In this document: one piece after another, positions 1-64,000 of the stretch
Numbering within the stretch: the stretch's first letter is position 1
How the letters are laid out: each line of letters starts with the position of its first letter
Assembly (NCBI GenBank): GCA_965221695.1
Contig: OZ244905.1
Coordinates: forward strand, 1,280,001-1,344,000
Direction: 5' to 3'
Source of the DNA: Gammaproteobacteria bacterium
GTDB taxonomy: Bacteria > Pseudomonadota > Gammaproteobacteria > Eutrophobiales > Eutrophobiaceae
Length of the DNA: 64,000 nt
Notes under the pieces: generated by a model
The model's database searches: none
What the model was told of the DNA's origin: nothing
Seen by the model: the letters and a program-made list of their open reading frames with translations, nothing else
Program-made: the position numbers and the translations under genes

Positions 1-104
1 TGATCCTCAAAGACATAGAATCCAACCAGAGCGGCGATGACGACCAGCGCGGCAATGACCAGTTTTATCAGGTCATATTTCACGTTTACTGTCTCTGAAC
101 TCAT
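1..104 (-). CDS. secE: preprotein translocase subunit SecE, 5' part (runs off window)
   Basis: Manual translation MSSETVNVKYDLIKLVIAALVVIAALVGFYVFED (TM helix); lies directly downstream of tuf-tRNA-Trp. Confidence 0.85.
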   Translation of the reverse strand, partial: MSSETVNVKYDLIKLVIAALVVIAALVGFYVFED

Positions 105-148
105 CAGTCAAACACCAGGCCGCCCCGGTCAGGCGCGGCTTGTCCTGT

Positions 149-224
149 TGGCAGGCCAGGAGGGAATCGAACCCCCAACCTGCGGTTTTGGAGACCGCCG
201 CTCTGCCAATTGAGCTACTGGCCT
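149..224 (-). tRNA. tRNA-Trp (CCA)
   Basis: 76-nt cloverleaf, anticodon loop CTCCAAA, TTCGA T-loop, encoded CCA end. Confidence 0.97.
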
Positions 225-263
225 ATCGAGAATAAACAAAAGATATTTACGGATTACCGCCGG

Positions 264-1454
264 TTATTCGATAATTTTGCTGACCACGCCGGCGCCTACG
301 GTGCGGCCTCCTTCACGGATCGCAAAACGCAAGCCCTCTTCCATCGCGATCGGCGATATCAGGTCCACAACCATGCTGATGTTATCGCCCGGCATCACCA
401 TCTCTGATCCCTCCGGCAAATCCACCGCGCCGGTCACGTCTGTGGTCCGAAAATAAAACTGCGGTCGGTAATTATTGAAAAACGGTGTGTGACGCCCACC
501 CTCTTCCTTGCTCAGCACATACACCTCGCATTCAAACTTCGTATGCGGCGTGATGCTGCCCGGTTTGCAGACCACCTGACCGCGTTCCACATCGGTGCGT
601 TTCGTTCCACGCAGCAATACGCCGACGTTGTCACCGGCCTGGCCTTCGTCCAGCAGCTTGCGAAACATCTCCACGCCTGTGCAAGTAGTTTTGTCGGTGT
701 CGCGTATTCCGACGATTTCCACTTCTTCCCCGACCTTGATTATGCCGCGCTCCACCCGGCCTGTGACGACCGTGCCACGGCCACTGATGGAAAAGACATC
801 TTCGATGGGCAGCAGGAAAGGCTGGTCTACCGGGCGTTCCGGGATCGGAATGTACTCATCCATTGCTTCAATGAGACGGTCGATGGATTTGGCGCCCATT
901 TCACTATCTTCACCGTTCAACGCCTGCAATGCGCTGCCTGTTATCACCGGCGTGTCGTCGCCGGGAAACTCATAGGTGTCAAGCAACTCGCGCACTTCCA
1001 TTTCGACCAGTTCCAGCAATTCTGCATCGTCCACCTGGTCGGCTTTATTCAGGTATACAACTATCTTCGGCACGCCCACCTGGCGCGCCAGCAGGATGTG
1101 TTCACGAGTCTGCGGCATTGGCCCGTCCGCAGCGCTCACTACCAGCACCGCGCCATCCATCTGCGCCGCGCCGGTAATCATGTTCTTGACGTAATCCGCG
1201 TGGCCCGGACAGTCTACATGGGCGTAGTGACGGTTCTCACTCTCATACTCAACGTGCGCAGTCGCAATGGTAATGCCGCGTTCGCGCTCTTCCGGCGCAT
1301 TATCAATCTGGTCATACGCCTTGACTTCACCGCCAAAGCGTTCAGCCATTGACATGGTAATGGCAGCGGTTAAAGTTGTCTTCCCGTGATCTACGTGACC
1401 GATTGTTCCCACGTTGACATGGGGTTTAGTTCGCTGAAATTTTTCCTTGGACAT
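264..1454 (-). CDS. tuf: elongation factor Tu
   Basis: [27 protein letters not shown] motifs; 396 aa. Confidence 0.99.
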
Positions 1455-1495
1455 GCAATATTCTCCTCAGGTTGTTAAACGTAAAATGTCATTCA

Positions 1496-1571
1496 TGGAG
1501 CCCATAACCGGATTTGAACCGGTGACCTCTTCCTTACCAAGGAAGCGCTCTGCCGACTGAGCTATATGGGC
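1496..1571 (-). tRNA. tRNA-Thr (GGT)
   Basis: 76-nt cloverleaf, anticodon loop TTGGTAA, CCA end. Confidence 0.97.
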
Positions 1572-1586
1572 ATCGACCTCAGCTCT

Positions 1587-1660
1587 TGGAGCGGGTGATG
1601 GGAATCGAACCCACGCCGTCAGCTTGGAAGGCTGAAGTTCTACCATTGAACTACACCCGC
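1587..1660 (-). tRNA. tRNA-Gly (TCC)
   Basis: 74-nt cloverleaf, anticodon loop CTTCCAA, CCA end. Confidence 0.97.
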
Positions 1661-1738
1661 CTGGTAAAACTCGCCCGGAAGCGCCACTACGTCGCCGGCA
1701 TCCTGCCTCTGCGCTGTTTTCCTACCCCCTGCGCCAGT

Positions 1739-1823
1739 TGGTGGAGGGGGTAGGATTCGAACCTACGAAGGCTTTGCCAACAGATTTACAGTCTGCCCCC
1801 GTTGACCGCTTGGGTACCCCTCC
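1739..1823 (-). tRNA. tRNA-Tyr (GTA)
   Basis: 85 nt with long variable arm, anticodon loop CTGTAAA, CCA end. Confidence 0.97.
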
Positions 1824-1842
1824 GGGCTTAAGCAAGCCGGTT

Positions 1843-1871
1843 ATTATCATTTATTTGAGTCAAGCTGTCAA
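1843..1871 (-). promoter_or_regulatory. sigma70 promoter of the tRNA-tuf operon
   Basis: TTGACA-17 nt-GATAAT on the minus strand, about 20 nt upstream of tRNA-Tyr. Confidence 0.75.
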
Positions 1872-2011
1872 CATGCAAATCTGCTCGATTCATAAAAAAT
1901 CGAAATTTAAAGAATTGGCGTCCATGTTATGAGGGAATCCAGCAGCAAGTCGGATGAGAGTTAGCCGACTCTATCTTCACGGGGCACAGCAGATCATCCT
2001 ATGGCCGGATC

Positions 2012-2043
2012 TTAGGAGTCTCTGATCAAATCAGAGATTCCCT
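2012..2043. repeat. degenerate hairpin-1 end of repeat family A
   Basis: ttaggagtctctga-tcaaa-tcagagattccct resembles taaggaacctctga-ttaag-tcagaggttcct. Confidence 0.6.
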
Positions 2044-2048
2044 CAGTG

Positions 2049-3341
2049 TCAACCCCGCGCATCAGCGAAAACCACTCGGGCCAGCAGAGAATAACATAAT
2101 GCGGCGCTTAACATGGAGTCGAATGCAGATACAGTCGTCAAGGTAATATAGCCCTGCACGCTTGCGATACCCACCAGGAACCCTGCTCCCCAGGCCAGGA
2201 ACGCCGGGATATTATAGGCTGGGAGTAACGCAAGCTTCTCAGCCGTGTAGTTTTGCTTGTTGACAATAAAAAAGTCACAGATATAGATGCCGCAAAGACT
2301 CGGAATACAGATTCCCAACACGCTGATATACGGAATAAAGAAAGTCACGATGTCAAATACCGACAGCAATGTGGCCAGGACGCCAAACAACGCTGCGCTC
2401 CACCAGAACTTTATCCGCTTCATGGAGGCGGCTACCGACAAGCCGGCCGAATAAAGCATCCCTACATTGCTGGACACCGTGGAAAAAACCAGTACCACTA
2501 ACGCGCCCACACCGATACCTAGGGAAAGCATGATTTTGATCAAGTCCTGTTCTCCGGACAGTACGCTGGGTATCGCGGTAACCGTCAACACAGTTGGAAA
2601 TGAAATGCCCAATGCCAGGTAAACTGCGATAAGCGCCCGCCTTTCGTGGCGCGCATAGCGCAAGTAATCAGGCAAAGTGACAATACCGCCGCTGTAAGCG
2701 CCAATCACAATTGACATTGCGCCGCCGACACCCAACGTGCCGGCGCCGGCGCCGTACAATCCCTCGATATTGCCCGCTGCCAACGCCTTGTATGCGCCAT
2801 ACAACAGGATGGCTGCGAGTATCGGCACCACCAGCAAAGCCATTTTCTCTATTGCATGGAAGCCGTAGATAGTAATCCCCACCATCAGCAACCCGCCGCT
2901 TACGGCAAGCCAGTGCGCGGATATATCCGCGCCGGTAACGATGGAGACTATCTCCCGGGTCGCTGCGCCAAACAGGTTGCACAGTATCGCAAACCAGAAA
3001 AACATCACCAGCGCTATCAGGATATTGGCAAAGCGATAGCCGCTGGCGCCGAATGAATAACGAAGTATCAGGTAGGTCGACAACTTGGAACGTGTGCCTA
3101 CCATAGCGGCCAACACCCCGGTGACCGCCAACACCTGGCAACCCAGAATAAAACCGACCACACCAGGATAGAACCCCGCGCCCTCGCTGATTTTTGATGC
3201 CATCAAAAACCCCGGAACTGCGATGGTGCCGCCGATAATGATGACGGCAATACGATAGGCGCTGGCGCGATCATTTTCCGGCACAGGCTGGTGGGAATAA
3301 TCGTCGCCAGGGTAGAACCTGGAACCGGAACCCGCAGTCAA
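2049..3341 (-). CDS. NCS1/CodB-like purine-cytosine permease
   Basis: About 12 TM segments, PDYLRYAR motif, GIYICDFF, AFLAWGAG. Confidence 0.85.
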   Translation of the reverse strand: MTAGSGSRFYPGDDYSHQPVPENDRASAYRIAVIIIGGTIAVPGFLMASKISEGAGFYPGVVGFILGCQVLAVTGVLAAMVGTRSKLSTYLILRYSFGASGYRFANILIALVMFFWFAILCNLFGAATREIVSIVTGADISAHWLAVSGGLLMVGITIYGFHAIEKMALLVVPILAAILLYGAYKALAAGNIEGLYGAGAGTLGVGGAMSIVIGAYSGGIVTLPDYLRYARHERRALIAVYLALGISFPTVLTVTAIPSVLSGEQDLIKIMLSLGIGVGALVVLVFSTVSSNVGMLYSAGLSVAASMKRIKFWWSAALFGVLATLLSVFDIVTFFIPYISVLGICIPSLCGIYICDFFIVNKQNYTAEKLALLPAYNIPAFLAWGAGFLVGIASVQGYITLTTVSAFDSMLSAALCYSLLARVVFADARG

Positions 3342-5041
3342 CGCTTTCTCAATCCGGCAGTGGCTTTTGCGTCCACCGCGTTGTCTCTTATCACAACCTT
3401 GTAAACCTGCTCCGCTGCCTGTATGGACACATAACCATCCAGGACATCGTCAAGCACGCATTGCGGATCGCGTTCAGTGGCCAGGCCATAACCACCCCCG
3501 CCGGCGGAAATACTGATAACCTGATCCCCCACCGCAACAGCAGTCCTGTATGTGCCCACCGTCCTAGCTTTTTCCGTGCCCGGGAACAGATTGAATGCGT
3601 TGGGTTCCGGACTGAGACCACCCGCCAAGGCCCAAGGGCGTGTTTTACTTTTCTTGGTGATCGACAAAAAATGCCCCGGCCAGACAAACCGGATATCCCT
3701 GTGTATTCCCAGCCCGCCCCGGTATTTCCCGGCTCCGCCACTGTCGCAGCGCAATTCTACCCGCTCAAACTGCATGCCTGTTTTTGCTTCGAGCGCCTCG
3801 ATTGGCGTGTTACGCACCATGGTGGTTGAAACATGGTTCAACGCATTGGCGCCGTCATGATCGGCCGCCGCGCCCCAGCCGACGGGCTCATTATTGCTTA
3901 GCGCATAAGGCCGGCCGCTATTTGCGTCATTACCGTACATCATAAACCCGGGCACATCGCCGCCGGAACAAGCGGCGATACGCGCCGGCAAGGCTTTTGC
4001 CAGCGCTTTGAATATGAGTTCCAACGCTACCATGGCCGACCACAACGTATAGGTGGCAGCCGGATAAACAGCATGAAACAGGTTTCCCGGCGGGGCGATT
4101 ACCTCGAGTGGACGGAAACAACCGGCATTGCTCGGATGCGTGGGCGCCGTCAAGATTTTCAGGGCCACTTTACAAACGGTCTGGGTCAAGCCGTAAGGAA
4201 TATTGACAGGCCCGGTTACCGCATCCGGGGAGTCGCTGAAGTCCACGATAAACCTTTCATCTTCGACACTCACCCTGACACGCAGCGGAATAATATCATC
4301 GTTTATTCCATCATCATCTATCAGGTCCTCGGCCTCCCAGGTACCGTTGGGTATACTCAACAATGCCTTCCTCGTCACCCTCTCACCATAGTCAAGGATC
4401 CCGGCTATAGCCTGCTCCAGGGCTTGCTTGCCGAATTTAGCCCGTATCTGTCGCAAACGCCTGATCCCTGCTTGTGAAGCCGCCACTTGTGCGTCCAGGT
4501 CGCCGAGGACATTTTCAGGCAGGCGGGAATTAAAACGAATAATGTCCAGCATTTCCTTATCCGGTTTGCCCCGTTTATACACCTTGACAGCCGGCAGGAT
4601 TAAACCTTCCTGGTGCATATCAGTAGAATCAAGCACATAACCCGGGTCTTTGGCGCCCAGGTCCAGCCAATGGGCGCGAATACAGGTAAATGCGAAAGGC
4701 TTATCCTCGCCCTCATCAAAGACGGGGGCAAACAGGGCCACATCAGCCACATGCGCTGAGCTCCAGTAAGGATAATTCAATACGATGATATCCCCGGGTT
4801 CCATGTTCTCCAGGCCGATACGTTCGCAGCCCTTTTTAACGGCATAATCATTTGCTCCGAGAAAGAAAGCGAGTCCGGGCGCATCGGCGATCAACTCCAA
4901 TTCGCAGTTGTAGATGGAGATGCCAAAATCGAGCACTTCGTAAATGACCGGACTGAAGGCCGTGCGTATCAGCGTGCGCCGCATTTCTTCAGCCGCCGAA
5001 TTAAGATAACTGTGAATTACGCCAATTGTTGAGCTATCCAT
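3338..5041 (-). CDS. hydantoinase B / 5-oxoprolinase beta subunit
   Basis: RTAFSPVIYEVLDF, HWLDLG, DSGGAGKYRGGLG, GGGGYG; overlaps both neighbours. Confidence 0.92.
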   Translation of the reverse strand: MDSSTIGVIHSYLNSAAEEMRRTLIRTAFSPVIYEVLDFGISIYNCELELIADAPGLAFFLGANDYAVKKGCERIGLENMEPGDIIVLNYPYWSSAHVADVALFAPVFDEGEDKPFAFTCIRAHWLDLGAKDPGYVLDSTDMHQEGLILPAVKVYKRGKPDKEMLDIIRFNSRLPENVLGDLDAQVAASQAGIRRLRQIRAKFGKQALEQAIAGILDYGERVTRKALLSIPNGTWEAEDLIDDDGINDDIIPLRVRVSVEDERFIVDFSDSPDAVTGPVNIPYGLTQTVCKVALKILTAPTHPSNAGCFRPLEVIAPPGNLFHAVYPAATYTLWSAMVALELIFKALAKALPARIAACSGGDVPGFMMYGNDANSGRPYALSNNEPVGWGAAADHDGANALNHVSTTMVRNTPIEALEAKTGMQFERVELRCDSGGAGKYRGGLGIHRDIRFVWPGHFLSITKKSKTRPWALAGGLSPEPNAFNLFPGTEKARTVGTYRTAVAVGDQVISISAGGGGYGLATERDPQCVLDDVLDGYVSIQAAEQVYKVVIRDNAVDAKATAGLRKR

Positions 5042-7088
5042 TGATATTGCCAGGTGTATGAATCAGCAGGTGGCCAAAGTCATCAACGTGACAGGTTTGA
5101 CCAGTGAATATCACCGCCGTTGCGGTGCCGTCATCGATAATGGCAGGGCCGTCCAGGCGTGCGCCCGGTCGCAACCGGCGCCGTTCAACAACGGAAAAAT
5201 CTTTCAGCTTTCTATCCGCGAAACAATACGCGTTACGCCTGCTGTCAGGTATCTCACTCCCTGCGTCGGCGCTAGTACCATTCAATTTTTTCAATTCCGG
5301 CTTGGCGCCGTGGCCAAAACCGGATACGCGCAGGTTGACCAGTTCCAGCGGATAATCGGTTTTGTGTCCGTAACGTTGTTCGTGAGCCGCGTCAAAAAGC
5401 GTATGTAGGGTTTCACAAGACGGCATACCCTCCACCTGTATTTTGAGCGTATGTTCCTGCCCCAGGTAACGCATTTCCAGGAACCGAAGTAATGTTTGCT
5501 GTTCGACTTTTGCGCCCTGGGCCGCCAGGTTATCCCTTGTCTCGATTTCCAAGGCTTGCAGGGTTTTCTCCAGTTCGGCCAATACTGAGCGCTTGATTTC
5601 CACGAGAAACGTCTGTGACACATCCGTAGCCAGGTCTGACATCAGCATGCCCCAGGCTGAAAATGCCGCCGGCACAGTCGGGATAATGGTGTCGGGTATA
5701 GCCATTTCCAGCGCCAATAACGGCGCAATCATCGGGCCGGCGCCGCCATAAGCAAGGATAGTCAACTCTTTTGGGTCCTTGCCCTGTTCTACCGTAATCT
5801 CACGCACTGCGCCTTCGGTCTGCGCCACCAATACGGAAAAAACACCCGCCGCAGTCTGTAACACATCGGTTTCCATCTCGCTTGCGAGTTGGGTTTCCAG
5901 TCCTTCACGCGCGGCGGCCACATCCAGGCGCAACTGGCCCTTGAGAAAATTATCCGCATCGATATATCCAAGCAGCAACGCGGCATCCGTCAAGGTTGGT
6001 TGAGTCCCGCCACGGCCATACGCAATCGGACCGGGCTCGGCCCCGGCGCTGTGCGGACCCAACCTGAGCATACCTTCTTCATGCCAGGCAATAGAACCGC
6101 CGCCTGCGCCAATGCAACTGATATCATAGCCGGACACCAGGACCGGAATATTTTGCAGTCGGGTTTCGTGTATCACACTGGGTTGCGCATCATCGAGCAC
6201 GCAGGCATCCAAGCTGGTGCCACCAAAGTCCATAGTCAATACACGCGCTATGTTTAAGCGCTGTGCCAGGTAAGATGCGCCGATGATACCCCCGGCCGGC
6301 CCGGACATGACACTATCGAGAGGCCGTTGTTTTGCCGCAGTCGCCGTCATCGTGCCGCCGCTGCTGCGCATTACCAGGAATTTTCCGTTAAACCCCCTAC
6401 CTTCCAATGCGGTCTGCAAATTGTCGATATATTTCTCGAAGATAGGGCGAATATACGCATCCAATACGGTAGTACAAGTACGTTCATATTCGCGGTACTC
6501 ACGCGCTATACGGCACGACACGGACACGGCAACAGTCGGAAAATTGTCCTTGATTATCCTCGCAACCTGTAGCTCATGGGCCGGGTTTTTGTATGAATGC
6601 AAGCAGCAAATCGCGATCGATTCAACAGCCTGTTCCGCAATCATCGCGTTGACCGTGTCTACAACAGCTTGTTCATCCAGCTCGACCTCAACCTCACCGC
6701 TGACGTTGATGCGACCGGGCACGCCGGCAACACAACGGCGCTTGACCAGGGGGTCGGGACGCTGGTAGTGCAGGTTGTAGGCATGTTCGGGCGGCAATGC
6801 GCCGCGCCCCAATTCAAAGATATCCCTGAAGCCTTCGTTGGTTACGATGCCTGTGCGCGCGCCGCGGCGTTCAATGATGGCATTCAGTCCCAACGTGGTC
6901 CCATGGACAATGATCCCTGTATCTGCAAGGTCTATTTCGAGCCGATCGATCGCATTCAATACCCCGGCAGGCAAATCCTGGGGCGTGGTCAGCGCCTTCT
7001 CGAGCCGGGTCTCACCGGTTTCTTCATTGAAAAGAATCGCATCGACAAAAGTGCCGCCGATATCGACGCCTATGCTGTATTTCCCCAT
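5034..7088 (-). CDS. hydantoinase A / 5-oxoprolinase alpha (ATP-binding) subunit
   Basis: GVDIGGTFVD, HGTTLGLNA, REYER, SGPAGG, DFGGTSLD, IGAGGGSIA. Confidence 0.92.
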   Translation of the reverse strand: MGKYSIGVDIGGTFVDAILFNEETGETRLEKALTTPQDLPAGVLNAIDRLEIDLADTGIIVHGTTLGLNAIIERRGARTGIVTNEGFRDIFELGRGALPPEHAYNLHYQRPDPLVKRRCVAGVPGRINVSGEVEVELDEQAVVDTVNAMIAEQAVESIAICCLHSYKNPAHELQVARIIKDNFPTVAVSVSCRIAREYREYERTCTTVLDAYIRPIFEKYIDNLQTALEGRGFNGKFLVMRSSGGTMTATAAKQRPLDSVMSGPAGGIIGASYLAQRLNIARVLTMDFGGTSLDACVLDDAQPSVIHETRLQNIPVLVSGYDISCIGAGGGSIAWHEEGMLRLGPHSAGAEPGPIAYGRGGTQPTLTDAALLLGYIDADNFLKGQLRLDVAAAREGLETQLASEMETDVLQTAAGVFSVLVAQTEGAVREITVEQGKDPKELTILAYGGAGPMIAPLLALEMAIPDTIIPTVPAAFSAWGMLMSDLATDVSQTFLVEIKRSVLAELEKTLQALEIETRDNLAAQGAKVEQQTLLRFLEMRYLGQEHTLKIQVEGMPSCETLHTLFDAAHEQRYGHKTDYPLELVNLRVSGFGHGAKPELKKLNGTSADAGSEIPDSRRNAYCFADRKLKDFSVVERRRLRPGARLDGPAIIDDGTATAVIFTGQTCHVDDFGHLLIHTPGNING

Positions 7089-8345
7089 TTACCGATCATC
7101 CCTGATCACAGTTCCACCTTGCATGACAAAAAATATGTTTCTCAAGTTGCCGAGGTCGTCAACAGGATTTCCTGGCGTGGCGATAAAGTCGGCCCTGGCT
7201 CCGGGTTTGATGACGCCAAGGCTGTCATCATTCAGCAGCTTCGCCGCATTCACGGTCGCAGTCTGGAGCGCCTGTAACGGACTCAATCCGACATCCAGGT
7301 AATGTTCCAGTTCACGAATCCCAACGGGTATCCCGTCATCAATATCGCCCGGTGGGATATCCGTTCCGCTTACCAGGGTAACCCCTGCGTCCACAGCGTT
7401 TTTTATACTCTGCAAGTGATCGGAAGAAGCGGACATTGCCTTGCAGATAGTCCATTTCTCGAAACCATGCTCTTGCATCCAGTCTTTGGAACGGGTCACA
7501 CTGAGTGTAGGCACGATAAACGCATCAGCTTCTTTGAGCGCTGCGGCTGCCGACTTGTCCAGGTTGTATGCATGTTCAAAACAGCGCACGCCGGCCTTCA
7601 GCCCGGCCATAATCGGTTCGGAGTCGCCGGCATGGGCGCATACATAGGTGCCCTTGCTCCGGGCAACCTCGACCGTGGCTCGAATTTCTTCAGCGGACAT
7701 TTGCGCTTCGGAGAACGTTTCGTCCTTGTGAGCGATGCCGCCGGTCAGGAATATCTTGATATGGTTTGCGCCCGCCAGCAGGTCAAGCCGGCACTTCTTC
7801 CGAAAATCATCCGCCCCATCCGCTTCGGCGGTAAACCCATGACCATGGCCCCCACTCACGGAAACCCCTAGACCGGCAGAAAAAATGCGCGGGCCGGTCA
7901 CCCAACCGGCGCCAATTGACTTGCGCAATGCAATATCGGCGCGGTTCAACTCGCCCACCGTGCGCACCGTGGTAATACCGGCCTGCAATGCATCCTGTCC
8001 CCTGCGATAAGCGCGATAGGCGGACAGGGCCGGATCCTCATTGGGATCACTCAAATGAAACGGGAAGATAATCGTCAGGTGGGTATGACAACTGATCAAG
8101 CCGGGCAAGAGATACGCGCCGCGCATGTTGATAATCGCGGAGTTACCGCTTTCGTCTGCTGCGCTATCGACGGCCATAATCCTGCCGTCGGCCAGTGTAA
8201 CCGCGGCCGCACGAACATGCCCGCTCTGCACATCAACAACGCGACAATTATTAAGGATGGTCGTCAAGGCAAGATAGACCCGCACGCATTTTTCAGTATT
8301 GGTAAAAGTATATCCATTTGACGAAATTGCCTTAACTGATACCAA
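7089..8345 (-). CDS. metal-dependent amidohydrolase (Xaa-Pro dipeptidase-like); start uncertain, possibly TTG at 8267
   Basis: PGLISCHTH (HxH), GITTVR, KIFLTGG, AHA, EHA, GTD, G.RAD motifs. Confidence 0.85.
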   Translation of the reverse strand: MVSVKAISSNGYTFTNTEKCVRVYLALTTILNNCRVVDVQSGHVRAAAVTLADGRIMAVDSAADESGNSAIINMRGAYLLPGLISCHTHLTIIFPFHLSDPNEDPALSAYRAYRRGQDALQAGITTVRTVGELNRADIALRKSIGAGWVTGPRIFSAGLGVSVSGGHGHGFTAEADGADDFRKKCRLDLLAGANHIKIFLTGGIAHKDETFSEAQMSAEEIRATVEVARSKGTYVCAHAGDSEPIMAGLKAGVRCFEHAYNLDKSAAAALKEADAFIVPTLSVTRSKDWMQEHGFEKWTICKAMSASSDHLQSIKNAVDAGVTLVSGTDIPPGDIDDGIPVGIRELEHYLDVGLSPLQALQTATVNAAKLLNDDSLGVIKPGARADFIATPGNPVDDLGNLRNIFFVMQGGTVIRDDR

Positions 8346-8533
8346 GTACTATACTACAATTCAAGCAGTATCAGAACTGTTCTGTCCCAACAGCAACAGC
8401 TCCTGCTGATTATAACGCGAAAGAATTCAGGCGCTGTTTTGCCGTAACAAGCGCCAGCGCTTAACGCTAGAAGGATTAACTGTCGCATGCTTATCGAGGT
8501 AACACTGTTCGTATAGTATACGGAGGGGGTCAC

Positions 8534-10624
8534 ATGTATTTAAGCAACAACGTATCACAACTTTTCCTGTTCAAATTCCCGCGCATGGGACAACTGCTTA
8601 CGCTGGTTTTTCTCATTTGCATGCTTGCGCCTCCGGTTCCGGTCAAGGCCCAAACCGGTCTGGTCATTGAAGAAATTGTCGTCACCTCCAGAAAACGTGA
8701 AGAAAACCTGCGAGACATTCCCGATTCGCTGACCGTCTTCAGCGATACTGTCATCGAAAGGGCAAATATCACCAGCATTCGCGATTTTGCCGATTTAACA
8801 CCCAACCTGACAATCATCGACCAACTCCGTCCCGGCACCCAGACCATGACGATACGAGGGATGACTACTGTGCAGAACGGTGAATTGCCGGTTGCGTTTA
8901 TTGTCGATGGGGTCAATGCGCCCTCGATGAATTTCATCAACCAGGAATTGGTTGATATCGAGCGTATCGAAGTATTGCGCGGGCCCCAGGGCACCTTGTA
9001 TGGCCGCGGCGCGGTAGGCGGGGCAATCAACATTATTACCAAATCACCGTCAGATGATTTGGAGATCAAGGCTAAAGCATCCTATGGCCGTGGCGATGCG
9101 CTGTTTGCCGGCGCCACGGTGTCTGCGCCACTCAGCGAGACTATGCGCCTGCGGGTCTCAGCCAGCCACCGGGATGAAGACGGACTGATCGATAATGTCG
9201 GCGCGGGAACCGAAGCCGATCCGATCAACGAGCAATCAGTCCAGGGCCGGCTTACTTTCCAGCCAACGGACAAGCTCTCCTTTGACCTGCGCGGCCGTTA
9301 CCTGAACGGTGATGCCGGGGGCATCTACCTGGTCACGATTACCACCGATCAAATTGACGACTTCTCCATACCCGTCAGCAGCAACCTGAATGGCGAAGAC
9401 GAGCGCACGATAGGCTCCACCTCACTGAAGATCGATTATACCTTTGATAACGGCATCACACTGACATCGATCAGCGCCTACAATGAAACGGACTCCTACT
9501 TTTTCGGCGATGGCGACTTCTCCACCGCCACCTTGTTTGCCCAATGGTGGGAAATCGATGTCGAAGCCTTTAACCAGGAATTGCGGTTGACATCCGCCGG
9601 CGATAGCTCTTTGCGCTGGATTCTGGGCGGCTTTTACCAGGACAGGGAAGACAAGGAATTTACCGATTTTGGCCTTGAAGCGCCGGGACCATCGGTAATT
9701 CCATTTCCGGGTGGCTCCAGGGAAGTCCGGGATAGAGAATCATGGGCAGTTTTCGGACAGGTAGACTACGACATCACCGAACAACTGGCATTGTCAGCAG
9801 GCCTGCGTTACGACGAGGAGGACAATACAACTGATCTCGGCCAGTTGGGAATTACCCCGAGTAAAACCTTTAACGAGTGGCAACCAAAGGTCTCGCTATC
9901 GTATGACTGGAATGAAAACCTGATGACTTATTTCACCTTTGCCCGCGGTTTTCGTCCGGGTGGTTTTTCAAACAGTTCAGGCGTGCTTTATGAAAACGAA
10001 GTATCCGATAACTTTGAGATTGGCGCCAAGGCTTTCATGCTGGACTCGCGCGTGCAATTATCCGCTGCGGTGTTCTATATCGACTTTAACGATCAGCAGC
10101 ATTTCTTTTCCCGCGTCACGCCAGCCGGGGTGCAACGTTTTATCATCAATATTGCGGAGACCACCAATATCGGCGCCGAGGTGGAATTGGCCTTAAGAGT
10201 GGTTGAGGGGCTGGATTTGAACTTCGGTTTTGGTCTGACCGACACTGAAATAGACGATTTTGACGGTTCCGGAATGTTTGAGGGCAATAACACGCCACAG
10301 GTCAATAACTTTTCGATCAATGCCTCAGCCCAATACACAAAACCTGTCTCCGGTCCCTGGCAACTGGTCGGACGGCTGGATTATGAACATCGCGGCGAAG
10401 TCGACTGGGACCTGAACAACTATGTGACGACACCGAGCAAGAACTACCTCAACTTGTACGCGGCAATTGAGAATGCTAACTGGTCGTTGTTCGTCTTCGG
10501 AAAAAACGTTCTGGATGAGCAACAACCGACAGCAATGGGAACCGATGTATTCGGCCCCGGCATCCATCTGAGAACGCCAAGCAGGCCAGCGTCCTACGGG
10601 GTCGGGATAAAAGCGGATTATTAG
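8534..10624 (+). CDS. TonB-dependent receptor
   Basis: Signal peptide, EEIVVTSRKRE TonB box, IEVLRGPQGTLYG plug, C-terminal aromatic residue; GGAGG RBS. Confidence 0.93.
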   Translation: MYLSNNVSQLFLFKFPRMGQLLTLVFLICMLAPPVPVKAQTGLVIEEIVVTSRKREENLRDIPDSLTVFSDTVIERANITSIRDFADLTPNLTIIDQLRPGTQTMTIRGMTTVQNGELPVAFIVDGVNAPSMNFINQELVDIERIEVLRGPQGTLYGRGAVGGAINIITKSPSDDLEIKAKASYGRGDALFAGATVSAPLSETMRLRVSASHRDEDGLIDNVGAGTEADPINEQSVQGRLTFQPTDKLSFDLRGRYLNGDAGGIYLVTITTDQIDDFSIPVSSNLNGEDERTIGSTSLKIDYTFDNGITLTSISAYNETDSYFFGDGDFSTATLFAQWWEIDVEAFNQELRLTSAGDSSLRWILGGFYQDREDKEFTDFGLEAPGPSVIPFPGGSREVRDRESWAVFGQVDYDITEQLALSAGLRYDEEDNTTDLGQLGITPSKTFNEWQPKVSLSYDWNENLMTYFTFARGFRPGGFSNSSGVLYENEVSDNFEIGAKAFMLDSRVQLSAAVFYIDFNDQQHFFSRVTPAGVQRFIINIAETTNIGAEVELALRVVEGLDLNFGFGLTDTEIDDFDGSGMFEGNNTPQVNNFSINASAQYTKPVSGPWQLVGRLDYEHRGEVDWDLNNYVTTPSKNYLNLYAAIENANWSLFVFGKNVLDEQQPTAMGTDVFGPGIHLRTPSRPASYGVGIKADY

Positions 10625-10717
10625 TCCAGCCCGGACTTCTCACAAGTTCGCGAGCCCGGATGGCGCCCAAGCGGCGACAGGAGGCCTTTAGCCCGGCTTT
10701 ATCCATAAGCTTTCATC

Positions 10718-10802
10718 ATTTTACCCCTACTTTTTACGTTTTTCTCGTATTTTTACCCTTACTTTTTACATTATTATATGTTATTTTGCCCCTACTTTAT
10801 AC
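10718..10802. promoter_or_regulatory. three 20-bp direct repeats (TTTTACCCCTACTTTTTAC-like) at 32-33 bp period upstream of the ATPase gene
   Basis: Copies at 10718, 10750 and 10783. Confidence 0.6.
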
Positions 10803-10866
10803 ATAAAGACTTGGCTGGCCGAAATAGCACGGCTATTGGAAAACTGATTGCTACTAATAAAACCGG

Positions 10867-12231
10867 ATGTACCGAACACACCTGGAACATATCTATGACT
10901 GGGCAACGCGCAAGACGCGCAAGCCGCTTATTATTCGCGGCGCCCGGCAAGTCGGTAAAACCACACTGGTCAGGTTGGCCTGCGAACGGTTAAATCTGTC
11001 ATTAGTTGAATTAAATCTCGAAGACCAGCACGACTTTATCAAGCTGCTGCCACAAAACGACCCGCACAAGGTTTTGCAGGCGATTGCACTGGCTGATAAC
11101 CTGCCAACTCTTGAACCCGACAAACACCTGATATTTTTTGATGAAGCTCAGGCTTGTCCCAGGCTGATCCCGTTCCTGCGATATTGCTTTGAGAGAGCGC
11201 CCGAATATCGCATCATACTTACCGGTTCCTTACTTGAGTTCGTTCTACGCGCACAAAATTTTTCCTTCCCTGTTGGTCGTGTTGAGTTTCTCTACCTGGG
11301 GCCGATGACCTTCGAGGAATATCTTGGCGGTATCGGCAAGCAGGTGTTGGCAGAGCGTATAGGAGGGTTCAGCCTAACCGAACCACCTGACGAGGCTGAA
11401 CACAGCCTGTTAATGAAAGAGCTACGCTTGTTCCTGATCATCGGGGGAATGCCGGAGGCCATCAATACATTTCGTGACACGGCTTCTTTTCTGGAGGTTG
11501 AACGTTGTAAGCAGGGAATTATCACTGCTTACCAGGCGGATTTCTACAAGTACCGGGGCGCGACCGAGGTGGAACTGGTGAACCGGGTATTTGCCAGCAT
11601 TCCGTTGCAAATTGGTGAAAAAACCAAATATACGCGCCTGGTGCAAGGGCAGCGGAGTGAAAAAGTAAAACATATTGTGGATCTGCTTGAACTCGCCCGG
11701 GTAATTCAGCGCTGTTACCACAGCCATGCTGATGGTCTGCCCCTGTCTGCGCAACAAAAAACCAACTTCTTCAAACTGTTGTTTCTTGATGTCGGGCTGG
11801 TCCAATCCATGCTGGGCGTATCCCTGGCGATGATAGAGTCCACCGGAGAGATCAATGAAATAGCAAAAGGTTGTCTCGCCGAGCAGTTCATAGGCCAGCA
11901 CCTGGCCTATGATGGCCCCGCGTTCCAAGCGCCGACAATCCACTATTGGGAGCGGCAGTCCAAGCACAGTGTTGCAGAAGTGGACTTCCTGGTCGCCTGG
12001 CAACAGGAAGCCTTACCCGTGGAAGTCAAAAGCGGGCATAAGGGCCATATGAAATCATTACAGCAATTCATTGCCGAGAAACGGGCGTCCCATGCCCTGC
12101 GCTTCTCTTCAGGACCGCTAATGGTCAGAGACTACAAACACGCATCCCGCCCTTTGGCTTATCGCTTCCTGAACATCCCCCCCTACCTGGTCAGCCGCTG
12201 GCGCCTTCTTGCCAATACCGCTTTTTCCTGA
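10867..12231 (+). CDS. AAA_14 ATPase with DUF4143 (PD-(D/E)XK-like) C-terminal domain
   Basis: GARQVGKT, FFDEAQ, GGMPE, DVGL, EVDF..PVEVKSG. Confidence 0.9.
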   Translation: MYRTHLEHIYDWATRKTRKPLIIRGARQVGKTTLVRLACERLNLSLVELNLEDQHDFIKLLPQNDPHKVLQAIALADNLPTLEPDKHLIFFDEAQACPRLIPFLRYCFERAPEYRIILTGSLLEFVLRAQNFSFPVGRVEFLYLGPMTFEEYLGGIGKQVLAERIGGFSLTEPPDEAEHSLLMKELRLFLIIGGMPEAINTFRDTASFLEVERCKQGIITAYQADFYKYRGATEVELVNRVFASIPLQIGEKTKYTRLVQGQRSEKVKHIVDLLELARVIQRCYHSHADGLPLSAQQKTNFFKLLFLDVGLVQSMLGVSLAMIESTGEINEIAKGCLAEQFIGQHLAYDGPAFQAPTIHYWERQSKHSVAEVDFLVAWQQEALPVEVKSGHKGHMKSLQQFIAEKRASHALRFSSGPLMVRDYKHASRPLAYRFLNIPPYLVSRWRLLANTAFS

Positions 12232-12402
12232 TTTTACAAGCGCGCCTTCAAGTTCGCATCGAATGTTGGACAGAACTGCGGGTAACACAGGATGATACGG
12301 TGCAGCTACTGGGTCATTATTTATTTCCTCTTCTTTATTCCTATCACGATCTTCGTGTATGATATACGGTGTCAATGAATAAATGACGTGAGGGGTTCAG
12401 CA

Positions 12403-13779
12403 ATGCATAAATTGATTTTTTTATTCGCCTTGTCATTGGCTTTCGTGTTATCTGGATGCGGCAACAATAGTGAAACCAGGCCAGAACTCGTAGAACCGGA
12501 GGTCGGACCGGAACCTGAGCCAGAACCGGAACCCGAGCCGGAGCCTGAACCCGAGCCGGAACCGGAACCCGAGCCGGAACCGGAGCCCGAGCCTGAACCC
12601 GAACCGGAGCCGGAACCCGAACCGGAACCAGAACCCGAACCGGAACCGGAACCCGAACCGGAGCCTGAACCCGAGCCGGAGCCTGAACCCGAACCGGAGC
12701 CGGAACCGGAACCCGAACCGGAGCCGGAGCCTGAACCCGAACCGGAGCCTGAACCCGAACCGGAGCCGGAACCCGAACCGGAGCCGGAACCCGAGCCGGA
12801 GCCTGAACCCGAGCCGGAGCCCGAGCCGGAACCGGAACCGGAGCCGGAACCCACGGCTAATTTTCCTGACATCGAATGGGCTTTGGATGCTGACCAAACC
12901 AGCGCAGCTTTAGGCGGGTCGGCGCTTGAGTTGAGTAACGATGAGGTAAAAACAGCTATCTCTGAAATTTCAGATAACTCTAATGCTTTGATTATCAGCA
13001 GTCTGGGCGTGCTTCTCGTCGATGACGATGATGACTTTATCGATTACAACTGTTCTGGCGACACCTGCGCGCCGGACCCTGACAGCAGTGATTTTGCGCA
13101 ATTTTCACCGGATATCACTCTAGACAGTTACGATTTTGAGACGCCTGATAACCAGGGTGTAATGGTCTACGGAGGCATTTCCTTTGCCCAGTTCCGTGTA
13201 GAAGGCGAATCTCAGCCGATAGTCGGCGCTAGTGAGAATCTCAGCTACGGTGGCTGGCTTGACCATCACTTTTTTGGAATTGAAGCCCGCTTTTTCAACA
13301 CCACTGAAGACTATGATCAGGTATCCCTGTACAGCTATTCATTCGGCGATTCCAGCGGCAGTAACCCTGCATCCGGCAGCAGTAAATGGAGCGGCGCTGC
13401 CATCGGCTTCAACGGGGCTGAAGAGTTCCAGAACCGCAGCCTGCTCACTGCTGATGTCACGGTATCCATTGAGGACTTCATGAATCCAATGATTGACGTC
13501 ATGTTCGACAATATCAAAGACCTCAGTACCGGCGATGCTTTTACTGTAATGGGCATTCCAATATCCTCTGTAAGTTGGGATGATGTTGAACTCATGGACG
13601 ACGGCTCTTTTGACAGGTTGGAAAATGGAGATAAAGAGCGCACAGACTTCTCTAATGATCAAGAGTTACGGAGCCGGATAGCAGGTCAATTTTACGGGCC
13701 TAATCACGAGGAGGTCGGCGGTATATTCGAGTACGCCACGATAGGCGGTTCATTCGGCGCCAAGCGTGATGCTGAATAA
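12403..13779 (+). CDS. surface lipoprotein: lipobox, (EP)57 linker, TbpB-like C-terminal barrel (Slam substrate)
   Basis: [18 protein letters not shown]|C; C-terminus [15 protein letters not shown]...GSFGAKR; RBS GAGGGG before ATG 12403. Confidence 0.85.
12511..12852 (+). repeat. coding Glu-Pro hexamer repeat, 57 units
   Basis: 342 nt of GAR-CCN with mixed synonymous codons. Confidence 0.97.
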
Positions 13780-13785
13780 GTTAAC

Positions 13786-13813
13786 CGGGGGACGGATTTA
13801 AATCCGTTCCTCG
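13786..13813. repeat. REP-like palindrome between lipoprotein and Slam genes
   Basis: cgggggacggattt|aaatccgttcctcg. Confidence 0.6.
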
Positions 13814-13821
13814 TTTAAATT

Positions 13822-13869
13822 ACAGGAAGCTCGGAACAACTCCTGGATGGACTTGTTCAGAGCTTCTGT
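13822..13869. repeat. hairpin-5 fragment of repeat family A; contains the predicted Slam ATG
   Basis: ggatggacttgttcagag is identical to the family A end. Confidence 0.7.
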
Positions 13870-15316
13870 TGGGTCCCATCACCACCAATTCAGACCAGCC
13901 GGGGTTAATTCTGTCCGTATTTTACTTTTTGTCTGTCTTCTGTTCCTGAGCTGTGCCTGGACAGCCTCGGCACAAGCGCAGTATGACCGCGCCACAGGCG
14001 ATACAAGGACCGACTCAACTGACCAACTGCCCTTGTTGGATGCAGGCAAGGCCATGGACCTGGCCCGCAAGTGGATGGATGAAGGGAAACCGCAACAGGC
14101 GTTCGAGTTGTTACGCCACATAATACAGGCCGCAAAGGCGGAAGGGGATATCGATACCATCAATATCCGGTTCCTGGCGGCTCAGGCCCTGCTGAAGATG
14201 GGACGACCGGTCCATGCGGCCGTAATCCTGGGTCAATTGGCCGTGGAGCGACCGGAATTGAACCGGGTGCGCCTCGATTATGCTGCCACACTGTTCACTC
14301 TGGGCCAGGACGAACAGGCTGAGACCATCTTCCGGGAACTGCGTGGCAAGAAAGACCTGCCGGCGCCGGTGCGGCGCAACGTGGAAGGCTTTCTGGAACG
14401 CATCCGCGCGCGCCAGCGGTTCCAGGTCAACTTCGATTTCGGCTTCTGGCGTGACAATAATGTCAATCACGCGCCGGAACAGGACACTGTGCAAGTGCCG
14501 CTGTTCGGCGGGTTGGAATTCGAGCTGGATGAACAAGCGGTCAAGGCCTGGGTGGCACGCGCCGGCCTGAACCTGCGCTGGCGTCACACTTACCTGCTGG
14601 ACGGGCGCGTCTTTTTCGAGACCCGCGGCGGCGCTGCTCGCAATACCGCAATCAATGCGGATGAGCATAACCGCACTTGGCTTACTTTGTCATCCGGGCC
14701 GCGCTGGCGCTACACCATAGATCTCGCGGGTCAGCGACGGGCCGGTCTTGCGCGCGCGGACATCGGCGCCGAGCGGCGTTGGCGTGGCGGCGATAACTAT
14801 GCCGTTAGCGGCTGGGCAAGACTGGGGCTGGAACAAAACCTGGGCAGAAACTGGACCGCCGGCGTCGCCGCCCGCGTGTGGGAGACGCGTTACGACAAAC
14901 TGGACAACGAGCTGGATCCGTTCGGTCAGTCTGTAGAATTAAGCCTTACCCGACGTCTGGGTCCTGGTTACCTGCAAGCCGGCGCCAAGCTGGCGCAAGA
15001 AATGACAGCCCGCAGCAACCTGCAATGGCAGGGCTGGGGAACATCGTTGGACTACATGATGTCGCTGGGTCAAAACTGGAATCTGAAAGCGCAAGCATAC
15101 ATTGATAAACGGTATTACGACGATATATACCCCTTGTTCGGCGAACGCCGCAAAGACCAGACACTGCTTGCCTACCTGACCATCTCCAACCGGGCGATAG
15201 CGCTGGCGGGGTACCTGCCTGAACTCACGCTGGGCTGGACCCGAACGGACTCGACTATCCCGCTGTACGACCGGAACAACCGGATTCTGATGTTGGGTCT
15301 ACGCCGACTCTTCTAA
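13847..15316 (+). CDS. surface lipoprotein assembly modifier (Slam; TPR + DUF560 beta-barrel)
   Basis: Signal peptide, TPR RVRLDYAATLF, DNNVNHAP, amphipathic strands, C-terminal Phe; adjacent TbpB-like lipoprotein. Confidence 0.85.
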   Translation: MDLFRASVGSHHHQFRPAGVNSVRILLFVCLLFLSCAWTASAQAQYDRATGDTRTDSTDQLPLLDAGKAMDLARKWMDEGKPQQAFELLRHIIQAAKAEGDIDTINIRFLAAQALLKMGRPVHAAVILGQLAVERPELNRVRLDYAATLFTLGQDEQAETIFRELRGKKDLPAPVRRNVEGFLERIRARQRFQVNFDFGFWRDNNVNHAPEQDTVQVPLFGGLEFELDEQAVKAWVARAGLNLRWRHTYLLDGRVFFETRGGAARNTAINADEHNRTWLTLSSGPRWRYTIDLAGQRRAGLARADIGAERRWRGGDNYAVSGWARLGLEQNLGRNWTAGVAARVWETRYDKLDNELDPFGQSVELSLTRRLGPGYLQAGAKLAQEMTARSNLQWQGWGTSLDYMMSLGQNWNLKAQAYIDKRYYDDIYPLFGERRKDQTLLAYLTISNRAIALAGYLPELTLGWTRTDSTIPLYDRNNRILMLGLRRLF

Positions 15317-15471
15317 GGAACCTCTGATTAAGTCAGAGGTTCCTACGATACAAGGATGTATCGTCAATATCAATGACTGTAAGGCATTGATATTGTGAGG
15401 AAAACAAAAATCGCATTTTTGTTTTCCGTACTCTGACAAGTCCAGGATGGACTTGTTCAGAGGTTCCCTAA
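15314..15471 (+). mobile_element. repeat family A, full 158-bp five-hairpin MITE-like element
   Basis: Terminal IR ggaacctctga/tcagaggttcc; five stem-loops; near-identical copies at 28381 and 62738. Confidence 0.9.
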
Positions 15472-15497
15472 ACTTACCAAGCCCCCCACACCCGACT

Positions 15498-16781
15498 TCA
15501 GACTTCAGCCAGCGCCTCTGCAAAGACGGATAGCAGCGAATCTGCGTTGTCTTTCGAGAACGGCAACGGTGGGCGCATCTTGAGCACGTTGTCATACATG
15601 CCGATATTGCTGATCAGTACCCCTTTATCTTTCATCGCGTTGACAATGGCTTTAGTCTCTGCCGGCGCCGGTGTCTTGGCTTCCCTGTCACCAACCAGTT
15701 CGACGCCGTTGAACAAACCATAGCCGCGCACATCCCCGATCAGTTCGTGTTCGGACTGTAATGCGCGCAGGCCATCCCGAATATATTCGCCCACGACCAA
15801 TGCGTTCTCCCGCAGGTTTTCCTGTTCGATAACATCCAGCACCGCCATACCGACTGCGCACTGCACCGGGTTGCCGCCGAAGGTGTTGAAATACATGACC
15901 TGTTCGCGGAACCCGTTCACCAGGTCGGCCCGGGCCACCACCCCGGCGAGCGGGTGGCCGTTGCCCATGGGCTTGCCCATGGTAGCGATGTCCGGGGTGA
16001 CGCCGTGCAACTGGTAGCCCCACATTTTCTCACCGCTACGGGCAAAACCGGCTTGCACCTCATCGGCGATAAACAGACCGCCGGCCGCGCGTATATGGCC
16101 TATGGCCTGTTGCATGTAGTCCGGCGGCACATCGGGCAAGCCCTCTCCCGAGAACAAGGTGCAGATCAACATGCCGGCGCAGCCGATGCCCTCTTCCTCG
16201 AACTCATCGATAGCCTGTTTCACCTTGCCGGCGTAAGCAGCGGCCAGGACCTCGCCTTCGAGGCCATCAATGGGCCGGTAGCGTTCTGGGAACGGCACGG
16301 CCTTCACGTTCGGACTCGGCGAAGTTCCTCCATGAAAATAAGTAGCCAATTCGTCCACCGCCGTGGTATTGCCGTGGTACGCGCAGTTGCTGCAGATGAT
16401 GCCCTGGTTGCCGGTAGCCTGGCGCGCCATGCGCAGCGCGATCTCGTTGGCTTCGCTGCCGGTACAGACAATAAAGGCCATCGACAGGGGGTCGTCATGG
16501 AGGGCGGTCAAGCGTTCAGCGTATTCCAGCACCAGTTCGTGCAAGTAACGGTTATGTACGTTCAGGGTCTTAGACTGTTTGTACAGCGCTTCAACCACAT
16601 GCGGGTGGCAGTGTCCCACGTTGGGCACGTTGTTGTATACGTCCAGGTATTTTTTACCGTCAGAGTCGTACAGCCAGACGCCCTCGCCTCTGACGATATG
16701 CACCGGTTCGTTGTAGAACAGGGGCGCGCCGGCGCCCAGCAGGCGATAACGCCGTTCCAGGAGTTGTGTATTGTTTGTCAT
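15498..16781 (-). CDS. class III PLP aminotransferase (GabT/AGXT2L-like)
   Basis: TGSEANE, AYHGNT, ADEVQAGFAR, MGKPMGNGHP, NTFGGNP. Confidence 0.9.
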   Translation of the reverse strand: MTNNTQLLERRYRLLGAGAPLFYNEPVHIVRGEGVWLYDSDGKKYLDVYNNVPNVGHCHPHVVEALYKQSKTLNVHNRYLHELVLEYAERLTALHDDPLSMAFIVCTGSEANEIALRMARQATGNQGIICSNCAYHGNTTAVDELATYFHGGTSPSPNVKAVPFPERYRPIDGLEGEVLAAAYAGKVKQAIDEFEEEGIGCAGMLICTLFSGEGLPDVPPDYMQQAIGHIRAAGGLFIADEVQAGFARSGEKMWGYQLHGVTPDIATMGKPMGNGHPLAGVVARADLVNGFREQVMYFNTFGGNPVQCAVGMAVLDVIEQENLRENALVVGEYIRDGLRALQSEHELIGDVRGYGLFNGVELVGDREAKTPAPAETKAIVNAMKDKGVLISNIGMYDNVLKMRPPLPFSKDNADSLLSVFAEALAEV

Positions 16782-18245
16782 CTACATGACCTCTTGTTCT
16801 TTCAATTCATCCACCTGGCGCCGGATCACGTCAATAGCCAGGTCAATGGTATCAATGTGAGTGCGGTAGGACAAAACGCAAAGCCGGAGCATATACACCT
16901 CGTCAATCAGGGTTGAGGTAAGAAATATTGTGCCCTCGCGGCGCAACGCCTCAACCAGTTTCCTGTTGAATTCATCCACATCTCCCTCAACATCGGCATA
17001 ACGGAATACCAATATGGACAGGTCAGGTTCGGGACCGACTTCAAAACCAGGCATTGACTGTATCCGCTGCCAGGCATAACGGGCCAAGAGCAGCTTTTCG
17101 CTCAACATGGCGCGGAACGGGGCTACGCCAATGAGTTTCAGCGGCAGCCACAAACGCAGCGCGCGAAAATGGCGGGTCAGTTCTGGGCTTACATCTGCAG
17201 GGGACAGTTCCTGCTCGTGCAAAGCCCTGTCCTGCAAATAGTCGGCGGTATAATAATGCGCGTTGTACAACTGTTTGCCATCCCGGATCAGCGCCGCGCC
17301 CAGGCCGAACGGTGTGTGCAACCCCTTATGGGGGTTCATCACCACCGAATCCGACAGTTCGATCCCGGCAAACTTCTGCTTAACAAAATCACACAGGATA
17401 AAAAAGCCGCCGTAGGCCGCATCCACGTGAAACCAAAGCCCATGCTCGCGCGCCAGCGCGCCGATCCTGTCAAGCTGGTCCACATTGCCCACGTCAGTGG
17501 TGCCGGCCGAACTGACGATTAGCCATGGCTCAAGTCCCGCGTCGCGGTCGGCGCGGATCATCTGCTCCAGCGCGTCCGCGTCCATACGGTAATGCGCATC
17601 GGTATGTACCGCGCGCATGACACAGCCGCCCAAGCCGGCGATATGCAAAGATTTGGCGACACAGTGATGGGTAAACCGGGTGGAATACACCACAGCCCGC
17701 GAAGTATTTTCCGCTTTCAGCCGATGGGCTTCCCGCGCCGTTACCAGGCAGGTTAGGGTGGCGATACTGCCCCCTGAAGCCAGCACGCCTTTCGCCGTGC
17801 CCGGGCTGTAGCCCACCAGTTCCGCCATCCAGTCCAACAACTGGTATTCCATGCGCACAGCGCCGGGAGAACTGGAAAACTCACCGGCATACTCGTCCAT
17901 CACCGCGGCCATGTAATCCCCCAGGGCCGAGTAATACATGCTGCACGGCGCTATATAGCCGAAGAACTTGCCGGAAACAGCGCAGAGCGCCTGGTCGTCC
18001 ACATTCTCCTTGTAAATCCGCAGGATTTCCCCGATCTCGATACCGTCTTCTGCTATGGGGAAATCATTCAGACCGGCTCCCATATCCTCGGTAAAGTTAA
18101 ACGCCGGACGCGCCGGCAAACCTTCAAGGAACCGCTCGGTATAGTCATTCACCGCGTCCAGCAACTCCCGGCGCCGGTCTGCGTCCGGTTCCATGATGCC
18201 GGCCTGTTCCGCAAAAGTGTTAATTTGCCGGATCAGGTCTTCCAT
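16782..18245 (-). CDS. group II PLP decarboxylase (aromatic-L-amino-acid decarboxylase-like)
   Basis: SGGSIA, AGTTDVG, HVDAAYGG, NPHK (PLP Lys), ELTRHFRALRLW. Confidence 0.88.
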   Translation of the reverse strand: MEDLIRQINTFAEQAGIMEPDADRRRELLDAVNDYTERFLEGLPARPAFNFTEDMGAGLNDFPIAEDGIEIGEILRIYKENVDDQALCAVSGKFFGYIAPCSMYYSALGDYMAAVMDEYAGEFSSSPGAVRMEYQLLDWMAELVGYSPGTAKGVLASGGSIATLTCLVTAREAHRLKAENTSRAVVYSTRFTHHCVAKSLHIAGLGGCVMRAVHTDAHYRMDADALEQMIRADRDAGLEPWLIVSSAGTTDVGNVDQLDRIGALAREHGLWFHVDAAYGGFFILCDFVKQKFAGIELSDSVVMNPHKGLHTPFGLGAALIRDGKQLYNAHYYTADYLQDRALHEQELSPADVSPELTRHFRALRLWLPLKLIGVAPFRAMLSEKLLLARYAWQRIQSMPGFEVGPEPDLSILVFRYADVEGDVDEFNRKLVEALRREGTIFLTSTLIDEVYMLRLCVLSYRTHIDTIDLAIDVIRRQVDELKEQEVM

Positions 18246-18269
18246 CGCAGCAGCACAGCGCGCGTGCTC

Positions 18270-20015
18270 TCAGGCGGCAGCGCCCTGCTCGAACAAGCTG
18301 TCCCGCAGGGGTGGTTTGGTCTTGGCCTGGATGCATACTTCAGGAGGAATGTCGAACACGAGCGCCTGATCGGGACCGATGCCCTCCTCGCGCAAGCAGG
18401 CAGCCATATCGTCGTCAGCCTCGGTGAACCCGGCCCGGCGGTTGAACTCCCATTCATCCTCCAGGCACTGCCAGCCCTGGTCGGCAATCTGCTGGCGCGT
18501 CACTTCCTCACCGTAGAACAAGCTGTAACAGCGACGGATTTCATCCAGGTTGGGTTGCATGAACTGGCACAGGCCGGAGGAGTCGCACACTGCGTTGACG
18601 ATCTGCGCATCCTGGGAGGCGCGTACCGCATCCTCACCCGCCAGTTCGGGGTCGATGACCAGGCCGGCAGTGTGGTCCGCGCCCATGGCGCTGGTGGAAT
18701 AGGTCACTCCCGCCGCCTTCAGCGGACGCGGGTCCCAGGCCGGCAATGCCTGCCCCTTGGCCACCGGTATGCGGTGGTGCTTGCGGTGCAGACCAATGGA
18801 CTGCGCGCCATCACCCACCAGCCTGCCGAGTTCCGTGCAGTTGCCCACCTCGTTACGCAGCAGGGACTTCGCCCCTTCCGCATCGCCCCAGTTCATGCCA
18901 CCGGAATCCATGTAAACGGCAATGGCCGCTCCCGTTTCGATGGTGTCCATGCCCAGTTCATCACACAGACGGTCCAGGTCGGCCACATCCTCCCAGTTGT
19001 TGATGGCGCAACACGAACCCAGCAGTGTCAGGGTTTCAAATTCCAATGCAGATGTCACGTAATTGCCGGCGGCATCATGGATGATGTTGGAACAGCGCAC
19101 GATGCAGCCGGTCATGCAGTTGTGCATCCCGCCGCCGCGTTCAGGGAACGCTTCATGGATGCGGGCGCCGTCGAGCCTGTCCACGTCCGGGTTGCGGCCC
19201 TCGGTGCGGTTCTTGTAGGGAAAAGTGTGCAACATGTTGGCCATGGGTACGCCGGTACTGGTGCCGCCCTTGAAGATATTGTGGCGACCATCGCTTAGAT
19301 AGGTCTTGCTGAAGGTCTTGTTATGGGCGTTGAAGCCCTTGCTGTCCGCCGCCTGCCTGATACGCGCCTTGGCCGGCTCTATCACTACCCATTTCAGACA
19401 TTTTGAACCCATTACCGCGCCGACCCCGCCGCGCGCAGCATGGCGCGCCGGATGCCGCCCCTTACTCTTGTCGGTGGTGGCGACGGACGCGGTTTTAAGC
19501 ATCATCTCGCCGGCCGGCCCGATGCTGATGGCGCAGGCATTTTTTGCGCGGCCGGCCAGGAGTTTTTCGCAACAGGCATAATTCCACAGCCCCTTGTACT
19601 CATCCGCTTCGACCAGTTCGGCTCCCTGCGCCGACACCACCAGTCCCCAGCGCCGTGCGCGGTCGGCAGGCTGGCCGGTCACGATAACGGCCCGGTAACC
19701 CAGCTTCATTAAATCCTGTCCGGGTTCGCCGCCGGTGTTGGCTTCCTTGATGCCGCCTGTTAAAGGGCTTTTACAACCCACGGACAAACGTCCCGAAGTG
19801 GGCGCCGAGGTTCCCGACAGAATGCCCGGGGCCAGTACCAGGATGTTTTCAGGCCCCATCGGGTCGCAGCCGGGATCGCACTCCTCCAACAGGATGCGCG
19901 CAGAGAGGGAACGCCCTCCGAGGTACTTCCAGTCGGCCGGAAATTCCTCTATGGTCACTTTCAGATTCGTCATATCGACCCGAATCAACCTGTCGTTATC
20001 CCAGACCCCGTTCAT
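18270..20015 (-). CDS. aldehyde:ferredoxin oxidoreductase (AOR family, usually tungsten)
   Basis: KSPLTGGIKEAN, ARGGVGAVMGSK, CMTGCIVRC, EFETL, DELGMDTIE; start reset to ATG 20015 (GGAG RBS). Confidence 0.9.
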   Translation of the reverse strand: MNGVWDNDRLIRVDMTNLKVTIEEFPADWKYLGGRSLSARILLEECDPGCDPMGPENILVLAPGILSGTSAPTSGRLSVGCKSPLTGGIKEANTGGEPGQDLMKLGYRAVIVTGQPADRARRWGLVVSAQGAELVEADEYKGLWNYACCEKLLAGRAKNACAISIGPAGEMMLKTASVATTDKSKGRHPARHAARGGVGAVMGSKCLKWVVIEPAKARIRQAADSKGFNAHNKTFSKTYLSDGRHNIFKGGTSTGVPMANMLHTFPYKNRTEGRNPDVDRLDGARIHEAFPERGGGMHNCMTGCIVRCSNIIHDAAGNYVTSALEFETLTLLGSCCAINNWEDVADLDRLCDELGMDTIETGAAIAVYMDSGGMNWGDAEGAKSLLRNEVGNCTELGRLVGDGAQSIGLHRKHHRIPVAKGQALPAWDPRPLKAAGVTYSTSAMGADHTAGLVIDPELAGEDAVRASQDAQIVNAVCDSSGLCQFMQPNLDEIRRCYSLFYGEEVTRQQIADQGWQCLEDEWEFNRRAGFTEADDDMAACLREEGIGPDQALVFDIPPEVCIQAKTKPPLRDSLFEQGAAA

Positions 20016-20144
20016 ATCTGTCTCCTCGGCTGTTGCGGATTGGCTTATTATCACCACCGGAAGACTGATAGTCCAATACTTTGTCGCATGCACCGGCGCT
20101 ATATACGAGCTGTTATGTTTAATAGAAGATCTAAACAAACCCAT

Positions 20145-20198
20145 CTTGGGATCGCAGGCGTTCCGCCTGCCTGCGGGCGGGACGCCCTCGCTCCCAGG
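20145..20198. repeat. REP-like palindrome family B (TGGGAGCGCGGGCGTCCCGCCCGC-type)
   Basis: Imperfect inverted repeat; related arms at 30729-30762 and 35455-35480. Confidence 0.7.
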
Positions 20199-20274
20199 GG
20201 GGCGGCCAGGTTTACAAGCGCCGCGCTTGGCTATAAACATAGTCTGTCTGCTGCGAACAGGGTAATATGACTTT

Positions 20275-21498
20275 ATGCCTGGCAAGACAAAAAACATCTC
20301 CGTCGCAAACTTCAGTCTCAGCGACCTGCCTGACGATTACTACGACGACCCCTACCCTTACTACCGCGCATTGCGGGAACAGGATCCGGTACACCGCATG
20401 GCGGACGGCAGTTATTTCTTTACCCGCCACGCTGACCTGTTTCGCATCTACCGCGATGCGAAGCTGTTCATCTCCGACAAAAAGAAAATATTCAAACCAC
20501 TGTTCGGGGACACATTATTATACGAACACCATACGACCAGCCTGGTGTTCAACGACCCGCCGCTGCACACCCATGTGCGCAAAGCCATCGGCGACGCGCT
20601 CTCGCACAAGACCCTGGTGGCGATGGAACCGGGTCTGCGCCGGTTGACCGGGGAGCTGTTGGACCGCATCGAAGAGAAGAGAGAGTTCGACCTCATGGCG
20701 GATTTCGCGGCGCAGATTCCCGTCGAGGTGATCGGCAACCTGTTACGCCTGCCGCGGCAGGACCGCGGCGCGCTGCAACGCTGGGCCAACGCCATCCTGG
20801 GCGCTCTGGAATTCGACTTATCCCCGGACAAGCTTGACCACGGCAACCGCTGCGTCAAAGAGTTCCTGGATTACCTGGAAGGTCTGGTCGAAGACCGGCG
20901 CAACAATCTCTCGGATGATCACGACGACATACTGAGCCGGTTGATAAAATGGGAATCCGACGGCTTTGTACTCACCGGCAAACAGCTCTATCACCAGTGC
21001 ATTTTTATCCTGAACGCGGGCCATGAAACCACCGCCAACCTGATCGGCAACGGCGTATATTGCCTGCTCACCCACCCCGACCAACTGCGGTTGCTGAAAG
21101 ATCGGCCTGGTCTGATCGAGTCAGCAGTCGAAGAATTATTGAGATACGAAGCGCCGGTGCAGCTCGGCAACCGGCTTACGAGTACGGCTACGCAATTCGA
21201 TGACGTGATCATCCCTGCGCACACGAACCTGACTTTCGCCATTGGCGGGGCAAACCGGGACCCCGCGGTTTACCCGGACCCGGACCGGCTCGACCTTACC
21301 CGCAATCCGCGTAACCACATGGCCTTCGGCGGCGGGATTCACACCTGCGCCGGCCTCAACGTGGCGCGCCTCGAAGCCCGCATCGCCATTTCGGCATTGT
21401 TCAACCGCTTCCCCGACCTGACCCTGACCGGTTCACCGGTGCGGGACAAACGCGCCCGCTTCCGCGGCCTGCTGTCATTGCCAATGTCTGTTTACTGA
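20275..21498 (+). CDS. cytochrome P450
   Basis: AGHETT I-helix, EELLR (ExxR), FGGGIHTCAG heme-Cys. Confidence 0.95.
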   Translation: MPGKTKNISVANFSLSDLPDDYYDDPYPYYRALREQDPVHRMADGSYFFTRHADLFRIYRDAKLFISDKKKIFKPLFGDTLLYEHHTTSLVFNDPPLHTHVRKAIGDALSHKTLVAMEPGLRRLTGELLDRIEEKREFDLMADFAAQIPVEVIGNLLRLPRQDRGALQRWANAILGALEFDLSPDKLDHGNRCVKEFLDYLEGLVEDRRNNLSDDHDDILSRLIKWESDGFVLTGKQLYHQCIFILNAGHETTANLIGNGVYCLLTHPDQLRLLKDRPGLIESAVEELLRYEAPVQLGNRLTSTATQFDDVIIPAHTNLTFAIGGANRDPAVYPDPDRLDLTRNPRNHMAFGGGIHTCAGLNVARLEARIAISALFNRFPDLTLTGSPVRDKRARFRGLLSLPMSVY

Positions 21499-21562
21499 TT
21501 GTATGAACATGTATATACAGGATGATTTTTCATCCTGTATATCCTTTTCATCCATATTAAAC
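21499..21562. repeat. palindrome between convergent genes (possible bidirectional terminator)
   Basis: atatacaggatga-tttt-tcatcctgtatat. Confidence 0.55.
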
Positions 21563-21566
21563 CATC

Positions 21567-22001
21567 TTACTTCTCAAGCTTATCCAGTAATCCCTCAAGC
21601 TGGGATTGCTCCTCGGCAGTCAGTACCGCTTTCAACTGCGCCTCGTAGGAAAGCGCCAGCGGAACGATCTGCGCATACATGCCGTAACCCGCAGCGGACA
21701 GGGACAGAATCGAACGGCGCCGGTCTGTTCCGGAAAACTCACGGTCGAGCAGGCCCTTGCCCAGCAGTTTCGTCACCGCCCGGCTGACCGGGACCTTGTC
21801 CATTTCTGTCTCATTACAAACTTCGTCGGCGGACAACCCCGGTTGCTGGCCGAGCACGGCCATTACCCGCCATTCGGGTATGCTCAGGTTGAACCGTTCC
21901 GAGTACAGCCGGGCAAACGACGCGCTGATCCGGTTGGTGACGATGGAAAGCCGATAAGGCAGGAATTCCTTCAGGTTAAAACCCGGGTTCTGATTTTTCA
22001 T
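21567..22001 (-). CDS. MarR-family regulator (homogentisate-pathway associated)
   Basis: FLPYRLS, PEWRVM, VSRAV, DRRRS. Confidence 0.9.
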   Translation of the reverse strand: MKNQNPGFNLKEFLPYRLSIVTNRISASFARLYSERFNLSIPEWRVMAVLGQQPGLSADEVCNETEMDKVPVSRAVTKLLGKGLLDREFSGTDRRRSILSLSAAGYGMYAQIVPLALSYEAQLKAVLTAEEQSQLEGLLDKLEK

Positions 22002-22034
22002 GCTGCTTTTCGAATCAAAATCGAAGGGGGCAGA

Positions 22035-22197
22035 CTAGTACTCTTTCCAGTCATTTCTAACGTGTTCAGCGGCCTGGGGCGATTGAGCGCAAGGCGCGCA
22101 GCGCAGGGAATGGTGCACTATTCTCTGCGGACTGCGCCTTGCCTTGGATCCACGGCTTCGCCCTGAACATGTCAGAAGCAACTTGAAAGGGTATTAG
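22035..22197. mobile_element. MITE-like element family C with about 35-bp imperfect terminal IRs
   Basis: ctagtactctttccagtcatttctaacgtgttcag versus reverse complement of right end ctaataccctttcaagttgcttctgacatgttcag. Confidence 0.7.
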
Positions 22198-22231
22198 ATT
22201 GATTATTCCGCCTGGAATCACTATCCGTTAA

Positions 22232-23566
22232 TCAAGATTTGAAATGCTTTTTCAGCTTTTGCCAGCACTCCACATAATTCCGTTGCCGCTGCGCCGACTC
22301 CAGCGCGAACCGGGTCGGTTGGATCATATACCGGGACTCGAACATGAAAGCCATCGTATCCGTTTGCTTGACCGGAACCAGCCTGGTATTGGAGGAACCG
22401 TCAAAAGCCGCATCGTCCGGCCCGTGGGCGGCCATGCAGTTATGCAGGCTGGCCCCGCCCGGCACGAAGCCTTCCGGCTTGGCGTCGTATACACCGTAGA
22501 TCAAGCCCATGAACTCGCTCATGATATTGCGGTGATACCAGGGCGCGCGGAAAGTATCCTCTCCCACCATCCAGCGCGGTGGGAAGATCACAAAGTCCAC
22601 ATTGGCTGTCCCGGCCGTGTCGGAAGGGGACGTCAGCACCGTGTAAATGGAAGGGTCGGGATGGTCATAACTGACCGTGCCCATGACGTTGAATAATTCC
22701 AGGTTGTACTTGAAAGGCAGTGAATTGCCCACCCAGGCGACCACGTCCAGGGGTGAGTGATCGATGGCGCACGCATACAGCCTGCCGGCAAACTTGCACA
22801 CCATCTCGAACTCGCCCTCACGGTCCTCGTAAGCGGCAACGGGCGCCTTGAAATCGCGGTCGTTAGCAAACCCGTCCGAGCCCACGGGGCCGCGTTCCGG
22901 CAGGCGCAAGTGGGCGCCGTAATTTTCGCAGACATAGCCGCGGCTGGGGCCGTCCGGCAATGCCACCGCAAACTTCATCCCGCGCGGGATCAAGATGACC
23001 TCGCCGGGGGATGCATCAAGCCGGCCACACTCCGTATGGATGTCCAGACGTCCCTGTTGCGGCACGATCAGCAGTTCACCGTCCGCATCGTAGAAATAGC
23101 GGTCTTCCATGGAGCGGTTCGCCAGGTAGTAATGGATGCCGCAACCGATCTGGGTGGCCGCGTCGCCATTGGCGGCAAATGTGACCAGGCCGTCAATGAA
23201 ATCAGCGGGCGCCTCCGGTATCGGGATGGGATCCCAGCGCATCTGGTTGGGCGGCGCCGGCACATCCGTGATAGGCCCGTTAACGATGTGCGTCTGCTCC
23301 AGGGGACGGAAATCGCGATGCATCACCGAGGGCCGGATGCGATAAAACCAGGTGCGGCGATTTGACTCGCGGGGCGCGGTAAATGCGGTGCTGCTGAGCT
23401 TCTCCGCATACAACCCGTAAGCCACCTTCTGCGGGGAGAACCTGCCCTGCGGCAAAGCCCCCGCCAGGGCCTCGGATTCATGCTCGTTGCCGAACCCGTT
23501 CAGGTATTCATACGCCTGCGCGGTGTCCACAACTTCTGCCACCGTTGGGCTGATAACTGTTGCCAT
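22232..23566 (-). CDS. hmgA: homogentisate 1,2-dioxygenase
   Basis: [46 protein letters not shown]. Confidence 0.97.
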
Positions 23567-23601
23567 GATGAATCTCCTGCGTTACTCGTTAACATACAGT
23601 A

Positions 23602-23619
23602 TAGTTACAAATGAAACTA
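23602..23619. promoter_or_regulatory. palindromic MarR-type operator TAGTTACAAATGAAACTA
   Basis: Reverse complement matches the site at 25180 at 17/18 positions. Confidence 0.75.
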
Positions 23620-23639
23620 ATTACAACAAACCATATACA

Positions 23640-23677
23640 CAAGCCTTATACTCAAGCCTTATACTCAAGCCTTATAC
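23640..23677. repeat. 13-bp tandem repeat (CAAGCCTTATACT) x3
   Basis: Read directly in the hmgA/kynU divergent intergenic region. Confidence 0.9.
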
Positions 23678-23759
23678 GACACAAACACGAATTGATTTTG
23701 TCGGTACATCTCTGTACCGTTGGAACCTCTGGCTTAGTCTTTAATGGGGATGCCTGTTC

Positions 23760-25064
23760 GTGAAACAAATCAACTTTACCAACGAACACAACAGCCTGGT
23801 GGCAGCCCGGCGGTTTGACCAGGCGGATGAACTGGCCGGGCTGCGCGCCGAGTTCACGTTCCCCACGAACTCCGAAGGTGAACCCTTGCTGTATTTTGCC
23901 GGACACTCGCTCGGCCTGATGCCTAATCGCGCCCGGGCGGCGCTGAATACGGAGTGCGATACCTGGGGCAAGTACGCGGTGAAAGGCCATTTTGAGACCG
24001 ATCATCCCTGGGCGCGCTCTCATACCTTTGTCGCAGACAGTCTGGCGCACATTGCCGGTGCGCAGCCGAGCGAAGTGATCGCGATGAACACCCTCACCGT
24101 CAACCTGCACCTGATGCTGGTCAGTTTTTATCGTCCAACGCAGAAACGTTACAAGATAATCATCGAAAAAAACGCGTTCCCGTCTGATCAATACGCAGTT
24201 GACTCACAGGCCCGCTTCCATGGGTTTGACCCAGATGATGCGATCGTCGAACTGCAACCGAAACCGGGACAACTGGCCATGGACGATGCTGATGTCCTTG
24301 AGCAGATCGAGGCAGTGGGTGACGAACTGGCGCTGGTGATGTTGGGCAACTGCAATTATCTCTCCGGCCAGTGTTTCGATATGCGCGCGATCAGTGCACT
24401 GGGGCACAGCATGGGCGCGATGGTCGGTTTCAACCTGGCCCACGGCGCCGGCAATATCCTGCTCAACCTGCACGATGATGACGTGGATTTTGCGGTATGG
24501 TGCTGCTACAAGTTCCTCAACGCCGGTCCCGGCGGTATTGCTGCGGCGTTCGTCCATGAACGGCATCACGGCAAGAATGATATTCCACGCTTTGATGGTT
24601 GGTGGGGCACTAAGGAGAGCGGCCGCTTCAAAATGCGCCGCAAGATAGACCGCATCCCGACCGCGGCAGGGTGGGCCATGTCCAACCCCCCTGTCTTTCA
24701 AATGGCGGCGCTGCGCGCCAGCCTGGAGTTGTTCGATGCGGCGACCATGCCCAGGCTACGCGCAAAGAGCATCGCGCTCAGCGCTTACCTTGAATGGCTG
24801 TTACGACGAAACGCCGGCGAGTTCGTAGAGGTGTTAACACCTCCTCATTGCCCGGAGAAACAAGCCCGAGGCTGCACACTGTCCTTGCGCTTCAGAAAAA
24901 ACCCCCAGGGCATGCTGCAAGTCCTGTCCGACCAGGGCGCCATCACCGACTTTCGTGAACCGGACATCATTCGCGTCGCGCCCATCCCGCTCTATAACAG
25001 CTTTGAGGATGTCTACCGCTTCAGTGAAATTGTAGCGGAGTTTTGCGGTAATAATTTGTTATGA
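23760..25064 (+). CDS. kynU: kynureninase
   Basis: YFAGHSLGL, MNTLTVNLHL, FPSDQY, LAHGAGN, WCCYKFLNAGPG, GWWG, SNPP. Confidence 0.95.
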   Translation: MKQINFTNEHNSLVAARRFDQADELAGLRAEFTFPTNSEGEPLLYFAGHSLGLMPNRARAALNTECDTWGKYAVKGHFETDHPWARSHTFVADSLAHIAGAQPSEVIAMNTLTVNLHLMLVSFYRPTQKRYKIIIEKNAFPSDQYAVDSQARFHGFDPDDAIVELQPKPGQLAMDDADVLEQIEAVGDELALVMLGNCNYLSGQCFDMRAISALGHSMGAMVGFNLAHGAGNILLNLHDDDVDFAVWCCYKFLNAGPGGIAAAFVHERHHGKNDIPRFDGWWGTKESGRFKMRRKIDRIPTAAGWAMSNPPVFQMAALRASLELFDAATMPRLRAKSIALSAYLEWLLRRNAGEFVEVLTPPHCPEKQARGCTLSLRFRKNPQGMLQVLSDQGAITDFREPDIIRVAPIPLYNSFEDVYRFSEIVAEFCGNNLL

Positions 25065-25154
25065 GACAACGGGCCGCCCTTCGGGCGACACAGTTTTCGA
25101 CTGGACTCCCGCTTTAATGAGAATCCCAAGCCTTGCCCTGTAGTTGTTTAAAGA

Positions 25155-25197
25155 TTGACTTGACTTGCGCGGGCAAGTATAGTTTCATATGTAACTA
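25155..25197 (+). promoter_or_regulatory. sigma70 promoter with overlapping MarR-type operator
   Basis: TTGACT-17-TATAGT; palindrome TAGTTTCATATGTAACTA at 25180-25197. Confidence 0.75.
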
Positions 25198-25215
25198 ATT
25201 TCGAGGAGACAGTTT

Positions 25216-26208
25216 GTGAAACTCGCCAGTCTTAAACAGGGAGGGCGCGACGGTACCCTGGTGGTAGTCAACCGTGACATGAGCAGTGCAGTCAAAGCGC
25301 CAGATATCGCGCCGACCATGCAGATCGCGCTGGAAAACTGGGCAACAGCAGAACCCGCCCTGACAGAAGTCTTTGACCGTTTGCAGGCAGGAAATGTTGA
25401 AGGCGCCTTCGACTTCGACCCGAAACAGGTGGACGCGCCCCTGCCCCGCTCTTATCACTGGGCGGACGGCAGCGCCTACGTGACCCATGTCGAACTGGTG
25501 CGTAAGGCCCGCGGCGCCGAGTTGCCCGCATCCTTCTGGACCGACCCGCTGATGTACATGGGCGCTTCAGATGTGTTTCTCGGCCCCTGCGATGATGTCC
25601 CGCTGGAAAGCGAAGACTGGGGCATCGACTTTGAATCCGAAATTGCGGTCTTTACCGACGATGTGCCCGCAGGCATCACTCCCGAACAGGCAAGATCGCA
25701 TATCAAGCTGATCACCATCATCAACGATGTATCGTTGAGGAACCTGATCCCCGCGGAACTGGCCAAGCAATTCGGTTTCTACCAGTCCAAGCCCCATACC
25801 GCGTTCGCGCCAGTAGCAGTTACGCCGGACGAACTGGGCGATGCGTGGGATGGCGGCAAGATACACCTGCCCTTGCATTCCACGATGAACGGCATCAAGC
25901 TCGGGTCGCCCAATGCCGGTGTGGACAATACTTTTGACCTGCCCCGCCTGATCTCTCACGCAGCCAAGTCGCGCCCACTAACGGCGGGTACAGTGATCGG
26001 ATCTGGTACCGTATCCAACGTGGGCAGTCCGGACGGGTCGTCGTGTCTCGCGGAGATAAGATGCCTGGAAACCATTGCCAACGGCAAACCCACGACCGAA
26101 TTTATGAAATTCGGCGACCGCATTGAAATTGAAATGTTCGATGACAACGGCAATTCGATTTTCGGCCGGATCGACCAGGTCATCACCCAGTATCATCCCC
26201 CCGAGTAA
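25216..26208 (+). CDS. fumarylacetoacetate hydrolase family protein (HmgB-like)
   Basis: DGSAYVTHVELVR, IDFESE, NDVSLRN, GSGTVSN; located next to maiA. Confidence 0.88.
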   Translation: MKLASLKQGGRDGTLVVVNRDMSSAVKAPDIAPTMQIALENWATAEPALTEVFDRLQAGNVEGAFDFDPKQVDAPLPRSYHWADGSAYVTHVELVRKARGAELPASFWTDPLMYMGASDVFLGPCDDVPLESEDWGIDFESEIAVFTDDVPAGITPEQARSHIKLITIINDVSLRNLIPAELAKQFGFYQSKPHTAFAPVAVTPDELGDAWDGGKIHLPLHSTMNGIKLGSPNAGVDNTFDLPRLISHAAKSRPLTAGTVIGSGTVSNVGSPDGSSCLAEIRCLETIANGKPTTEFMKFGDRIEIEMFDDNGNSIFGRIDQVITQYHPPE

Positions 26209-26212
26209 ACTC

Positions 26213-26250
26213 TAAGGGAAACTCTGACTTAATCAGATGTTCCTACGGTA
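26213..26250. repeat. hairpin-1 fragment of repeat family A
   Basis: ggaaactctgacttaatcagatgttcctacg. Confidence 0.7.
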
Positions 26251-26282
26251 TGAGGGTCCATGTTAAATTTATCGGGTAAAGC

Positions 26283-26930
26283 ATGAAACTATACAGCTAC
26301 TGGCGTTCGTCTGCGGCGTACCGGGTGCGCATAGCGCTCAACCTGAAAGGGCTGGATTATGAGGTCGTACCGGTACACCTGCTGAAAGAGGGGGGCGAGC
26401 AATACCTGGCTGAATACCGGTCGAGAAATCCCCAGGGGCTGCTCCCCGCGCTGGTGGACGGCGATATCTGTCTTGGCCAATCCCTCGCGATCCTGGACTA
26501 CCTGGAAGAGCGTTACCCGGAACCGCCCCTGCTCCCACAGACCCTGGCCGAGCGTTCTTTTGCCCGGCAATTCTCCCTGGCCGTTGCTTGCGACATCCAC
26601 CCGCTGAACAACCTGCGCGTGCTGAAATACCTGAAGCAGACGATGCAACAAGAGGATGAAGCAAGGAATGCCTGGTATCACCACTGGATTAAGACCGGTT
26701 TCAGCGCGCTGGAACAACTGCTGAACGGCAGAAACCGGCAAGGCCCTTATTGTCTCGGCAGACAAGTCACCATCGCTGATGCCTGCCTGGTACCACAAAT
26801 GTATAATGCCCGCCGCTTTGAAGTATCCATGAACGACTACCCCAACCTGGTTGAAATTGAACAGGCCTGCATGGAGCTGGAGGCATTCCGGCAAGCGGCG
26901 CCGGAAAACCAGGTAGACGCGAATACTTAA
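26283..26930 (+). CDS. maiA: maleylacetoacetate isomerase (GST zeta)
   Basis: YWRSSAAYRVRIALNLK, CDIHPLNNLRVL, ADACLVPQ. Confidence 0.96.
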   Translation: MKLYSYWRSSAAYRVRIALNLKGLDYEVVPVHLLKEGGEQYLAEYRSRNPQGLLPALVDGDICLGQSLAILDYLEERYPEPPLLPQTLAERSFARQFSLAVACDIHPLNNLRVLKYLKQTMQQEDEARNAWYHHWIKTGFSALEQLLNGRNRQGPYCLGRQVTIADACLVPQMYNARRFEVSMNDYPNLVEIEQACMELEAFRQAAPENQVDANT

Positions 26931-27006
26931 GAAAGCGCTGAACAAGCCCATCCGGGACTTGTCAGAGCACGCACATCCCTGTACCGTTAGCGCCCCTGAC
27001 TTAATC
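26928..27006 (-). repeat. degenerate, internally deleted copy of repeat family A
   Basis: ctgaacaagcccatccgggacttgtcagag...acatccctgtaccgt...ctgacttaatc; begins at the maiA TAA. Confidence 0.7.
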
Positions 27007-27023
27007 CTAAAGAGAAGCAAACC

Positions 27024-27722
27024 ATGTCCGGATTTGACAAAGTTGTAAGCAGCTATGCCAAGGCGCTGGACGGCCTGCAGGACGGCATGACCATCATCGC
27101 CGGCGGCTTCGGCCTGTGCGGCATCCCCGAAGGCTGTATCGCCCGAATCAGGGAGATGGGCGTCTGCGACCTCACTATTGTTTCCAACAACTGCGGCGTG
27201 GACGACTTCGGCCTGGGCCTGTTGCTGGAAGGCAGGCAGATCAAAAAAATGGTCTCGTCCTATGTGGGCGAGAATGCCATCTTCGAGCAGCAGTTTCTTG
27301 ACGGCGAGCTGGAAGTGGAACTCACGCCCCAAGGCACGCTGGCAGAGAAAATGCGGGCCGGCGGCGCCGGCATACCCGCGTTCTACACTGCCACCGGTTA
27401 CGGCACGCCGGTGGGGGAAGGCAAGGAGGTGCGCGAATTCAATGGCCGCAAGTACATCCTGGAGGAATCGGTCACCGGTGACTTTGCTATCGTCAAGGGC
27501 TGGAAGGCGGACCGCTACGGCAACATCATCTACCGCCACACCGCGCAGAATTTCAACCCGATGGCCGCCACCGCCGGCCGTATCACGGTGGTGGAAGTGG
27601 AGGAGATAGTGGAACCCGGTGAACTGGACCCCGCCGTTATCCACACACCCGGCATCTACGTGAACCGGCTGATACAAGGCGAGTTCGAGAAACGCATCGA
27701 ACAAAAAACGATCACGGAGTAA
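27024..27722 (+). CDS. scoA: 3-oxoacid CoA-transferase subunit A
   Basis: [34 protein letters not shown]. Confidence 0.93.
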
Positions 27723-27726
27723 TCCT

Positions 27727-28383
27727 ATGGCGCTTTCAAGAGAACAAATGGCAATGCGGGTGGCGCGCGAATTGCGCGATGGCTATTATGTCAATCTCGG
27801 CATTGGCATCCCCACCCTGGTCGCTAACTACATACCGGATGGCATGGAAGTGATGCTGCAATCAGAAAACGGCCTGCTCGGTACAGGGCCGTTCCCCACC
27901 GAAGAACAACTGGACGCAGACCTGATCAACGCCGGCAAGCAGACCGTGACTACCGTCACCGGCGCCTCCATCTTCAATTCAGCCGAATCCTTCGCAATGA
28001 TCCGCGGCGGCCATGTGGACCTGACGGTGCTGGGGGCGTTTGAAGTGGATGTGGAAGGCAACATCGCGTCCTGGATGATCCCGGGCAAACTGGTAAAAGG
28101 CATGGGCGGCGCGATGGACCTGGTGGCTGGCGCGGACAACATCATCGTCACCATGACCCATGCCAGCAAGAACGGCGCCTCCAAGCTGCTGCGGAACTGC
28201 TCGCTGCCCCTGACCGGCGCCGGCTGCATTAACAAAGTCGTGACCGACCTGGCCTATGTGGAGATCAACGACGGCAAATTCTGGCTCAAGGAACGCGCGC
28301 CGGGCGTCAGCGTGGACGAGATTATGGCAAAGACCAGCGGCGAAATGGTTGTGCCGGAGACCACGCCGGAGATGGAAATCTAA
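27727..28383 (+). CDS. scoB: 3-oxoacid CoA-transferase subunit B
   Basis: VNLGIGIPT, LQSENG (catalytic Glu), KGMGGAMDL. Confidence 0.93.
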   Translation: MALSREQMAMRVARELRDGYYVNLGIGIPTLVANYIPDGMEVMLQSENGLLGTGPFPTEEQLDADLINAGKQTVTTVTGASIFNSAESFAMIRGGHVDLTVLGAFEVDVEGNIASWMIPGKLVKGMGGAMDLVAGADNIIVTMTHASKNGASKLLRNCSLPLTGAGCINKVVTDLAYVEINDGKFWLKERAPGVSVDEIMAKTSGEMVVPETTPEMEI

Positions 28384-28538
28384 GGAAACTCTGAACAAGT
28401 CCATCCTGGACTTGTCAGAGTACGTAAAACAAAAATGCGATTTTTGTTTTCCTCGCAATATCAATGCCTTACAGTCATTGATATTGACGATACATCCTTG
28501 TATCGTAGGAACCTCTGACTTAATCAGAGGTTCCTTAA
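28381..28538 (-). mobile_element. repeat family A, full 158-bp copy (reverse)
   Basis: Reverse complement of 15314-15471 with few substitutions; starts at the scoB TAA. Confidence 0.9.
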
Positions 28539-28615
28539 GACGCGCCCTCCTGAATAGACCTGCGTCTGACCGGACCAGCAACGAGGTTATACCAGTCAAA
28601 CAACCTGTTACGTAC

Positions 28616-28673
28616 GGAAAACGTGCAAAACATCACGTTTTTCCCACGTAAAACGTGATTCTCTGCACGTTTT
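28616..28673. promoter_or_regulatory. long palindrome (orphan operator-like)
   Basis: ggaaaacgtgcaaaacatcacgtttt-N8-aaaacgtgattctctgcacgtttcc. Confidence 0.55.
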
Positions 28674-28685
28674 CCGGACATAACG

Positions 28686-28835
28686 AAGAATCTGCTGGCT
28701 TTTGCCGGCAGGTATCACCCCTCCCGGCTGGTAAGAACAACACTGATGAACCTGCGGCAGGACGGCAGGGTACTGAATATCCCGTTGTACCTGCTGCACA
28801 GGTTTCCCGGGATTGTGCTTGGCCAGGCGAACTGA
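28686..28835 (+). pseudogene. C-terminal remnant of an AAA-DUF4143 ATPase
   Basis: Manual translation KNLLAFAGRYHPSRLVRTTLMNLRQDGRVLNIPLYLLHRF...*; shares LNIPxYL tail with 10867-12231. Confidence 0.65.
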
Positions 28836-28903
28836 GGTCGAAACAAACCTGCCTGTTGAACAGAAGCAAGACATTCTATTCCCGGTTATGATATAAGATC
28901 ATC

Positions 28904-30655
28904 ATGTCCCGTTTGCCGCGAAATTTGATGCTTGCGCTCTCCTTCGGTCAGGGGTTGGCCTTACTGTTCCTCTGGCGTGCGGGGACGGGCGAGGCATGGC
29001 TGGCGCAAATCCCGGTTGTTAACTTTCCGTTGTGGACCCTGGCCATTGCCTGGCCGGCGTTGTTGTTGCTGAGCCTGGAACAGGACAACAAGGCGCAAGT
29101 CTTCAAACTGGTCAGCGCGTTTTCACTGCTGCTCATTCTGCCGGCAACCTACATCGGTTGGCAGGCATCGCCGTTTGGTGAATTCTCAATTTACTCAATG
29201 GTGTTTATATATGTCGTGACGTTGACTGTAGGGTGTTTCAAAGCCCTGATGTATTTGCAGCAGCGCGCCACCGGTTTACCGTTAACCTATGAGCAATTGT
29301 TCACTTACTCCTGGCGCAACTTCCTGGTGACCCTGCTGGCCGGCGCGTTTGTGCTCGTGGTTAGTGGACTGTTTGCTCTTTGGGGAGGCCTGTTCAGTCT
29401 GATCGGCATTGATTTTTTCGTAACGTTATTCTCAAAAGACTGGTTCCTGCATCCGATACTCGCGGTTGCTTTTGGCATTGCCGTATTTATTTTCCGTAAC
29501 CTGACCGGTGTGATTGATAATATTACCAGCCTGCTGAGCGGAATGATGCGGCTGTTGTTGCCCCTGGTACTCGTGATTATGACCCTGTTTATCGCGACCT
29601 TGCCGTTCACTGGTCTGGCGCCGCTGTGGGAAACGGGCAGGGGAACCGGCTTGTTGATATGGTTGAACGCGGTAACGCTGTTTTTTGCCAATGCGGTATA
29701 CCAGACGGGTCGCGATTTGCCTTATCCATCTCTTGCACATCGTTTAGTCTCACTCGGCACTGCCTTGCTCCCCATCATATCGGCACTGGCGCTGTATGGA
29801 CTGTGGTTGCGGATTGATCAATACGGCTGGAGCGTCGACCGTTGTTGGGCGTTTGCGATAACGATATTGCTGGGCATGTTCTCCTGCGGTTACCTGTGGG
29901 CGATCATTCGCCGGCGTTTCAACTGGATTGCGGGCCTGGCCCGCGTCAATATCACCATGGGCTGGGTGGTGGCGCTGGTGATGTTGCTGGCAAACACACC
30001 CGTGCTCGACTTTCGTTCCATCTCGGTGGCCAGCCAACTCAATCGCGTAGAAAGCGGCGAAATCGAATTGGCAGAACTAGATTTTGTGTACCTGAAGCGG
30101 CAACTCGCCCGACCCGGTTACCTGGCGCGGCAAAAGCTGGCAGAACAAGTGGCGGATATTGACCCGGACCTGGCCGAGCGCATAACACAAGGCAAAAATT
30201 ATATTGTTGGCACAACCACCGGCTTTTGGGAACGCGTCACGTATCGACCACAAGAGTTTGCAATCCCCCAGAGCTTACAGGCGCAGATTAACGAAGGAAT
30301 GCTAGGGGATCTATGGTCTGGGAGGCGCGGGGCTTTGTCTCAAAAGCCCATATTCATTCAAGTTGATTTGAATAATGATGAGAGCCCGGAATATGTTCTG
30401 GTCAGCGTCGACGCGGTCTTCCAAGACGTGTTCGGCTTCTGTTTCTTTTTCAACGGCAATACTTGGGAGAAGCACAACATCACCCAGGTCCCCTCGCACT
30501 CTATGATAGACTATACAGCCCCGGAAACCCAGGACATTGATGTTCTGGACGACGCGTTGCGCCACGGGAACATCGAGACCGTCGCGCCAACCTTCCAGTA
30601 CCTCAAAATCGGCCAACTGGTCATAAGGGTAGTGGAACCGGCACGGACGCAATGA
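28904..30655 (+). CDS. multi-pass membrane protein, DUF4153-like
   Basis: Many TM helices, LWGGLFSLIGIDFF, LRIDQYGWSVDR, ISVASQ. Confidence 0.75.
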   Translation: MSRLPRNLMLALSFGQGLALLFLWRAGTGEAWLAQIPVVNFPLWTLAIAWPALLLLSLEQDNKAQVFKLVSAFSLLLILPATYIGWQASPFGEFSIYSMVFIYVVTLTVGCFKALMYLQQRATGLPLTYEQLFTYSWRNFLVTLLAGAFVLVVSGLFALWGGLFSLIGIDFFVTLFSKDWFLHPILAVAFGIAVFIFRNLTGVIDNITSLLSGMMRLLLPLVLVIMTLFIATLPFTGLAPLWETGRGTGLLIWLNAVTLFFANAVYQTGRDLPYPSLAHRLVSLGTALLPIISALALYGLWLRIDQYGWSVDRCWAFAITILLGMFSCGYLWAIIRRRFNWIAGLARVNITMGWVVALVMLLANTPVLDFRSISVASQLNRVESGEIELAELDFVYLKRQLARPGYLARQKLAEQVADIDPDLAERITQGKNYIVGTTTGFWERVTYRPQEFAIPQSLQAQINEGMLGDLWSGRRGALSQKPIFIQVDLNNDESPEYVLVSVDAVFQDVFGFCFFFNGNTWEKHNITQVPSHSMIDYTAPETQDIDVLDDALRHGNIETVAPTFQYLKIGQLVIRVVEPARTQ

Positions 30656-30728
30656 GTCCACCACCACTACCCCTGGAAGCGTCAAAATCGGCCCATTGAC
30701 CAGCACCACACACGCAATGAGCCCAGCC

Positions 30729-30762
30729 CATGGGAGCGCGGGTGTCCTGCTCGCGTGCGGGC
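30729..30762. repeat. REP-like family B partial copy
   Basis: catgggagcgcgggtgtcctgctcgcgtgcgggc. Confidence 0.6.
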
Positions 30763-30849
30763 ACAAGCCCACCAATTTATAAGCCGCCCTCCTGACGCCT
30801 CATGGTTTTAACGGATTCCCTGATTGAGATACCCGTCCACCATTAAACC

Positions 30850-30882
30850 TTGCATTTTCAAAGTCAGACTTTTAATATGCAA
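30850..30882. promoter_or_regulatory. palindromic operator overlapping the putative promoter of the ATPase gene
   Basis: ttgcat-tttc-aaagtc-a-gacttt-taat-atgcaa. Confidence 0.6.
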
Positions 30883-30885
30883 GGT

Positions 30886-32127
30886 ATGAAAAGACAATAC
30901 CTTCAACTCGTAAAGGAATACCTTGGCTATTTTCCCTGCGTTGTCATAGTCGGCGCTCGCCAGACCGGTAAAAGCACGCTGATCAAAATGGCAAACGACG
31001 GTCGGGAGATTTTCGACTTGGAGTTACGGGCGGACTTCAACCAGATAGCACAAGACCCGGACCTGTTTTTACGTTTGAGCGATAAGCCCATCGCGATTGA
31101 CGAAGCGCAACTGCTGCCGGAATTATTCCCGGCGCTGAGGGTTGCCATCGATAAAGACCGGCATGCATACGGCAAATACCTGTTATCCGGCTCCGGTTCA
31201 CCGGAATTATTGACAGCTATTTCCGAGTCTCTGGCAGGTCGGGTAGGCATTATCGAGTTGGCGCCCTTCAGTTTTTCCGAGACTCAGGGTATTGATTCAC
31301 CCAATCTGCTCAGTCTGTTTGCCGACGATTTCGATCCGGATGCTCTCTCACAATCTGCCTCTTCAGTTGACCTCCATGGACTGAGTCAAGAGATCAGCCG
31401 CTACTGGTTGCAGGGCGGCTACCCTGAGCCATGGGTGCGAACATCGGGCAAATTTCAGGAAGTCTGGCATGAACAGTATCTGAAGACCTATGTAGAGCGG
31501 GATGTACTCCGGCTTTTTCCCGGACTTAATCCGACGCGTTTTAGCCGATTTATCGAATTGCTGGCCGGCTACTCCGGCTCGATAATCAATTACTCCAACG
31601 TTGCCTCATTGCTGGATGTCTCACAACCCATTGCCAGAGACTATTTCAATATTGCTCATGGCACGTTTATCTGGCGGCATCTTCCCGCTTATCATAAAAA
31701 CACGAGCAAACGCGTGTCAAAGCGTCCGCGCGGATATTTGCGCGATACGGGATTATTGCATCATATCCTGCAAATACCCTCCCACAGACGCCTGTTGTCC
31801 CACCCGCAAATGGGGTCGAGTTGGGAAGGACTGCTGATTGAAGAAATACTGCGTACGCTTAATGCGGCCGGCATCCGCCACACTGCGTACTACTACCGCA
31901 CCAGTGGCGGCGCGGAAGTGGATTTAATCCTGGAAGGCCCGTTCGGACTGATTCCTTTTGAAATCAAGTATACGCAAAGCGTCAATCCACGCCACTTGCG
32001 CAGCATCAGGGATTTTATCAACGAATTCCACTGCCCCTACGGCATCGTCATCAACAATGATGAAAAACTCAGAGTTTACGACGAAAAATTATTCGGCATA
32101 CCTTTCCCGCTGTTGATTGCCGGCTGA
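30886..32127 (+). CDS. AAA_14 ATPase with DUF4143 domain
   Basis: GARQTGKST, IDEAQ, ESLAGR, GGYPE, DTGL, EVDL..FEIK; start set at MKRQY. Confidence 0.9.
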   Translation: MKRQYLQLVKEYLGYFPCVVIVGARQTGKSTLIKMANDGREIFDLELRADFNQIAQDPDLFLRLSDKPIAIDEAQLLPELFPALRVAIDKDRHAYGKYLLSGSGSPELLTAISESLAGRVGIIELAPFSFSETQGIDSPNLLSLFADDFDPDALSQSASSVDLHGLSQEISRYWLQGGYPEPWVRTSGKFQEVWHEQYLKTYVERDVLRLFPGLNPTRFSRFIELLAGYSGSIINYSNVASLLDVSQPIARDYFNIAHGTFIWRHLPAYHKNTSKRVSKRPRGYLRDTGLLHHILQIPSHRRLLSHPQMGSSWEGLLIEEILRTLNAAGIRHTAYYYRTSGGAEVDLILEGPFGLIPFEIKYTQSVNPRHLRSIRDFINEFHCPYGIVINNDEKLRVYDEKLFGIPFPLLIAG

Positions 32128-32160
32128 AAGGATACTCCACAGCCTTATCTTTAATTTCAC

Positions 32161-32175
32161 TTAAGGAACCTCTGA
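32161..32175. repeat. terminal fragment of repeat family A
   Basis: ttaaggaacctctga, then diverges; at the edge of the AT-rich islet. Confidence 0.6.
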
Positions 32176-32201
32176 GATTAACTCTCACTTGTGTCCGCCA
32201 A

Positions 32202-32474
32202 TCAGTAGGCCGGAGTGTGTCGGACATGGTCGGAAACCAGCAGAGGTAGAGGGACATCAATCATGAGTGCGCCGGAATCTTCAGCAGCCTGTAGCACAGA
32301 GGATGCTTGTCGTGAGCCTAAACTGGCGTATTCTTTGTCAGGTTTGAAACCCAGTTCTTTCAGCGCCTCTGAAAGAACCCCTCTCTCATAGCAGGATTCA
32401 ATAAAAAGCTGGATTGCCTCAAGATCTGGGTTATGCATGGCCATTATCGTTATCCTAATTTTGAGTATACCCAT
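32202..32474 (-). CDS. small hypothetical protein
   Basis: 90-aa ORF divergent from the XRE gene; no recognisable motif. Confidence 0.4.
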   Translation of the reverse strand: MGILKIRITIMAMHNPDLEAIQLFIESCYERGVLSEALKELGFKPDKEYASLGSRQASSVLQAAEDSGALMIDVPLPLLVSDHVRHTPAY

Positions 32475-32663
32475 AGGAGTATCTGTTCCTCAATGCTTAT
32501 GGATTAGGTTCGTTAGAAAATTGATTCTATCATGTCATTGAATCTCATCAATGTCTTATATTACCCATTATTAATATGATATGTCATCATAATGTCATTT
32601 TATTTATATACTTTTATCATGTATTATTATAAATATGTCATTAATATATCAAAGGTGAATTGT

Positions 32664-33617
32664 ATGAAAATCGATCCAAAATCCTTGAAACAATTGCGTA
32701 ACTCGAAATCCTGGTCTCGAGCAAAACTTGCGGAGTTGTCACATGTATCAGAACGACAAATTGCGCGAATTGAAGCTTCTAAGACAAATTGTGATGTGCG
32801 CGAAGCTACGCTTAAACGGTTAGCCAATACTTTGAAAGTAGAACAGGAGGCACTCACTGGAGAAAAACCACCGAGTCTCCCCTCATCTCGCCCGACTACA
32901 GATGTTCAAATAAATTCTAAGATCAGCTCAGAGGTGATTCTTGCATTCGATTTAGTGGGTCTTCGATATGGGGCGAGCCACAAAGATTTGATTGTGTTGG
33001 CCCCACTGCTTTTCACATTATTAGCAGAAGGAAGTCTCGCTTGGCGTCGTAAACATCTTGGCGAGGTAGATGAAAAAATGGAAGAGCTGAAAGCGCTAAG
33101 CAATGAATACAAGCAACTTTATTTTGCTAAACACTTTCCGGATCTTGAGCATGGTCTTTGGGCTGAACAGGAATCAATTGAAAAAGCTGATCTAATCGGC
33201 AATATATTAAGGACGAGGAACGACAGTAACCTAGGTTTTGCTGATGTTGACGATCTATATGCAGTCACACCTTTTGCGGATTACTTATGTAAGTTCGCCG
33301 CTGATCTGGAAATTTCCGGTGTAGTCGATTTTGAAAATGTAGCCGATCTTGGAGATGAGAACGAATTTGGAGACGGAGTCGGTTATTTTGATGACATCTG
33401 GGGAGTTGAACCATATCAGGTTTGTCGGGACCAGCTAAAGGAAATCACAGGCGGTTCCGAAAAGGCTAAATCGGCATTACAAACCGGTAACGTGCGTTTA
33501 TCTGATATTCCAAAGGAATTGATGACAGAGCAGGCTAAGGAACAACGAATAGCCTGGCTGGAAGGTAAATATAAACCTATAGACTTATCCAAATTATTGG
33601 AGGCGCCATTAGCATGA
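32664..33617 (+). CDS. XRE-family HTH protein with large unknown C-terminal domain
   Basis: LKQLRNSKSWSRAKLAELSHVSERQIARIE; AAGGTG RBS before ATG 32664. Confidence 0.8.
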   Translation: MKIDPKSLKQLRNSKSWSRAKLAELSHVSERQIARIEASKTNCDVREATLKRLANTLKVEQEALTGEKPPSLPSSRPTTDVQINSKISSEVILAFDLVGLRYGASHKDLIVLAPLLFTLLAEGSLAWRRKHLGEVDEKMEELKALSNEYKQLYFAKHFPDLEHGLWAEQESIEKADLIGNILRTRNDSNLGFADVDDLYAVTPFADYLCKFAADLEISGVVDFENVADLGDENEFGDGVGYFDDIWGVEPYQVCRDQLKEITGGSEKAKSALQTGNVRLSDIPKELMTEQAKEQRIAWLEGKYKPIDLSKLLEAPLA

Positions 33618-33844
33618 AGAAGCAAAAGATAGAGCCTACTGATCATGCTGTGTTGCGGTATCTGGAGCGGATCATAGGTATTGACGTTGAAAATTATCGT
33701 AACAACCTTATTCAGGATTTGAATACAGCGCCGAGGGTGCAAAAGGTCATGGATTTTGTAGGAAATAGCAAATTTAAACTCACGAGAAACGGAGTTATCT
33801 ATCGTCTCCGTGATGGTAAGATTATCACCTGCTATCCAGATTAG
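33614..33844 (+). CDS. small basic protein with TDHAVLRYLER motif
   Basis: ATGA overlap with the XRE gene; HAxxR motif; ends DGKIITCY. Confidence 0.7.
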   Translation: MKKQKIEPTDHAVLRYLERIIGIDVENYRNNLIQDLNTAPRVQKVMDFVGNSKFKLTRNGVIYRLRDGKIITCYPD

Positions 33845-34046
33845 TATCACAAATATCCTTTGATTGACTGAAGGTAAGGCCTCCAGAATGTATATCGATT
33901 CCTGTTGTTTTCTTACGTGAGCGGCTTGCCGGCGGTATTGACGCCAGAAAATTTACACGCCGCAATGAGCAGTTGTTAAGATTTCCCTTGGATATTTGAT
34001 GTATGATGTTTGATGATATGTAAATCAATCCAATTGGTGATCTACA

Positions 34047-34295
34047 GTGCGCACAACTTTAAATATCGATAATGAATTGCTTATTGCGGTCAAGGAGCTA
34101 GCACATCGGGAACAAAAAACGGCCGGGTTGGTTGTGTCAGAATTACTGCGCCAGGCTTTGCAGGCACGTTTGGAACATGCGCGAGGAAAAACAGCCTCAC
34201 ACCGGGATATTTACGGGTTTCAACCTGTTCCTTCCCGCGGCAATATAGTGACTAACCAGTACATTAACCATCTCCGGGAGGAAGTCGGCGATTAA
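34047..34295 (+). CDS. VapB-like ribbon-helix-helix antitoxin
   Basis: MRTTLNIDNELL..KELA..E....VVSELLRQAL; precedes a PIN gene. Confidence 0.85.
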   Translation: MRTTLNIDNELLIAVKELAHREQKTAGLVVSELLRQALQARLEHARGKTASHRDIYGFQPVPSRGNIVTNQYINHLREEVGD

Positions 34296-34299
34296 CTCC

Positions 34300-34728
34300 A
34301 TGCGTTCACTGCTGGATATTAATGTATTGATCGCGCTTTTCGACGAGGACCACACGCACCATGCTGCTGCATCAGCGTGGTTGGAAGAACACATCAGCGA
34401 TGGTTGGGCTTCCTGTCCGCTGACTCAAAATGGCTGCATTCGGATTATGTCGCAACCCCGCTATCCTAACACGGTCCCTGTTGCTGACATTGTAACGAGG
34501 CTGCAGAAAGCAGTTTCTACCGGGTATCACCGTTTCGTCCCGGATAATGTCAGTATTCTGAATTCTGACATCATTAACCACAACCGCCTGTTAAGCCCAC
34601 GCCAGATTACTGATAATTACCTGATAGCTCTTGCGGTGGAAAATGAGTGCCGGTTTGTCACTTTTGACCGCTCAATTGCATTCGACATTGTAAAACAGGC
34701 GAGTTCAATGTCATTGATTGTGATCTGA
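34300..34728 (+). CDS. VapC-like PIN-domain toxin
   Basis: LLDINVLIAL, HTHH, QITDNYLIALA, FVTFD. Confidence 0.9.
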   Translation: MRSLLDINVLIALFDEDHTHHAAASAWLEEHISDGWASCPLTQNGCIRIMSQPRYPNTVPVADIVTRLQKAVSTGYHRFVPDNVSILNSDIINHNRLLSPRQITDNYLIALAVENECRFVTFDRSIAFDIVKQASSMSLIVI

Positions 34729-34832
34729 CATCGTATTATACAATTCACACCAGAACATTTGGCATCGTTCAGTATTTGTTCCATCGGTATAAATCATGAG
34801 ACAGGGCCCTTCTCGTCAACAATTCAGACGAA

Positions 34833-35384
34833 ATGCTGGTTGATCTTATTATTGATAAAGTGAAGGAGATCAGTAATGGAAAACACATTGCTAAAAAGGG
34901 ACATGTAGTTGATTTTTTGAAGAGACTAAAGGAGCAGCGACCTAAAGAGCCTACCAAACGAGAAGCAGATATTGATCGAGAAACAGGCCCACAAGAAAAA
35001 GTAAAATATCGGTATAAGCTTAATGGTCAAATTCATCCAGCCAAGTATGGTAAAGACGTTTACGTCCAGGCTCTGGATTATGTTTTCGTGAAATATGACC
35101 GATTTAAGGAAATTAAACTTCAAAAGTTCAATAAAAGCGGTAACCTTGGTACGCGATACCAAATGTCCGAACAACCCGATGAAGTTGTTATGGAAATGAA
35201 GCATAAAACACAATTATCCGAAAGTAGAATATGGGTCAATACCTGTCTATCCGCAGATGGTAAGAGAGCAAAGCTGATTTCAGTGGGCAAGTTCTATCAA
35301 CAATTTGAGGGGAGAAAAATCCTGGGCGAATGGGGAAGTGGCGCTGAAGTGGAGTTCGATATTCCAACGAAAACATCTGATTGA
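34833..35384 (+). CDS. hypothetical protein, probably a 5'-truncated fragment
   Basis: AT-rich ORF, no clear RBS; WVNTCLSA..K motif near the end. Confidence 0.5.
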   Translation: MLVDLIIDKVKEISNGKHIAKKGHVVDFLKRLKEQRPKEPTKREADIDRETGPQEKVKYRYKLNGQIHPAKYGKDVYVQALDYVFVKYDRFKEIKLQKFNKSGNLGTRYQMSEQPDEVVMEMKHKTQLSESRIWVNTCLSADGKRAKLISVGKFYQQFEGRKILGEWGSGAEVEFDIPTKTSD

Positions 35385-35454
35385 CGCTGACAACGGTAGC
35401 TTAGGTTATTTATCAACGCAGTTAAGTACGCCGAGAGGCTGATACAAAATTGAC

Positions 35455-35480
35455 GCGGGCGGGACACCTGCTCTCCCAGG
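35455..35480. repeat. REP-like family B arm
   Basis: gcgggcgggacacctgctctcccagg. Confidence 0.6.
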
Positions 35481-35532
35481 GGGATATGAGGGCGGCGCTT
35501 GTTTTCAGGGACGGGTTGGGCTGGCTTTTTGT

Positions 35533-36408
35533 TTATTTCGCTTGTAGCACCTCCTGGCAGGCAGCCGGTAGGTCGGCCATCATGATTTCGGGGGGTGGTT
35601 CTTCAGGCGCTGGCGGGTAGAGCGCTTCGTCGGTGAACCACCAGTCCAGTTCTGCATCGCAGCCATTGCCTTCTGGGGGTGGTTCCTGGCTGATACAAGC
35701 GCCTGCGTCCGGACAGTGCAAGCGCACGTGGAAATGGGAATCGTGGCCCCACCAGGGGCGCACCTTGCGTAGCCAGCCGGTATCGTTTTCATCTCTGTCG
35801 TCGCACAAGCGGCGTTTGATCGCCGCGTTCACAAAGATGCGAGCCACGGCTTTGTCCCGCGCCGCGGCCTTGATGACCCGGGAATGCCCATCGGTCCAGG
35901 TGTTGTTCACTTGCAGCCGGTTTGCCGCGACCAGGGAGGGAGAGTTTATTTGTTCGCGTTCTGCCTGACTCAATGCCAGGCTGTCCGGCGGGCGCAGCCA
36001 GATGTCGGCATCGAGACCGATCTGGTGCGAACGGTGGCTGGATATCATTGGTCCGCCCCGGGGTTGGCTGATATCGCCCACGTAAAGTCCCGACCAGCCG
36101 GCGGACTGGGCTGCGCGGGACAGCCGCTCGATGAATGCAATCATATCAGGATGGCCCCAGTTGCGATTGCGGGACAGCCGCATCGCCTGCCAGCCAGGGC
36201 CTGATTCGGGCAGTTGCGCGGCGCCGGCGAGACACCCAGCCGCATAGCCGCCAAACGGCGCGCTGGCGCCGTCTGTCGGCGTTGCCAGCCCGCTGAAGAT
36301 GAACTTGGCTGGCTGCCCGTTCTGCGCGCCGGCGTTGAATGGCAGAATAAGACCAGTAGCGAGAACCAGCCAAACGAATATGTTCGAATTTATGCAGGTT
36401 CCTATCAT
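35533..36408 (-). CDS. mepA: penicillin-insensitive murein endopeptidase
   Basis: GCLAGA, RNWGHP, GDISQPRGG, HRSHQIGLDADIW, RPWWGHDSHFHVRL. Confidence 0.93.
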   Translation of the reverse strand: MIGTCINSNIFVWLVLATGLILPFNAGAQNGQPAKFIFSGLATPTDGASAPFGGYAAGCLAGAAQLPESGPGWQAMRLSRNRNWGHPDMIAFIERLSRAAQSAGWSGLYVGDISQPRGGPMISSHRSHQIGLDADIWLRPPDSLALSQAEREQINSPSLVAANRLQVNNTWTDGHSRVIKAAARDKAVARIFVNAAIKRRLCDDRDENDTGWLRKVRPWWGHDSHFHVRLHCPDAGACISQEPPPEGNGCDAELDWWFTDEALYPPAPEEPPPEIMMADLPAACQEVLQAK

Positions 36409-36830
36409 TCCGGGGTGAATTCGCTCATACTGGGTGGATAAGTGTCGTATTTCGGCAAGTCATCGTTTATATCGCACCAGCTAGCCTTTGACTGCCAAAA
36501 CATATGCATCGCTTCTCCGATCTCAATTTCCCCGTCCAGGGTGGCGGCGGTAGCAGCAAGCGCTTTGCCGCCGTTGATCTCTGCAACCAGGGCCGAGCCG
36601 CACACATTACAGAACAGCCTGGCTGAGTGAGAGCTTGACTGGTAGCGGCCGAGTAGTTCCTCCCCTTCCAGCCAGGTAAAACGCTCCGGAGCTACCGGCT
36701 CAATGTAGGTGCCGAATGCGGCGCCGTGATATTTCTGGCAAAAGGCACAATGACAATGATCGATATCATCGGATGTTGTATGCACTTCATAGCGGATTTT
36801 CCCGCAAAGACAGCTACCTTGGGCTTTCAT
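36405..36830 (-). CDS. GFA/CENP-V family Zn-binding protein
   Basis: GSCLCG, CHCAFCQK, RLFCNVCGS. Confidence 0.9.
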   Translation of the reverse strand: MKAQGSCLCGKIRYEVHTTSDDIDHCHCAFCQKYHGAAFGTYIEPVAPERFTWLEGEELLGRYQSSSHSARLFCNVCGSALVAEINGGKALAATAATLDGEIEIGEAMHMFWQSKASWCDINDDLPKYDTYPPSMSEFTPE

Positions 36831-36925
36831 GGGGACCTCCGGTCAGGTTGATTTGATATCTCATAATACACCGCGCGAGACTGCGAGGGATATTATGCCC
36901 TAATCTGTATTCCCCATCGGAAATT

Positions 36926-37155
36926 AAAGGAAACTCTGAACAAGTCCATCCTGGACTTGCCAGAGTACGAAAAACAAAAATGCGATTTTTGTTTTCCTCA
37001 CAATATCAATGCCTTACAGTCATTGATATTGATGTGCACCTTCCATGGCGCACACCCTTCGGGCATCCTTCGGATGTCCAAATCCGCTCCAGGCGGATTT
37101 GTGACGATACATCCTTGTATCGTAGGAACCTCTGACTTAATCAGAGGTTCCTTAA
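36926..37155 (-). mobile_element. repeat family A, 230-bp copy with nested 72-bp insert (37033-37104)
   Basis: Matches the 28381 copy apart from the insert between hairpins 3 and 2 and a few substitutions. Confidence 0.9.
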
Positions 37156-37157
37156 GA

Positions 37158-38777
37158 TTACCCTTTGCGCATCTCCTTGAAACCTGCCACAAATCGGCTC
37201 AAGGTCTTGGACATGAGGCCGCGTGCCAGGTGGATGTCGATGAGTTGGAAGCAGGATTCGTCCGCGAAGGCGCGGTCCAGCGCGGCGTGCAGCGCGCGCT
37301 TTGTGCTGGCCGTCTGCCCGCTTCCGCCCAGGGTGTTCGCCAACGCGGCATAGTCCAACATGTCCAGATCGTTGAATGCGGACTCCGGTTGAAATGCCCG
37401 CAGCATCTCCCAACTGCTGTTGTTGAACACCAGCACGATGGGGTTCCAGCCGTAACGCTTGCAGTTGAGCAGTTCCATACCGGTCATCTGGAACGCCCCG
37501 TCGCCCACCAGGATGAGCGGGCGGCGGCCTGTTGCGGCCTGCACTCCCAGGCCGGACGGCACGCCGTAGCCCATGGTCGCGTAATACCCCGGCGCCACCA
37601 GTTCTGTGTACTCCATCTCCATGGTTGTAAACAGGCAATCGCCCATGTCCGAGGCGATGGGCAAAGGGCCGTAGCGGTGGAACATATCGTTCACTGCGGT
37701 AGCGATGTCGGTGGGCGTGACAGGGGTATCCGTCAATTCCAGTCCTTTCGGATAGTCAAACCGGACACCCTCCTGTTGCGGCCGGTCCGGCAACTTGCGG
37801 TTCAAGGCCAGTACCAGTTCCTGCAATGGTATGTTCTGATACACATGAAAGCCCAGGGATACGGAACCGTCACAGGCCAGGACGGTTTTTCTGAGATCGA
37901 TCTTCTTTTCGGAAATGCCGAAGTTGGTATCGGACAACAGGACACCCAGCAGGAACAGCCCGTCGGATGACTCGACCAGGTCGGTCAGGGACTGCTCACC
38001 GGCAATCCCCATGTACGTGCCCCTGAGGTCCACCGGCTGTCCTGCGAGCAGGCCCTTGCCCATGAATGTCGTAACGACGGGTATGCCCAGTTTGCGACTC
38101 AGCAGCGCTACTTCCTGTTCCAGCCCGTAACGGCGGATTTCCACGCCCACCATCAGCGCCGGGGAGCGGGCCCGTTCCAGGGCTTCGATGATCTCATCGG
38201 CGCACGCGTCCAGGGCATCGGCATCACACTCACTGGTCAGCGGCAATACGGGCACGGGGTCACAGGGTTCGAATACCTGGTCCCTCGGCGCTTCGATATA
38301 TACGGGGCGGGATTCGATGATGCAGTTCCTGAGCGCCCTTGCGATCTGCGCCGGCGCCTGCCCAACATCCTCCAGGACCACCTGGTCGCAGGTCACTTCC
38401 TTGTACACCTGTACCTGGGAGTTGAGTTGCCTGGCCTGGTGATGCACCAGCAAGCCGGTGGACTTGTCCGCCCTGCCCGGCCCGCCGGAAATGACAATGA
38501 CCGGCGACTTTTCCGCATACGCGGCCGCAACCGGGTTCACCATGTTAAGCGCACCGGCGCCGTAGGTCACCGCGGCCACGGACGGCCTGGTATGAAAGCG
38601 GGCCGCGGCATCGGCAGCAAAGCCGACCGCAGGTTCATGGCTCAAGGTGTACAACGGCAGGATGTTGCTCTCTTCGATAACCTTGAACAACGGCAGCGCG
38701 AAATCGCCGGGGATGCCGAAGATCTCTTTGACGCCGTAGGCTTTCAGGGCCTTGAGTAAATGTTCCGCAAGATTCAA
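37158..38777 (-). CDS. ipdC: ThDP-dependent indolepyruvate/phenylpyruvate decarboxylase (Azospirillum type)
   Basis: FGIPGDF, HEPAVGFAADAAAR, HHQ, GDGAFQMTGMEL...NN; TTG start. Confidence 0.88.
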   Translation of the reverse strand: MNLAEHLLKALKAYGVKEIFGIPGDFALPLFKVIEESNILPLYTLSHEPAVGFAADAAARFHTRPSVAAVTYGAGALNMVNPVAAAYAEKSPVIVISGGPGRADKSTGLLVHHQARQLNSQVQVYKEVTCDQVVLEDVGQAPAQIARALRNCIIESRPVYIEAPRDQVFEPCDPVPVLPLTSECDADALDACADEIIEALERARSPALMVGVEIRRYGLEQEVALLSRKLGIPVVTTFMGKGLLAGQPVDLRGTYMGIAGEQSLTDLVESSDGLFLLGVLLSDTNFGISEKKIDLRKTVLACDGSVSLGFHVYQNIPLQELVLALNRKLPDRPQQEGVRFDYPKGLELTDTPVTPTDIATAVNDMFHRYGPLPIASDMGDCLFTTMEMEYTELVAPGYYATMGYGVPSGLGVQAATGRRPLILVGDGAFQMTGMELLNCKRYGWNPIVLVFNNSSWEMLRAFQPESAFNDLDMLDYAALANTLGGSGQTASTKRALHAALDRAFADESCFQLIDIHLARGLMSKTLSRFVAGFKEMRKG

Positions 38778-38779
38778 AT

Positions 38780-38863
38780 TTAAGGAACCTCTGAAATTAA
38801 GTCGGAGGTTCCAACGGTACAGGGATAGGTCGTCAAAATCAATGACAATATGTCATTGATTTT
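38780..38863 (+). repeat. repeat family A partial copy (hairpins 1-3, degenerate)
   Basis: ttaaggaacctctgaaattaagtcggaggttcc...caaaatcaatgac-aatat-gtcattgatttt. Confidence 0.75.
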
Positions 38864-40142
38864 TTGGGTAAAACAAAAATTTCTTATTCCCTGGAATGTA
38901 AGATAAAAATACGTAAATGGAAAAACCAACAACAATTGCATCTATGGCAGGAACGGTTGTAAATACAATCATCTTGCTATCGGACAGGTAACCTGCTACT
39001 GAACCCAGAATCCAGGCCAGAAACGCTATGGGATTATATCGGCGAGCGCGTTGCAATGCTTCGTCAGTATAACGCTGTTTGTTTAACCAAAAATAGTCCG
39101 CCAGGTAGACACCGGCAACAGGCGGTATCATGAAAGCAAGAAATTTCAGGAAATAAAGAAAGTTATCCAGTATCGGCAACATGGCTATCAACGTACCCGC
39201 AAAACCGACGACAATGACCAACTTCCATTTCGCCACTGTCTCCGCGATGGTTGCAAAGACCAAGGACGCGGAATAAAGGTTATAAGCATTAGTGGTCCAG
39301 GTAGCCAACAGTAATAACGTAAGACCAGGCACACCCAGGCCGACTATAAGGATCACTTTCAAAAAGTTTGCTTCAGCAGTGGCGACGACCGGTATTGCGG
39401 CAAGTAATAAAATTACAGGCACTCCGAGCCCGAAACTCAGTGACGCCGCTTGAACAGCATCGGTAGATGAACGAGCATAACGACAAACATCGGGAAACAT
39501 GGTCGTAGCAACAATAAACCCACCAATTCCGGCAGAAATCCCTTCGGTGAGCTCCATTGTCGCCTCATGATCAAAGTTCAATCCAAAAGAAGTGGCTGCC
39601 ACGTAAACCAACCAGCCCAACAAGCACACCATGATCGGTACCGCCAGCTTGGATAAACGATCCAACCCTTTAAAGCCAAAAATGGCAATCGCAATCATTA
39701 ATCCTGACGCCATAATCAGATAGAAACGATGGCTTAATGGCTCCCCTCCCATGTCCCGCACTATCACCTCGACGGCGCGTGCAAACATATCAACGGTGGC
39801 GCCATACCACCCCAGCACGGTAATGCCAATAAATGCGCTGACAATTCTGGCGCCCGTATGGCCGAACGAATACTGGATGATAACCCAGGTTGTCAGTCGG
39901 GTACGTGCAGCGAGCACCCCGGTAGCGCCGGCAATAACAGACAATACGATACCTGCAATGAAAAAAGCCACAATAGCCTGCTTTAGTCCCAGGGCACTGG
40001 CCAGTTGCGCCCCCACCAGAAATACCGGCAGAGTAATAATAGCGCCTACAAGAACAACTGTGATCTTTAATCCGCTGACGGCTATCGAATCCGGCACGCG
40101 GTGGCGAGAGTAATCTTCAGTCAGTTTATCGAAATTTCGCAT
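38853..40142 (-). CDS. NCS1/CodB-like permease
   Basis: EDYSRHRVP, PDVCRYAR, WTTNAYNLYS, GVYLADYF. Confidence 0.85.
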   Translation of the reverse strand: MRNFDKLTEDYSRHRVPDSIAVSGLKITVVLVGAIITLPVFLVGAQLASALGLKQAIVAFFIAGIVLSVIAGATGVLAARTRLTTWVIIQYSFGHTGARIVSAFIGITVLGWYGATVDMFARAVEVIVRDMGGEPLSHRFYLIMASGLMIAIAIFGFKGLDRLSKLAVPIMVCLLGWLVYVAATSFGLNFDHEATMELTEGISAGIGGFIVATTMFPDVCRYARSSTDAVQAASLSFGLGVPVILLLAAIPVVATAEANFLKVILIVGLGVPGLTLLLLATWTTNAYNLYSASLVFATIAETVAKWKLVIVVGFAGTLIAMLPILDNFLYFLKFLAFMIPPVAGVYLADYFWLNKQRYTDEALQRARRYNPIAFLAWILGSVAGYLSDSKMIVFTTVPAIDAIVVGFSIYVFLSYIPGNKKFLFYPKNQ

Positions 40143-40153
40143 CTGTATCGTGC

Positions 40154-41893
40154 CTACAGTTTCAGTACTACTTTGCCGGTTGCAGGTTTGGCGCTGCAGA
40201 GTAAAACCTGATTCTCTTCAGGCTGATGAGTTAAACTGAAATCATAATGCACTTTTCCTTCTTCCAGAGCAGCACTGCAACTCTGGCATACACCCATACG
40301 ACATGCATTATCGGGAGACAAACCTGCGGATTCGGCAAGTTCCAGCAGTGTCAGATCTCCTTCAGCCGTCCATTGAACAGTTTTCCCCGCATCTGAAAAA
40401 ACAACGCTAGCGCTATCGATTTGTCCGTGCTGATGGCTGCCACTACTTGCCAGAAACGATTCTTGAAAAATGCGATCAGGGTTAGCCCCGGCGCCGGTTA
40501 ACTCAGTATACAATTTATCCTGAAATACCGGTGGCCCGCACATATAGATATCGATATCGGCCAAAGGCATGTCGATACGTTTGCCCCCATGGAGAATATG
40601 GCAACCTTCGATAAATTTCTGAATATGCTCCAGGGATAGATAACCTTCCAACTGGTAGTCTTTGCCCTTTACATCCTCTGCTGTGGGTTGGTCATAAACA
40701 TGCAGCATGGGGATATTATGTTCCTTCGATATCTGGTCCAGTTCAGCACGAAAAGCCTGTGCGGCCCGGTTCCGGCAGCAATGAATAAAATATACAGGCG
40801 GGGCATTTTCCCCCCGCGCCAGGTGGGACTTGAGCATGGACAATAAAGGTGTGATCCCAACCCCGCCGGCTATCAGCAGTATCGGTTTGAAACTACTGCG
40901 ATCCAGTACGAAACGACCCAAGGGTGGGCAGATAGATAAATGCCCACCTGCTTTGATATGCTTGTGCATAAACCCGGAACCCAGACCTTGCGGTTCTTTT
41001 TTGATACTTAAACGATAGCGATCCGGTTCATCCTGGTAATCCGACAGACTCCAGACCCTGAGCAGCGGTGACTCCGTATCAACGGGGACCTGAACAGTGA
41101 GAAATTGACCTGCTCGAAACCCGGCCAACGGCTGATTATCCTGCGGCTTCAAGATAAAGGATTTTATCTCCTCTGTTTCGTCAATGACCTCGGCGACCTT
41201 GAATTCACGCCAACCCTGCCAACGACCAAATCGGGTGCGGTCCTGGTCCAGCACCTGGTAAAGTTTGTTACGCAAGAGCAGTGCGGCAGTTTCGCTCAGA
41301 CCCGGGAGGGCAAGAACATGTCGTAACCTGACTTCATCAATGTCATTACCAAAGATATATTGGGCAATTTCATTGATCGCAATACTGTCTGTGGCTTTGC
41401 CGGTAATCTTCACTTCATCCCCGGCCTGGATCATCCCCGGCCTTTCCACATTGAAATACACCCCGCTTTTTCCGGAAACGGCGAATTCCCGGATAAAGCT
41501 GGTCGGCTGGCCTATACGCCAACACAATTTGAAACAGGGCACCCGCGGACCGGATACTTTCAGTTGCACTTGTTCACCGATGGAAAGTACATCACCAACC
41601 TGAAACTGCGCCTCATCCAGCCCGGCAATGGACAGGTTTTCTGCGAAAAAACCCGGCGGCCAGCCTTCAGGGTTCGCATCCAGCCGATCCGCCCAGAACT
41701 GATAATGTTCCGGTGCAATGGCATACACCGCATCCGTATGCACCGCTACTTCATTGCCTTCAATGCCGTGCTCGTTTATTCGTACCGAACCCGTCATCGG
41801 GGTTTTCAGGTAGGCAGTCTTTACTGATTGACCATGGATATCCAGTTCCTGTGTCTTACCAATACAGACATTAATCAGTTTCATCGTCGTCAC
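40154..41893 (-). CDS. MOSC (YiiM-like) + FNR-type FAD/NAD-binding + 2Fe-2S ferredoxin fusion oxidoreductase
   Basis: FAENL, PRVPCFKL (Moco Cys), RVWSLS, GGVGITP, YMCGP, CRMGVCQSC...LLC. Confidence 0.9.
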   Translation of the reverse strand: MTTMKLINVCIGKTQELDIHGQSVKTAYLKTPMTGSVRINEHGIEGNEVAVHTDAVYAIAPEHYQFWADRLDANPEGWPPGFFAENLSIAGLDEAQFQVGDVLSIGEQVQLKVSGPRVPCFKLCWRIGQPTSFIREFAVSGKSGVYFNVERPGMIQAGDEVKITGKATDSIAINEIAQYIFGNDIDEVRLRHVLALPGLSETAALLLRNKLYQVLDQDRTRFGRWQGWREFKVAEVIDETEEIKSFILKPQDNQPLAGFRAGQFLTVQVPVDTESPLLRVWSLSDYQDEPDRYRLSIKKEPQGLGSGFMHKHIKAGGHLSICPPLGRFVLDRSSFKPILLIAGGVGITPLLSMLKSHLARGENAPPVYFIHCCRNRAAQAFRAELDQISKEHNIPMLHVYDQPTAEDVKGKDYQLEGYLSLEHIQKFIEGCHILHGGKRIDMPLADIDIYMCGPPVFQDKLYTELTGAGANPDRIFQESFLASSGSHQHGQIDSASVVFSDAGKTVQWTAEGDLTLLELAESAGLSPDNACRMGVCQSCSAALEEGKVHYDFSLTHQPEENQVLLCSAKPATGKVVLKL

Positions 41894-41955
41894 AAATATT
41901 ATGAGGAATACTCTCTTGATAAATTATGCGAGCAATACACTATCCGCGATTGGAA

Positions 41956-42001
41956 ATGGTAGCGGGGCATGGCCATTACTGGTGACCATGCCCTTGACCA
42001 T
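41956..42001. other. intercistronic stem-loop downstream of the TBDR gene
   Basis: atggt..gggcatggcca...tgaccatgccc..accat. Confidence 0.45.
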
Positions 42002-42029
42002 AACACTTATTCGCCGGAATCCTCCCGCG

Positions 42030-44225
42030 TTATTCGAAAGTATAACGAACGCTGACTCCCCAGGTCAGGGGCGGGATATAGTTTGCTTCAAGCGTGCTCA
42101 AACCGGCTACCGCTTGCGCCTCACTCAACATGAAAGGAGTGGAGTCATTCAAATAATTGTATGCGCGTTCATCCGTCAGGTTCTTGCCCCACAAGGTAAA
42201 CGCCCAATTGGATTGCAATTCCCAGGTGATACTGGCATTGACGATACTATCCAGGCCGTTAACAATTCCTGGTTCATTGGCCGGGTCCTGGAAATACTCA
42301 TCCTTGTGCTGTATATCAAACCGCATCCTCAATGCTCCCTTGTCGCCAAGCTGTTGCCTGTATGCCATCCCTGTCGAAAAGGCATGTGGAGGCGCAACCA
42401 TTTCGTTACCCGGAAAGAGTTCATCCGAGGTATATTCTCCATCAAAATAATTATAGTTGAACCATGCAGTCAACCTCTCTGTAATGGCTGCATTGAGTTC
42501 AACATCCACGCCTTCAGCTTCCGCTTTACCGGCGTTGGTCTGCAAAAAAGTTGTGCCGACAAGTTGTGATACCTGCAGATCCGTGTAATCCACCATGTAG
42601 CCTGTTATGTTGGCGGTCATGCGATTGTCGAACCAACTGGAACGCACGCCGATTTCATAGTTTTTTGCGGTTTCAGGATTAAGGGGTACGGTATGGGCAT
42701 CGGCAGTCGGAAGACCGAATTGGATAAAACCACCGCTCTTAAAGCCCTCTGAATACGTCGCATAGAACATGATGTCTTCGTTAAGGTCGAAGTCAAGGGT
42801 CACGCGTGAGGTGTACTCGGACCAGGACTCGGATACCGGCAGGCTGAAGGCCTCGCCTGTGGTAAAAATAAAGCTGGTGCCCGCATGGGAAACCACGCCA
42901 TCCTTTTTGTCGTGAGTATAGCGTCCACCTACCGTCAGGCGCAGGTTATCCAGTATGGAAAAAGTTCCCTGGAAAAAACCCGAAATACTGTCGGTTTCAT
43001 TGGTCAGGGTGGTGTCGATGAAATCAGGCTCCGCCGCCCCCTGAAAAAGATCGCCAAGAATCGTTCCCTCGGCAAAATCAGTTACGAAGTTACGATCACG
43101 GGTGTGATCAATGTAGAGATAGTACATGCCGACAACCCAGTCCAAGCGCCCTTTCATCGCATCATCGCCGCTAATCCTGAGTTCCTGGGTAAACTGTTCC
43201 AGGTCGAACTCCTGGCTTTCTACGAGAAGGTCAGACAGCGGCGAACCGAAAACATCAGTTGCGGGCAGTTTTCCTTCGTCCTCGTAGTATGCTGATATGG
43301 ACTTGATTTGAGCAAAGCCCATATTCCAGTCCACAACCATCGAGGCGCCCCAGGAGGTACGGTCCACGCCGCCGTCATTGGGTTGGTTCGTGGTATCGGG
43401 ATCATCTTCCGGCATAAAGTCTCCAAACTCGGCAGAGGCGGGAACCGGCCCGATGTAATCCCGATGCTGGCCGAAACCCGTATCACGCATCAAATCGGCC
43501 TGTAACAGAACCTCAAGTTCATCATTGGGAACGAAACGCAACTGGGCCTTGCCGCTTTGTTTGTCTATGCTGTCAACGTGATTTCCCGTCGCCTGGTTAA
43601 ACGTGTAGCCATCGCGGGTCTTGCTGGAAAAGGCAATAGAACCGTAGACGCCGCTGTCTTCCATTAACGGACCGCTGATAACCCCTTTTACGTCGATCAG
43701 ATCAAAGCGGCCCGAACCTGCCTCGAGAACAATCCGGGTCTCCTCGGTAGGTTTTTTAGTGACCACGTTTATCAGTCCGCCCACTACATTACGCCCAAAC
43801 AATGTCCCCTGCGGTCCACGCAGAACTTCAATGCGCTCCACATCGAACAAGGCCAGGTCCCAATCCGTTACACGCCCTTTGTAAACATCATCAACAAACA
43901 TGGCTACCGGCTGATCAAGTCCCGGCCCATCTTCACCGGACTGTGCGCCGCGCAGCGTCGGCAATGCCTGTACTCGCGTAAATGGCGCAAGATGTAAATT
44001 AGGAATATGGCCGACCAGGTCGGTCGTTCCATCGATCCTCGCTTCGTTGATATAGGTCTCGCTGAATGCCGTCACAGCCACAGGCACATCCTGCAATGAC
44101 TGTTCGCGCTTTTCTGCGGTCACAATTATTTCTTCAATTTGTATTTGTCCATATACGGCCTGAAGATGAAATACTGCAAACAAAATCCACATGAGGTTAC
44201 CGGTAATACTATGCTTAAGTTTCAT
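42030..44225 (-). CDS. TonB-dependent receptor
   Basis: EEIIVTAEKREQSLQDVP, IEVLRGPQGTLFG; start reset to MKLKHS (GAGGAG RBS). Confidence 0.93.
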   Translation of the reverse strand: MKLKHSITGNLMWILFAVFHLQAVYGQIQIEEIIVTAEKREQSLQDVPVAVTAFSETYINEARIDGTTDLVGHIPNLHLAPFTRVQALPTLRGAQSGEDGPGLDQPVAMFVDDVYKGRVTDWDLALFDVERIEVLRGPQGTLFGRNVVGGLINVVTKKPTEETRIVLEAGSGRFDLIDVKGVISGPLMEDSGVYGSIAFSSKTRDGYTFNQATGNHVDSIDKQSGKAQLRFVPNDELEVLLQADLMRDTGFGQHRDYIGPVPASAEFGDFMPEDDPDTTNQPNDGGVDRTSWGASMVVDWNMGFAQIKSISAYYEDEGKLPATDVFGSPLSDLLVESQEFDLEQFTQELRISGDDAMKGRLDWVVGMYYLYIDHTRDRNFVTDFAEGTILGDLFQGAAEPDFIDTTLTNETDSISGFFQGTFSILDNLRLTVGGRYTHDKKDGVVSHAGTSFIFTTGEAFSLPVSESWSEYTSRVTLDFDLNEDIMFYATYSEGFKSGGFIQFGLPTADAHTVPLNPETAKNYEIGVRSSWFDNRMTANITGYMVDYTDLQVSQLVGTTFLQTNAGKAEAEGVDVELNAAITERLTAWFNYNYFDGEYTSDELFPGNEMVAPPHAFSTGMAYRQQLGDKGALRMRFDIQHKDEYFQDPANEPGIVNGLDSIVNASITWELQSNWAFTLWGKNLTDERAYNYLNDSTPFMLSEAQAVAGLSTLEANYIPPLTWGVSVRYTFE

Positions 44226-44284
44226 TTCTCTCTCCTCGTTATATACCAACATTTTTACTGATAATTCGACTTTTCTGTTGCCAT

Positions 44285-45415
44285 TCATATATCGTCATGA
44301 ATGTGTTCAATTCTTTGGAATGCTTCCTCGATGCCAAAGCATTCCGGCCCGAAAACGTCCAACGCCTTTTGGGATCGCATGATGGGCGCAGCGCTGGCGC
44401 CTATAACTTTTACCCGCTGCCCAAATTTCAGTGTTTCAACGGTAATGGGTTGCGCGGTCTCCCGATCTACGATACTGATCAGGTCAGGAACAATAGCCAG
44501 CGTTTGGCCGTTGCGTTTTGCCAGCAAATTTTCATTTTGAAATTGGATATGCACACGATCATTCGCATCATCCATATCGCTTATCTCACAATGCCCCATT
44601 GCAAAGCCTTTGGTGATTACCCTTCTGATATCCGTGATTTTTCCATCGAACAAAACCTTACTGTGTTTGTAGTAATCGGTACTGCGCAGGTAAGCCAGCA
44701 AAGATTCGATTGGATTGCCGCAATCCTGACCTGAATGGATTGCCCTGCCGATATTCAGGGCCAGCGTCAAGGTTCCTCTGACGCTATAGGCTTTCACCTG
44801 CTTACCCGTCATTGGATATCCACTGAATAAGACGCTTAATCCCATTTGAATGGCCGCCACCCGGATGATGTCCTCAGCACGTTTGGGATCAGCGGTTTCC
44901 ACCATTACAGTTTCCAGGTGTTCGTTGACAATGACAGCCGGCGTCGCCGAGACACCGTGCACATTAAAGGTCACCATTTGGATTTCCGGAAAGGCCCGGC
45001 CCATACCATCACAGTCCACCAGGGGTAAACCGAGACGCGCTGCGGCAACTATGGGCAACATGGAATTGATACCGCCGATCTCTATTGGAGAAATAGCATC
45101 AGCTTTTTTGCCGATGATCTCGGCAAGCCGTCTGATAGAGAGATCGATATCCTCACCGGCGGTTCCTTTTTCCAGCATAACGGTGGGCGCACCCACCATG
45201 GCTGCGGTAAAGACAGCGGCATCATCGTCCAGTTCGTCGGCATCAATGATTTCCGGCATACCGAATTCCCGTATCGCATGCTCAGCCATCAATCTGCCGA
45301 TATAGGGATCGCCACCACCCCCAGTACCCAGAAAGGCTGCACCCTGAGCAAGGTCTTTTATATCTTCTACGCCAAGAGATAATGGGTCGGCATTTTTCAT
45401 TTGTACATTCAGCAT
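44285..45415 (-). CDS. DUF917 family protein
   Basis: GAAFLGTGGGG, EIGGINS, DCDGMGRAFPEIQM, FQNENL, VPDLI. Confidence 0.88.
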   Translation of the reverse strand: MLNVQMKNADPLSLGVEDIKDLAQGAAFLGTGGGGDPYIGRLMAEHAIREFGMPEIIDADELDDDAAVFTAAMVGAPTVMLEKGTAGEDIDLSIRRLAEIIGKKADAISPIEIGGINSMLPIVAAARLGLPLVDCDGMGRAFPEIQMVTFNVHGVSATPAVIVNEHLETVMVETADPKRAEDIIRVAAIQMGLSVLFSGYPMTGKQVKAYSVRGTLTLALNIGRAIHSGQDCGNPIESLLAYLRSTDYYKHSKVLFDGKITDIRRVITKGFAMGHCEISDMDDANDRVHIQFQNENLLAKRNGQTLAIVPDLISIVDRETAQPITVETLKFGQRVKVIGASAAPIMRSQKALDVFGPECFGIEEAFQRIEHIHDDI

Positions 45416-46974
45416 ACGGCCAACTCTCCGGCTGATTTAACGCGCAAGCGTACCGCGTTGCCTGGAATATAAGATAAAGGCACCTCTTCAAAGTCGAGCA
45501 TCTCTACGCTATCTTCCAGAGCGCCAGCCTCAACCGCAGCCAATACCGCCTGCTGCTTTGCATCGGCAATGGCGGCATCGCGGCTCATTTGTTCATAGGA
45601 ATAAACTTTGTCCACTTCACCGCCTACCTGAGCGATAGAAGCGCCTATGGCATTGGCAACGCCGGCATGTTCAGGAATAATCACTTCAGAGGTTCCTGCG
45701 ATATCGCGATTGACCAGGATGGCGCCACCACCCACCAGGATCAGCGGTAACGGCTTCGCGCTGGTCTTGATTCGGTCCACACCATCTTCAAGTATGGAAT
45801 GGATCTTCGTCACGGCCGCGTCAATCAGGGTCTCCGGCAAATTATTCACGTAATCCCGCTTGCCGATATCCGCATACCCGGCCGCGACGGCGATATCGGT
45901 AGTTGTGAGCGTATTGCCACCGAATACCCGAGCCACTTTGGTGAGCCGATAACCGACGGAACGCGGCCCGACACTCATGGGTTCACCTTCTGTTACCAGG
46001 CTGCCACCGCCAAGGCCGATAGCCAGAATGTCAGGCATGCGAAAATTCGTCCGCACACCACCGACATCAACAGTCACGGAGGATTCTCGCGGAAAACCCT
46101 TGACCAGCATCCCGATGTCTGTCGTCGTGCCACCGATGTCTGCTACCAGGGCATGTTTCATCCCGGATAAATAAGCGGCGCCGCGCAAACTGTTGGTAGG
46201 GCCGGAAGCAAAGGTAAGCACCGGGTATTTCTCAGCAAACCCGGCGCTCATCAATGTGCCGTCATTCTGGCTGATATAAAACGATGCCCGGATTTGTAAT
46301 TCAGCCAATGCTGCTCTAAAAGAAGAAATTACCTTTGTGGAGAGATCCGTCAGGCTGGCATTCATGATGGCGGCATTTTCCCGCTCCAATAAACTAATCC
46401 GGCCAATGCGAGAAGATAAAGTGATCGATACCTCCGGTATTTCCTCACGCACTATCTCCGCTGCCCGCTCTTCCATATCGGCATTCACTGGAGAAAACAC
46501 ACCACTGATGGCGACGCTGCGTATACCTTCTCGTCTAAGCTCTCGCGCGGCTGAGGCAACAGCCTGTTCATCCAGTGGAGAAATTGGACGGCCATCGAAT
46601 TCATAACCACCCTTGACCAGATAACGATGATTGCCGATGGTGCCGGCTAAATCGGCCGGCCAATCTATCATTGGGGGCAAACCACGGGTCGCGGGTAAGG
46701 CGAGGCGTATCACACCAACAGGCAACAGGCTCCGTCGCTCGACAAAGGCATTGGTAAACTGGGTCGTGCCGATCATGACGGTATCAATTTCTCCGGCCGG
46801 AATGCCGGCGCCTTCCATCACATGACTGATTGCGCTCACAATTCCACCGCTGATGTCGGCGCTGGTAGGGGCTTTATAGCTCGCTTTTACCACGCGATCA
46901 TCCATCAACACCGCATCGGTATTGGTTCCCCCTACATCAACGCCAATTCTCACTGTCAATTGCCCCCACAACAA
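45409..46974 (-). CDS. hydantoinase/oxoprolinase N-terminal-type protein (DUF917-associated)
   Basis: GVDVGGTNTDAV, GTTQFTNA, LERENA, SGPTNSLRGA, DIGGTTTD, ANAIGA. Confidence 0.9.
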   Translation of the reverse strand: MLWGQLTVRIGVDVGGTNTDAVLMDDRVVKASYKAPTSADISGGIVSAISHVMEGAGIPAGEIDTVMIGTTQFTNAFVERRSLLPVGVIRLALPATRGLPPMIDWPADLAGTIGNHRYLVKGGYEFDGRPISPLDEQAVASAARELRREGIRSVAISGVFSPVNADMEERAAEIVREEIPEVSITLSSRIGRISLLERENAAIMNASLTDLSTKVISSFRAALAELQIRASFYISQNDGTLMSAGFAEKYPVLTFASGPTNSLRGAAYLSGMKHALVADIGGTTTDIGMLVKGFPRESSVTVDVGGVRTNFRMPDILAIGLGGGSLVTEGEPMSVGPRSVGYRLTKVARVFGGNTLTTTDIAVAAGYADIGKRDYVNNLPETLIDAAVTKIHSILEDGVDRIKTSAKPLPLILVGGGAILVNRDIAGTSEVIIPEHAGVANAIGASIAQVGGEVDKVYSYEQMSRDAAIADAKQQAVLAAVEAGALEDSVEMLDFEEVPLSYIPGNAVRLRVKSAGELAVC

Positions 46975-47073
46975 TAATAATTTCCATTACCGCTATACTA
47001 GTCATAACTCGTTCTTAATCAATGAGATAGATGTGTGGTTTCGATATTTTTTTCAGTAGTGCAAAAAATTACA

Positions 47074-47105
47074 AATGGGTAGGTAATTTGCATAAACGGG
47101 TAGGT
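47074..47105. promoter_or_regulatory. direct repeat AAYGGGTAGGT x2, 21-bp period
   Basis: Lies between the divergent hydantoinase and LuxR/MalT genes. Confidence 0.5.
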
Positions 47106-47178
47106 TAAACTACAATTTTGAATGAGCTAACAAGAGCGTTGTATCCAACTTATTGTTGTAACAAACGGCAAGCTAGCA

Positions 47179-49926
47179 GTGAGAATCCAGGACAACTACC
47201 GGATTGCAAATGATAGAGGTCGCTTGCTCCTGAACAGGATGCAGCCACTTCGCCGCAAGGCTGCATCAATACAACGGTTGAGTTTACTTAAACGACTCGA
47301 ACTGCAGAAAGACACTCACCTCAGCATTATCCATGCTCCGGCGGGTTACGGAAAAACTGCCCTGCTTGCACAATACTTTGAGCTACTGCAGACACAGGAC
47401 CAGCATTGTGGCTGGCTTACCTTGGACAGCAGCGACAATGATCCGGTGCAATTACTGGCATATCTTATTGCCTCACTGCACGCAACGACACTTATCCCCA
47501 AAGATATATTGCATGCAGCATTCAATGGTTTTCACGGACTTGAGGAAAACGAAACCTTTAATCTTATCGTCAATAGCCTTTCAGGGTTCCAGACACCCGT
47601 TTATATTTTACTTGATGACTACCACCTTCTCGAGGCTGGTCCCAGCCAACAACGGATACAGAAATTAATTGAATTAACGCTCGAAAATACGCATTTCATT
47701 ATAGCCAGCAGGGAAGTTCCTACCGCTTTAAAAGGGCGCTTGCAGATATCCGGTTCCTATTTTGAATTAACGGCCGGCGACCTGGCATTAACAGAATCAG
47801 AAACAATCGAGTTGCTGGGATTATCCGAACAACTAAACATCACTGATGAACTAATCAGTTTGTTACACGAAAAAACAGAAGGCTGGGCCGCTGCGATTGA
47901 GTTCGCCAGGAACTGGTTAAACAAGAATACCGAAATAGATGTTAACAGCTTTATTAATCAATCAACGGATTTCTCGACTTTTGTCATGACCGAGATTTTC
48001 AATCAACTTCCGGTAGATTTACAACGTGTGATGGTAGCTACATCCATAGTCAGCCAGATTGATGGAGATATCATTAATGTTGTTTGTGCACGAAACGATG
48101 GCTGGCAAGTAGTGGAGAAACTTTTTCAGTACGACCTGATCATTCCCCTTGATGGCGCAAGCGCCCCATACCGATATCATCATTTGCTGACTGTATTTCT
48201 TCAAAACCGGTTTCGTAACAAGAATGATAATGATCAAAGTGAATTGCACAAACTCACATCGGAATGGTACCTGAGGACTGATAACCATGCTGAGTCAATA
48301 AGACATGCCATTGCCTGTAATGATCCGGAACATCTTGCATCAGTAACCGAACGGTCCGGTGGTTGGCGCTTCGTTTTGGATGGAAGGATTTCGACCTTGA
48401 AATCCATACTTGACCTTCTGCCACTGGAAACAATTCAAAACTTTCCCAGAACCTACTTGGGCTATATCATGCTGGTTGCGAAACATGGAAACGTTCACGA
48501 AGCGTCAGTTGAGTTTACTGACTTGCGCGACAGGACACAGGGTTTTACTGTCTTAAATGGAACCCCCTTGCCTTCTTTTTTTGCCGTTGAAGCCAATGTG
48601 GTTGAATTCTTCCTTGGTGGAATAGGAGACAGACCGCAAACTCAGCAGTATATCGCCAGAATGGAATCTGCTCTTAAAGGGATTGACAAAAAAGACCATC
48701 TTCTACAAGCCAACTTATTGAACTACCTCAGCTATGGTTACTTCGATTATGGGAGTTTTGAGAAAGCATTTAATGCCGGTGAAGGCGCAATTTTTCACTA
48801 TAAGGAATTACGTTCGATTTATGGTGAAAACTTTCTCTATTTCCACTTGGGGAAAATATGTCTTGCCCAGGGTCGTCTGCGTGATGCGGAACAAATTTAC
48901 GATGAAGGGTATAAGCTGGCTGTCAATAATTTCGGGATTGACAGCGACATGGCTGCTATTGCCGCTGCGCATCTGGCAGAAATTGCATACGAAAAAAGTG
49001 AGTTTGAGCAGGCACAAACCTACCTGAGCGTTGCCTTCCCAAGAATTGAGCAATCAGAAGCCTGGTTCGACGTATATATTTCTGCCTATTTAACGGCCGC
49101 GAATATCGCCCGTATCCGGAAAGGTGCAGGCGCCGCAATGAAAGTTTTGGTTGATGGCTTCCGCACCGGCAAGCGTCGCAAGATTCACCGGCTACGCGTA
49201 TTCACGATTTGTCAGCAGACTCGTATTTTTGTCCGCGAAGGCCGCTTACAAAGGGCGGGCTGGCTTATTAATCGTTTACAATTTGAATCATTGATAAATC
49301 CAACCACCGGGAATAATTTCGTCAGTCATCGAATTGTTGAAGAAATTGGTTTGACTACTGCCTATTACTATATGCAAAGTGAACGCCCGCTCGATGCAAT
49401 CAAGGTAATCAATTCCTTGCTCACAACAGCGAAACGTAATAACTGTCGCCGAAGTTTAATTTCATTGTTTATCCTGCTGAGTCTGGCTTATTTCAAACTT
49501 GGAAAACTAAAGCCGGCGCTGGCCAGGTTGAATGATGCAGTATCGCATGCGGTGTTTGAGGGATTCAAAAGACCATTCCTGGTCTACGGTGAAGACCAGC
49601 GCATCATGCTGGAATTGGCGCTTTCCGACAATCAGTTGTTTCCTGATAACCGATTAAAGCGATCCTTCCTGGTCGAACTATTAAATATGATCGACCAGGA
49701 AACCCGATACCGTGAACGTCATTCACCAGGCGTGTTAACTTTCAGAGAAAGAGAGATTGTGAAATATATTTACGATGGCTATTCGAATAAGGAGATAGCT
49801 CGAAGTCGAAATTGTTCAGAGAATACCGTGAAATTTCACTTGAAAAACATTTTTTTGAAGTTTGGTGTAAAAAACAGAAAAGCGCTGGCGCGATTGGCTT
49901 GGGAGCACATTGAAGGGCAAAATTAA
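47179..49926 (+). CDS. MalT-like ATP-dependent LuxR-family transcriptional activator
   Basis: APAGYGKT, WLTLD..DND, LDDYH, TEGW, YRYHHL; C-terminal LT.RE..GYSNKEIA..TVKFHLKNIF. Confidence 0.9.
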   Translation: MRIQDNYRIANDRGRLLLNRMQPLRRKAASIQRLSLLKRLELQKDTHLSIIHAPAGYGKTALLAQYFELLQTQDQHCGWLTLDSSDNDPVQLLAYLIASLHATTLIPKDILHAAFNGFHGLEENETFNLIVNSLSGFQTPVYILLDDYHLLEAGPSQQRIQKLIELTLENTHFIIASREVPTALKGRLQISGSYFELTAGDLALTESETIELLGLSEQLNITDELISLLHEKTEGWAAAIEFARNWLNKNTEIDVNSFINQSTDFSTFVMTEIFNQLPVDLQRVMVATSIVSQIDGDIINVVCARNDGWQVVEKLFQYDLIIPLDGASAPYRYHHLLTVFLQNRFRNKNDNDQSELHKLTSEWYLRTDNHAESIRHAIACNDPEHLASVTERSGGWRFVLDGRISTLKSILDLLPLETIQNFPRTYLGYIMLVAKHGNVHEASVEFTDLRDRTQGFTVLNGTPLPSFFAVEANVVEFFLGGIGDRPQTQQYIARMESALKGIDKKDHLLQANLLNYLSYGYFDYGSFEKAFNAGEGAIFHYKELRSIYGENFLYFHLGKICLAQGRLRDAEQIYDEGYKLAVNNFGIDSDMAAIAAAHLAEIAYEKSEFEQAQTYLSVAFPRIEQSEAWFDVYISAYLTAANIARIRKGAGAAMKVLVDGFRTGKRRKIHRLRVFTICQQTRIFVREGRLQRAGWLINRLQFESLINPTTGNNFVSHRIVEEIGLTTAYYYMQSERPLDAIKVINSLLTTAKRNNCRRSLISLFILLSLAYFKLGKLKPALARLNDAVSHAVFEGFKRPFLVYGEDQRIMLELALSDNQLFPDNRLKRSFLVELLNMIDQETRYRERHSPGVLTFREREIVKYIYDGYSNKEIARSRNCSENTVKFHLKNIFLKFGVKNRKALARLAWEHIEGQN

Positions 49927-50747
49927 TTCCGTCTCTCATAAGTCCGGTAACAACTGTTGCAAAAATCAAGCGCCTTGCTGTTGAAATCCTCCGCAAACTC
50001 GTGGAAGGAGAGATGCGCCGGCATGTAGTAGGTTGTTGCATTCGGTTGATTTTCGCTGATCCACTGCCCGGCTGCCGTTCTCCAGTCTTCGCGCACTACC
50101 TGCATTATCGGTATCTCTTTGTCGGTGCGGCGGGCAACTTCGCGGTAGTCCAGGTTAAAGCTGGTCCTGATCAGGTCGCAGGCGACAGCTTCCGGTGTCC
50201 TGGCGGCTGCATGCAGCATGTCCCGGACAAAGTCCGGGTCGGGCTTCTCTACGTAGCAATGGTAGAGGTAATCCTCAAAGAATTTCAAATGACCCATTTC
50301 GGTCAGCATCTCCAGGCTGGCCGTGAGTTCATCCGCTTCTCCTTCCCCCCAATCCGCAGCGCTGTCCTTCCTGATCTTCGGCGGCTCGTCAATGCTGATA
50401 AACCCGCGCACACCGGCAGTGCCGAACTGTTCAAAATATGAATACGCGGTGCAGACGCCGAAGGACCAGCCGGCTATCACACAATCGTCGAGTTCAAGGC
50501 GGTTGATGAATTCATGCAGGTCGGCGCCGTGCTGCATGAAATCGTTACCCGTGGCGGTTACGCCGGAATCGCCGTGGCTGCGTTGGTCGTAAGCCAGCGC
50601 CCGGTACCGCCCGGCGAAGGCCGGCAAGTTCCTGGCGAAGACCTTTGTCGTATAGGTCCAGCCCGGTATGAAAATGACCGGTTTGCCGGCGCCGTGTTCT
50701 AAATAAGCGAGCGTTAATTCATCGGATATATCCAAGCGCTTTTTCAT
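49923..50747 (-). CDS. alpha/beta hydrolase
   Basis: IPGW, DQRSHGDS, GWSFG nucleophile elbow, C-terminal His. Confidence 0.88.
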   Translation of the reverse strand: MKKRLDISDELTLAYLEHGAGKPVIFIPGWTYTTKVFARNLPAFAGRYRALAYDQRSHGDSGVTATGNDFMQHGADLHEFINRLELDDCVIAGWSFGVCTAYSYFEQFGTAGVRGFISIDEPPKIRKDSAADWGEGEADELTASLEMLTEMGHLKFFEDYLYHCYVEKPDPDFVRDMLHAAARTPEAVACDLIRTSFNLDYREVARRTDKEIPIMQVVREDWRTAAGQWISENQPNATTYYMPAHLSFHEFAEDFNSKALDFCNSCYRTYERRN

Positions 50748-50831
50748 AAGCCCGAAAATCTCACCAATTCGCTTGTTAGCATCGGATAGATGTTTGCTGT
50801 CATCGTATCAATTGGTGAGATATTCGGGCTA
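50748..50831 (-). mobile_element. MITE-like family D, short copy
   Basis: Terminal IR cccgaa(a/t)atctcaccaatt; homologous to both ends of 62186-62373. Confidence 0.8.
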
Positions 50832-53132
50832 GAAATCCTTACGGACTTCAAGACCGAAGCTGCGCGGACGGTTGGTCATTATGCGCGGGCGTCCGGGCTT
50901 CTCCGCGGCGATGGAGCGATTATCCGACAGGTTGGCATGTTCGTTGGTCGCGTTTTTGACAAACAGGGCGATATCCCAACTGCCGGCCTGGAAAGCGCCG
51001 ATACGGATATTGAGCAACTCGAAGGAATCTCTGACCCGCGGCGGCAATGTGCCGCTGTTATTTCCACTCAGGCTGTCGCCGTAATGGGAAAAATCACCGC
51101 GCACATAGCCTTCCCACGTGGAAAACAGCGGGAAACTGTATTCAGCGGCCGCATTGAAAGTAACTTCCGGAACCTGGGTCACGCGATCGCCGGCGGCAGT
51201 GCCTGCCAGCGGATTTCCTGAAGTCAGTTTGGCATCGGTATAGCCGAACCCTAAGGACAGGTTCAAGCCCTCCATCGGAACGGCTTGCAGTTCAACTTCA
51301 ACTCCCTTGTTGTCTGCCTCCCCGGAATTGGCTACGTATTGGAAACCGCAGGCCAGCCGGTTCGTTTGCAGGATATCGCTCCAGTTGATGTTGAAAGCCG
51401 CGACATTCAGGTTAACCCGGTCATCAAACCAGGATGACTTCATGCCAAGCTCGAAATTCCACAGCGAGTCTGAATTGAAGTCTCTTACATCGGCGCTGGT
51501 GATGCCCAGGCTCGCTATTTCATCGGCGCAAAGCAGTTCCGGCACAGACAGGTTCACCCCACCGACGCGAAAACCCTTGGATGCGGAGCCGTAAACCATC
51601 ATGTCTTCGGATACATCAAGCTCCACCAGGACCTTGGGAACCACTTCGGAACTGCTCTGCTTGGTCCTCGGCAGCACAACCGGGCCGCTATTGACAAACC
51701 CGCCCCTGTCAGAATCGAAATCGATGGTCGTGTCGGACCAGCGCGCGCCGGCGGTCAACCTGAGGTTCTCGGTCAGCCTCAGCGTCAACTCGCCGAATAC
51801 CGCGATCTCTTCCGTATCCTGGTCATCGTAGGTATAAAATACCAGGTCGGAACCGAGCAGGCCGGGAGGTACCGGCACCGGAAACCCGGGGACAATGCCT
51901 GTCAGCGCTGCGTTCAGCGCGCCGGTAAACTGTTCATTGACGCCGGGCGCGAAAGAAGGCGGATACTCAAGAATATGCTCCCGGTTCTCGTAGAATACAC
52001 CCAGGGTCAGCGCCACATTGTCAAACGGCAGATCGCCGAAATCGGTGATCAAACGGGTTTCATGCACAAACGAGCTGTCCTCTTCCGTTTCGGAGATTTG
52101 ACTCGGGATGTGCGGCTCAGGCACGCCGTTGGCCGCAAACACCAAGCCATCCAGGGTGCCGGTCTGGTCCTCGTACTCCTCGACATCGCGGTCATACTTT
52201 GCCGTGGTAGATACGATTTCACCGAACCCGGTGTCGATATTGACTGTCACGCTGCCCAGCCACCATTCTTCATCGCCGGGTTCTTCGATGTTGTTATGCC
52301 GGGGCACGTTAAAATTGCCGGGCTTGATATCGGCCAGCGGCAGGTTATCCGATTTTGTGCGCTGATACATGAAGCGGGGCCTGATGCTGATGTTGTCGGA
52401 CGCATTCCAGAGAAACGAGATAGCGCCGCCATAGAACTCATCGTCATCGACATTGGTCGCGGTATTGAACGCAGGCCGGTTGGAACCGGCTATATGTAAC
52501 CGATCAAATACCCCGGAATTTTCCGCATAGTAAAACAGCGCGCGGGCACCCAGCACGCCTTCCACTATGGGGGCGTTCACGCTGCCGTCCACCCGCCAGT
52601 TCAGGCCTCCTTCTTTTATGTCCGATATCGACGTGCGCAGATAACCATCCAACTCCTCCGTATGGGCTTGTTTGGTGATCACACGTACAGTCCCGCCCAT
52701 GGAGCGGGCGCCGTAGAGAGTGCCTTGCGGGCCGCGCAAGACCTCAACGCGCGAGATGTCCGAGACCCGCGGGTTCATGTATTCCGGAACCGGTATGTCA
52801 TCGATATAGAACCCGGTCGCGCCGACCACGCCGCCACCGGCCACGCCGCGGATTGCTGGAGAGCCCGCGTTGAAACGGCCATCGGCCTCATTGCTGAAAC
52901 CCAGGTTGGGAATCTTCACGCCATAGTCGAATATGCCCTCGGCGCCGATTCGTTGCAGCTCAAACTCGCCCAAGGCCGTGATGGACATGGCCGTATCCTG
53001 CAGGCTGGTCTCGCGCTTGGTCGCAGTAACGAGTATCTCTTCAATCACTTGCGCCGGCGCCGCAGCCACTGCGCACAGCAGATATATAATCACCCAGCAT
53101 CGTATACGGGCGATGTTTTTTGTTGTATTCAT
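50829..53132 (-). CDS. TonB-dependent receptor
   Basis: EEILVTATKRE, VEVLRGPQGTLYG, terminal Phe; GGAGGA RBS before ATG 53132. Confidence 0.93.
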   Translation of the reverse strand: MNTTKNIARIRCWVIIYLLCAVAAAPAQVIEEILVTATKRETSLQDTAMSITALGEFELQRIGAEGIFDYGVKIPNLGFSNEADGRFNAGSPAIRGVAGGGVVGATGFYIDDIPVPEYMNPRVSDISRVEVLRGPQGTLYGARSMGGTVRVITKQAHTEELDGYLRTSISDIKEGGLNWRVDGSVNAPIVEGVLGARALFYYAENSGVFDRLHIAGSNRPAFNTATNVDDDEFYGGAISFLWNASDNISIRPRFMYQRTKSDNLPLADIKPGNFNVPRHNNIEEPGDEEWWLGSVTVNIDTGFGEIVSTTAKYDRDVEEYEDQTGTLDGLVFAANGVPEPHIPSQISETEEDSSFVHETRLITDFGDLPFDNVALTLGVFYENREHILEYPPSFAPGVNEQFTGALNAALTGIVPGFPVPVPPGLLGSDLVFYTYDDQDTEEIAVFGELTLRLTENLRLTAGARWSDTTIDFDSDRGGFVNSGPVVLPRTKQSSSEVVPKVLVELDVSEDMMVYGSASKGFRVGGVNLSVPELLCADEIASLGITSADVRDFNSDSLWNFELGMKSSWFDDRVNLNVAAFNINWSDILQTNRLACGFQYVANSGEADNKGVEVELQAVPMEGLNLSLGFGYTDAKLTSGNPLAGTAAGDRVTQVPEVTFNAAAEYSFPLFSTWEGYVRGDFSHYGDSLSGNNSGTLPPRVRDSFELLNIRIGAFQAGSWDIALFVKNATNEHANLSDNRSIAAEKPGRPRIMTNRPRSFGLEVRKDF

Positions 53133-53257
53133 AACAGTCCTCCACACAGAGGTATTTACATAATTTGACAGAACTTATTTTTACTGCTTGAATTAACAGA
53201 GTGTTATCCTTATTGCGCAATAAAGTCGTATTTTTCAAACAAATTCGGTGAATTAGC

Positions 53258-54250
53258 GTGATGGAATATCCGATTTGCGCAAAAAAGCCCGCCATCTGGC
53301 AGCATCAACATCGGGACATTGATGAACAGGCCGCGCGCCTTACCGGTTACGATCAATCTTACCAGCAGATAAGCAAGGGTTCTTTCCGTGGCACGTTTAC
53401 CACCTGCCACCTGGACCCGGAAATGACCCTGTTTTTTGAATCGACCAACCAGGTGCTGTACCAGAATGCCGCGGTTCCGCCGAAATATTACGCCATCGGC
53501 CTGTTGATGAACACCGACCGAACGCTGGTGTTGAATTGTGAGCCTTTCCCGAAAGGTTCGGCGTTTATTCTTCCTCCCGGCTCCGAGATGGAGGGCATTT
53601 CGTCCCCCGACATGAAAATCTGCATCATCCATATCTCCAGTGACCTCTTGCAGCGAACGCTGCAGCGCCAGTACGAGGAACCGGATCTATTCAAGCCGCG
53701 CTATATTCCCTACCGCCTCATTAACAACGAAAAGGACACGCGACCGCTGTGTGCACTGCTGGAAGATGTTCAGACCGGCGCGGAGCAAGCGGCTCTGTGC
53801 CTGGACAGCGCAAACCAGTTGGCGGCGATGAAAAATGCGCTGGCAGAAACGATATGCTCCGTGTTTATCACAAACAAGCAGCAAAGTCGGGACAGATCCG
53901 GCATCACGACAATAACCCGGCGTCACCGGCTGTTTCATGACGCGCTGGATATTATCAGGGACAACCTGTCCGAGGAGCTGACCGTCGGCAAATTGTGCGA
54001 AGAGTTGTCGGCCTCGCGGCGCACACTGGAATACGTGTTCAACGAAAACATCAGGATGAGCCCGGCCAAGTATATCAGGGCCTGGCGCCTGAATAATATC
54101 AGGCGGGAAATCATCGCGATGGAACCCCGGCCCTTGGGCGATATTGCGGCGAAATGGGGCATCTGGCACCTGGGCCGCTTCGCAAAGGATTACCACCAAC
54201 TGTTCGGCGAACTGCCCTCAGCGACCAAAGAAAGCGCCGGCGGGCGTTAA
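53258..54250 (+). CDS. AraC-family regulator, EutR-like
   Basis: Q.YQQISKGSF.G N-terminus; SRRTLEYVF, WGIWHLGRFAKDY..LFGELPS. Confidence 0.9.
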   Translation: MMEYPICAKKPAIWQHQHRDIDEQAARLTGYDQSYQQISKGSFRGTFTTCHLDPEMTLFFESTNQVLYQNAAVPPKYYAIGLLMNTDRTLVLNCEPFPKGSAFILPPGSEMEGISSPDMKICIIHISSDLLQRTLQRQYEEPDLFKPRYIPYRLINNEKDTRPLCALLEDVQTGAEQAALCLDSANQLAAMKNALAETICSVFITNKQQSRDRSGITTITRRHRLFHDALDIIRDNLSEELTVGKLCEELSASRRTLEYVFNENIRMSPAKYIRAWRLNNIRREIIAMEPRPLGDIAAKWGIWHLGRFAKDYHQLFGELPSATKESAGGR

Positions 54251-55351
54251 TTAAGCACGCGCTTCCTGAACTCGGATGGACTCGACCCTGCTATCCTCCT
54301 GGCGCAATACGCCGCGGCGGAGTTGGTCTTGCTCTATGGACTCGAACAATGCCTGAAAATTGCCCTCGCCGAAACCTTCGTTGCCTTTGCGCTGGATGAT
54401 TTCAAAGAAAATCGGCCCTATCACGTTTTCGGTAAAGATCTGCAACAACAGACCCTTGCCTTCACCGGGCGCGCCGTCGATCAGTATATGGCGCTGCCTG
54501 AGCGCCTGCAGATCTTCTCTGTGGCCGGGCAAACGCTGGTCCACGCTTTCATAATATGTGTCCGGCGTGGTCTGGAATTCCACGCCGCGACAGCGTAAAG
54601 CGTCCACGGTCGCATAGATATCGTCCGTTGCCATCGCTATATGCTGTATGCCTTCCCCGCGGTATTCGCTCAGGTATTCCTCAATTTGTGATTTGTCGTC
54701 GGCGGACTCGTTGATCGGGATGCGTATTTTGCCGCAAGGGCTGACCATCGCGCGGCTTTTCAAGCCGGTCAGCCTGCCTTCTATATCGAAGTATTGCAAT
54801 TCCCTGAAGTTGAATAACTTTTGGTAGAAATCCGCCCACTTGTCCATATTGCCGCGGTGCACATTATGGGTAAGGTGGTCCACTGACGCGAGCCTGGTCT
54901 CCACGTTGCGCCGCTCGACGTCGAGCGGAACAAAATCCACATCGTAGATGGTCCTGTCCCCATATCGGTCAACCAGGTACAAGCGGCTGCCGCCGATACC
55001 GGCAAGCGCGGGGATATTCAATTCCATTGGCCCGGCCCGGGTCTCAACTGCTTGCGCGCCCAACTCGAGCGCGCTGGCATAGGCGCTGGCCGCGTCCCTG
55101 ACCCGAAATGCGACCGCACAAATGGACGGCCCGTGCTGTTCCGCAAAGCGCCGGGCAAAACTGTCCGGCTCGGCGTTGATAATAAAATTGATATCGCCCT
55201 GGGCGTGCAAGGTCACATTCTTGCTGCGATGTTGCGCAGTTGCGGGAAAGCCCATTGTTTCAAACAGGCGCCGCAGCAACGCCGGGTCGGGCGCGGTGTA
55301 TTCGATAAACTCAAACCCATCGGTACCCATGGGGTTATGCTTGTCAGCCAT
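54251..55351 (-). CDS. hppD: 4-hydroxyphenylpyruvate dioxygenase
   Basis: NPMGTDGFEF, DHLTHNV, GEGIQHIA, FFEIIQRKGNEGFGEGNF; start reset to MADKHN (AGGAGG RBS). Confidence 0.96.
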   Translation of the reverse strand: MADKHNPMGTDGFEFIEYTAPDPALLRRLFETMGFPATAQHRSKNVTLHAQGDINFIINAEPDSFARRFAEQHGPSICAVAFRVRDAASAYASALELGAQAVETRAGPMELNIPALAGIGGSRLYLVDRYGDRTIYDVDFVPLDVERRNVETRLASVDHLTHNVHRGNMDKWADFYQKLFNFRELQYFDIEGRLTGLKSRAMVSPCGKIRIPINESADDKSQIEEYLSEYRGEGIQHIAMATDDIYATVDALRCRGVEFQTTPDTYYESVDQRLPGHREDLQALRQRHILIDGAPGEGKGLLLQIFTENVIGPIFFEIIQRKGNEGFGEGNFQALFESIEQDQLRRGVLRQEDSRVESIRVQEARA

Positions 55352-55373
55352 GAGCATTCCTCCTGTTCTGAAA

Positions 55374-55420
55374 TAGTTGCTGTTGCAACAAATATTAGTT
55401 GCACGAACAACTTTTGTCAA
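55374..55420 (-). promoter_or_regulatory. hppD promoter with two MarR-type operator-like sites
   Basis: TTGACA-17-TAATAT on the minus strand; TAGTTGCTGTTGCAACAA (55374) and TAGTTGCACGAACAACTT (55396). Confidence 0.7.
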
Positions 55421-55480
55421 GCGCTTCGATGGAAGTCCGGGTCGTACTTCGCGCACGACCACGACGGGCGCGCTTGATTT

Positions 55481-55975
55481 GTGGTAAAGAAGGCTATATG
55501 TTGCCGATCGTTATCGCCGGAGCCTGGCGTATTGCAACAGCGCGAACCATTACGACTTGAAGCATTTCTACCCTACAGGTTGTCCCTGCTGTCGAATGCC
55601 GTCAGCGGGGCTATCGCTGAAGTTTACGGGGACAGGTTTGCACTATCGATGCCGGAGTGGCGTATTATGATGATCCTGGCCGAGTATCCTGACATCTCTG
55701 CAGAAGAAGTCTGCCGCCGCACAAAAATTGAAAAGTCCGTCGTATCCAGGGCGGTGGCGCGGCTGCTCAAACGGCATTTCATCCACCGGGATGTGGATGA
55801 AAACGACCGGCGCCGCTCCATATTGAGACTGTCGGAAACCGGCTTGTCCGTTTATGATGAAGTCATGCCCATCGCCCGGGATTACGAAACAAGTTTATTG
55901 GCGGACTTGACCGAGGAAGAGCTGGAGACGTTCAACGCGATGATTGACAGGCTGATGGAAAAGGCGACTATTTAA
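55481..55975 (+). CDS. MarR-family regulator divergent from hppD (start may be later)
   Basis: FLPYRLS, PEWRIM, VSRAV, DRRRSIL; paralogue of 21567-22001. Confidence 0.9.
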   Translation: MVKKAICCRSLSPEPGVLQQREPLRLEAFLPYRLSLLSNAVSGAIAEVYGDRFALSMPEWRIMMILAEYPDISAEEVCRRTKIEKSVVSRAVARLLKRHFIHRDVDENDRRRSILRLSETGLSVYDEVMPIARDYETSLLADLTEEELETFNAMIDRLMEKATI

Positions 55976-55983
55976 TCTACTGG

Positions 55984-56003
55984 ATTCCCGTTTGCACGGG
56001 AAT
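55984..56003. repeat. ATTCCC-N8-GGGAAT REP/dRS3-like palindrome
   Basis: attccc gtttgcac gggaat, preceded by ctgg. Confidence 0.6.
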
Positions 56004-56027
56004 GGTACAGTGCATGGGTTATACAAC

Positions 56028-56257
56028 AAGAGAACCTCTGATTAAGTCAGAAGTTCCCACGATACAAGGATGTATCGTCACAAATCAGCCTGGAGCGGAT
56101 TTGGACATCCGAAGGATGCCCGAAGGGTGTGCGTCATGGACGGTGCACATCAATATCAATGACTGTAAGGCATTGATATTGTGAGGAAAACAAAAATCGC
56201 ATTTTTGTTTTCCGTACTCTGACAAGTCCAGGATGGACTTGTTCAGAGTTTCCCAAG
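56028..56257 (+). mobile_element. repeat family A, 230-bp copy with nested 72-bp insert (56078-56149)
   Basis: Reverse complement of 36926-37155 with few substitutions. Confidence 0.9.
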
Positions 56258-56277
56258 ATTTAACAGGAGAAGATAGT

Positions 56278-57363
56278 ATGGAATTAGCCGTTCTTGGCGG
56301 TGGCCACGGTTGTTATGCCGCCGCCGCTACGCTGACCGAGCAAGGCCACCAGGTGCGTTTCTGGCGCCGCGATAAGGTGGCGTTTGAGCCGGTACTGAAA
56401 ACAAAAACCGTTACCCTGCTCGACAGCAAGGGGGAACGGGACGTTGAAATACACCAGGCAACCACTGACCTGGCCGAAGCAATCAACGGTGTGGAGTTGA
56501 TTGTAATCCCCCTGCCGGCGCTGGTCCATGAAGCCCTGGCACGCGAGCTGGCGCCGCACTTGCGGGATGGCCAGGTCGTGTACCTGCCACCCGGAACGTT
56601 CGGCAGCTACCTGTTTGCCCGGGCCTTGCGGGACGCCGGCAACCTTGCTGACGTCAGTTTTGCGGAAACCGGCACCCTGCCCTACCTGGCCAGGAAACGT
56701 TCTGCCAGCCTGGTTGCAGTCAGTGGCTATGCCACCCGCCTGCCCAGCGGAGTGTTCCCGGCAAAAAATTCGGATTACGCATTCCCCATTCTGGAACAGG
56801 CGTATCCCGCTGTGGAGCGTATTGAAGACGCGTTAAGCGGCGCCTTGATGAATGCCGGCCCGATTATTCATCCGCCCCTGATCCTGATGAATGCCGGGCC
56901 CATGGAGCATTTCGAGCGCTGGGATATTCATAACGAAGGCACGCAAGCGTCCATTCGGCGGGTAACCGACACGCTTGACGGAGAAAGAATTGCAATCCGC
57001 GAGGCGTTTGGTTATGCACCACCCCATTTTCCGTTGGCCGACCATTACCGGCCGGATGGCGATGAGTGGATGTACGGGAATGCCGCCCATGAAAGACTCA
57101 CGGACAGCGGCGACTGGCGCGAACATATCGACCTGAAAACACACCGCTATATGATCGAGGATGTCGAACTGGGACTGGCGCTGTTGGTCTCCTGCGCCGG
57201 CTACCTGGGCCTGGATGCGCCCATCAGCCGCGGCATGCTGGCCATGGGGTCCGCCATCACCGGGCGGAATTTTCTTGAGACGGGTCGAACCTTGGAGAAC
57301 CTGGGAGTTGCCGATATGGACCGTGCCGCCCTGGCTGAATTGTTGTATGAGGGAATCCGCTGA
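56278..57363 (+). CDS. NAD(P)-dependent opine (octopine/nopaline) dehydrogenase family protein
   Basis: AVLGGGHG, ETGTLPY, NAGPIIHP, HRYMIEDV; AGGAGA RBS before ATG 56278. Confidence 0.85.
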   Translation: MELAVLGGGHGCYAAAATLTEQGHQVRFWRRDKVAFEPVLKTKTVTLLDSKGERDVEIHQATTDLAEAINGVELIVIPLPALVHEALARELAPHLRDGQVVYLPPGTFGSYLFARALRDAGNLADVSFAETGTLPYLARKRSASLVAVSGYATRLPSGVFPAKNSDYAFPILEQAYPAVERIEDALSGALMNAGPIIHPPLILMNAGPMEHFERWDIHNEGTQASIRRVTDTLDGERIAIREAFGYAPPHFPLADHYRPDGDEWMYGNAAHERLTDSGDWREHIDLKTHRYMIEDVELGLALLVSCAGYLGLDAPISRGMLAMGSAITGRNFLETGRTLENLGVADMDRAALAELLYEGIR

Positions 57364-57461
57364 TGACGCAGATTTTTTTATGCCACAGAGGGCACAGAGA
57401 TCACAAAGTGGGCCGAATATCCGTTCAACATCTGTGCTACTTGGATGCTCAGTAATTTATC

Positions 57462-57535
57462 ATGGGAAGCTCTGAACAAGTCCATCCTGGACTTGTCAGA
57501 GTACGGAACATCTGACTTAATCAGAGGTTCCTTAA
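57462..57535 (-). mobile_element. repeat family A, 74-bp internal-deletion copy (hairpins 5 and 1 only)
   Basis: 84 bp (hairpins 2-4) missing, joined at a GGAA microhomology. Confidence 0.85.
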
Positions 57536-57536
57536 G

Positions 57537-58526
57537 ATGGGGGTGATGAAGGATAAACGCATCCTGGCCGCCGGCGCCGGACGAATGGGCAGAGGCATTG
57601 CCCACATGTTCGCGTATGCCGGCTACCCGGTGGCGCTGCTTGACGTCAAGGACCGCGACGAGGACGGATTCAGCCAACTGGTTGATGCGGCGCTGGCTGA
57701 AATTGAGGCAAACCTGACGTTCCTGTCCGGGCTCGGCCACATCAGCCCTGCGCAGGTAAACAAGGTCCTCGACCTCATCGAGGTCAAACCCAAGGCAAGC
57801 GCGCCTACAGCGATAGGCGCGGCCGATGTCATCATCGAAGCGGTACCGGAGACCCTGGAAGCAAAAAAGCATGCGCTTGAACTGATAGGGGAACATGCCG
57901 GCGCCGATGCGATAACGACCTCGACCACCTCTTCCATGCTCGTGACTGAACTGCAACAGTGGGTGGCGCAACCGGAGCGGTTCCTGAACACACATTTTCT
58001 GAACCCTGCCTACCTTATTCCGCTGGTGGAGGTCAGCCCCGCTCCGGATACCGCGGAAAGTGTGACGCTGGATATCATTGCCCTGTTCGAATCCATCGGC
58101 AAGGCGCCGGTCAGGTGTGCGGCAGCGCCGGGTTATATCATCCCGCGCCTGCAATCGTTGCTGATGGCCGAAGCCTGCCGCATGGTGGAGGAAGGCGTGG
58201 CGACCCCGGCCGAGATCGACAAGGCTATTACCCACGGTTTCGGCCCGCGCTATGCCACCCTGGGCGTGATGGAATTCATCGACTGGGGCGGCGTCGATAT
58301 TCTCTACTATGCCGGCCACTACCTCTCAAAGGCGCTGGATTCCCCGCGCCATGCCCCACCGGAGGAAGTATCCAGGATGATGCAGGACGGGCGCAAGGGC
58401 ATGCGTGAAGGCCGTGGCTATTACGATTTCCGCGACATGGATGTGGATGCCTGGCAAAAGGAAAAGCTGACCCGGTTCGTCACCCTGCTGGGTAGCCTCG
58501 GTCAGATCCCGAAACCCGGAGTTTAA
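57537..58526 (+). CDS. 3-hydroxyacyl-CoA dehydrogenase family protein
   Basis: GAGRMGRGIA, EAVPE...K, STTSS, HFLNPAYLIPLVEV, PGYIIPRLQ. Confidence 0.88.
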   Translation: MGVMKDKRILAAGAGRMGRGIAHMFAYAGYPVALLDVKDRDEDGFSQLVDAALAEIEANLTFLSGLGHISPAQVNKVLDLIEVKPKASAPTAIGAADVIIEAVPETLEAKKHALELIGEHAGADAITTSTTSSMLVTELQQWVAQPERFLNTHFLNPAYLIPLVEVSPAPDTAESVTLDIIALFESIGKAPVRCAAAPGYIIPRLQSLLMAEACRMVEEGVATPAEIDKAITHGFGPRYATLGVMEFIDWGGVDILYYAGHYLSKALDSPRHAPPEEVSRMMQDGRKGMREGRGYYDFRDMDVDAWQKEKLTRFVTLLGSLGQIPKPGV

Positions 58527-59146
58527 CCGCCAATGTCGATAATTCCCTTTTCCTTCATATAGTTGATAATGATGTCAACCTCTTGCGCAAGCGTCATTTG
58601 ATCACTGCGGAGATGGATCTCTGGACATTCAGGTTCCTCGTAAGGATCGTCAATACCGGTAAAGTTCCTGATCTCCCCGGCCCTGGCTTTTTTGTACAAG
58701 CCCTTGGGGTCGCGCTGCTCAGCGGTCTCCAGGGAGCAATCCACATGTATTTCGATAAAGTCGAAGCCCGCTTCCCGGTGCAGTTGCCGCACCTGATCGC
58801 GGTCCGCCCGGTAAGGACTGATGAAAGCGGATAGAACCAGCAGGCCCGCATCCACAAACAGCTTGGATATCTCACCGATGCGCCGGATGTTCTCGGTCCG
58901 ATCCTCTGCCGAGAAGCCCAGGTTCCTGTTGATACCCATGCGGATATTGTCACCGTCCAGCCGGTAGCTGAGCTTGCCGTGTTCATAAAGAACCGCTTCG
59001 AGCGCCACCGCAATGGTACTCTTGCCACTGCCGGAAAGGCCGGTAAACCAGAGCGTCGCGCCTTTCTGACCCAGAAACCGGTTCCGGTCCGCGCGGGTGA
59101 TATCTCCTTCATGCCAATGCACATTGGTTGCTTTTTGTATTGTCAT
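58523..59146 (-). CDS. cysC: adenylyl-sulfate kinase
   Basis: WFTGLSGSGKST, LDGDNIR, FISPY, RDPKGLY, FTGIDDPYE. Confidence 0.96.
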   Translation of the reverse strand: MTIQKATNVHWHEGDITRADRNRFLGQKGATLWFTGLSGSGKSTIAVALEAVLYEHGKLSYRLDGDNIRMGINRNLGFSAEDRTENIRRIGEISKLFVDAGLLVLSAFISPYRADRDQVRQLHREAGFDFIEIHVDCSLETAEQRDPKGLYKKARAGEIRNFTGIDDPYEEPECPEIHLRSDQMTLAQEVDIIINYMKEKGIIDIGG

Positions 59147-59383
59147 TCTCTACACCCGTGTCCCATTGCTACAGTTTAACATGTGCCGGATTGCGCGCGG
59201 ATAATCCAGGCAGATCGTAATCAGCCTGTTTGCCGGTAGCGAGGAATACGGAGAGCAGTTGCAAAGGTATGTTGGTATTCCACAAGAGGTATCAGGTGGT
59301 TGTTCTGCATAGGGAAAATACGGCATTGCATAAATTTCTGCCCGCTTATGGTACTAGAATAAATCCCGATCGATCTTTCTATC

Positions 59384-61756
59384 ATGGAGGTCGTTGTGAA
59401 TAATAAGTATCTCTTAGCGGTTTTACCAGGTTTCTTGATTTCGTTGTTTTCCACCATGGCCGCCGCTCAGGTTGTGCTGGAAGAAGTAGTAGTCACTGCC
59501 CAGAAGCGCGAACAATCCATACAGGATGTGCCGATTTCGATTACGGCCATCAGTGGGGATGATTTGCAAAATAATATTGTGCAGGATATCTACGACCTGC
59601 GCGCGACGGTTCCGGCGCTGGAAGTCAGGGGCGTCGACCCACCCAGCCAGGGCGCGGCGTTTGCCATCAGGGGATTGGGTTCTTCTGTATTTAACATGGG
59701 GTTCGAGCCCACTGTCGGTACTTTTATCGATGGTGTGTATGTCAGCCGCTCCGGACTGGTGGCAAGCAGTGACCTGCTTGACCTGGACCGGGTCGAAATA
59801 TTAAAAGGCCCGCAAGGCACCCTGTTCGGCAAGAACACCACCGGCGGCGTTATCCATTTCATCACGAATAAACCCTCGTTCGATGAAGTGGATGGCTTTG
59901 CTGAAGTCACCTACCAGGAATATGATCAGGTCAGGGTCAGAGGCGTATTAAACGTCCCTGTCCAGGATAACTTCGCGGCCCGCATCGCCGCTTCCTGGCA
60001 TAACGGAGATGGCTATCTCGATAATGCAAACGGTGACGATCTCAATGATCGGGACCGGTTCACGCTGCGCGGCCAACTCCTGTGGGAACCGAATGATGAT
60101 TTGAACATCCGGGTTATTGTCGATTACAGCGAAGTGGACGAAAACTGTTGCTGGCCGGTAAGGAATACCAATAACCCGCTCAACCCTGTCGTGAACGCGC
60201 CGCTGGCGGCGGCGATCGGCGCCAGTATCATTGACCCCCCTGACGTGGACGGCCTGCGTGTGGCCGCCAACGGCGACCTGGTTTATGATGCCGAAGATTT
60301 CGGCATATCAGGCGAAATCAACTGGAAGCTCGGTGGTATCACCCTGACATCCATCACCGCTTACCGGGATTACCAGGATGTGAACACCAAGGACAATGAC
60401 TTCACCGGCGTGGACATGCTGATCAATACGGATACCCTGCCGGAGGTGAGCATCGTCTCGGAAGAATTCCGTATTGCCGGAGTGAGTGAGGATGTCGGCT
60501 TCGCCCGGTCGCTTGATTGGGTGGTCGGCTTTTATTATGCCAACGAGCAGGTCAAACGAACCAGGGAATTTGTCTGGGGTTCGCAAATCACCTCTTTTCC
60601 ATTCTTCTTTCCCGGTTTGTTCGGCAACGTGCCCGGACGCGCATTCTTCGATGAATTCAGCCAGGATGTGGACACCGTGGCCGGTTTCGGTCACATAACT
60701 ATCGATATCAACGATAAACTCTCCCTGACCGGCGGTGTCCGTTATACCGATGATGACAAGAACGCCAGCCACAGGGGCGTGACAGGCAATGCGGCAGCGC
60801 CTTTCAATAATTTTCCGCTTGCCGTGGTGCATGATTTCGATGCCGAACGTAATGACAGCGAGGCAACGGGGACCGCCAGTATCCAATACAGGGCCACAGA
60901 CAATGTGATGGGATTTTTCACCTACAGTCGGGGCTATAAATCTGGCGGCATCAGCCTGAACAGGGACGCTGCGGGCAATGCCGTGACCTTGGGCGACCCG
61001 GTACTGGGATGCCCACCGGGCGGGACCTTGGTTCCCCCCGTATGTCTTTTCCCACCAGGCGACCCGACATTCGACCCTGAATATGCCGATCATTATGAGA
61101 TAGGTTTAAAAAGCATTTTGTTTGACGGCCGTATGCGGTTGAATGCTTCTATCTGGAAAACGGATTTTGAAGGGCTGCAACTCCAGACGTTAAGAACGGA
61201 TGGTTCCTTCCAGGTCATTAATGTGGCCGGCGCAACCTCGCAAGGCATCGAGTTGGATGTAAACCTGGCTGTAAGTCAGAATCTTGATGTTTATGCCGCG
61301 GTTCAATTCCTGGACGCGGATTTTGATGATGGCGTACCGGCGCTGTCACCGGGGTTGCCCGCGATGGGCGGTCAGGATATACCTTATTCGTCTGATATTA
61401 CCGGCAATCTTGGCGCCAATTTCAACCTGCCGCTGGGCGATACCGGTATGCGCTTGTTCCTGAACGGCAACCTGTTTTTCCGGTCCGAATACTTTTCCTT
61501 TACGGAACCGGATCCCGCCCGTGTCCAGGAAGCGTATGAGTTGCTGAGCCTGCGTGGCGGTGTCAGCGCTGACAGCGGCAAATGGGAACTCGCCGTGTGG
61601 TGCCGCAATTGTACCGATGAACGGTACAAATACAGCGACTTCGCGATCCCATTTGATGGTTCGATACTGGCGTTCCCCGGCGCTCCCTTAGGCACACTCT
61701 GGTCACATTATGGCGCGCCGAGATTTGTTGGCGTAACTGGTACTTTCCGCTTCTGA
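59384..61756 (+). CDS. TonB-dependent receptor (start possibly GTG 59396)
   Basis: EEVVVTAQKREQSIQDVP, VEILKGPQGTLFGKN, terminal Phe. Confidence 0.93.
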   Translation: MEVVVNNKYLLAVLPGFLISLFSTMAAAQVVLEEVVVTAQKREQSIQDVPISITAISGDDLQNNIVQDIYDLRATVPALEVRGVDPPSQGAAFAIRGLGSSVFNMGFEPTVGTFIDGVYVSRSGLVASSDLLDLDRVEILKGPQGTLFGKNTTGGVIHFITNKPSFDEVDGFAEVTYQEYDQVRVRGVLNVPVQDNFAARIAASWHNGDGYLDNANGDDLNDRDRFTLRGQLLWEPNDDLNIRVIVDYSEVDENCCWPVRNTNNPLNPVVNAPLAAAIGASIIDPPDVDGLRVAANGDLVYDAEDFGISGEINWKLGGITLTSITAYRDYQDVNTKDNDFTGVDMLINTDTLPEVSIVSEEFRIAGVSEDVGFARSLDWVVGFYYANEQVKRTREFVWGSQITSFPFFFPGLFGNVPGRAFFDEFSQDVDTVAGFGHITIDINDKLSLTGGVRYTDDDKNASHRGVTGNAAAPFNNFPLAVVHDFDAERNDSEATGTASIQYRATDNVMGFFTYSRGYKSGGISLNRDAAGNAVTLGDPVLGCPPGGTLVPPVCLFPPGDPTFDPEYADHYEIGLKSILFDGRMRLNASIWKTDFEGLQLQTLRTDGSFQVINVAGATSQGIELDVNLAVSQNLDVYAAVQFLDADFDDGVPALSPGLPAMGGQDIPYSSDITGNLGANFNLPLGDTGMRLFLNGNLFFRSEYFSFTEPDPARVQEAYELLSLRGGVSADSGKWELAVWCRNCTDERYKYSDFAIPFDGSILAFPGAPLGTLWSHYGAPRFVGVTGTFRF

Positions 61757-61763
61757 TTACTGA

Positions 61764-61795
61764 CCCGGATTTCTTATCGGCTGAGAAATCCGGGC
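61764..61795 (+). terminator. stem-loop after the TBDR gene
   Basis: cccggatttct-tatcggctg-agaaatccggg; weak U-tract. Confidence 0.5.
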
Positions 61796-61847
61796 TAAGG
61801 TTCTGGGTTCTGGAACACTCTGAGCACGCCAGGTGTTTCATTGCGCT

Positions 61848-61885
61848 ATGAAGAATATTGACAAATATCTTCATGATGCGATACT
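61848..61885 (+). promoter_or_regulatory. TA promoter with inverted-repeat operator over the -35
   Basis: atgaagaatatt-gac-aaatatcttcat overlapping TTGACA; GATACT 16 nt downstream. Confidence 0.55.
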
Positions 61886-61924
61886 GGCGGCAGGTTTTTC
61901 TATAGATACTTCGGAGCCAGATCA

Positions 61925-62188
61925 ATGCCTGCATCACTCAATTTATCGCTAACCGATGAACTCAAGGAGTTCGTTGAAAAACAGTCTGGCGATGGGACTC
62001 TTTTTGCTACATCCAGCGAATTTGTGCGCTCACTGATACGGGAAAGGAAAGAAAAAATAGAAGCGGCTACTTTACGCGAATCGATCCTCCACGGCTATCA
62101 GGACATAATAGAAGGGCGTACCAGCGAATACAAAGGCAACATCGCTGAGGTAATCAGACAGGTAAAGGAACGCACTGTAACGGGTTAA
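61925..62188 (+). CDS. ParD-like RHH antitoxin
   Basis: LNLSLTDELKEFV...G.LFATSSEFVRSLIR. Confidence 0.8.
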   Translation: MPASLNLSLTDELKEFVEKQSGDGTLFATSSEFVRSLIRERKEKIEAATLRESILHGYQDIIEGRTSEYKGNIAEVIRQVKERTVTG

Positions 62189-62373
62189 CCCGAGTATCTC
62201 ACCAATTGATGCGATGATCGCTGAGGATTTTTTGACGCGCCCCATCCTTGGGGCGCTTCCTGAACGTATCAAGCGTAGTGTGTGATGGCAACATAGTCAA
62301 CAGATTACCATAACTCATTGACAGCAAACATTTATCCGATCGTAACAAGCGAATTGGTGGGATATTCGGGTTC
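62186..62373 (+). mobile_element. MITE-like family D, long copy between antitoxin and toxin
   Basis: Terminal IRs aacccgagtatctcaccaatt / aacccgaatatcccaccaatt (19/21). Confidence 0.8.
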
Positions 62374-62727
62374 ATGGTAACTTTACACATTACTGATAGA
62401 GCAGCGCTTGAAATCGAACAGGTTCAAGAATATACAAAACAACAATGGGGACAAGACCAGGCTGACAAATATATTGCGGATATAGACAGAATCCTGCAAA
62501 TGTTACAGGAATACCCTGATCTTTTGCAGACAAAGACTCAAATATCCCAATACTTGAAATTCTATGCCACCGGCAAACATATCCTGGTTTTTGAGAAAAT
62601 AAACGACGAAATTTATCTTATAACGGTTAAACACACGGCAATGGATTTAGACAGCCGGATGCCTGAGCTTGAACCCGTTCTTAAAGAGGAAGTGCGGGCG
62701 TTGCGCGCAAGATTACTCAAATTATGA
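62374..62727 (+). CDS. ParE/RelE-family toxin
   Basis: ITDRA..EIEQV.EYT.QQWGQDQADKY, KHILVF, VKHTAMD. Confidence 0.85.
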   Translation: MVTLHITDRAALEIEQVQEYTKQQWGQDQADKYIADIDRILQMLQEYPDLLQTKTQISQYLKFYATGKHILVFEKINDEIYLITVKHTAMDLDSRMPELEPVLKEEVRALRARLLKL

Positions 62728-62737
62728 CTCTTTCAAC

Positions 62738-62895
62738 TAAGGAAACTCTGAACAAGTCCATCCTGGACTTGTCAGAGCACGGAAAACAAAAATGCGATTT
62801 TTGTTTTCCTCACAAAATCAATGCCTTACAGTCATTGATTTTGACGATACATCCTTGTATCGTAGGAACCTCTGACTTAATCAGAGGTTCCCTAA
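62738..62895 (-). mobile_element. repeat family A, full 158-bp copy (reverse)
   Basis: Matches the 28381 copy; hairpin 3 carries a paired change (caaaatc/gattttg). Confidence 0.9.
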
Positions 62896-62929
62896 ATTGG
62901 CTTGTTCAGTGGGTCGGGAAACGGATTTA

Positions 62930-63233
62930 ATGGCGTTGCAAAAGGATGAGATTCGCCGCTTATTGGAGCCTCTCAATGATGAACTGGCCTGTGCCGGTAC
63001 TACCGGAGAGTTGTACCTGATGGGTGGCGCCGTTATGTGCCTGGCATATAATGCGCGTCCATCAATCCAGGTCCTTGGATGAGGCTGATGTGCGGTTCCT
63101 GCCCCGTTATCTGAATATTGCGAATTACCGAAAAGCATTGGACATCATCTGCCAATATTACCCTTTGGAGCGATTTCCGCAAAAGACACTGTACGCATTG
63201 GAAGAAATGGTAAATGATTTAGTTCCGGATTAG
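62930..63233 (+). pseudogene. internally deleted, frameshifted DUF6036/AbiEii-like nucleotidyltransferase
   Basis: N-terminal ELYLMGGAVMCLAYNARP breaks where the DxD motif is expected; C-terminal DEADVRF...YYPLERFPQKTLYALEE in another frame. Confidence 0.65.
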
Positions 63234-63294
63234 TGGGTTGTCCTGGGTTACTGAAGAATTATTACCTCAAATCAAAACCGGAGGTTAACTGAAG

Positions 63295-63771
63295 ATGCAC
63301 ACCGACAAACAATACACCGACCGATTTGCCCGGGAAGTCATCGACCTGCACATCTTTTTTGAAGACTGGTTCGGCGGCTACTGCGAGAACAACGAGCAGG
63401 TTTTTGCGAAGCGCCTGCTGGACCGGATGCACGGTGATTTCAACATCATCCTGCCCGGAGGTATGATGATTTATGGCGCCGATTTCTGGCCGGAGTTCAG
63501 GAAATTGTACGGCAGCAACCCGGATTTTCATATAAGTATACGCGCCATCCAACAGCAGCCGCTGGCTGGTGATTCGGTGTATCTCGTCAACTACCAGGAG
63601 TGGCAGAGAAACGCCAGACAGTCAACTCCCCAGAACAACGGGCGGTTGTCCACGGCTGTCTTTGTTGAAGACAAGGATGCGCCCAACGGCATCAAGTGGT
63701 TCCACGTACATGAAACATGGCTGCCGGACGCCGTTATGGCTGCGGAAGCGTACAACTGGGAGCATAGCTAA
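63295..63771 (+). CDS. conserved hypothetical protein, NTF2/SnoaL-like (DUF4440-like)
   Basis: EVIDLHIFFEDWF, YQEWQ, RLSTAVF, W.HVHETW; GGAGG RBS. Confidence 0.7.
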   Translation: MHTDKQYTDRFAREVIDLHIFFEDWFGGYCENNEQVFAKRLLDRMHGDFNIILPGGMMIYGADFWPEFRKLYGSNPDFHISIRAIQQQPLAGDSVYLVNYQEWQRNARQSTPQNNGRLSTAVFVEDKDAPNGIKWFHVHETWLPDAVMAAEAYNWEHS

Positions 63772-63823
63772 GGGAAAAAGTCTACGACCGCTTGGGCTCC
63801 ATGTCGGTAGCCTTCAACATGCT

Positions 63824-64000
63824 CTATGACCCGGATGAGAGCGCAACCCGCTTCCTGGCCAGCCAGCGTCGTATAACGCCGTGCCGGTGTTTGTCGATGG
63901 GGTAGTTATACAGCATGACGGCCCCAGCGAAACCTATGATGGCGGGAAGGAACAGCGCAACGAACGTAAGACCTTGCACGGCCTGTGCGTCATTCTCTGC
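63824..64000 (-). CDS. 3' end of an MFS/GPH-family transporter (partial)
   Basis: Manual translation ...QAVQGLTFVALFLPAIIGFAGAVMLYNYPIDKHRHGVIRRWL...*. Confidence 0.65.
   Translation of the reverse strand, partial: AENDAQAVQGLTFVALFLPAIIGFAGAVMLYNYPIDKHRHGVIRRWLARKRVALSSGS

Follow-up and report, generated by a model that had tools for sequence, protein, structure and literature searches.

A five-hairpin repeat of gammaproteobacterial genomes: probably an IS5-derived MITE, perhaps with a selected hairpin fold

A short repeat made of five adjacent hairpins (H1 to H5) is dispersed over the window, i.e., the whole 64-kb stretch of DNA analyzed here, and recurs in other gammaproteobacterial genomes. 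Overall, it is probably best explained as an IS5-derived MITE that is moved in trans, and its hairpin fold may well be under selection. The hairpins are not merely transposon ends, as H2 to H5 stay paired and the loops of H2 and H5 are kept.

Structure and Copies of the Element

The element measures 151 bp between its terminal repeats and 159 bp including the flanks. It contains no ORF and thus has no coding capacity; hairpins make up its whole length. The terminal inverted repeat comprises 11 bp (GGAACCTCTGA; right end TCAGAG(G/T/C)TTCC), and the element ends read GGAACCTCTGATTAAG and GGAA(A/C)CTCTGAACAAGTCC. At the H1 end, the terminal repeat precedes its own inverted copy. With one mismatch allowed, the window contains 27 matches to GGAACCTCTGA, whereas 0.69 are expected and none of 100 shuffles reaches 27. 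RNA folding of the copy at 15313–15471 yields −74.3 kcal/mol for the top strand (z = −11.5) and −72.2 kcal/mol for the bottom strand (z = −12.4), with 0 out of 200 shuffles being as stable in either case. The predicted fold reproduces the five hairpins as drawn in the first-pass annotation, equally well on both strands. Its claim of a 158-bp repeat of five adjacent stem-loops thus agrees with the sequence of the 151/159-bp element, the fold of which exceeds shuffled controls.

Copies were counted with a covariance model of the element (scores in bits), which identified eight clear copies and several fragments:

15313–15471, plus strand: full copy, used as reference (174.1 bits), with the following parts
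15313–15316, plus strand: left target duplication, CTAA
15317–15343, plus strand: H1
15345–15364, plus strand: H2
15365–15395, plus strand: H3
15399–15427, plus strand: H4
15431–15462, plus strand: H5
15467, plus strand: end of the right terminal inverted repeat
15468–15471, plus strand: right target duplication, CTAA
28380–28538, minus strand: full copy (172.1 bits), flanks TTAA and TTAG
62737–62895, minus strand: full copy with H3 in the AAAAT/ATTTT form (176.7 bits), target duplication TTAG/TTAG
36925–37155, minus strand: long form with a 72-bp insert between H2 and H3 (135.3 bits)
56027–56257, plus strand: long form with the same insert as the 36925 copy (95.7% identical; 122.8 bits)
38780–38887, plus strand: 3′-truncated, diverged copy with H1, H2, H3 and part of H4 (63.2 bits)
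57461–57535, minus strand: short form, H1 fused directly to H5 (51.2 bits)
26927–27004, minus strand: degenerate short form with part of H1, an H2-like hairpin and H5 (35.5 bits)
13825–13866, plus strand: H5-only fragment (covariance-model match 13781–13871, 24.1 bits)
2015–2041, unstranded: solo H1-type palindrome, diverged, stem pairing kept via G-T wobble (23.3 bits)
About 26213–26250, unstranded: solo H1-type palindrome with H2 remnants (weak covariance-model match, 26213–26247)
23691–23739, minus strand: fragment with the 3′ arm of H1, H2 and the start of H3
32161–32175, plus strand: half of H1, i.e., TTAA and the left terminal repeat only

The multi-copy family proposed earlier is thereby recovered, including three full copies, two with the 72-bp insert, and the shortened copies and fragments. 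All twelve copies listed at that time are real, but the one at 38780 is a 3′-truncated copy instead of a mere hairpin fragment, and the fragment at 23691 was absent from the list. An 18-nt match at 45686–45703, located within an ORF, may be due to chance.

Several copies directly adjoin genes. The left target duplication of the 15313 copy contains the stop codon of a Slam-like gene (13847–15316), and a flank of the 28380 copy that of a CoA-transferase B gene (27727–28383), while the 62737 copy begins 10 nt past a ParE-like ORF (62374–62727). One long form (36925–37155) adjoins the 3′ end of an indolepyruvate decarboxylase gene (37158–38777, minus strand); the other (56027–56257) has a MarR-type regulator gene on one side and an octopine-dehydrogenase-like gene on the other. 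The degenerate short form (26927–27004) is located between a GST-type isomerase gene (26283–26930) and a CoA-transferase A gene (27024–27722), and the H1 end of the 57461–57535 copy adjoins the start of a 3-hydroxybutyryl-CoA dehydrogenase gene at 57537. Entire hairpins are missing or extra between copies, in line with the earlier view that they are gained and lost as units. Short forms would arise in place after insertion, by deletion at microhomologies between hairpins (the deletion junction in the 57461–57535 copy lies at a TTCC microhomology), and long forms would arise in place when additional hairpin modules are inserted or duplicated.

Ends and Target Duplications Point to the IS5 Group

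In named genomes and MAGs of gammaproteobacteria, a pattern scan for H1 matched at least 109 stretches. Since the related copies were gathered with a perfect-H1 pattern, the sample is biased and the conservation of H1 is by design. Among the matches listed, dozens of genomes of gammaproteobacteria, ranging from 37 to 70% GC, show the H1–H5 architecture. The flanks of 78 oriented copies among these matches were analyzed, the right end being detectable in 64. Identical 4-bp flanks are present in 42 of these 64 copies, compared to 8.0 ± 2.4 upon shuffling (maximum of 18 in 5000 shuffles). Non-palindromic left flanks (n = 36 among the matches listed) are repeated directly in 20 cases and inverted in none. 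The 42 identical pairs among the matches listed yield the duplication consensus YTAR (T25 C13 A4, T37, A37 and A32 G10 at the successive positions), and IS5 is described in PMC5009759 as making YTAR target duplications.

Nearly all copies (75 out of 76 among the matches listed) reside outside long ORFs, and several have a stop codon within the flanking 4 bp. TAA and TAG stop codons would be frequent landing sites because of 4-bp staggered cuts at YTAR. Two genomes with a common gene–tRNA neighborhood carry the element at different places, with spacers too diverged for a precise empty site.

The ends of the element resemble those of known IS5-group members. Those of E. coli IS5A (GGAAGGTGCGAATAAG and GGAAGGTGCGAACAAGTCC) are identical to the element at 15/19 and 12/16 positions. 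In a BLAST search against plasmids, the element matched one end of a 1198-bp IS on plasmid pA81 of Achromobacter xylosoxidans A8. The left repeat of this IS (GGAACCTCTGAACAAGTCC) is 19/19 identical to the element and is followed by an H5-like hairpin. The IS is flanked by a CTAG/CTAG duplication and encodes a transposase that matches NF033581 (IS5 family) and shows 59% identity to IS5 transposases. Similarly, the left repeat of Xanthomonas ISXfu1 (GGAAACTCTGAACAAT) matches the element at 15/16 positions, with a CTAA/CTAA duplication. In IS5-group elements, the H5 end has its counterpart in the transposase-proximal inverted repeat, fold-back hairpin included. E. coli IS5, ISXfu1 and the pA81 IS share with the element the terminal sequence GGAA..T..GAA(C/T)AAG, a 4-bp YTAR duplication and a fold-back hairpin after the transposase-proximal repeat. 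In contrast to these ISs, the element counts only 151 bp, lacks a transposase and has its interior replaced by H2–H4; at its other end, the terminal repeat forms a perfect palindrome (H1), and the H5 loop has turned into a GGA loop.

The element is short and non-coding, with terminal inverted repeats, a direct duplication of fixed length and dispersed, mostly intergenic copies, as is typical for a MITE; its ends agree with IS5-group inverted repeats, and its 4-bp duplications occur at YTAR. It is therefore very likely an IS5-type MITE. The terminal inverted repeats, direct duplications and lack of an ORF also bear out the earlier proposal of a non-autonomous mobile element. Scans with NCBIfam and Pfam found no transposase genes among the window ORFs, and tblastn with E. 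coli InsH as the only query found no IS5-type transposase in the window or across the 1.28 Mb flanking the 109 listed loci, in agreement with the earlier remark that the window holds no mobilizer. The matching ISs are those of Achromobacter and Xanthomonas plasmids. As the direct duplications are variable and the ends match those of the IS5 group, cutting of double-stranded DNA by a DDE transposase is indicated rather than HUH processing of single-stranded DNA. From the mobilizers suggested before, the IS5 type stands by its matching ends, whereas HUH/RAYT is rejected by the direct duplications. Transposition in trans would be catalyzed by an IS5-like DDE transposase whose gene is located at another site of the genome; the enzyme would bind both terminal repeats on double-stranded DNA and make 4-bp staggered cuts at YTAR.

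Conservation of the Fold

Covariation was analyzed in 51 full copies among the matches listed, comprising 55 pairs. A proportion of 90.8% of the cells is paired, compared to 76.4% after shuffling, a level reached in 0 out of 500 shuffles. Cells changed on both sides number 368 against 118.6 in shuffles, while sliding the partners by one to three columns leaves only 36–49% paired. The stems of H2–H5 vary in sequence yet remain paired, with strong covariation, across genomes of 37–70% GC among the matches listed. In perfect palindromes, covariation can also occur without selection, via template switching inside the repeat. On the H1-to-H5 strand, G:U exceeds A:C in 62 versus 20 cells in the model-based alignment of the matches listed. 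The same comparison gives 52 versus 32 clustered events (p = 0.038) in their MAFFT alignment; the excess is modest in this alignment, which is not fitted to the structure, and related copies are not independent counts.

The first-pass annotation reported a paired double change in H3 of the 62738 copy, and the sequence indeed reads AAAAT/ATTTT versus ATAT/ATAT. The AAAAT/ATTTT state also occurs in the 38780 copy and is the commoner one in other genomes among the matches listed, hence the change represents a lineage variant and not a repair at this site. Compensation is also observed in the H2 stem of the 23691–23739 fragment (ACGGTAC/GTACCG). The recent copies in the window, however, differ mainly by single uncompensated stem changes, two of which are found in H1 of the 56027–56257 copy. 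As covariation is found between lineages, repair of hairpins in place is unsupported. From the earlier statement that the fold is conserved or repaired, only conservation with compensatory changes remains.

H3 stands out by its sequence. The core consensus of IHF is TCAANNNNTTR. Taking this consensus, 31 of the 51 copies among the matches listed have the motif on the H3 bottom strand and 34 on either strand (2.5 expected), while the full WATCAANNNNTTR is present in 13. The conserved IHF-like core would bend the short DNA, bringing the two ends together.

Altogether, we lean towards the view that selection acts on the fold of a single strand, most likely RNA. At gathering score, Rfam 15 returns no match for the element, and only four tRNAs in the window pass, in keeping with the earlier remark that this is not a recognized named family. 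No description of the element was found in Rfam 15 or in the literature searched, ISfinder lying outside this search.

What the Hairpins May Do

A possible, though rather doubtful, function suggested by the predicted hairpins is that of a portable CsrA/RsmA-binding RNA module with a pair of GGA-loop hairpins (four in the long form), which would recruit CsrA to neighboring mRNAs or titrate it like RsmY/RsmZ/CsrB, this activity conserving fold and loops. A MITE origin does not conflict with this reading. The CsrA/RsmA hairpin motif CA(N)GGA(N)G is kept in the H2 and H5 loops, where GGA is retained in 49/51 and 47/51 copies among the matches listed, respectively, while the stems covary. The H2 sequence in the window, AUACAAGGAUGU, conforms to the consensus RUACARGGAUGU obtained by SELEX for CsrA (PMC4347634). 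In sub-threshold Rfam alignments, H2 aligns to a hairpin of RsmV (UACGAUACAAGGAUGUAUC versus UccGACACAgGGAUGUGUC), and the 72-bp insert, which contributes extra hairpins of which two carry a GGA loop, shows weak matches to hairpins of RsmY and Xanthomonas sX7. Like the element, CsrB, RsmY, RsmZ and RsmV contain several short hairpins with an A(N)GGA loop closed by C-G, one hairpin of RsmV being nearly identical in form to H2. The excess of G:U over A:C on the H1-to-H5 strand points in the same direction, and RsmA-antagonist sRNAs of xanthomonads were reported as unknown in 2011 in PMC3300014. Transcription of the H1-to-H5 strand would expose H2 and H5 as CsrA/RsmA-type binding hairpins; actual binding of CsrA to them is rather unlikely.

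Nonetheless, the gathering scores of the Csr/Rsm clan (Rfam CL00106; 57–100) lie far above the 12–15 bits obtained (RsmV: 12–14.8 bits versus 100; RsmY: 12.4 versus 57). Unlike the Csr/Rsm sRNAs, the element has no conserved promoter or terminator of its own and is dispersed in multiple copies, in both orientations and with transposon ends. Its orientation relative to neighboring genes is random (34 sense and 39 antisense at 3′ ends, 26 and 27 at 5′ ends, among the matches listed), which argues against a strand-specific task for single insertions and weakens a CsrA-related role. Furthermore, both strands fold equally well, some extra hairpin modules elsewhere (L013, L088) bear the GGA loop on the opposite strand, and the H5-equivalent hairpin of the pA81 IS lacks a GGA loop.

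The equal stability of both strands and the random orientation would suit DNA-level palindromes without an RNA role, an explanation we consider unlikely. Their symmetry would stem from template switching or mismatch correction in hairpins formed during replication, or from two-fold symmetric protein sites (IHF at H3, transposase at H1/H5). The conserved H3 core with its IHF-like motif and the composition of H1 and H5, i.e., a terminal repeat plus its inverted copy, would fit as well. Yet, the one-strand excess of G:U over A:C is unexpected for duplex or cruciform DNA, loop conservation is asymmetric, with GGA on one strand in H2 and H5, and single mismatches in the recent copies of the window are left uncorrected.

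It is quite unlikely that the copies are mainly intrinsic terminators or stabilizers of mRNA 3′ ends and are kept for such a role. The hairpins are stable on both strands, 3′ gene ends are favored (73 adjacencies versus 53 at 5′ ends, among the matches listed), and divergent gaps are depleted (7, versus 15 convergent and 32 tandem, among the matches listed). However, no T-run follows any hairpin of the element, and a scan of 13000–32900 located 16 terminator-like sites, none in the copies at 15313, 26927 and 28380. The 3′-end preference is also predicted by the YTAR target, through stop codons, and by selection against promoter insertions.

Finally, the first-pass annotation leaned towards a REP/RAYT-like or IS200/IS605-like element that an HUH tyrosine transposase would handle in folded single-stranded form. 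This is highly improbable: the copies are abundant, intergenic and almost wholly made of hairpins, but they have true terminal inverted repeats, IS5-group ends and variable 4-bp direct duplications (20 of 36 flanks direct, none inverted, among the matches listed), and these duplications contradict it. Such elements to our knowledge make no target duplications, and the window ORFs include no HUH/RAYT gene.

Relation to Other Repeat Families and Biological Meaning

Pneumococcal BOX and enterobacterial ERIC/BIME are modular mosaics with units present, absent or repeated, which fold strongly and are transcribed with their neighbors. The element likewise is modular and strongly folding, but hosts and sequences differ, and BOX and BIME lack its clear IS5-type terminal repeats and 4-bp YTAR duplications. 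The Correia (CREE/NEMIS) elements of Neisseria, described in part in PMC10969869, are, like the element, abundant intergenic MITEs of about 150 bp without a transposase nearby. Their IHF site and co-transcribed RNA hairpins affecting mRNA processing (in part from PMC10969869) also recall the element. However, the two are unlike in sequence. Correia elements are restricted to Neisseria, show a TA duplication and mutually pairing terminal repeats of 26 bp, and lack both five separate covarying hairpins and GGA loops.

For the IS5-derived MITE proposed here, copies would be co-transcribed with neighboring genes in either orientation, and well-folded ones would be tolerated or useful. Continued spread would then be limited to those lineages whose transcripts form compact stem-loops.

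Anatomy of the Element and Its Copies in the Window

The repeats form a genuine MITE family that derives from the IS5 group and for which no description was found in Rfam 15 or in the literature searched (on the terminal repeat, MITE/Xanthomonadales/hairpin, CsrA with MITE/REP, and MITE/IS5). The consulted part of a 2024 MITE review (PMC10969869) contains nothing similar either. When the claimed copies were read, the element matched exactly the description in the first-pass annotation, which had been made from the sequence alone. RNA folding of the reference copy (15313-15471, plus strand) predicts five hairpins, H1 to H5, on both strands, with −74.3 kcal/mol (z = −11.5) for the top strand, which runs from H1 to H5, and −72.2 kcal/mol (z = −12.4) for the bottom strand; in either case, none of 200 shuffles was as stable. 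The terminal 11-mer GGAACCTCTGA occurs, with at most one mismatch, at 27 sites in the window, compared with 0.69 expected. A census with a covariance model identifies eight clear copies along with a number of fragments. The twelve copies initially counted are retained as eight clear copies plus fragments, with one of them redefined as a 3'-truncated copy, and BLAST adds a fragment that was absent from that count.

Element copies and fragments in the window
15317-15467 (+): element body of the reference copy, 151 bp, five adjacent stem-loops between two CTAA tetramers
Three full copies (covariance model)
Two copies with a 72-bp insert, the same in both (covariance model)
38780-38887: 3'-truncated copy (covariance model)
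57461-57535: H1+H5 form (covariance model)
26927-27004: degenerate short form (covariance model)
23691-23739: additional fragment (BLAST)

The short copy at 57461-57535 has its deletion junction at a TTCC microhomology. At 57535-57546, only 1-2 nt separate its H1 end and the first ATG of a 3-hydroxybutyryl-CoA dehydrogenase ORF, and the terminal repeat there (…AGAGG…) may serve as the ribosome binding site of this gene, unless the next ATG is the true start.

Related Copies and Target-Site Duplication

Related copies were collected by scanning genome contigs with the H1 palindrome (GGAACCTCTGA, 3-9 bases, TCAGAGGTTCC), which yielded at least 109 stretches; full 10-kb flanks were taken for 80 of them. 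As this pattern demands a perfect H1, the invariance of H1 in the alignment is by design. The H1 matches number at least 116 (112 in loci among the matches listed and four in the window). Adjacent H2 sequences oriented 78 of the listed matches, and a recognisable right end is present in 64 of the 78. Carriers among the matches listed are named gammaproteobacterial isolates and MAGs with a GC content of 37-70%, including Thermomonas, Lysobacter, Rehaibacterium, Ahniella, Halothiobacillus, Acidiferrobacterales and Chromatiales, besides a few bins labelled otherwise. Among these same matches, none overlaps unique window DNA and the closest copies are found in the MAG CBDCSC01.

The four bases outside both ends are identical in 42 of the 64 right-ended copies among the matches listed, against 8.0 ± 2.4 when right flanks are shuffled (maximum 18 in 5000 shuffles). 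Non-palindromic left flanks among the listed copies are repeated directly in 20 of 36 cases (including CTAA, TTAG, AATA, ACAA, CAAG and TTCA) and inverted in none, which rules out that the flanks merely extend the inverted repeat. Because the flanks are identical this often, and direct but never inverted, the tetramers are a true 4-bp target-site duplication, with the consensus Y-T-A-R. In several copies the stop codon of a neighbouring gene lies inside the flanking tetramer, which fits a YTAR target.

An all-against-all comparison of the loci, which have 27 stretches of 700 bp or more in common, revealed no precise empty site. In two loci from other genomes (L034, 5100-5620, and L057, 1-500), a common conserved gene is followed by the same tRNA, with a short form of the element upstream of the tRNA in one genome and a full form downstream in the other; these are independent insertions into one neighbourhood. 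Solo H1 palindromes were also considered as full elements collapsed between two TCAGAGGTTCC direct repeats. In this crude class (n = 35), which includes full copies with an imperfect H2, identical flanks occur in 2 of 35, both with the palindrome TTAA. Some solo palindromes elsewhere precede a T run (L041, ~10001-10040; L104, ~301-340) and could act as terminators there.

IS5-Group Parentage

A YTAR duplication is reported for IS5 in the part of PMC5009759 consulted. The likeness extends to the ends. IS5A in E. coli K-12 ends in GGAAGGTGCGAATAAG, and in GGAAGGTGCGAACAAGTCC at the transposase end, while the element has GGAACCTCTGATTAAG on the H1 side and GGAA(A/C)CTCTGAACAAGTCC on the H5 side; the difference between the left and right ends of IS5 (TAAG versus CAAG) is also kept between those of the element. 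When PLSDB plasmids were searched with the element by BLAST, there were two matches, both at the end of an IS5-family insertion sequence on plasmid pA81 of Achromobacter xylosoxidans A8 (1198 bp, flanked by CTAG/CTAG). Its start, GGAACCTCTGAACAAGTCC, shares 19 of 19 bases with the element, its left repeat is followed by an H5-like fold-back, and the transposase start codon lies ~75 nt further in. The pA81 transposase matches NF033581, a model also matched by the E. coli IS5 transposase InsH, and is ~59% identical to the transposases of IS5 and ISKpn26 and 61% to those of ISXfu1 and IS1405. ISXfu1, from a Xanthomonas plasmid, has the left repeat GGAAACTCTGAACAAT and a CTAA/CTAA duplication. Judged by these sequences, the putative parent of the element is an IS5-group insertion sequence. 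Given the end matches to the pA81 insertion sequence, ISXfu1 and IS5, H5 is therefore the inherited transposase-proximal end of such an insertion sequence, and the top strand is antisense to the former transposase gene position.

This anatomy gives good support to mobilisation by an IS5-like DDE transposase; the cognate enzyme was not found in the window or the fetched flanks. No window ORF matches a transposase or HUH enzyme, in agreement with the earlier remark that the window holds no mobiliser, and tblastn with E. coli InsH as query gave no IS5-like match in the window, the loci or their fetched flanks. A search of all loci for autonomous copies, as terminal-repeat pairs 600-3500 bp apart, found no transposase in the two best candidates; L018 8761-10030 and L007 8465-10027 were discarded as long elements, with ordinary genes and no transposase inside.

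Conservation of the Fold across Lineages

Covariation was assessed in the 51 of the 64 right-ended copies that measure 145-156 bp (48 loci and three window copies). H2 to H5 diverge widely in sequence among them and are nonetheless paired; the H2 stem, for instance, occurs as ACGATAC/GTATCGT, GCGGCAC/GTGCCGC and GCCGGCC/GGCCGGC. RNAalifold reports 36 pairs, with compensatory changes in 23. In a 55-pair structure, standard pairs occupy 90.8% of cells compared with 76.4% after shuffling (a value reached by 0 of 500 shuffles), and 368 cells are changed on both sides versus 118.6 in shuffles. Pairing falls to 36-49% when the partners are shifted by 1-3 columns. The conserved fold proposed in the first-pass annotation is thus upheld, whereas the repair of hairpins that it also suggested leaves no sign at individual sites: the near-identical window copies differ mostly by single stem changes, of which ~3-4 disrupt a pair and another 3-4 produce G:U, with compensation in one pair. 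Covariation is thus a feature of the comparison between lineages.

G:U pairs exceed A:C pairs on the top strand: the best 61 rows of the model-fitted alignment have 62 against 20, and the MAFFT alignment has 67 against 49 cells (52 versus 32 clustered events, p = 0.038). This excess favours, but only modestly, single-strand folding of the top strand. At its centre, H3 retains TCAAT(C/G)AC...TTG. The motif TCAANNNNTTR is present on the bottom strand in 31 of 51 copies and on either strand in 34 of 51, against 2.5 expected, and 13 of 51 contain the full IHF core WATCAANNNNTTR. A central bend at this IHF-like core would help a DNA of 151 bp to join its ends.

Hairpins are also gained and lost as units, as had been proposed at first sight, since short and long forms differ by blocks. 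Short forms of 75-90 bp (H1-H5 or H1-H2-H5) occur with differing junctions in several genomes (L008, L034, L054, L033, L058, L012 and window 57461), and in long forms the H2-H3 interval, the H4 loop or H5 carries added hairpins, some of which are oppositely oriented in L013 and L088. Deletion, nested insertion and duplication once the element had inserted look like the sources of this pattern. In two MAGs, a short palindromic module (CCCGTATCAAG...) is nested in H4 or H5 of some copies (L066, ~10100-10175; L011, ~10100-10140; L076, ~7900-7930), which looks like a second tiny repeat family inserting into the five-hairpin element.

Neighbouring Genes and Orientation

The window looks like gammaproteobacterial chromosome: its GC content is 53%, and it includes tuf with a tRNA cluster, numerous TonB-dependent receptors and a set of genes for aromatic amino-acid catabolism. 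Rfam 15 at gathering scores returns only four tRNAs for the whole window. At 8534-15316, a TonB-dependent receptor gene is followed by a gene for a TbpB-like lipoprotein, which has acidic tandem repeats (12481-12852), and by one for Slam-type surface-lipoprotein assembly. Genes for tyrosine/tryptophan breakdown (homogentisate dioxygenase, kynureninase, fumarylacetoacetase, a GST-type isomerase, CoA-transferase A and B, and 4-hydroxyphenylpyruvate dioxygenase) lie at 22232-28383 and 54251-55462, and their spacers hold three element copies. A VapC (PIN) toxin gene is located at 34300-34728 and a ParE-type toxin gene at 62374-62727, the latter ORF stopping 10 nt short of an element copy. Another small palindromic repeat, whose terminal inverted repeats (CCCGAATATCTCACCAATTG) are ~20 bp long, is present at 50745-50830 and 62190-62372. 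The copy near 62190-62372 is split by ~95 bp in which the minus strand has an H2-like GGA hairpin (62237-62256); this interruption may represent a decayed part of the five-hairpin element.

Orientation was analysed for 76 copies (69 from loci scoring at least ~61 bits and seven from the window), leaving out weaker matches and copies truncated at the end of a contig. Sense and antisense copies number 34 and 39 at gene 3' ends, and 26 and 27 at gene 5' ends; this random orientation argues against strand-specific use by neighbouring genes. Copies lie between tandem (n = 32), convergent (n = 15) or divergent (n = 7) genes, and one is inside an ORF. A terminator role is dismissed as no element hairpin is followed by a T run, and a terminator scan of 13000-32900 flagged no element copy. 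The bottom strand carries a weak promoter-like match (TTGATA, 17 nt, TATCGT; 9/12) at 15345-15373 (minus) and 28478-28506 (plus), directed outward through H1; it is tied to the H2 sequence of this lineage and is not conserved in other genomes.

GGA Loops and Possible CsrA/RsmA Binding

The H2 loop with its closing pair reads C-A-N-G-G-A-N-G, with GGA in 49 of 51 copies, and the H5 loop C-N-GGA-N-G, with GGA in 47 of 51. The 72-bp insert adds two further GGA-loop hairpins on the same strand. Eleven of the 13 strict GGA-loop hairpins in the window fall inside element copies, against 0.35 expected by shuffling, so that they are not a general genome feature. H2 of the window copies (AUACAAGGAUGU) presents GGA in a hairpin loop and agrees with the CsrA SELEX consensus RUACARGGAUGU, as it appears in the consulted part of PMC4347634. 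In permissive Rfam scans of two copies, H2 aligned to an RsmV hairpin and the insert hairpins to RsmY and Xanthomonas sX7, all far below threshold. Binding of CsrA/RsmA by the hairpins is an open possibility raised by these loop sequences.

Implications for MITE Persistence

MITEs are usually regarded as short-lived, species-bound debris of insertion sequences. What is unusual here is the long-range conservation of hairpins and GGA loops. A five-hairpin fold with compensatory changes and fixed loop motifs across gammaproteobacteria of 37-70% GC therefore points to selection beyond transposase binding, and we consider selection on a transcribed fold the likeliest cause of this conservation. We consider it unlikely that the element is a transposon carrying ready-made CsrA/RsmA-binding hairpins, which would add new genes to the Csr/Rsm regulon by landing in UTRs, soak up the regulator when abundant and transcribed, and stand in for RsmY/RsmZ-type antagonist RNAs, fold and GGA loops being kept across orders for that reason. 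Such antagonist RNAs are reported missing in Xanthomonas-like gammaproteobacteria in the consulted part of PMC3300014.

Recognising the element prevents misannotation of its repeats as sRNAs or terminators, and the family accounts for stop codons within repeat flanks. As a candidate for mobile CsrA/RsmA sites it is concrete and testable, and it offers a clean case for asking whether a MITE is sustained by an RNA fold, by tolerance on the part of the host or by its use to the host.
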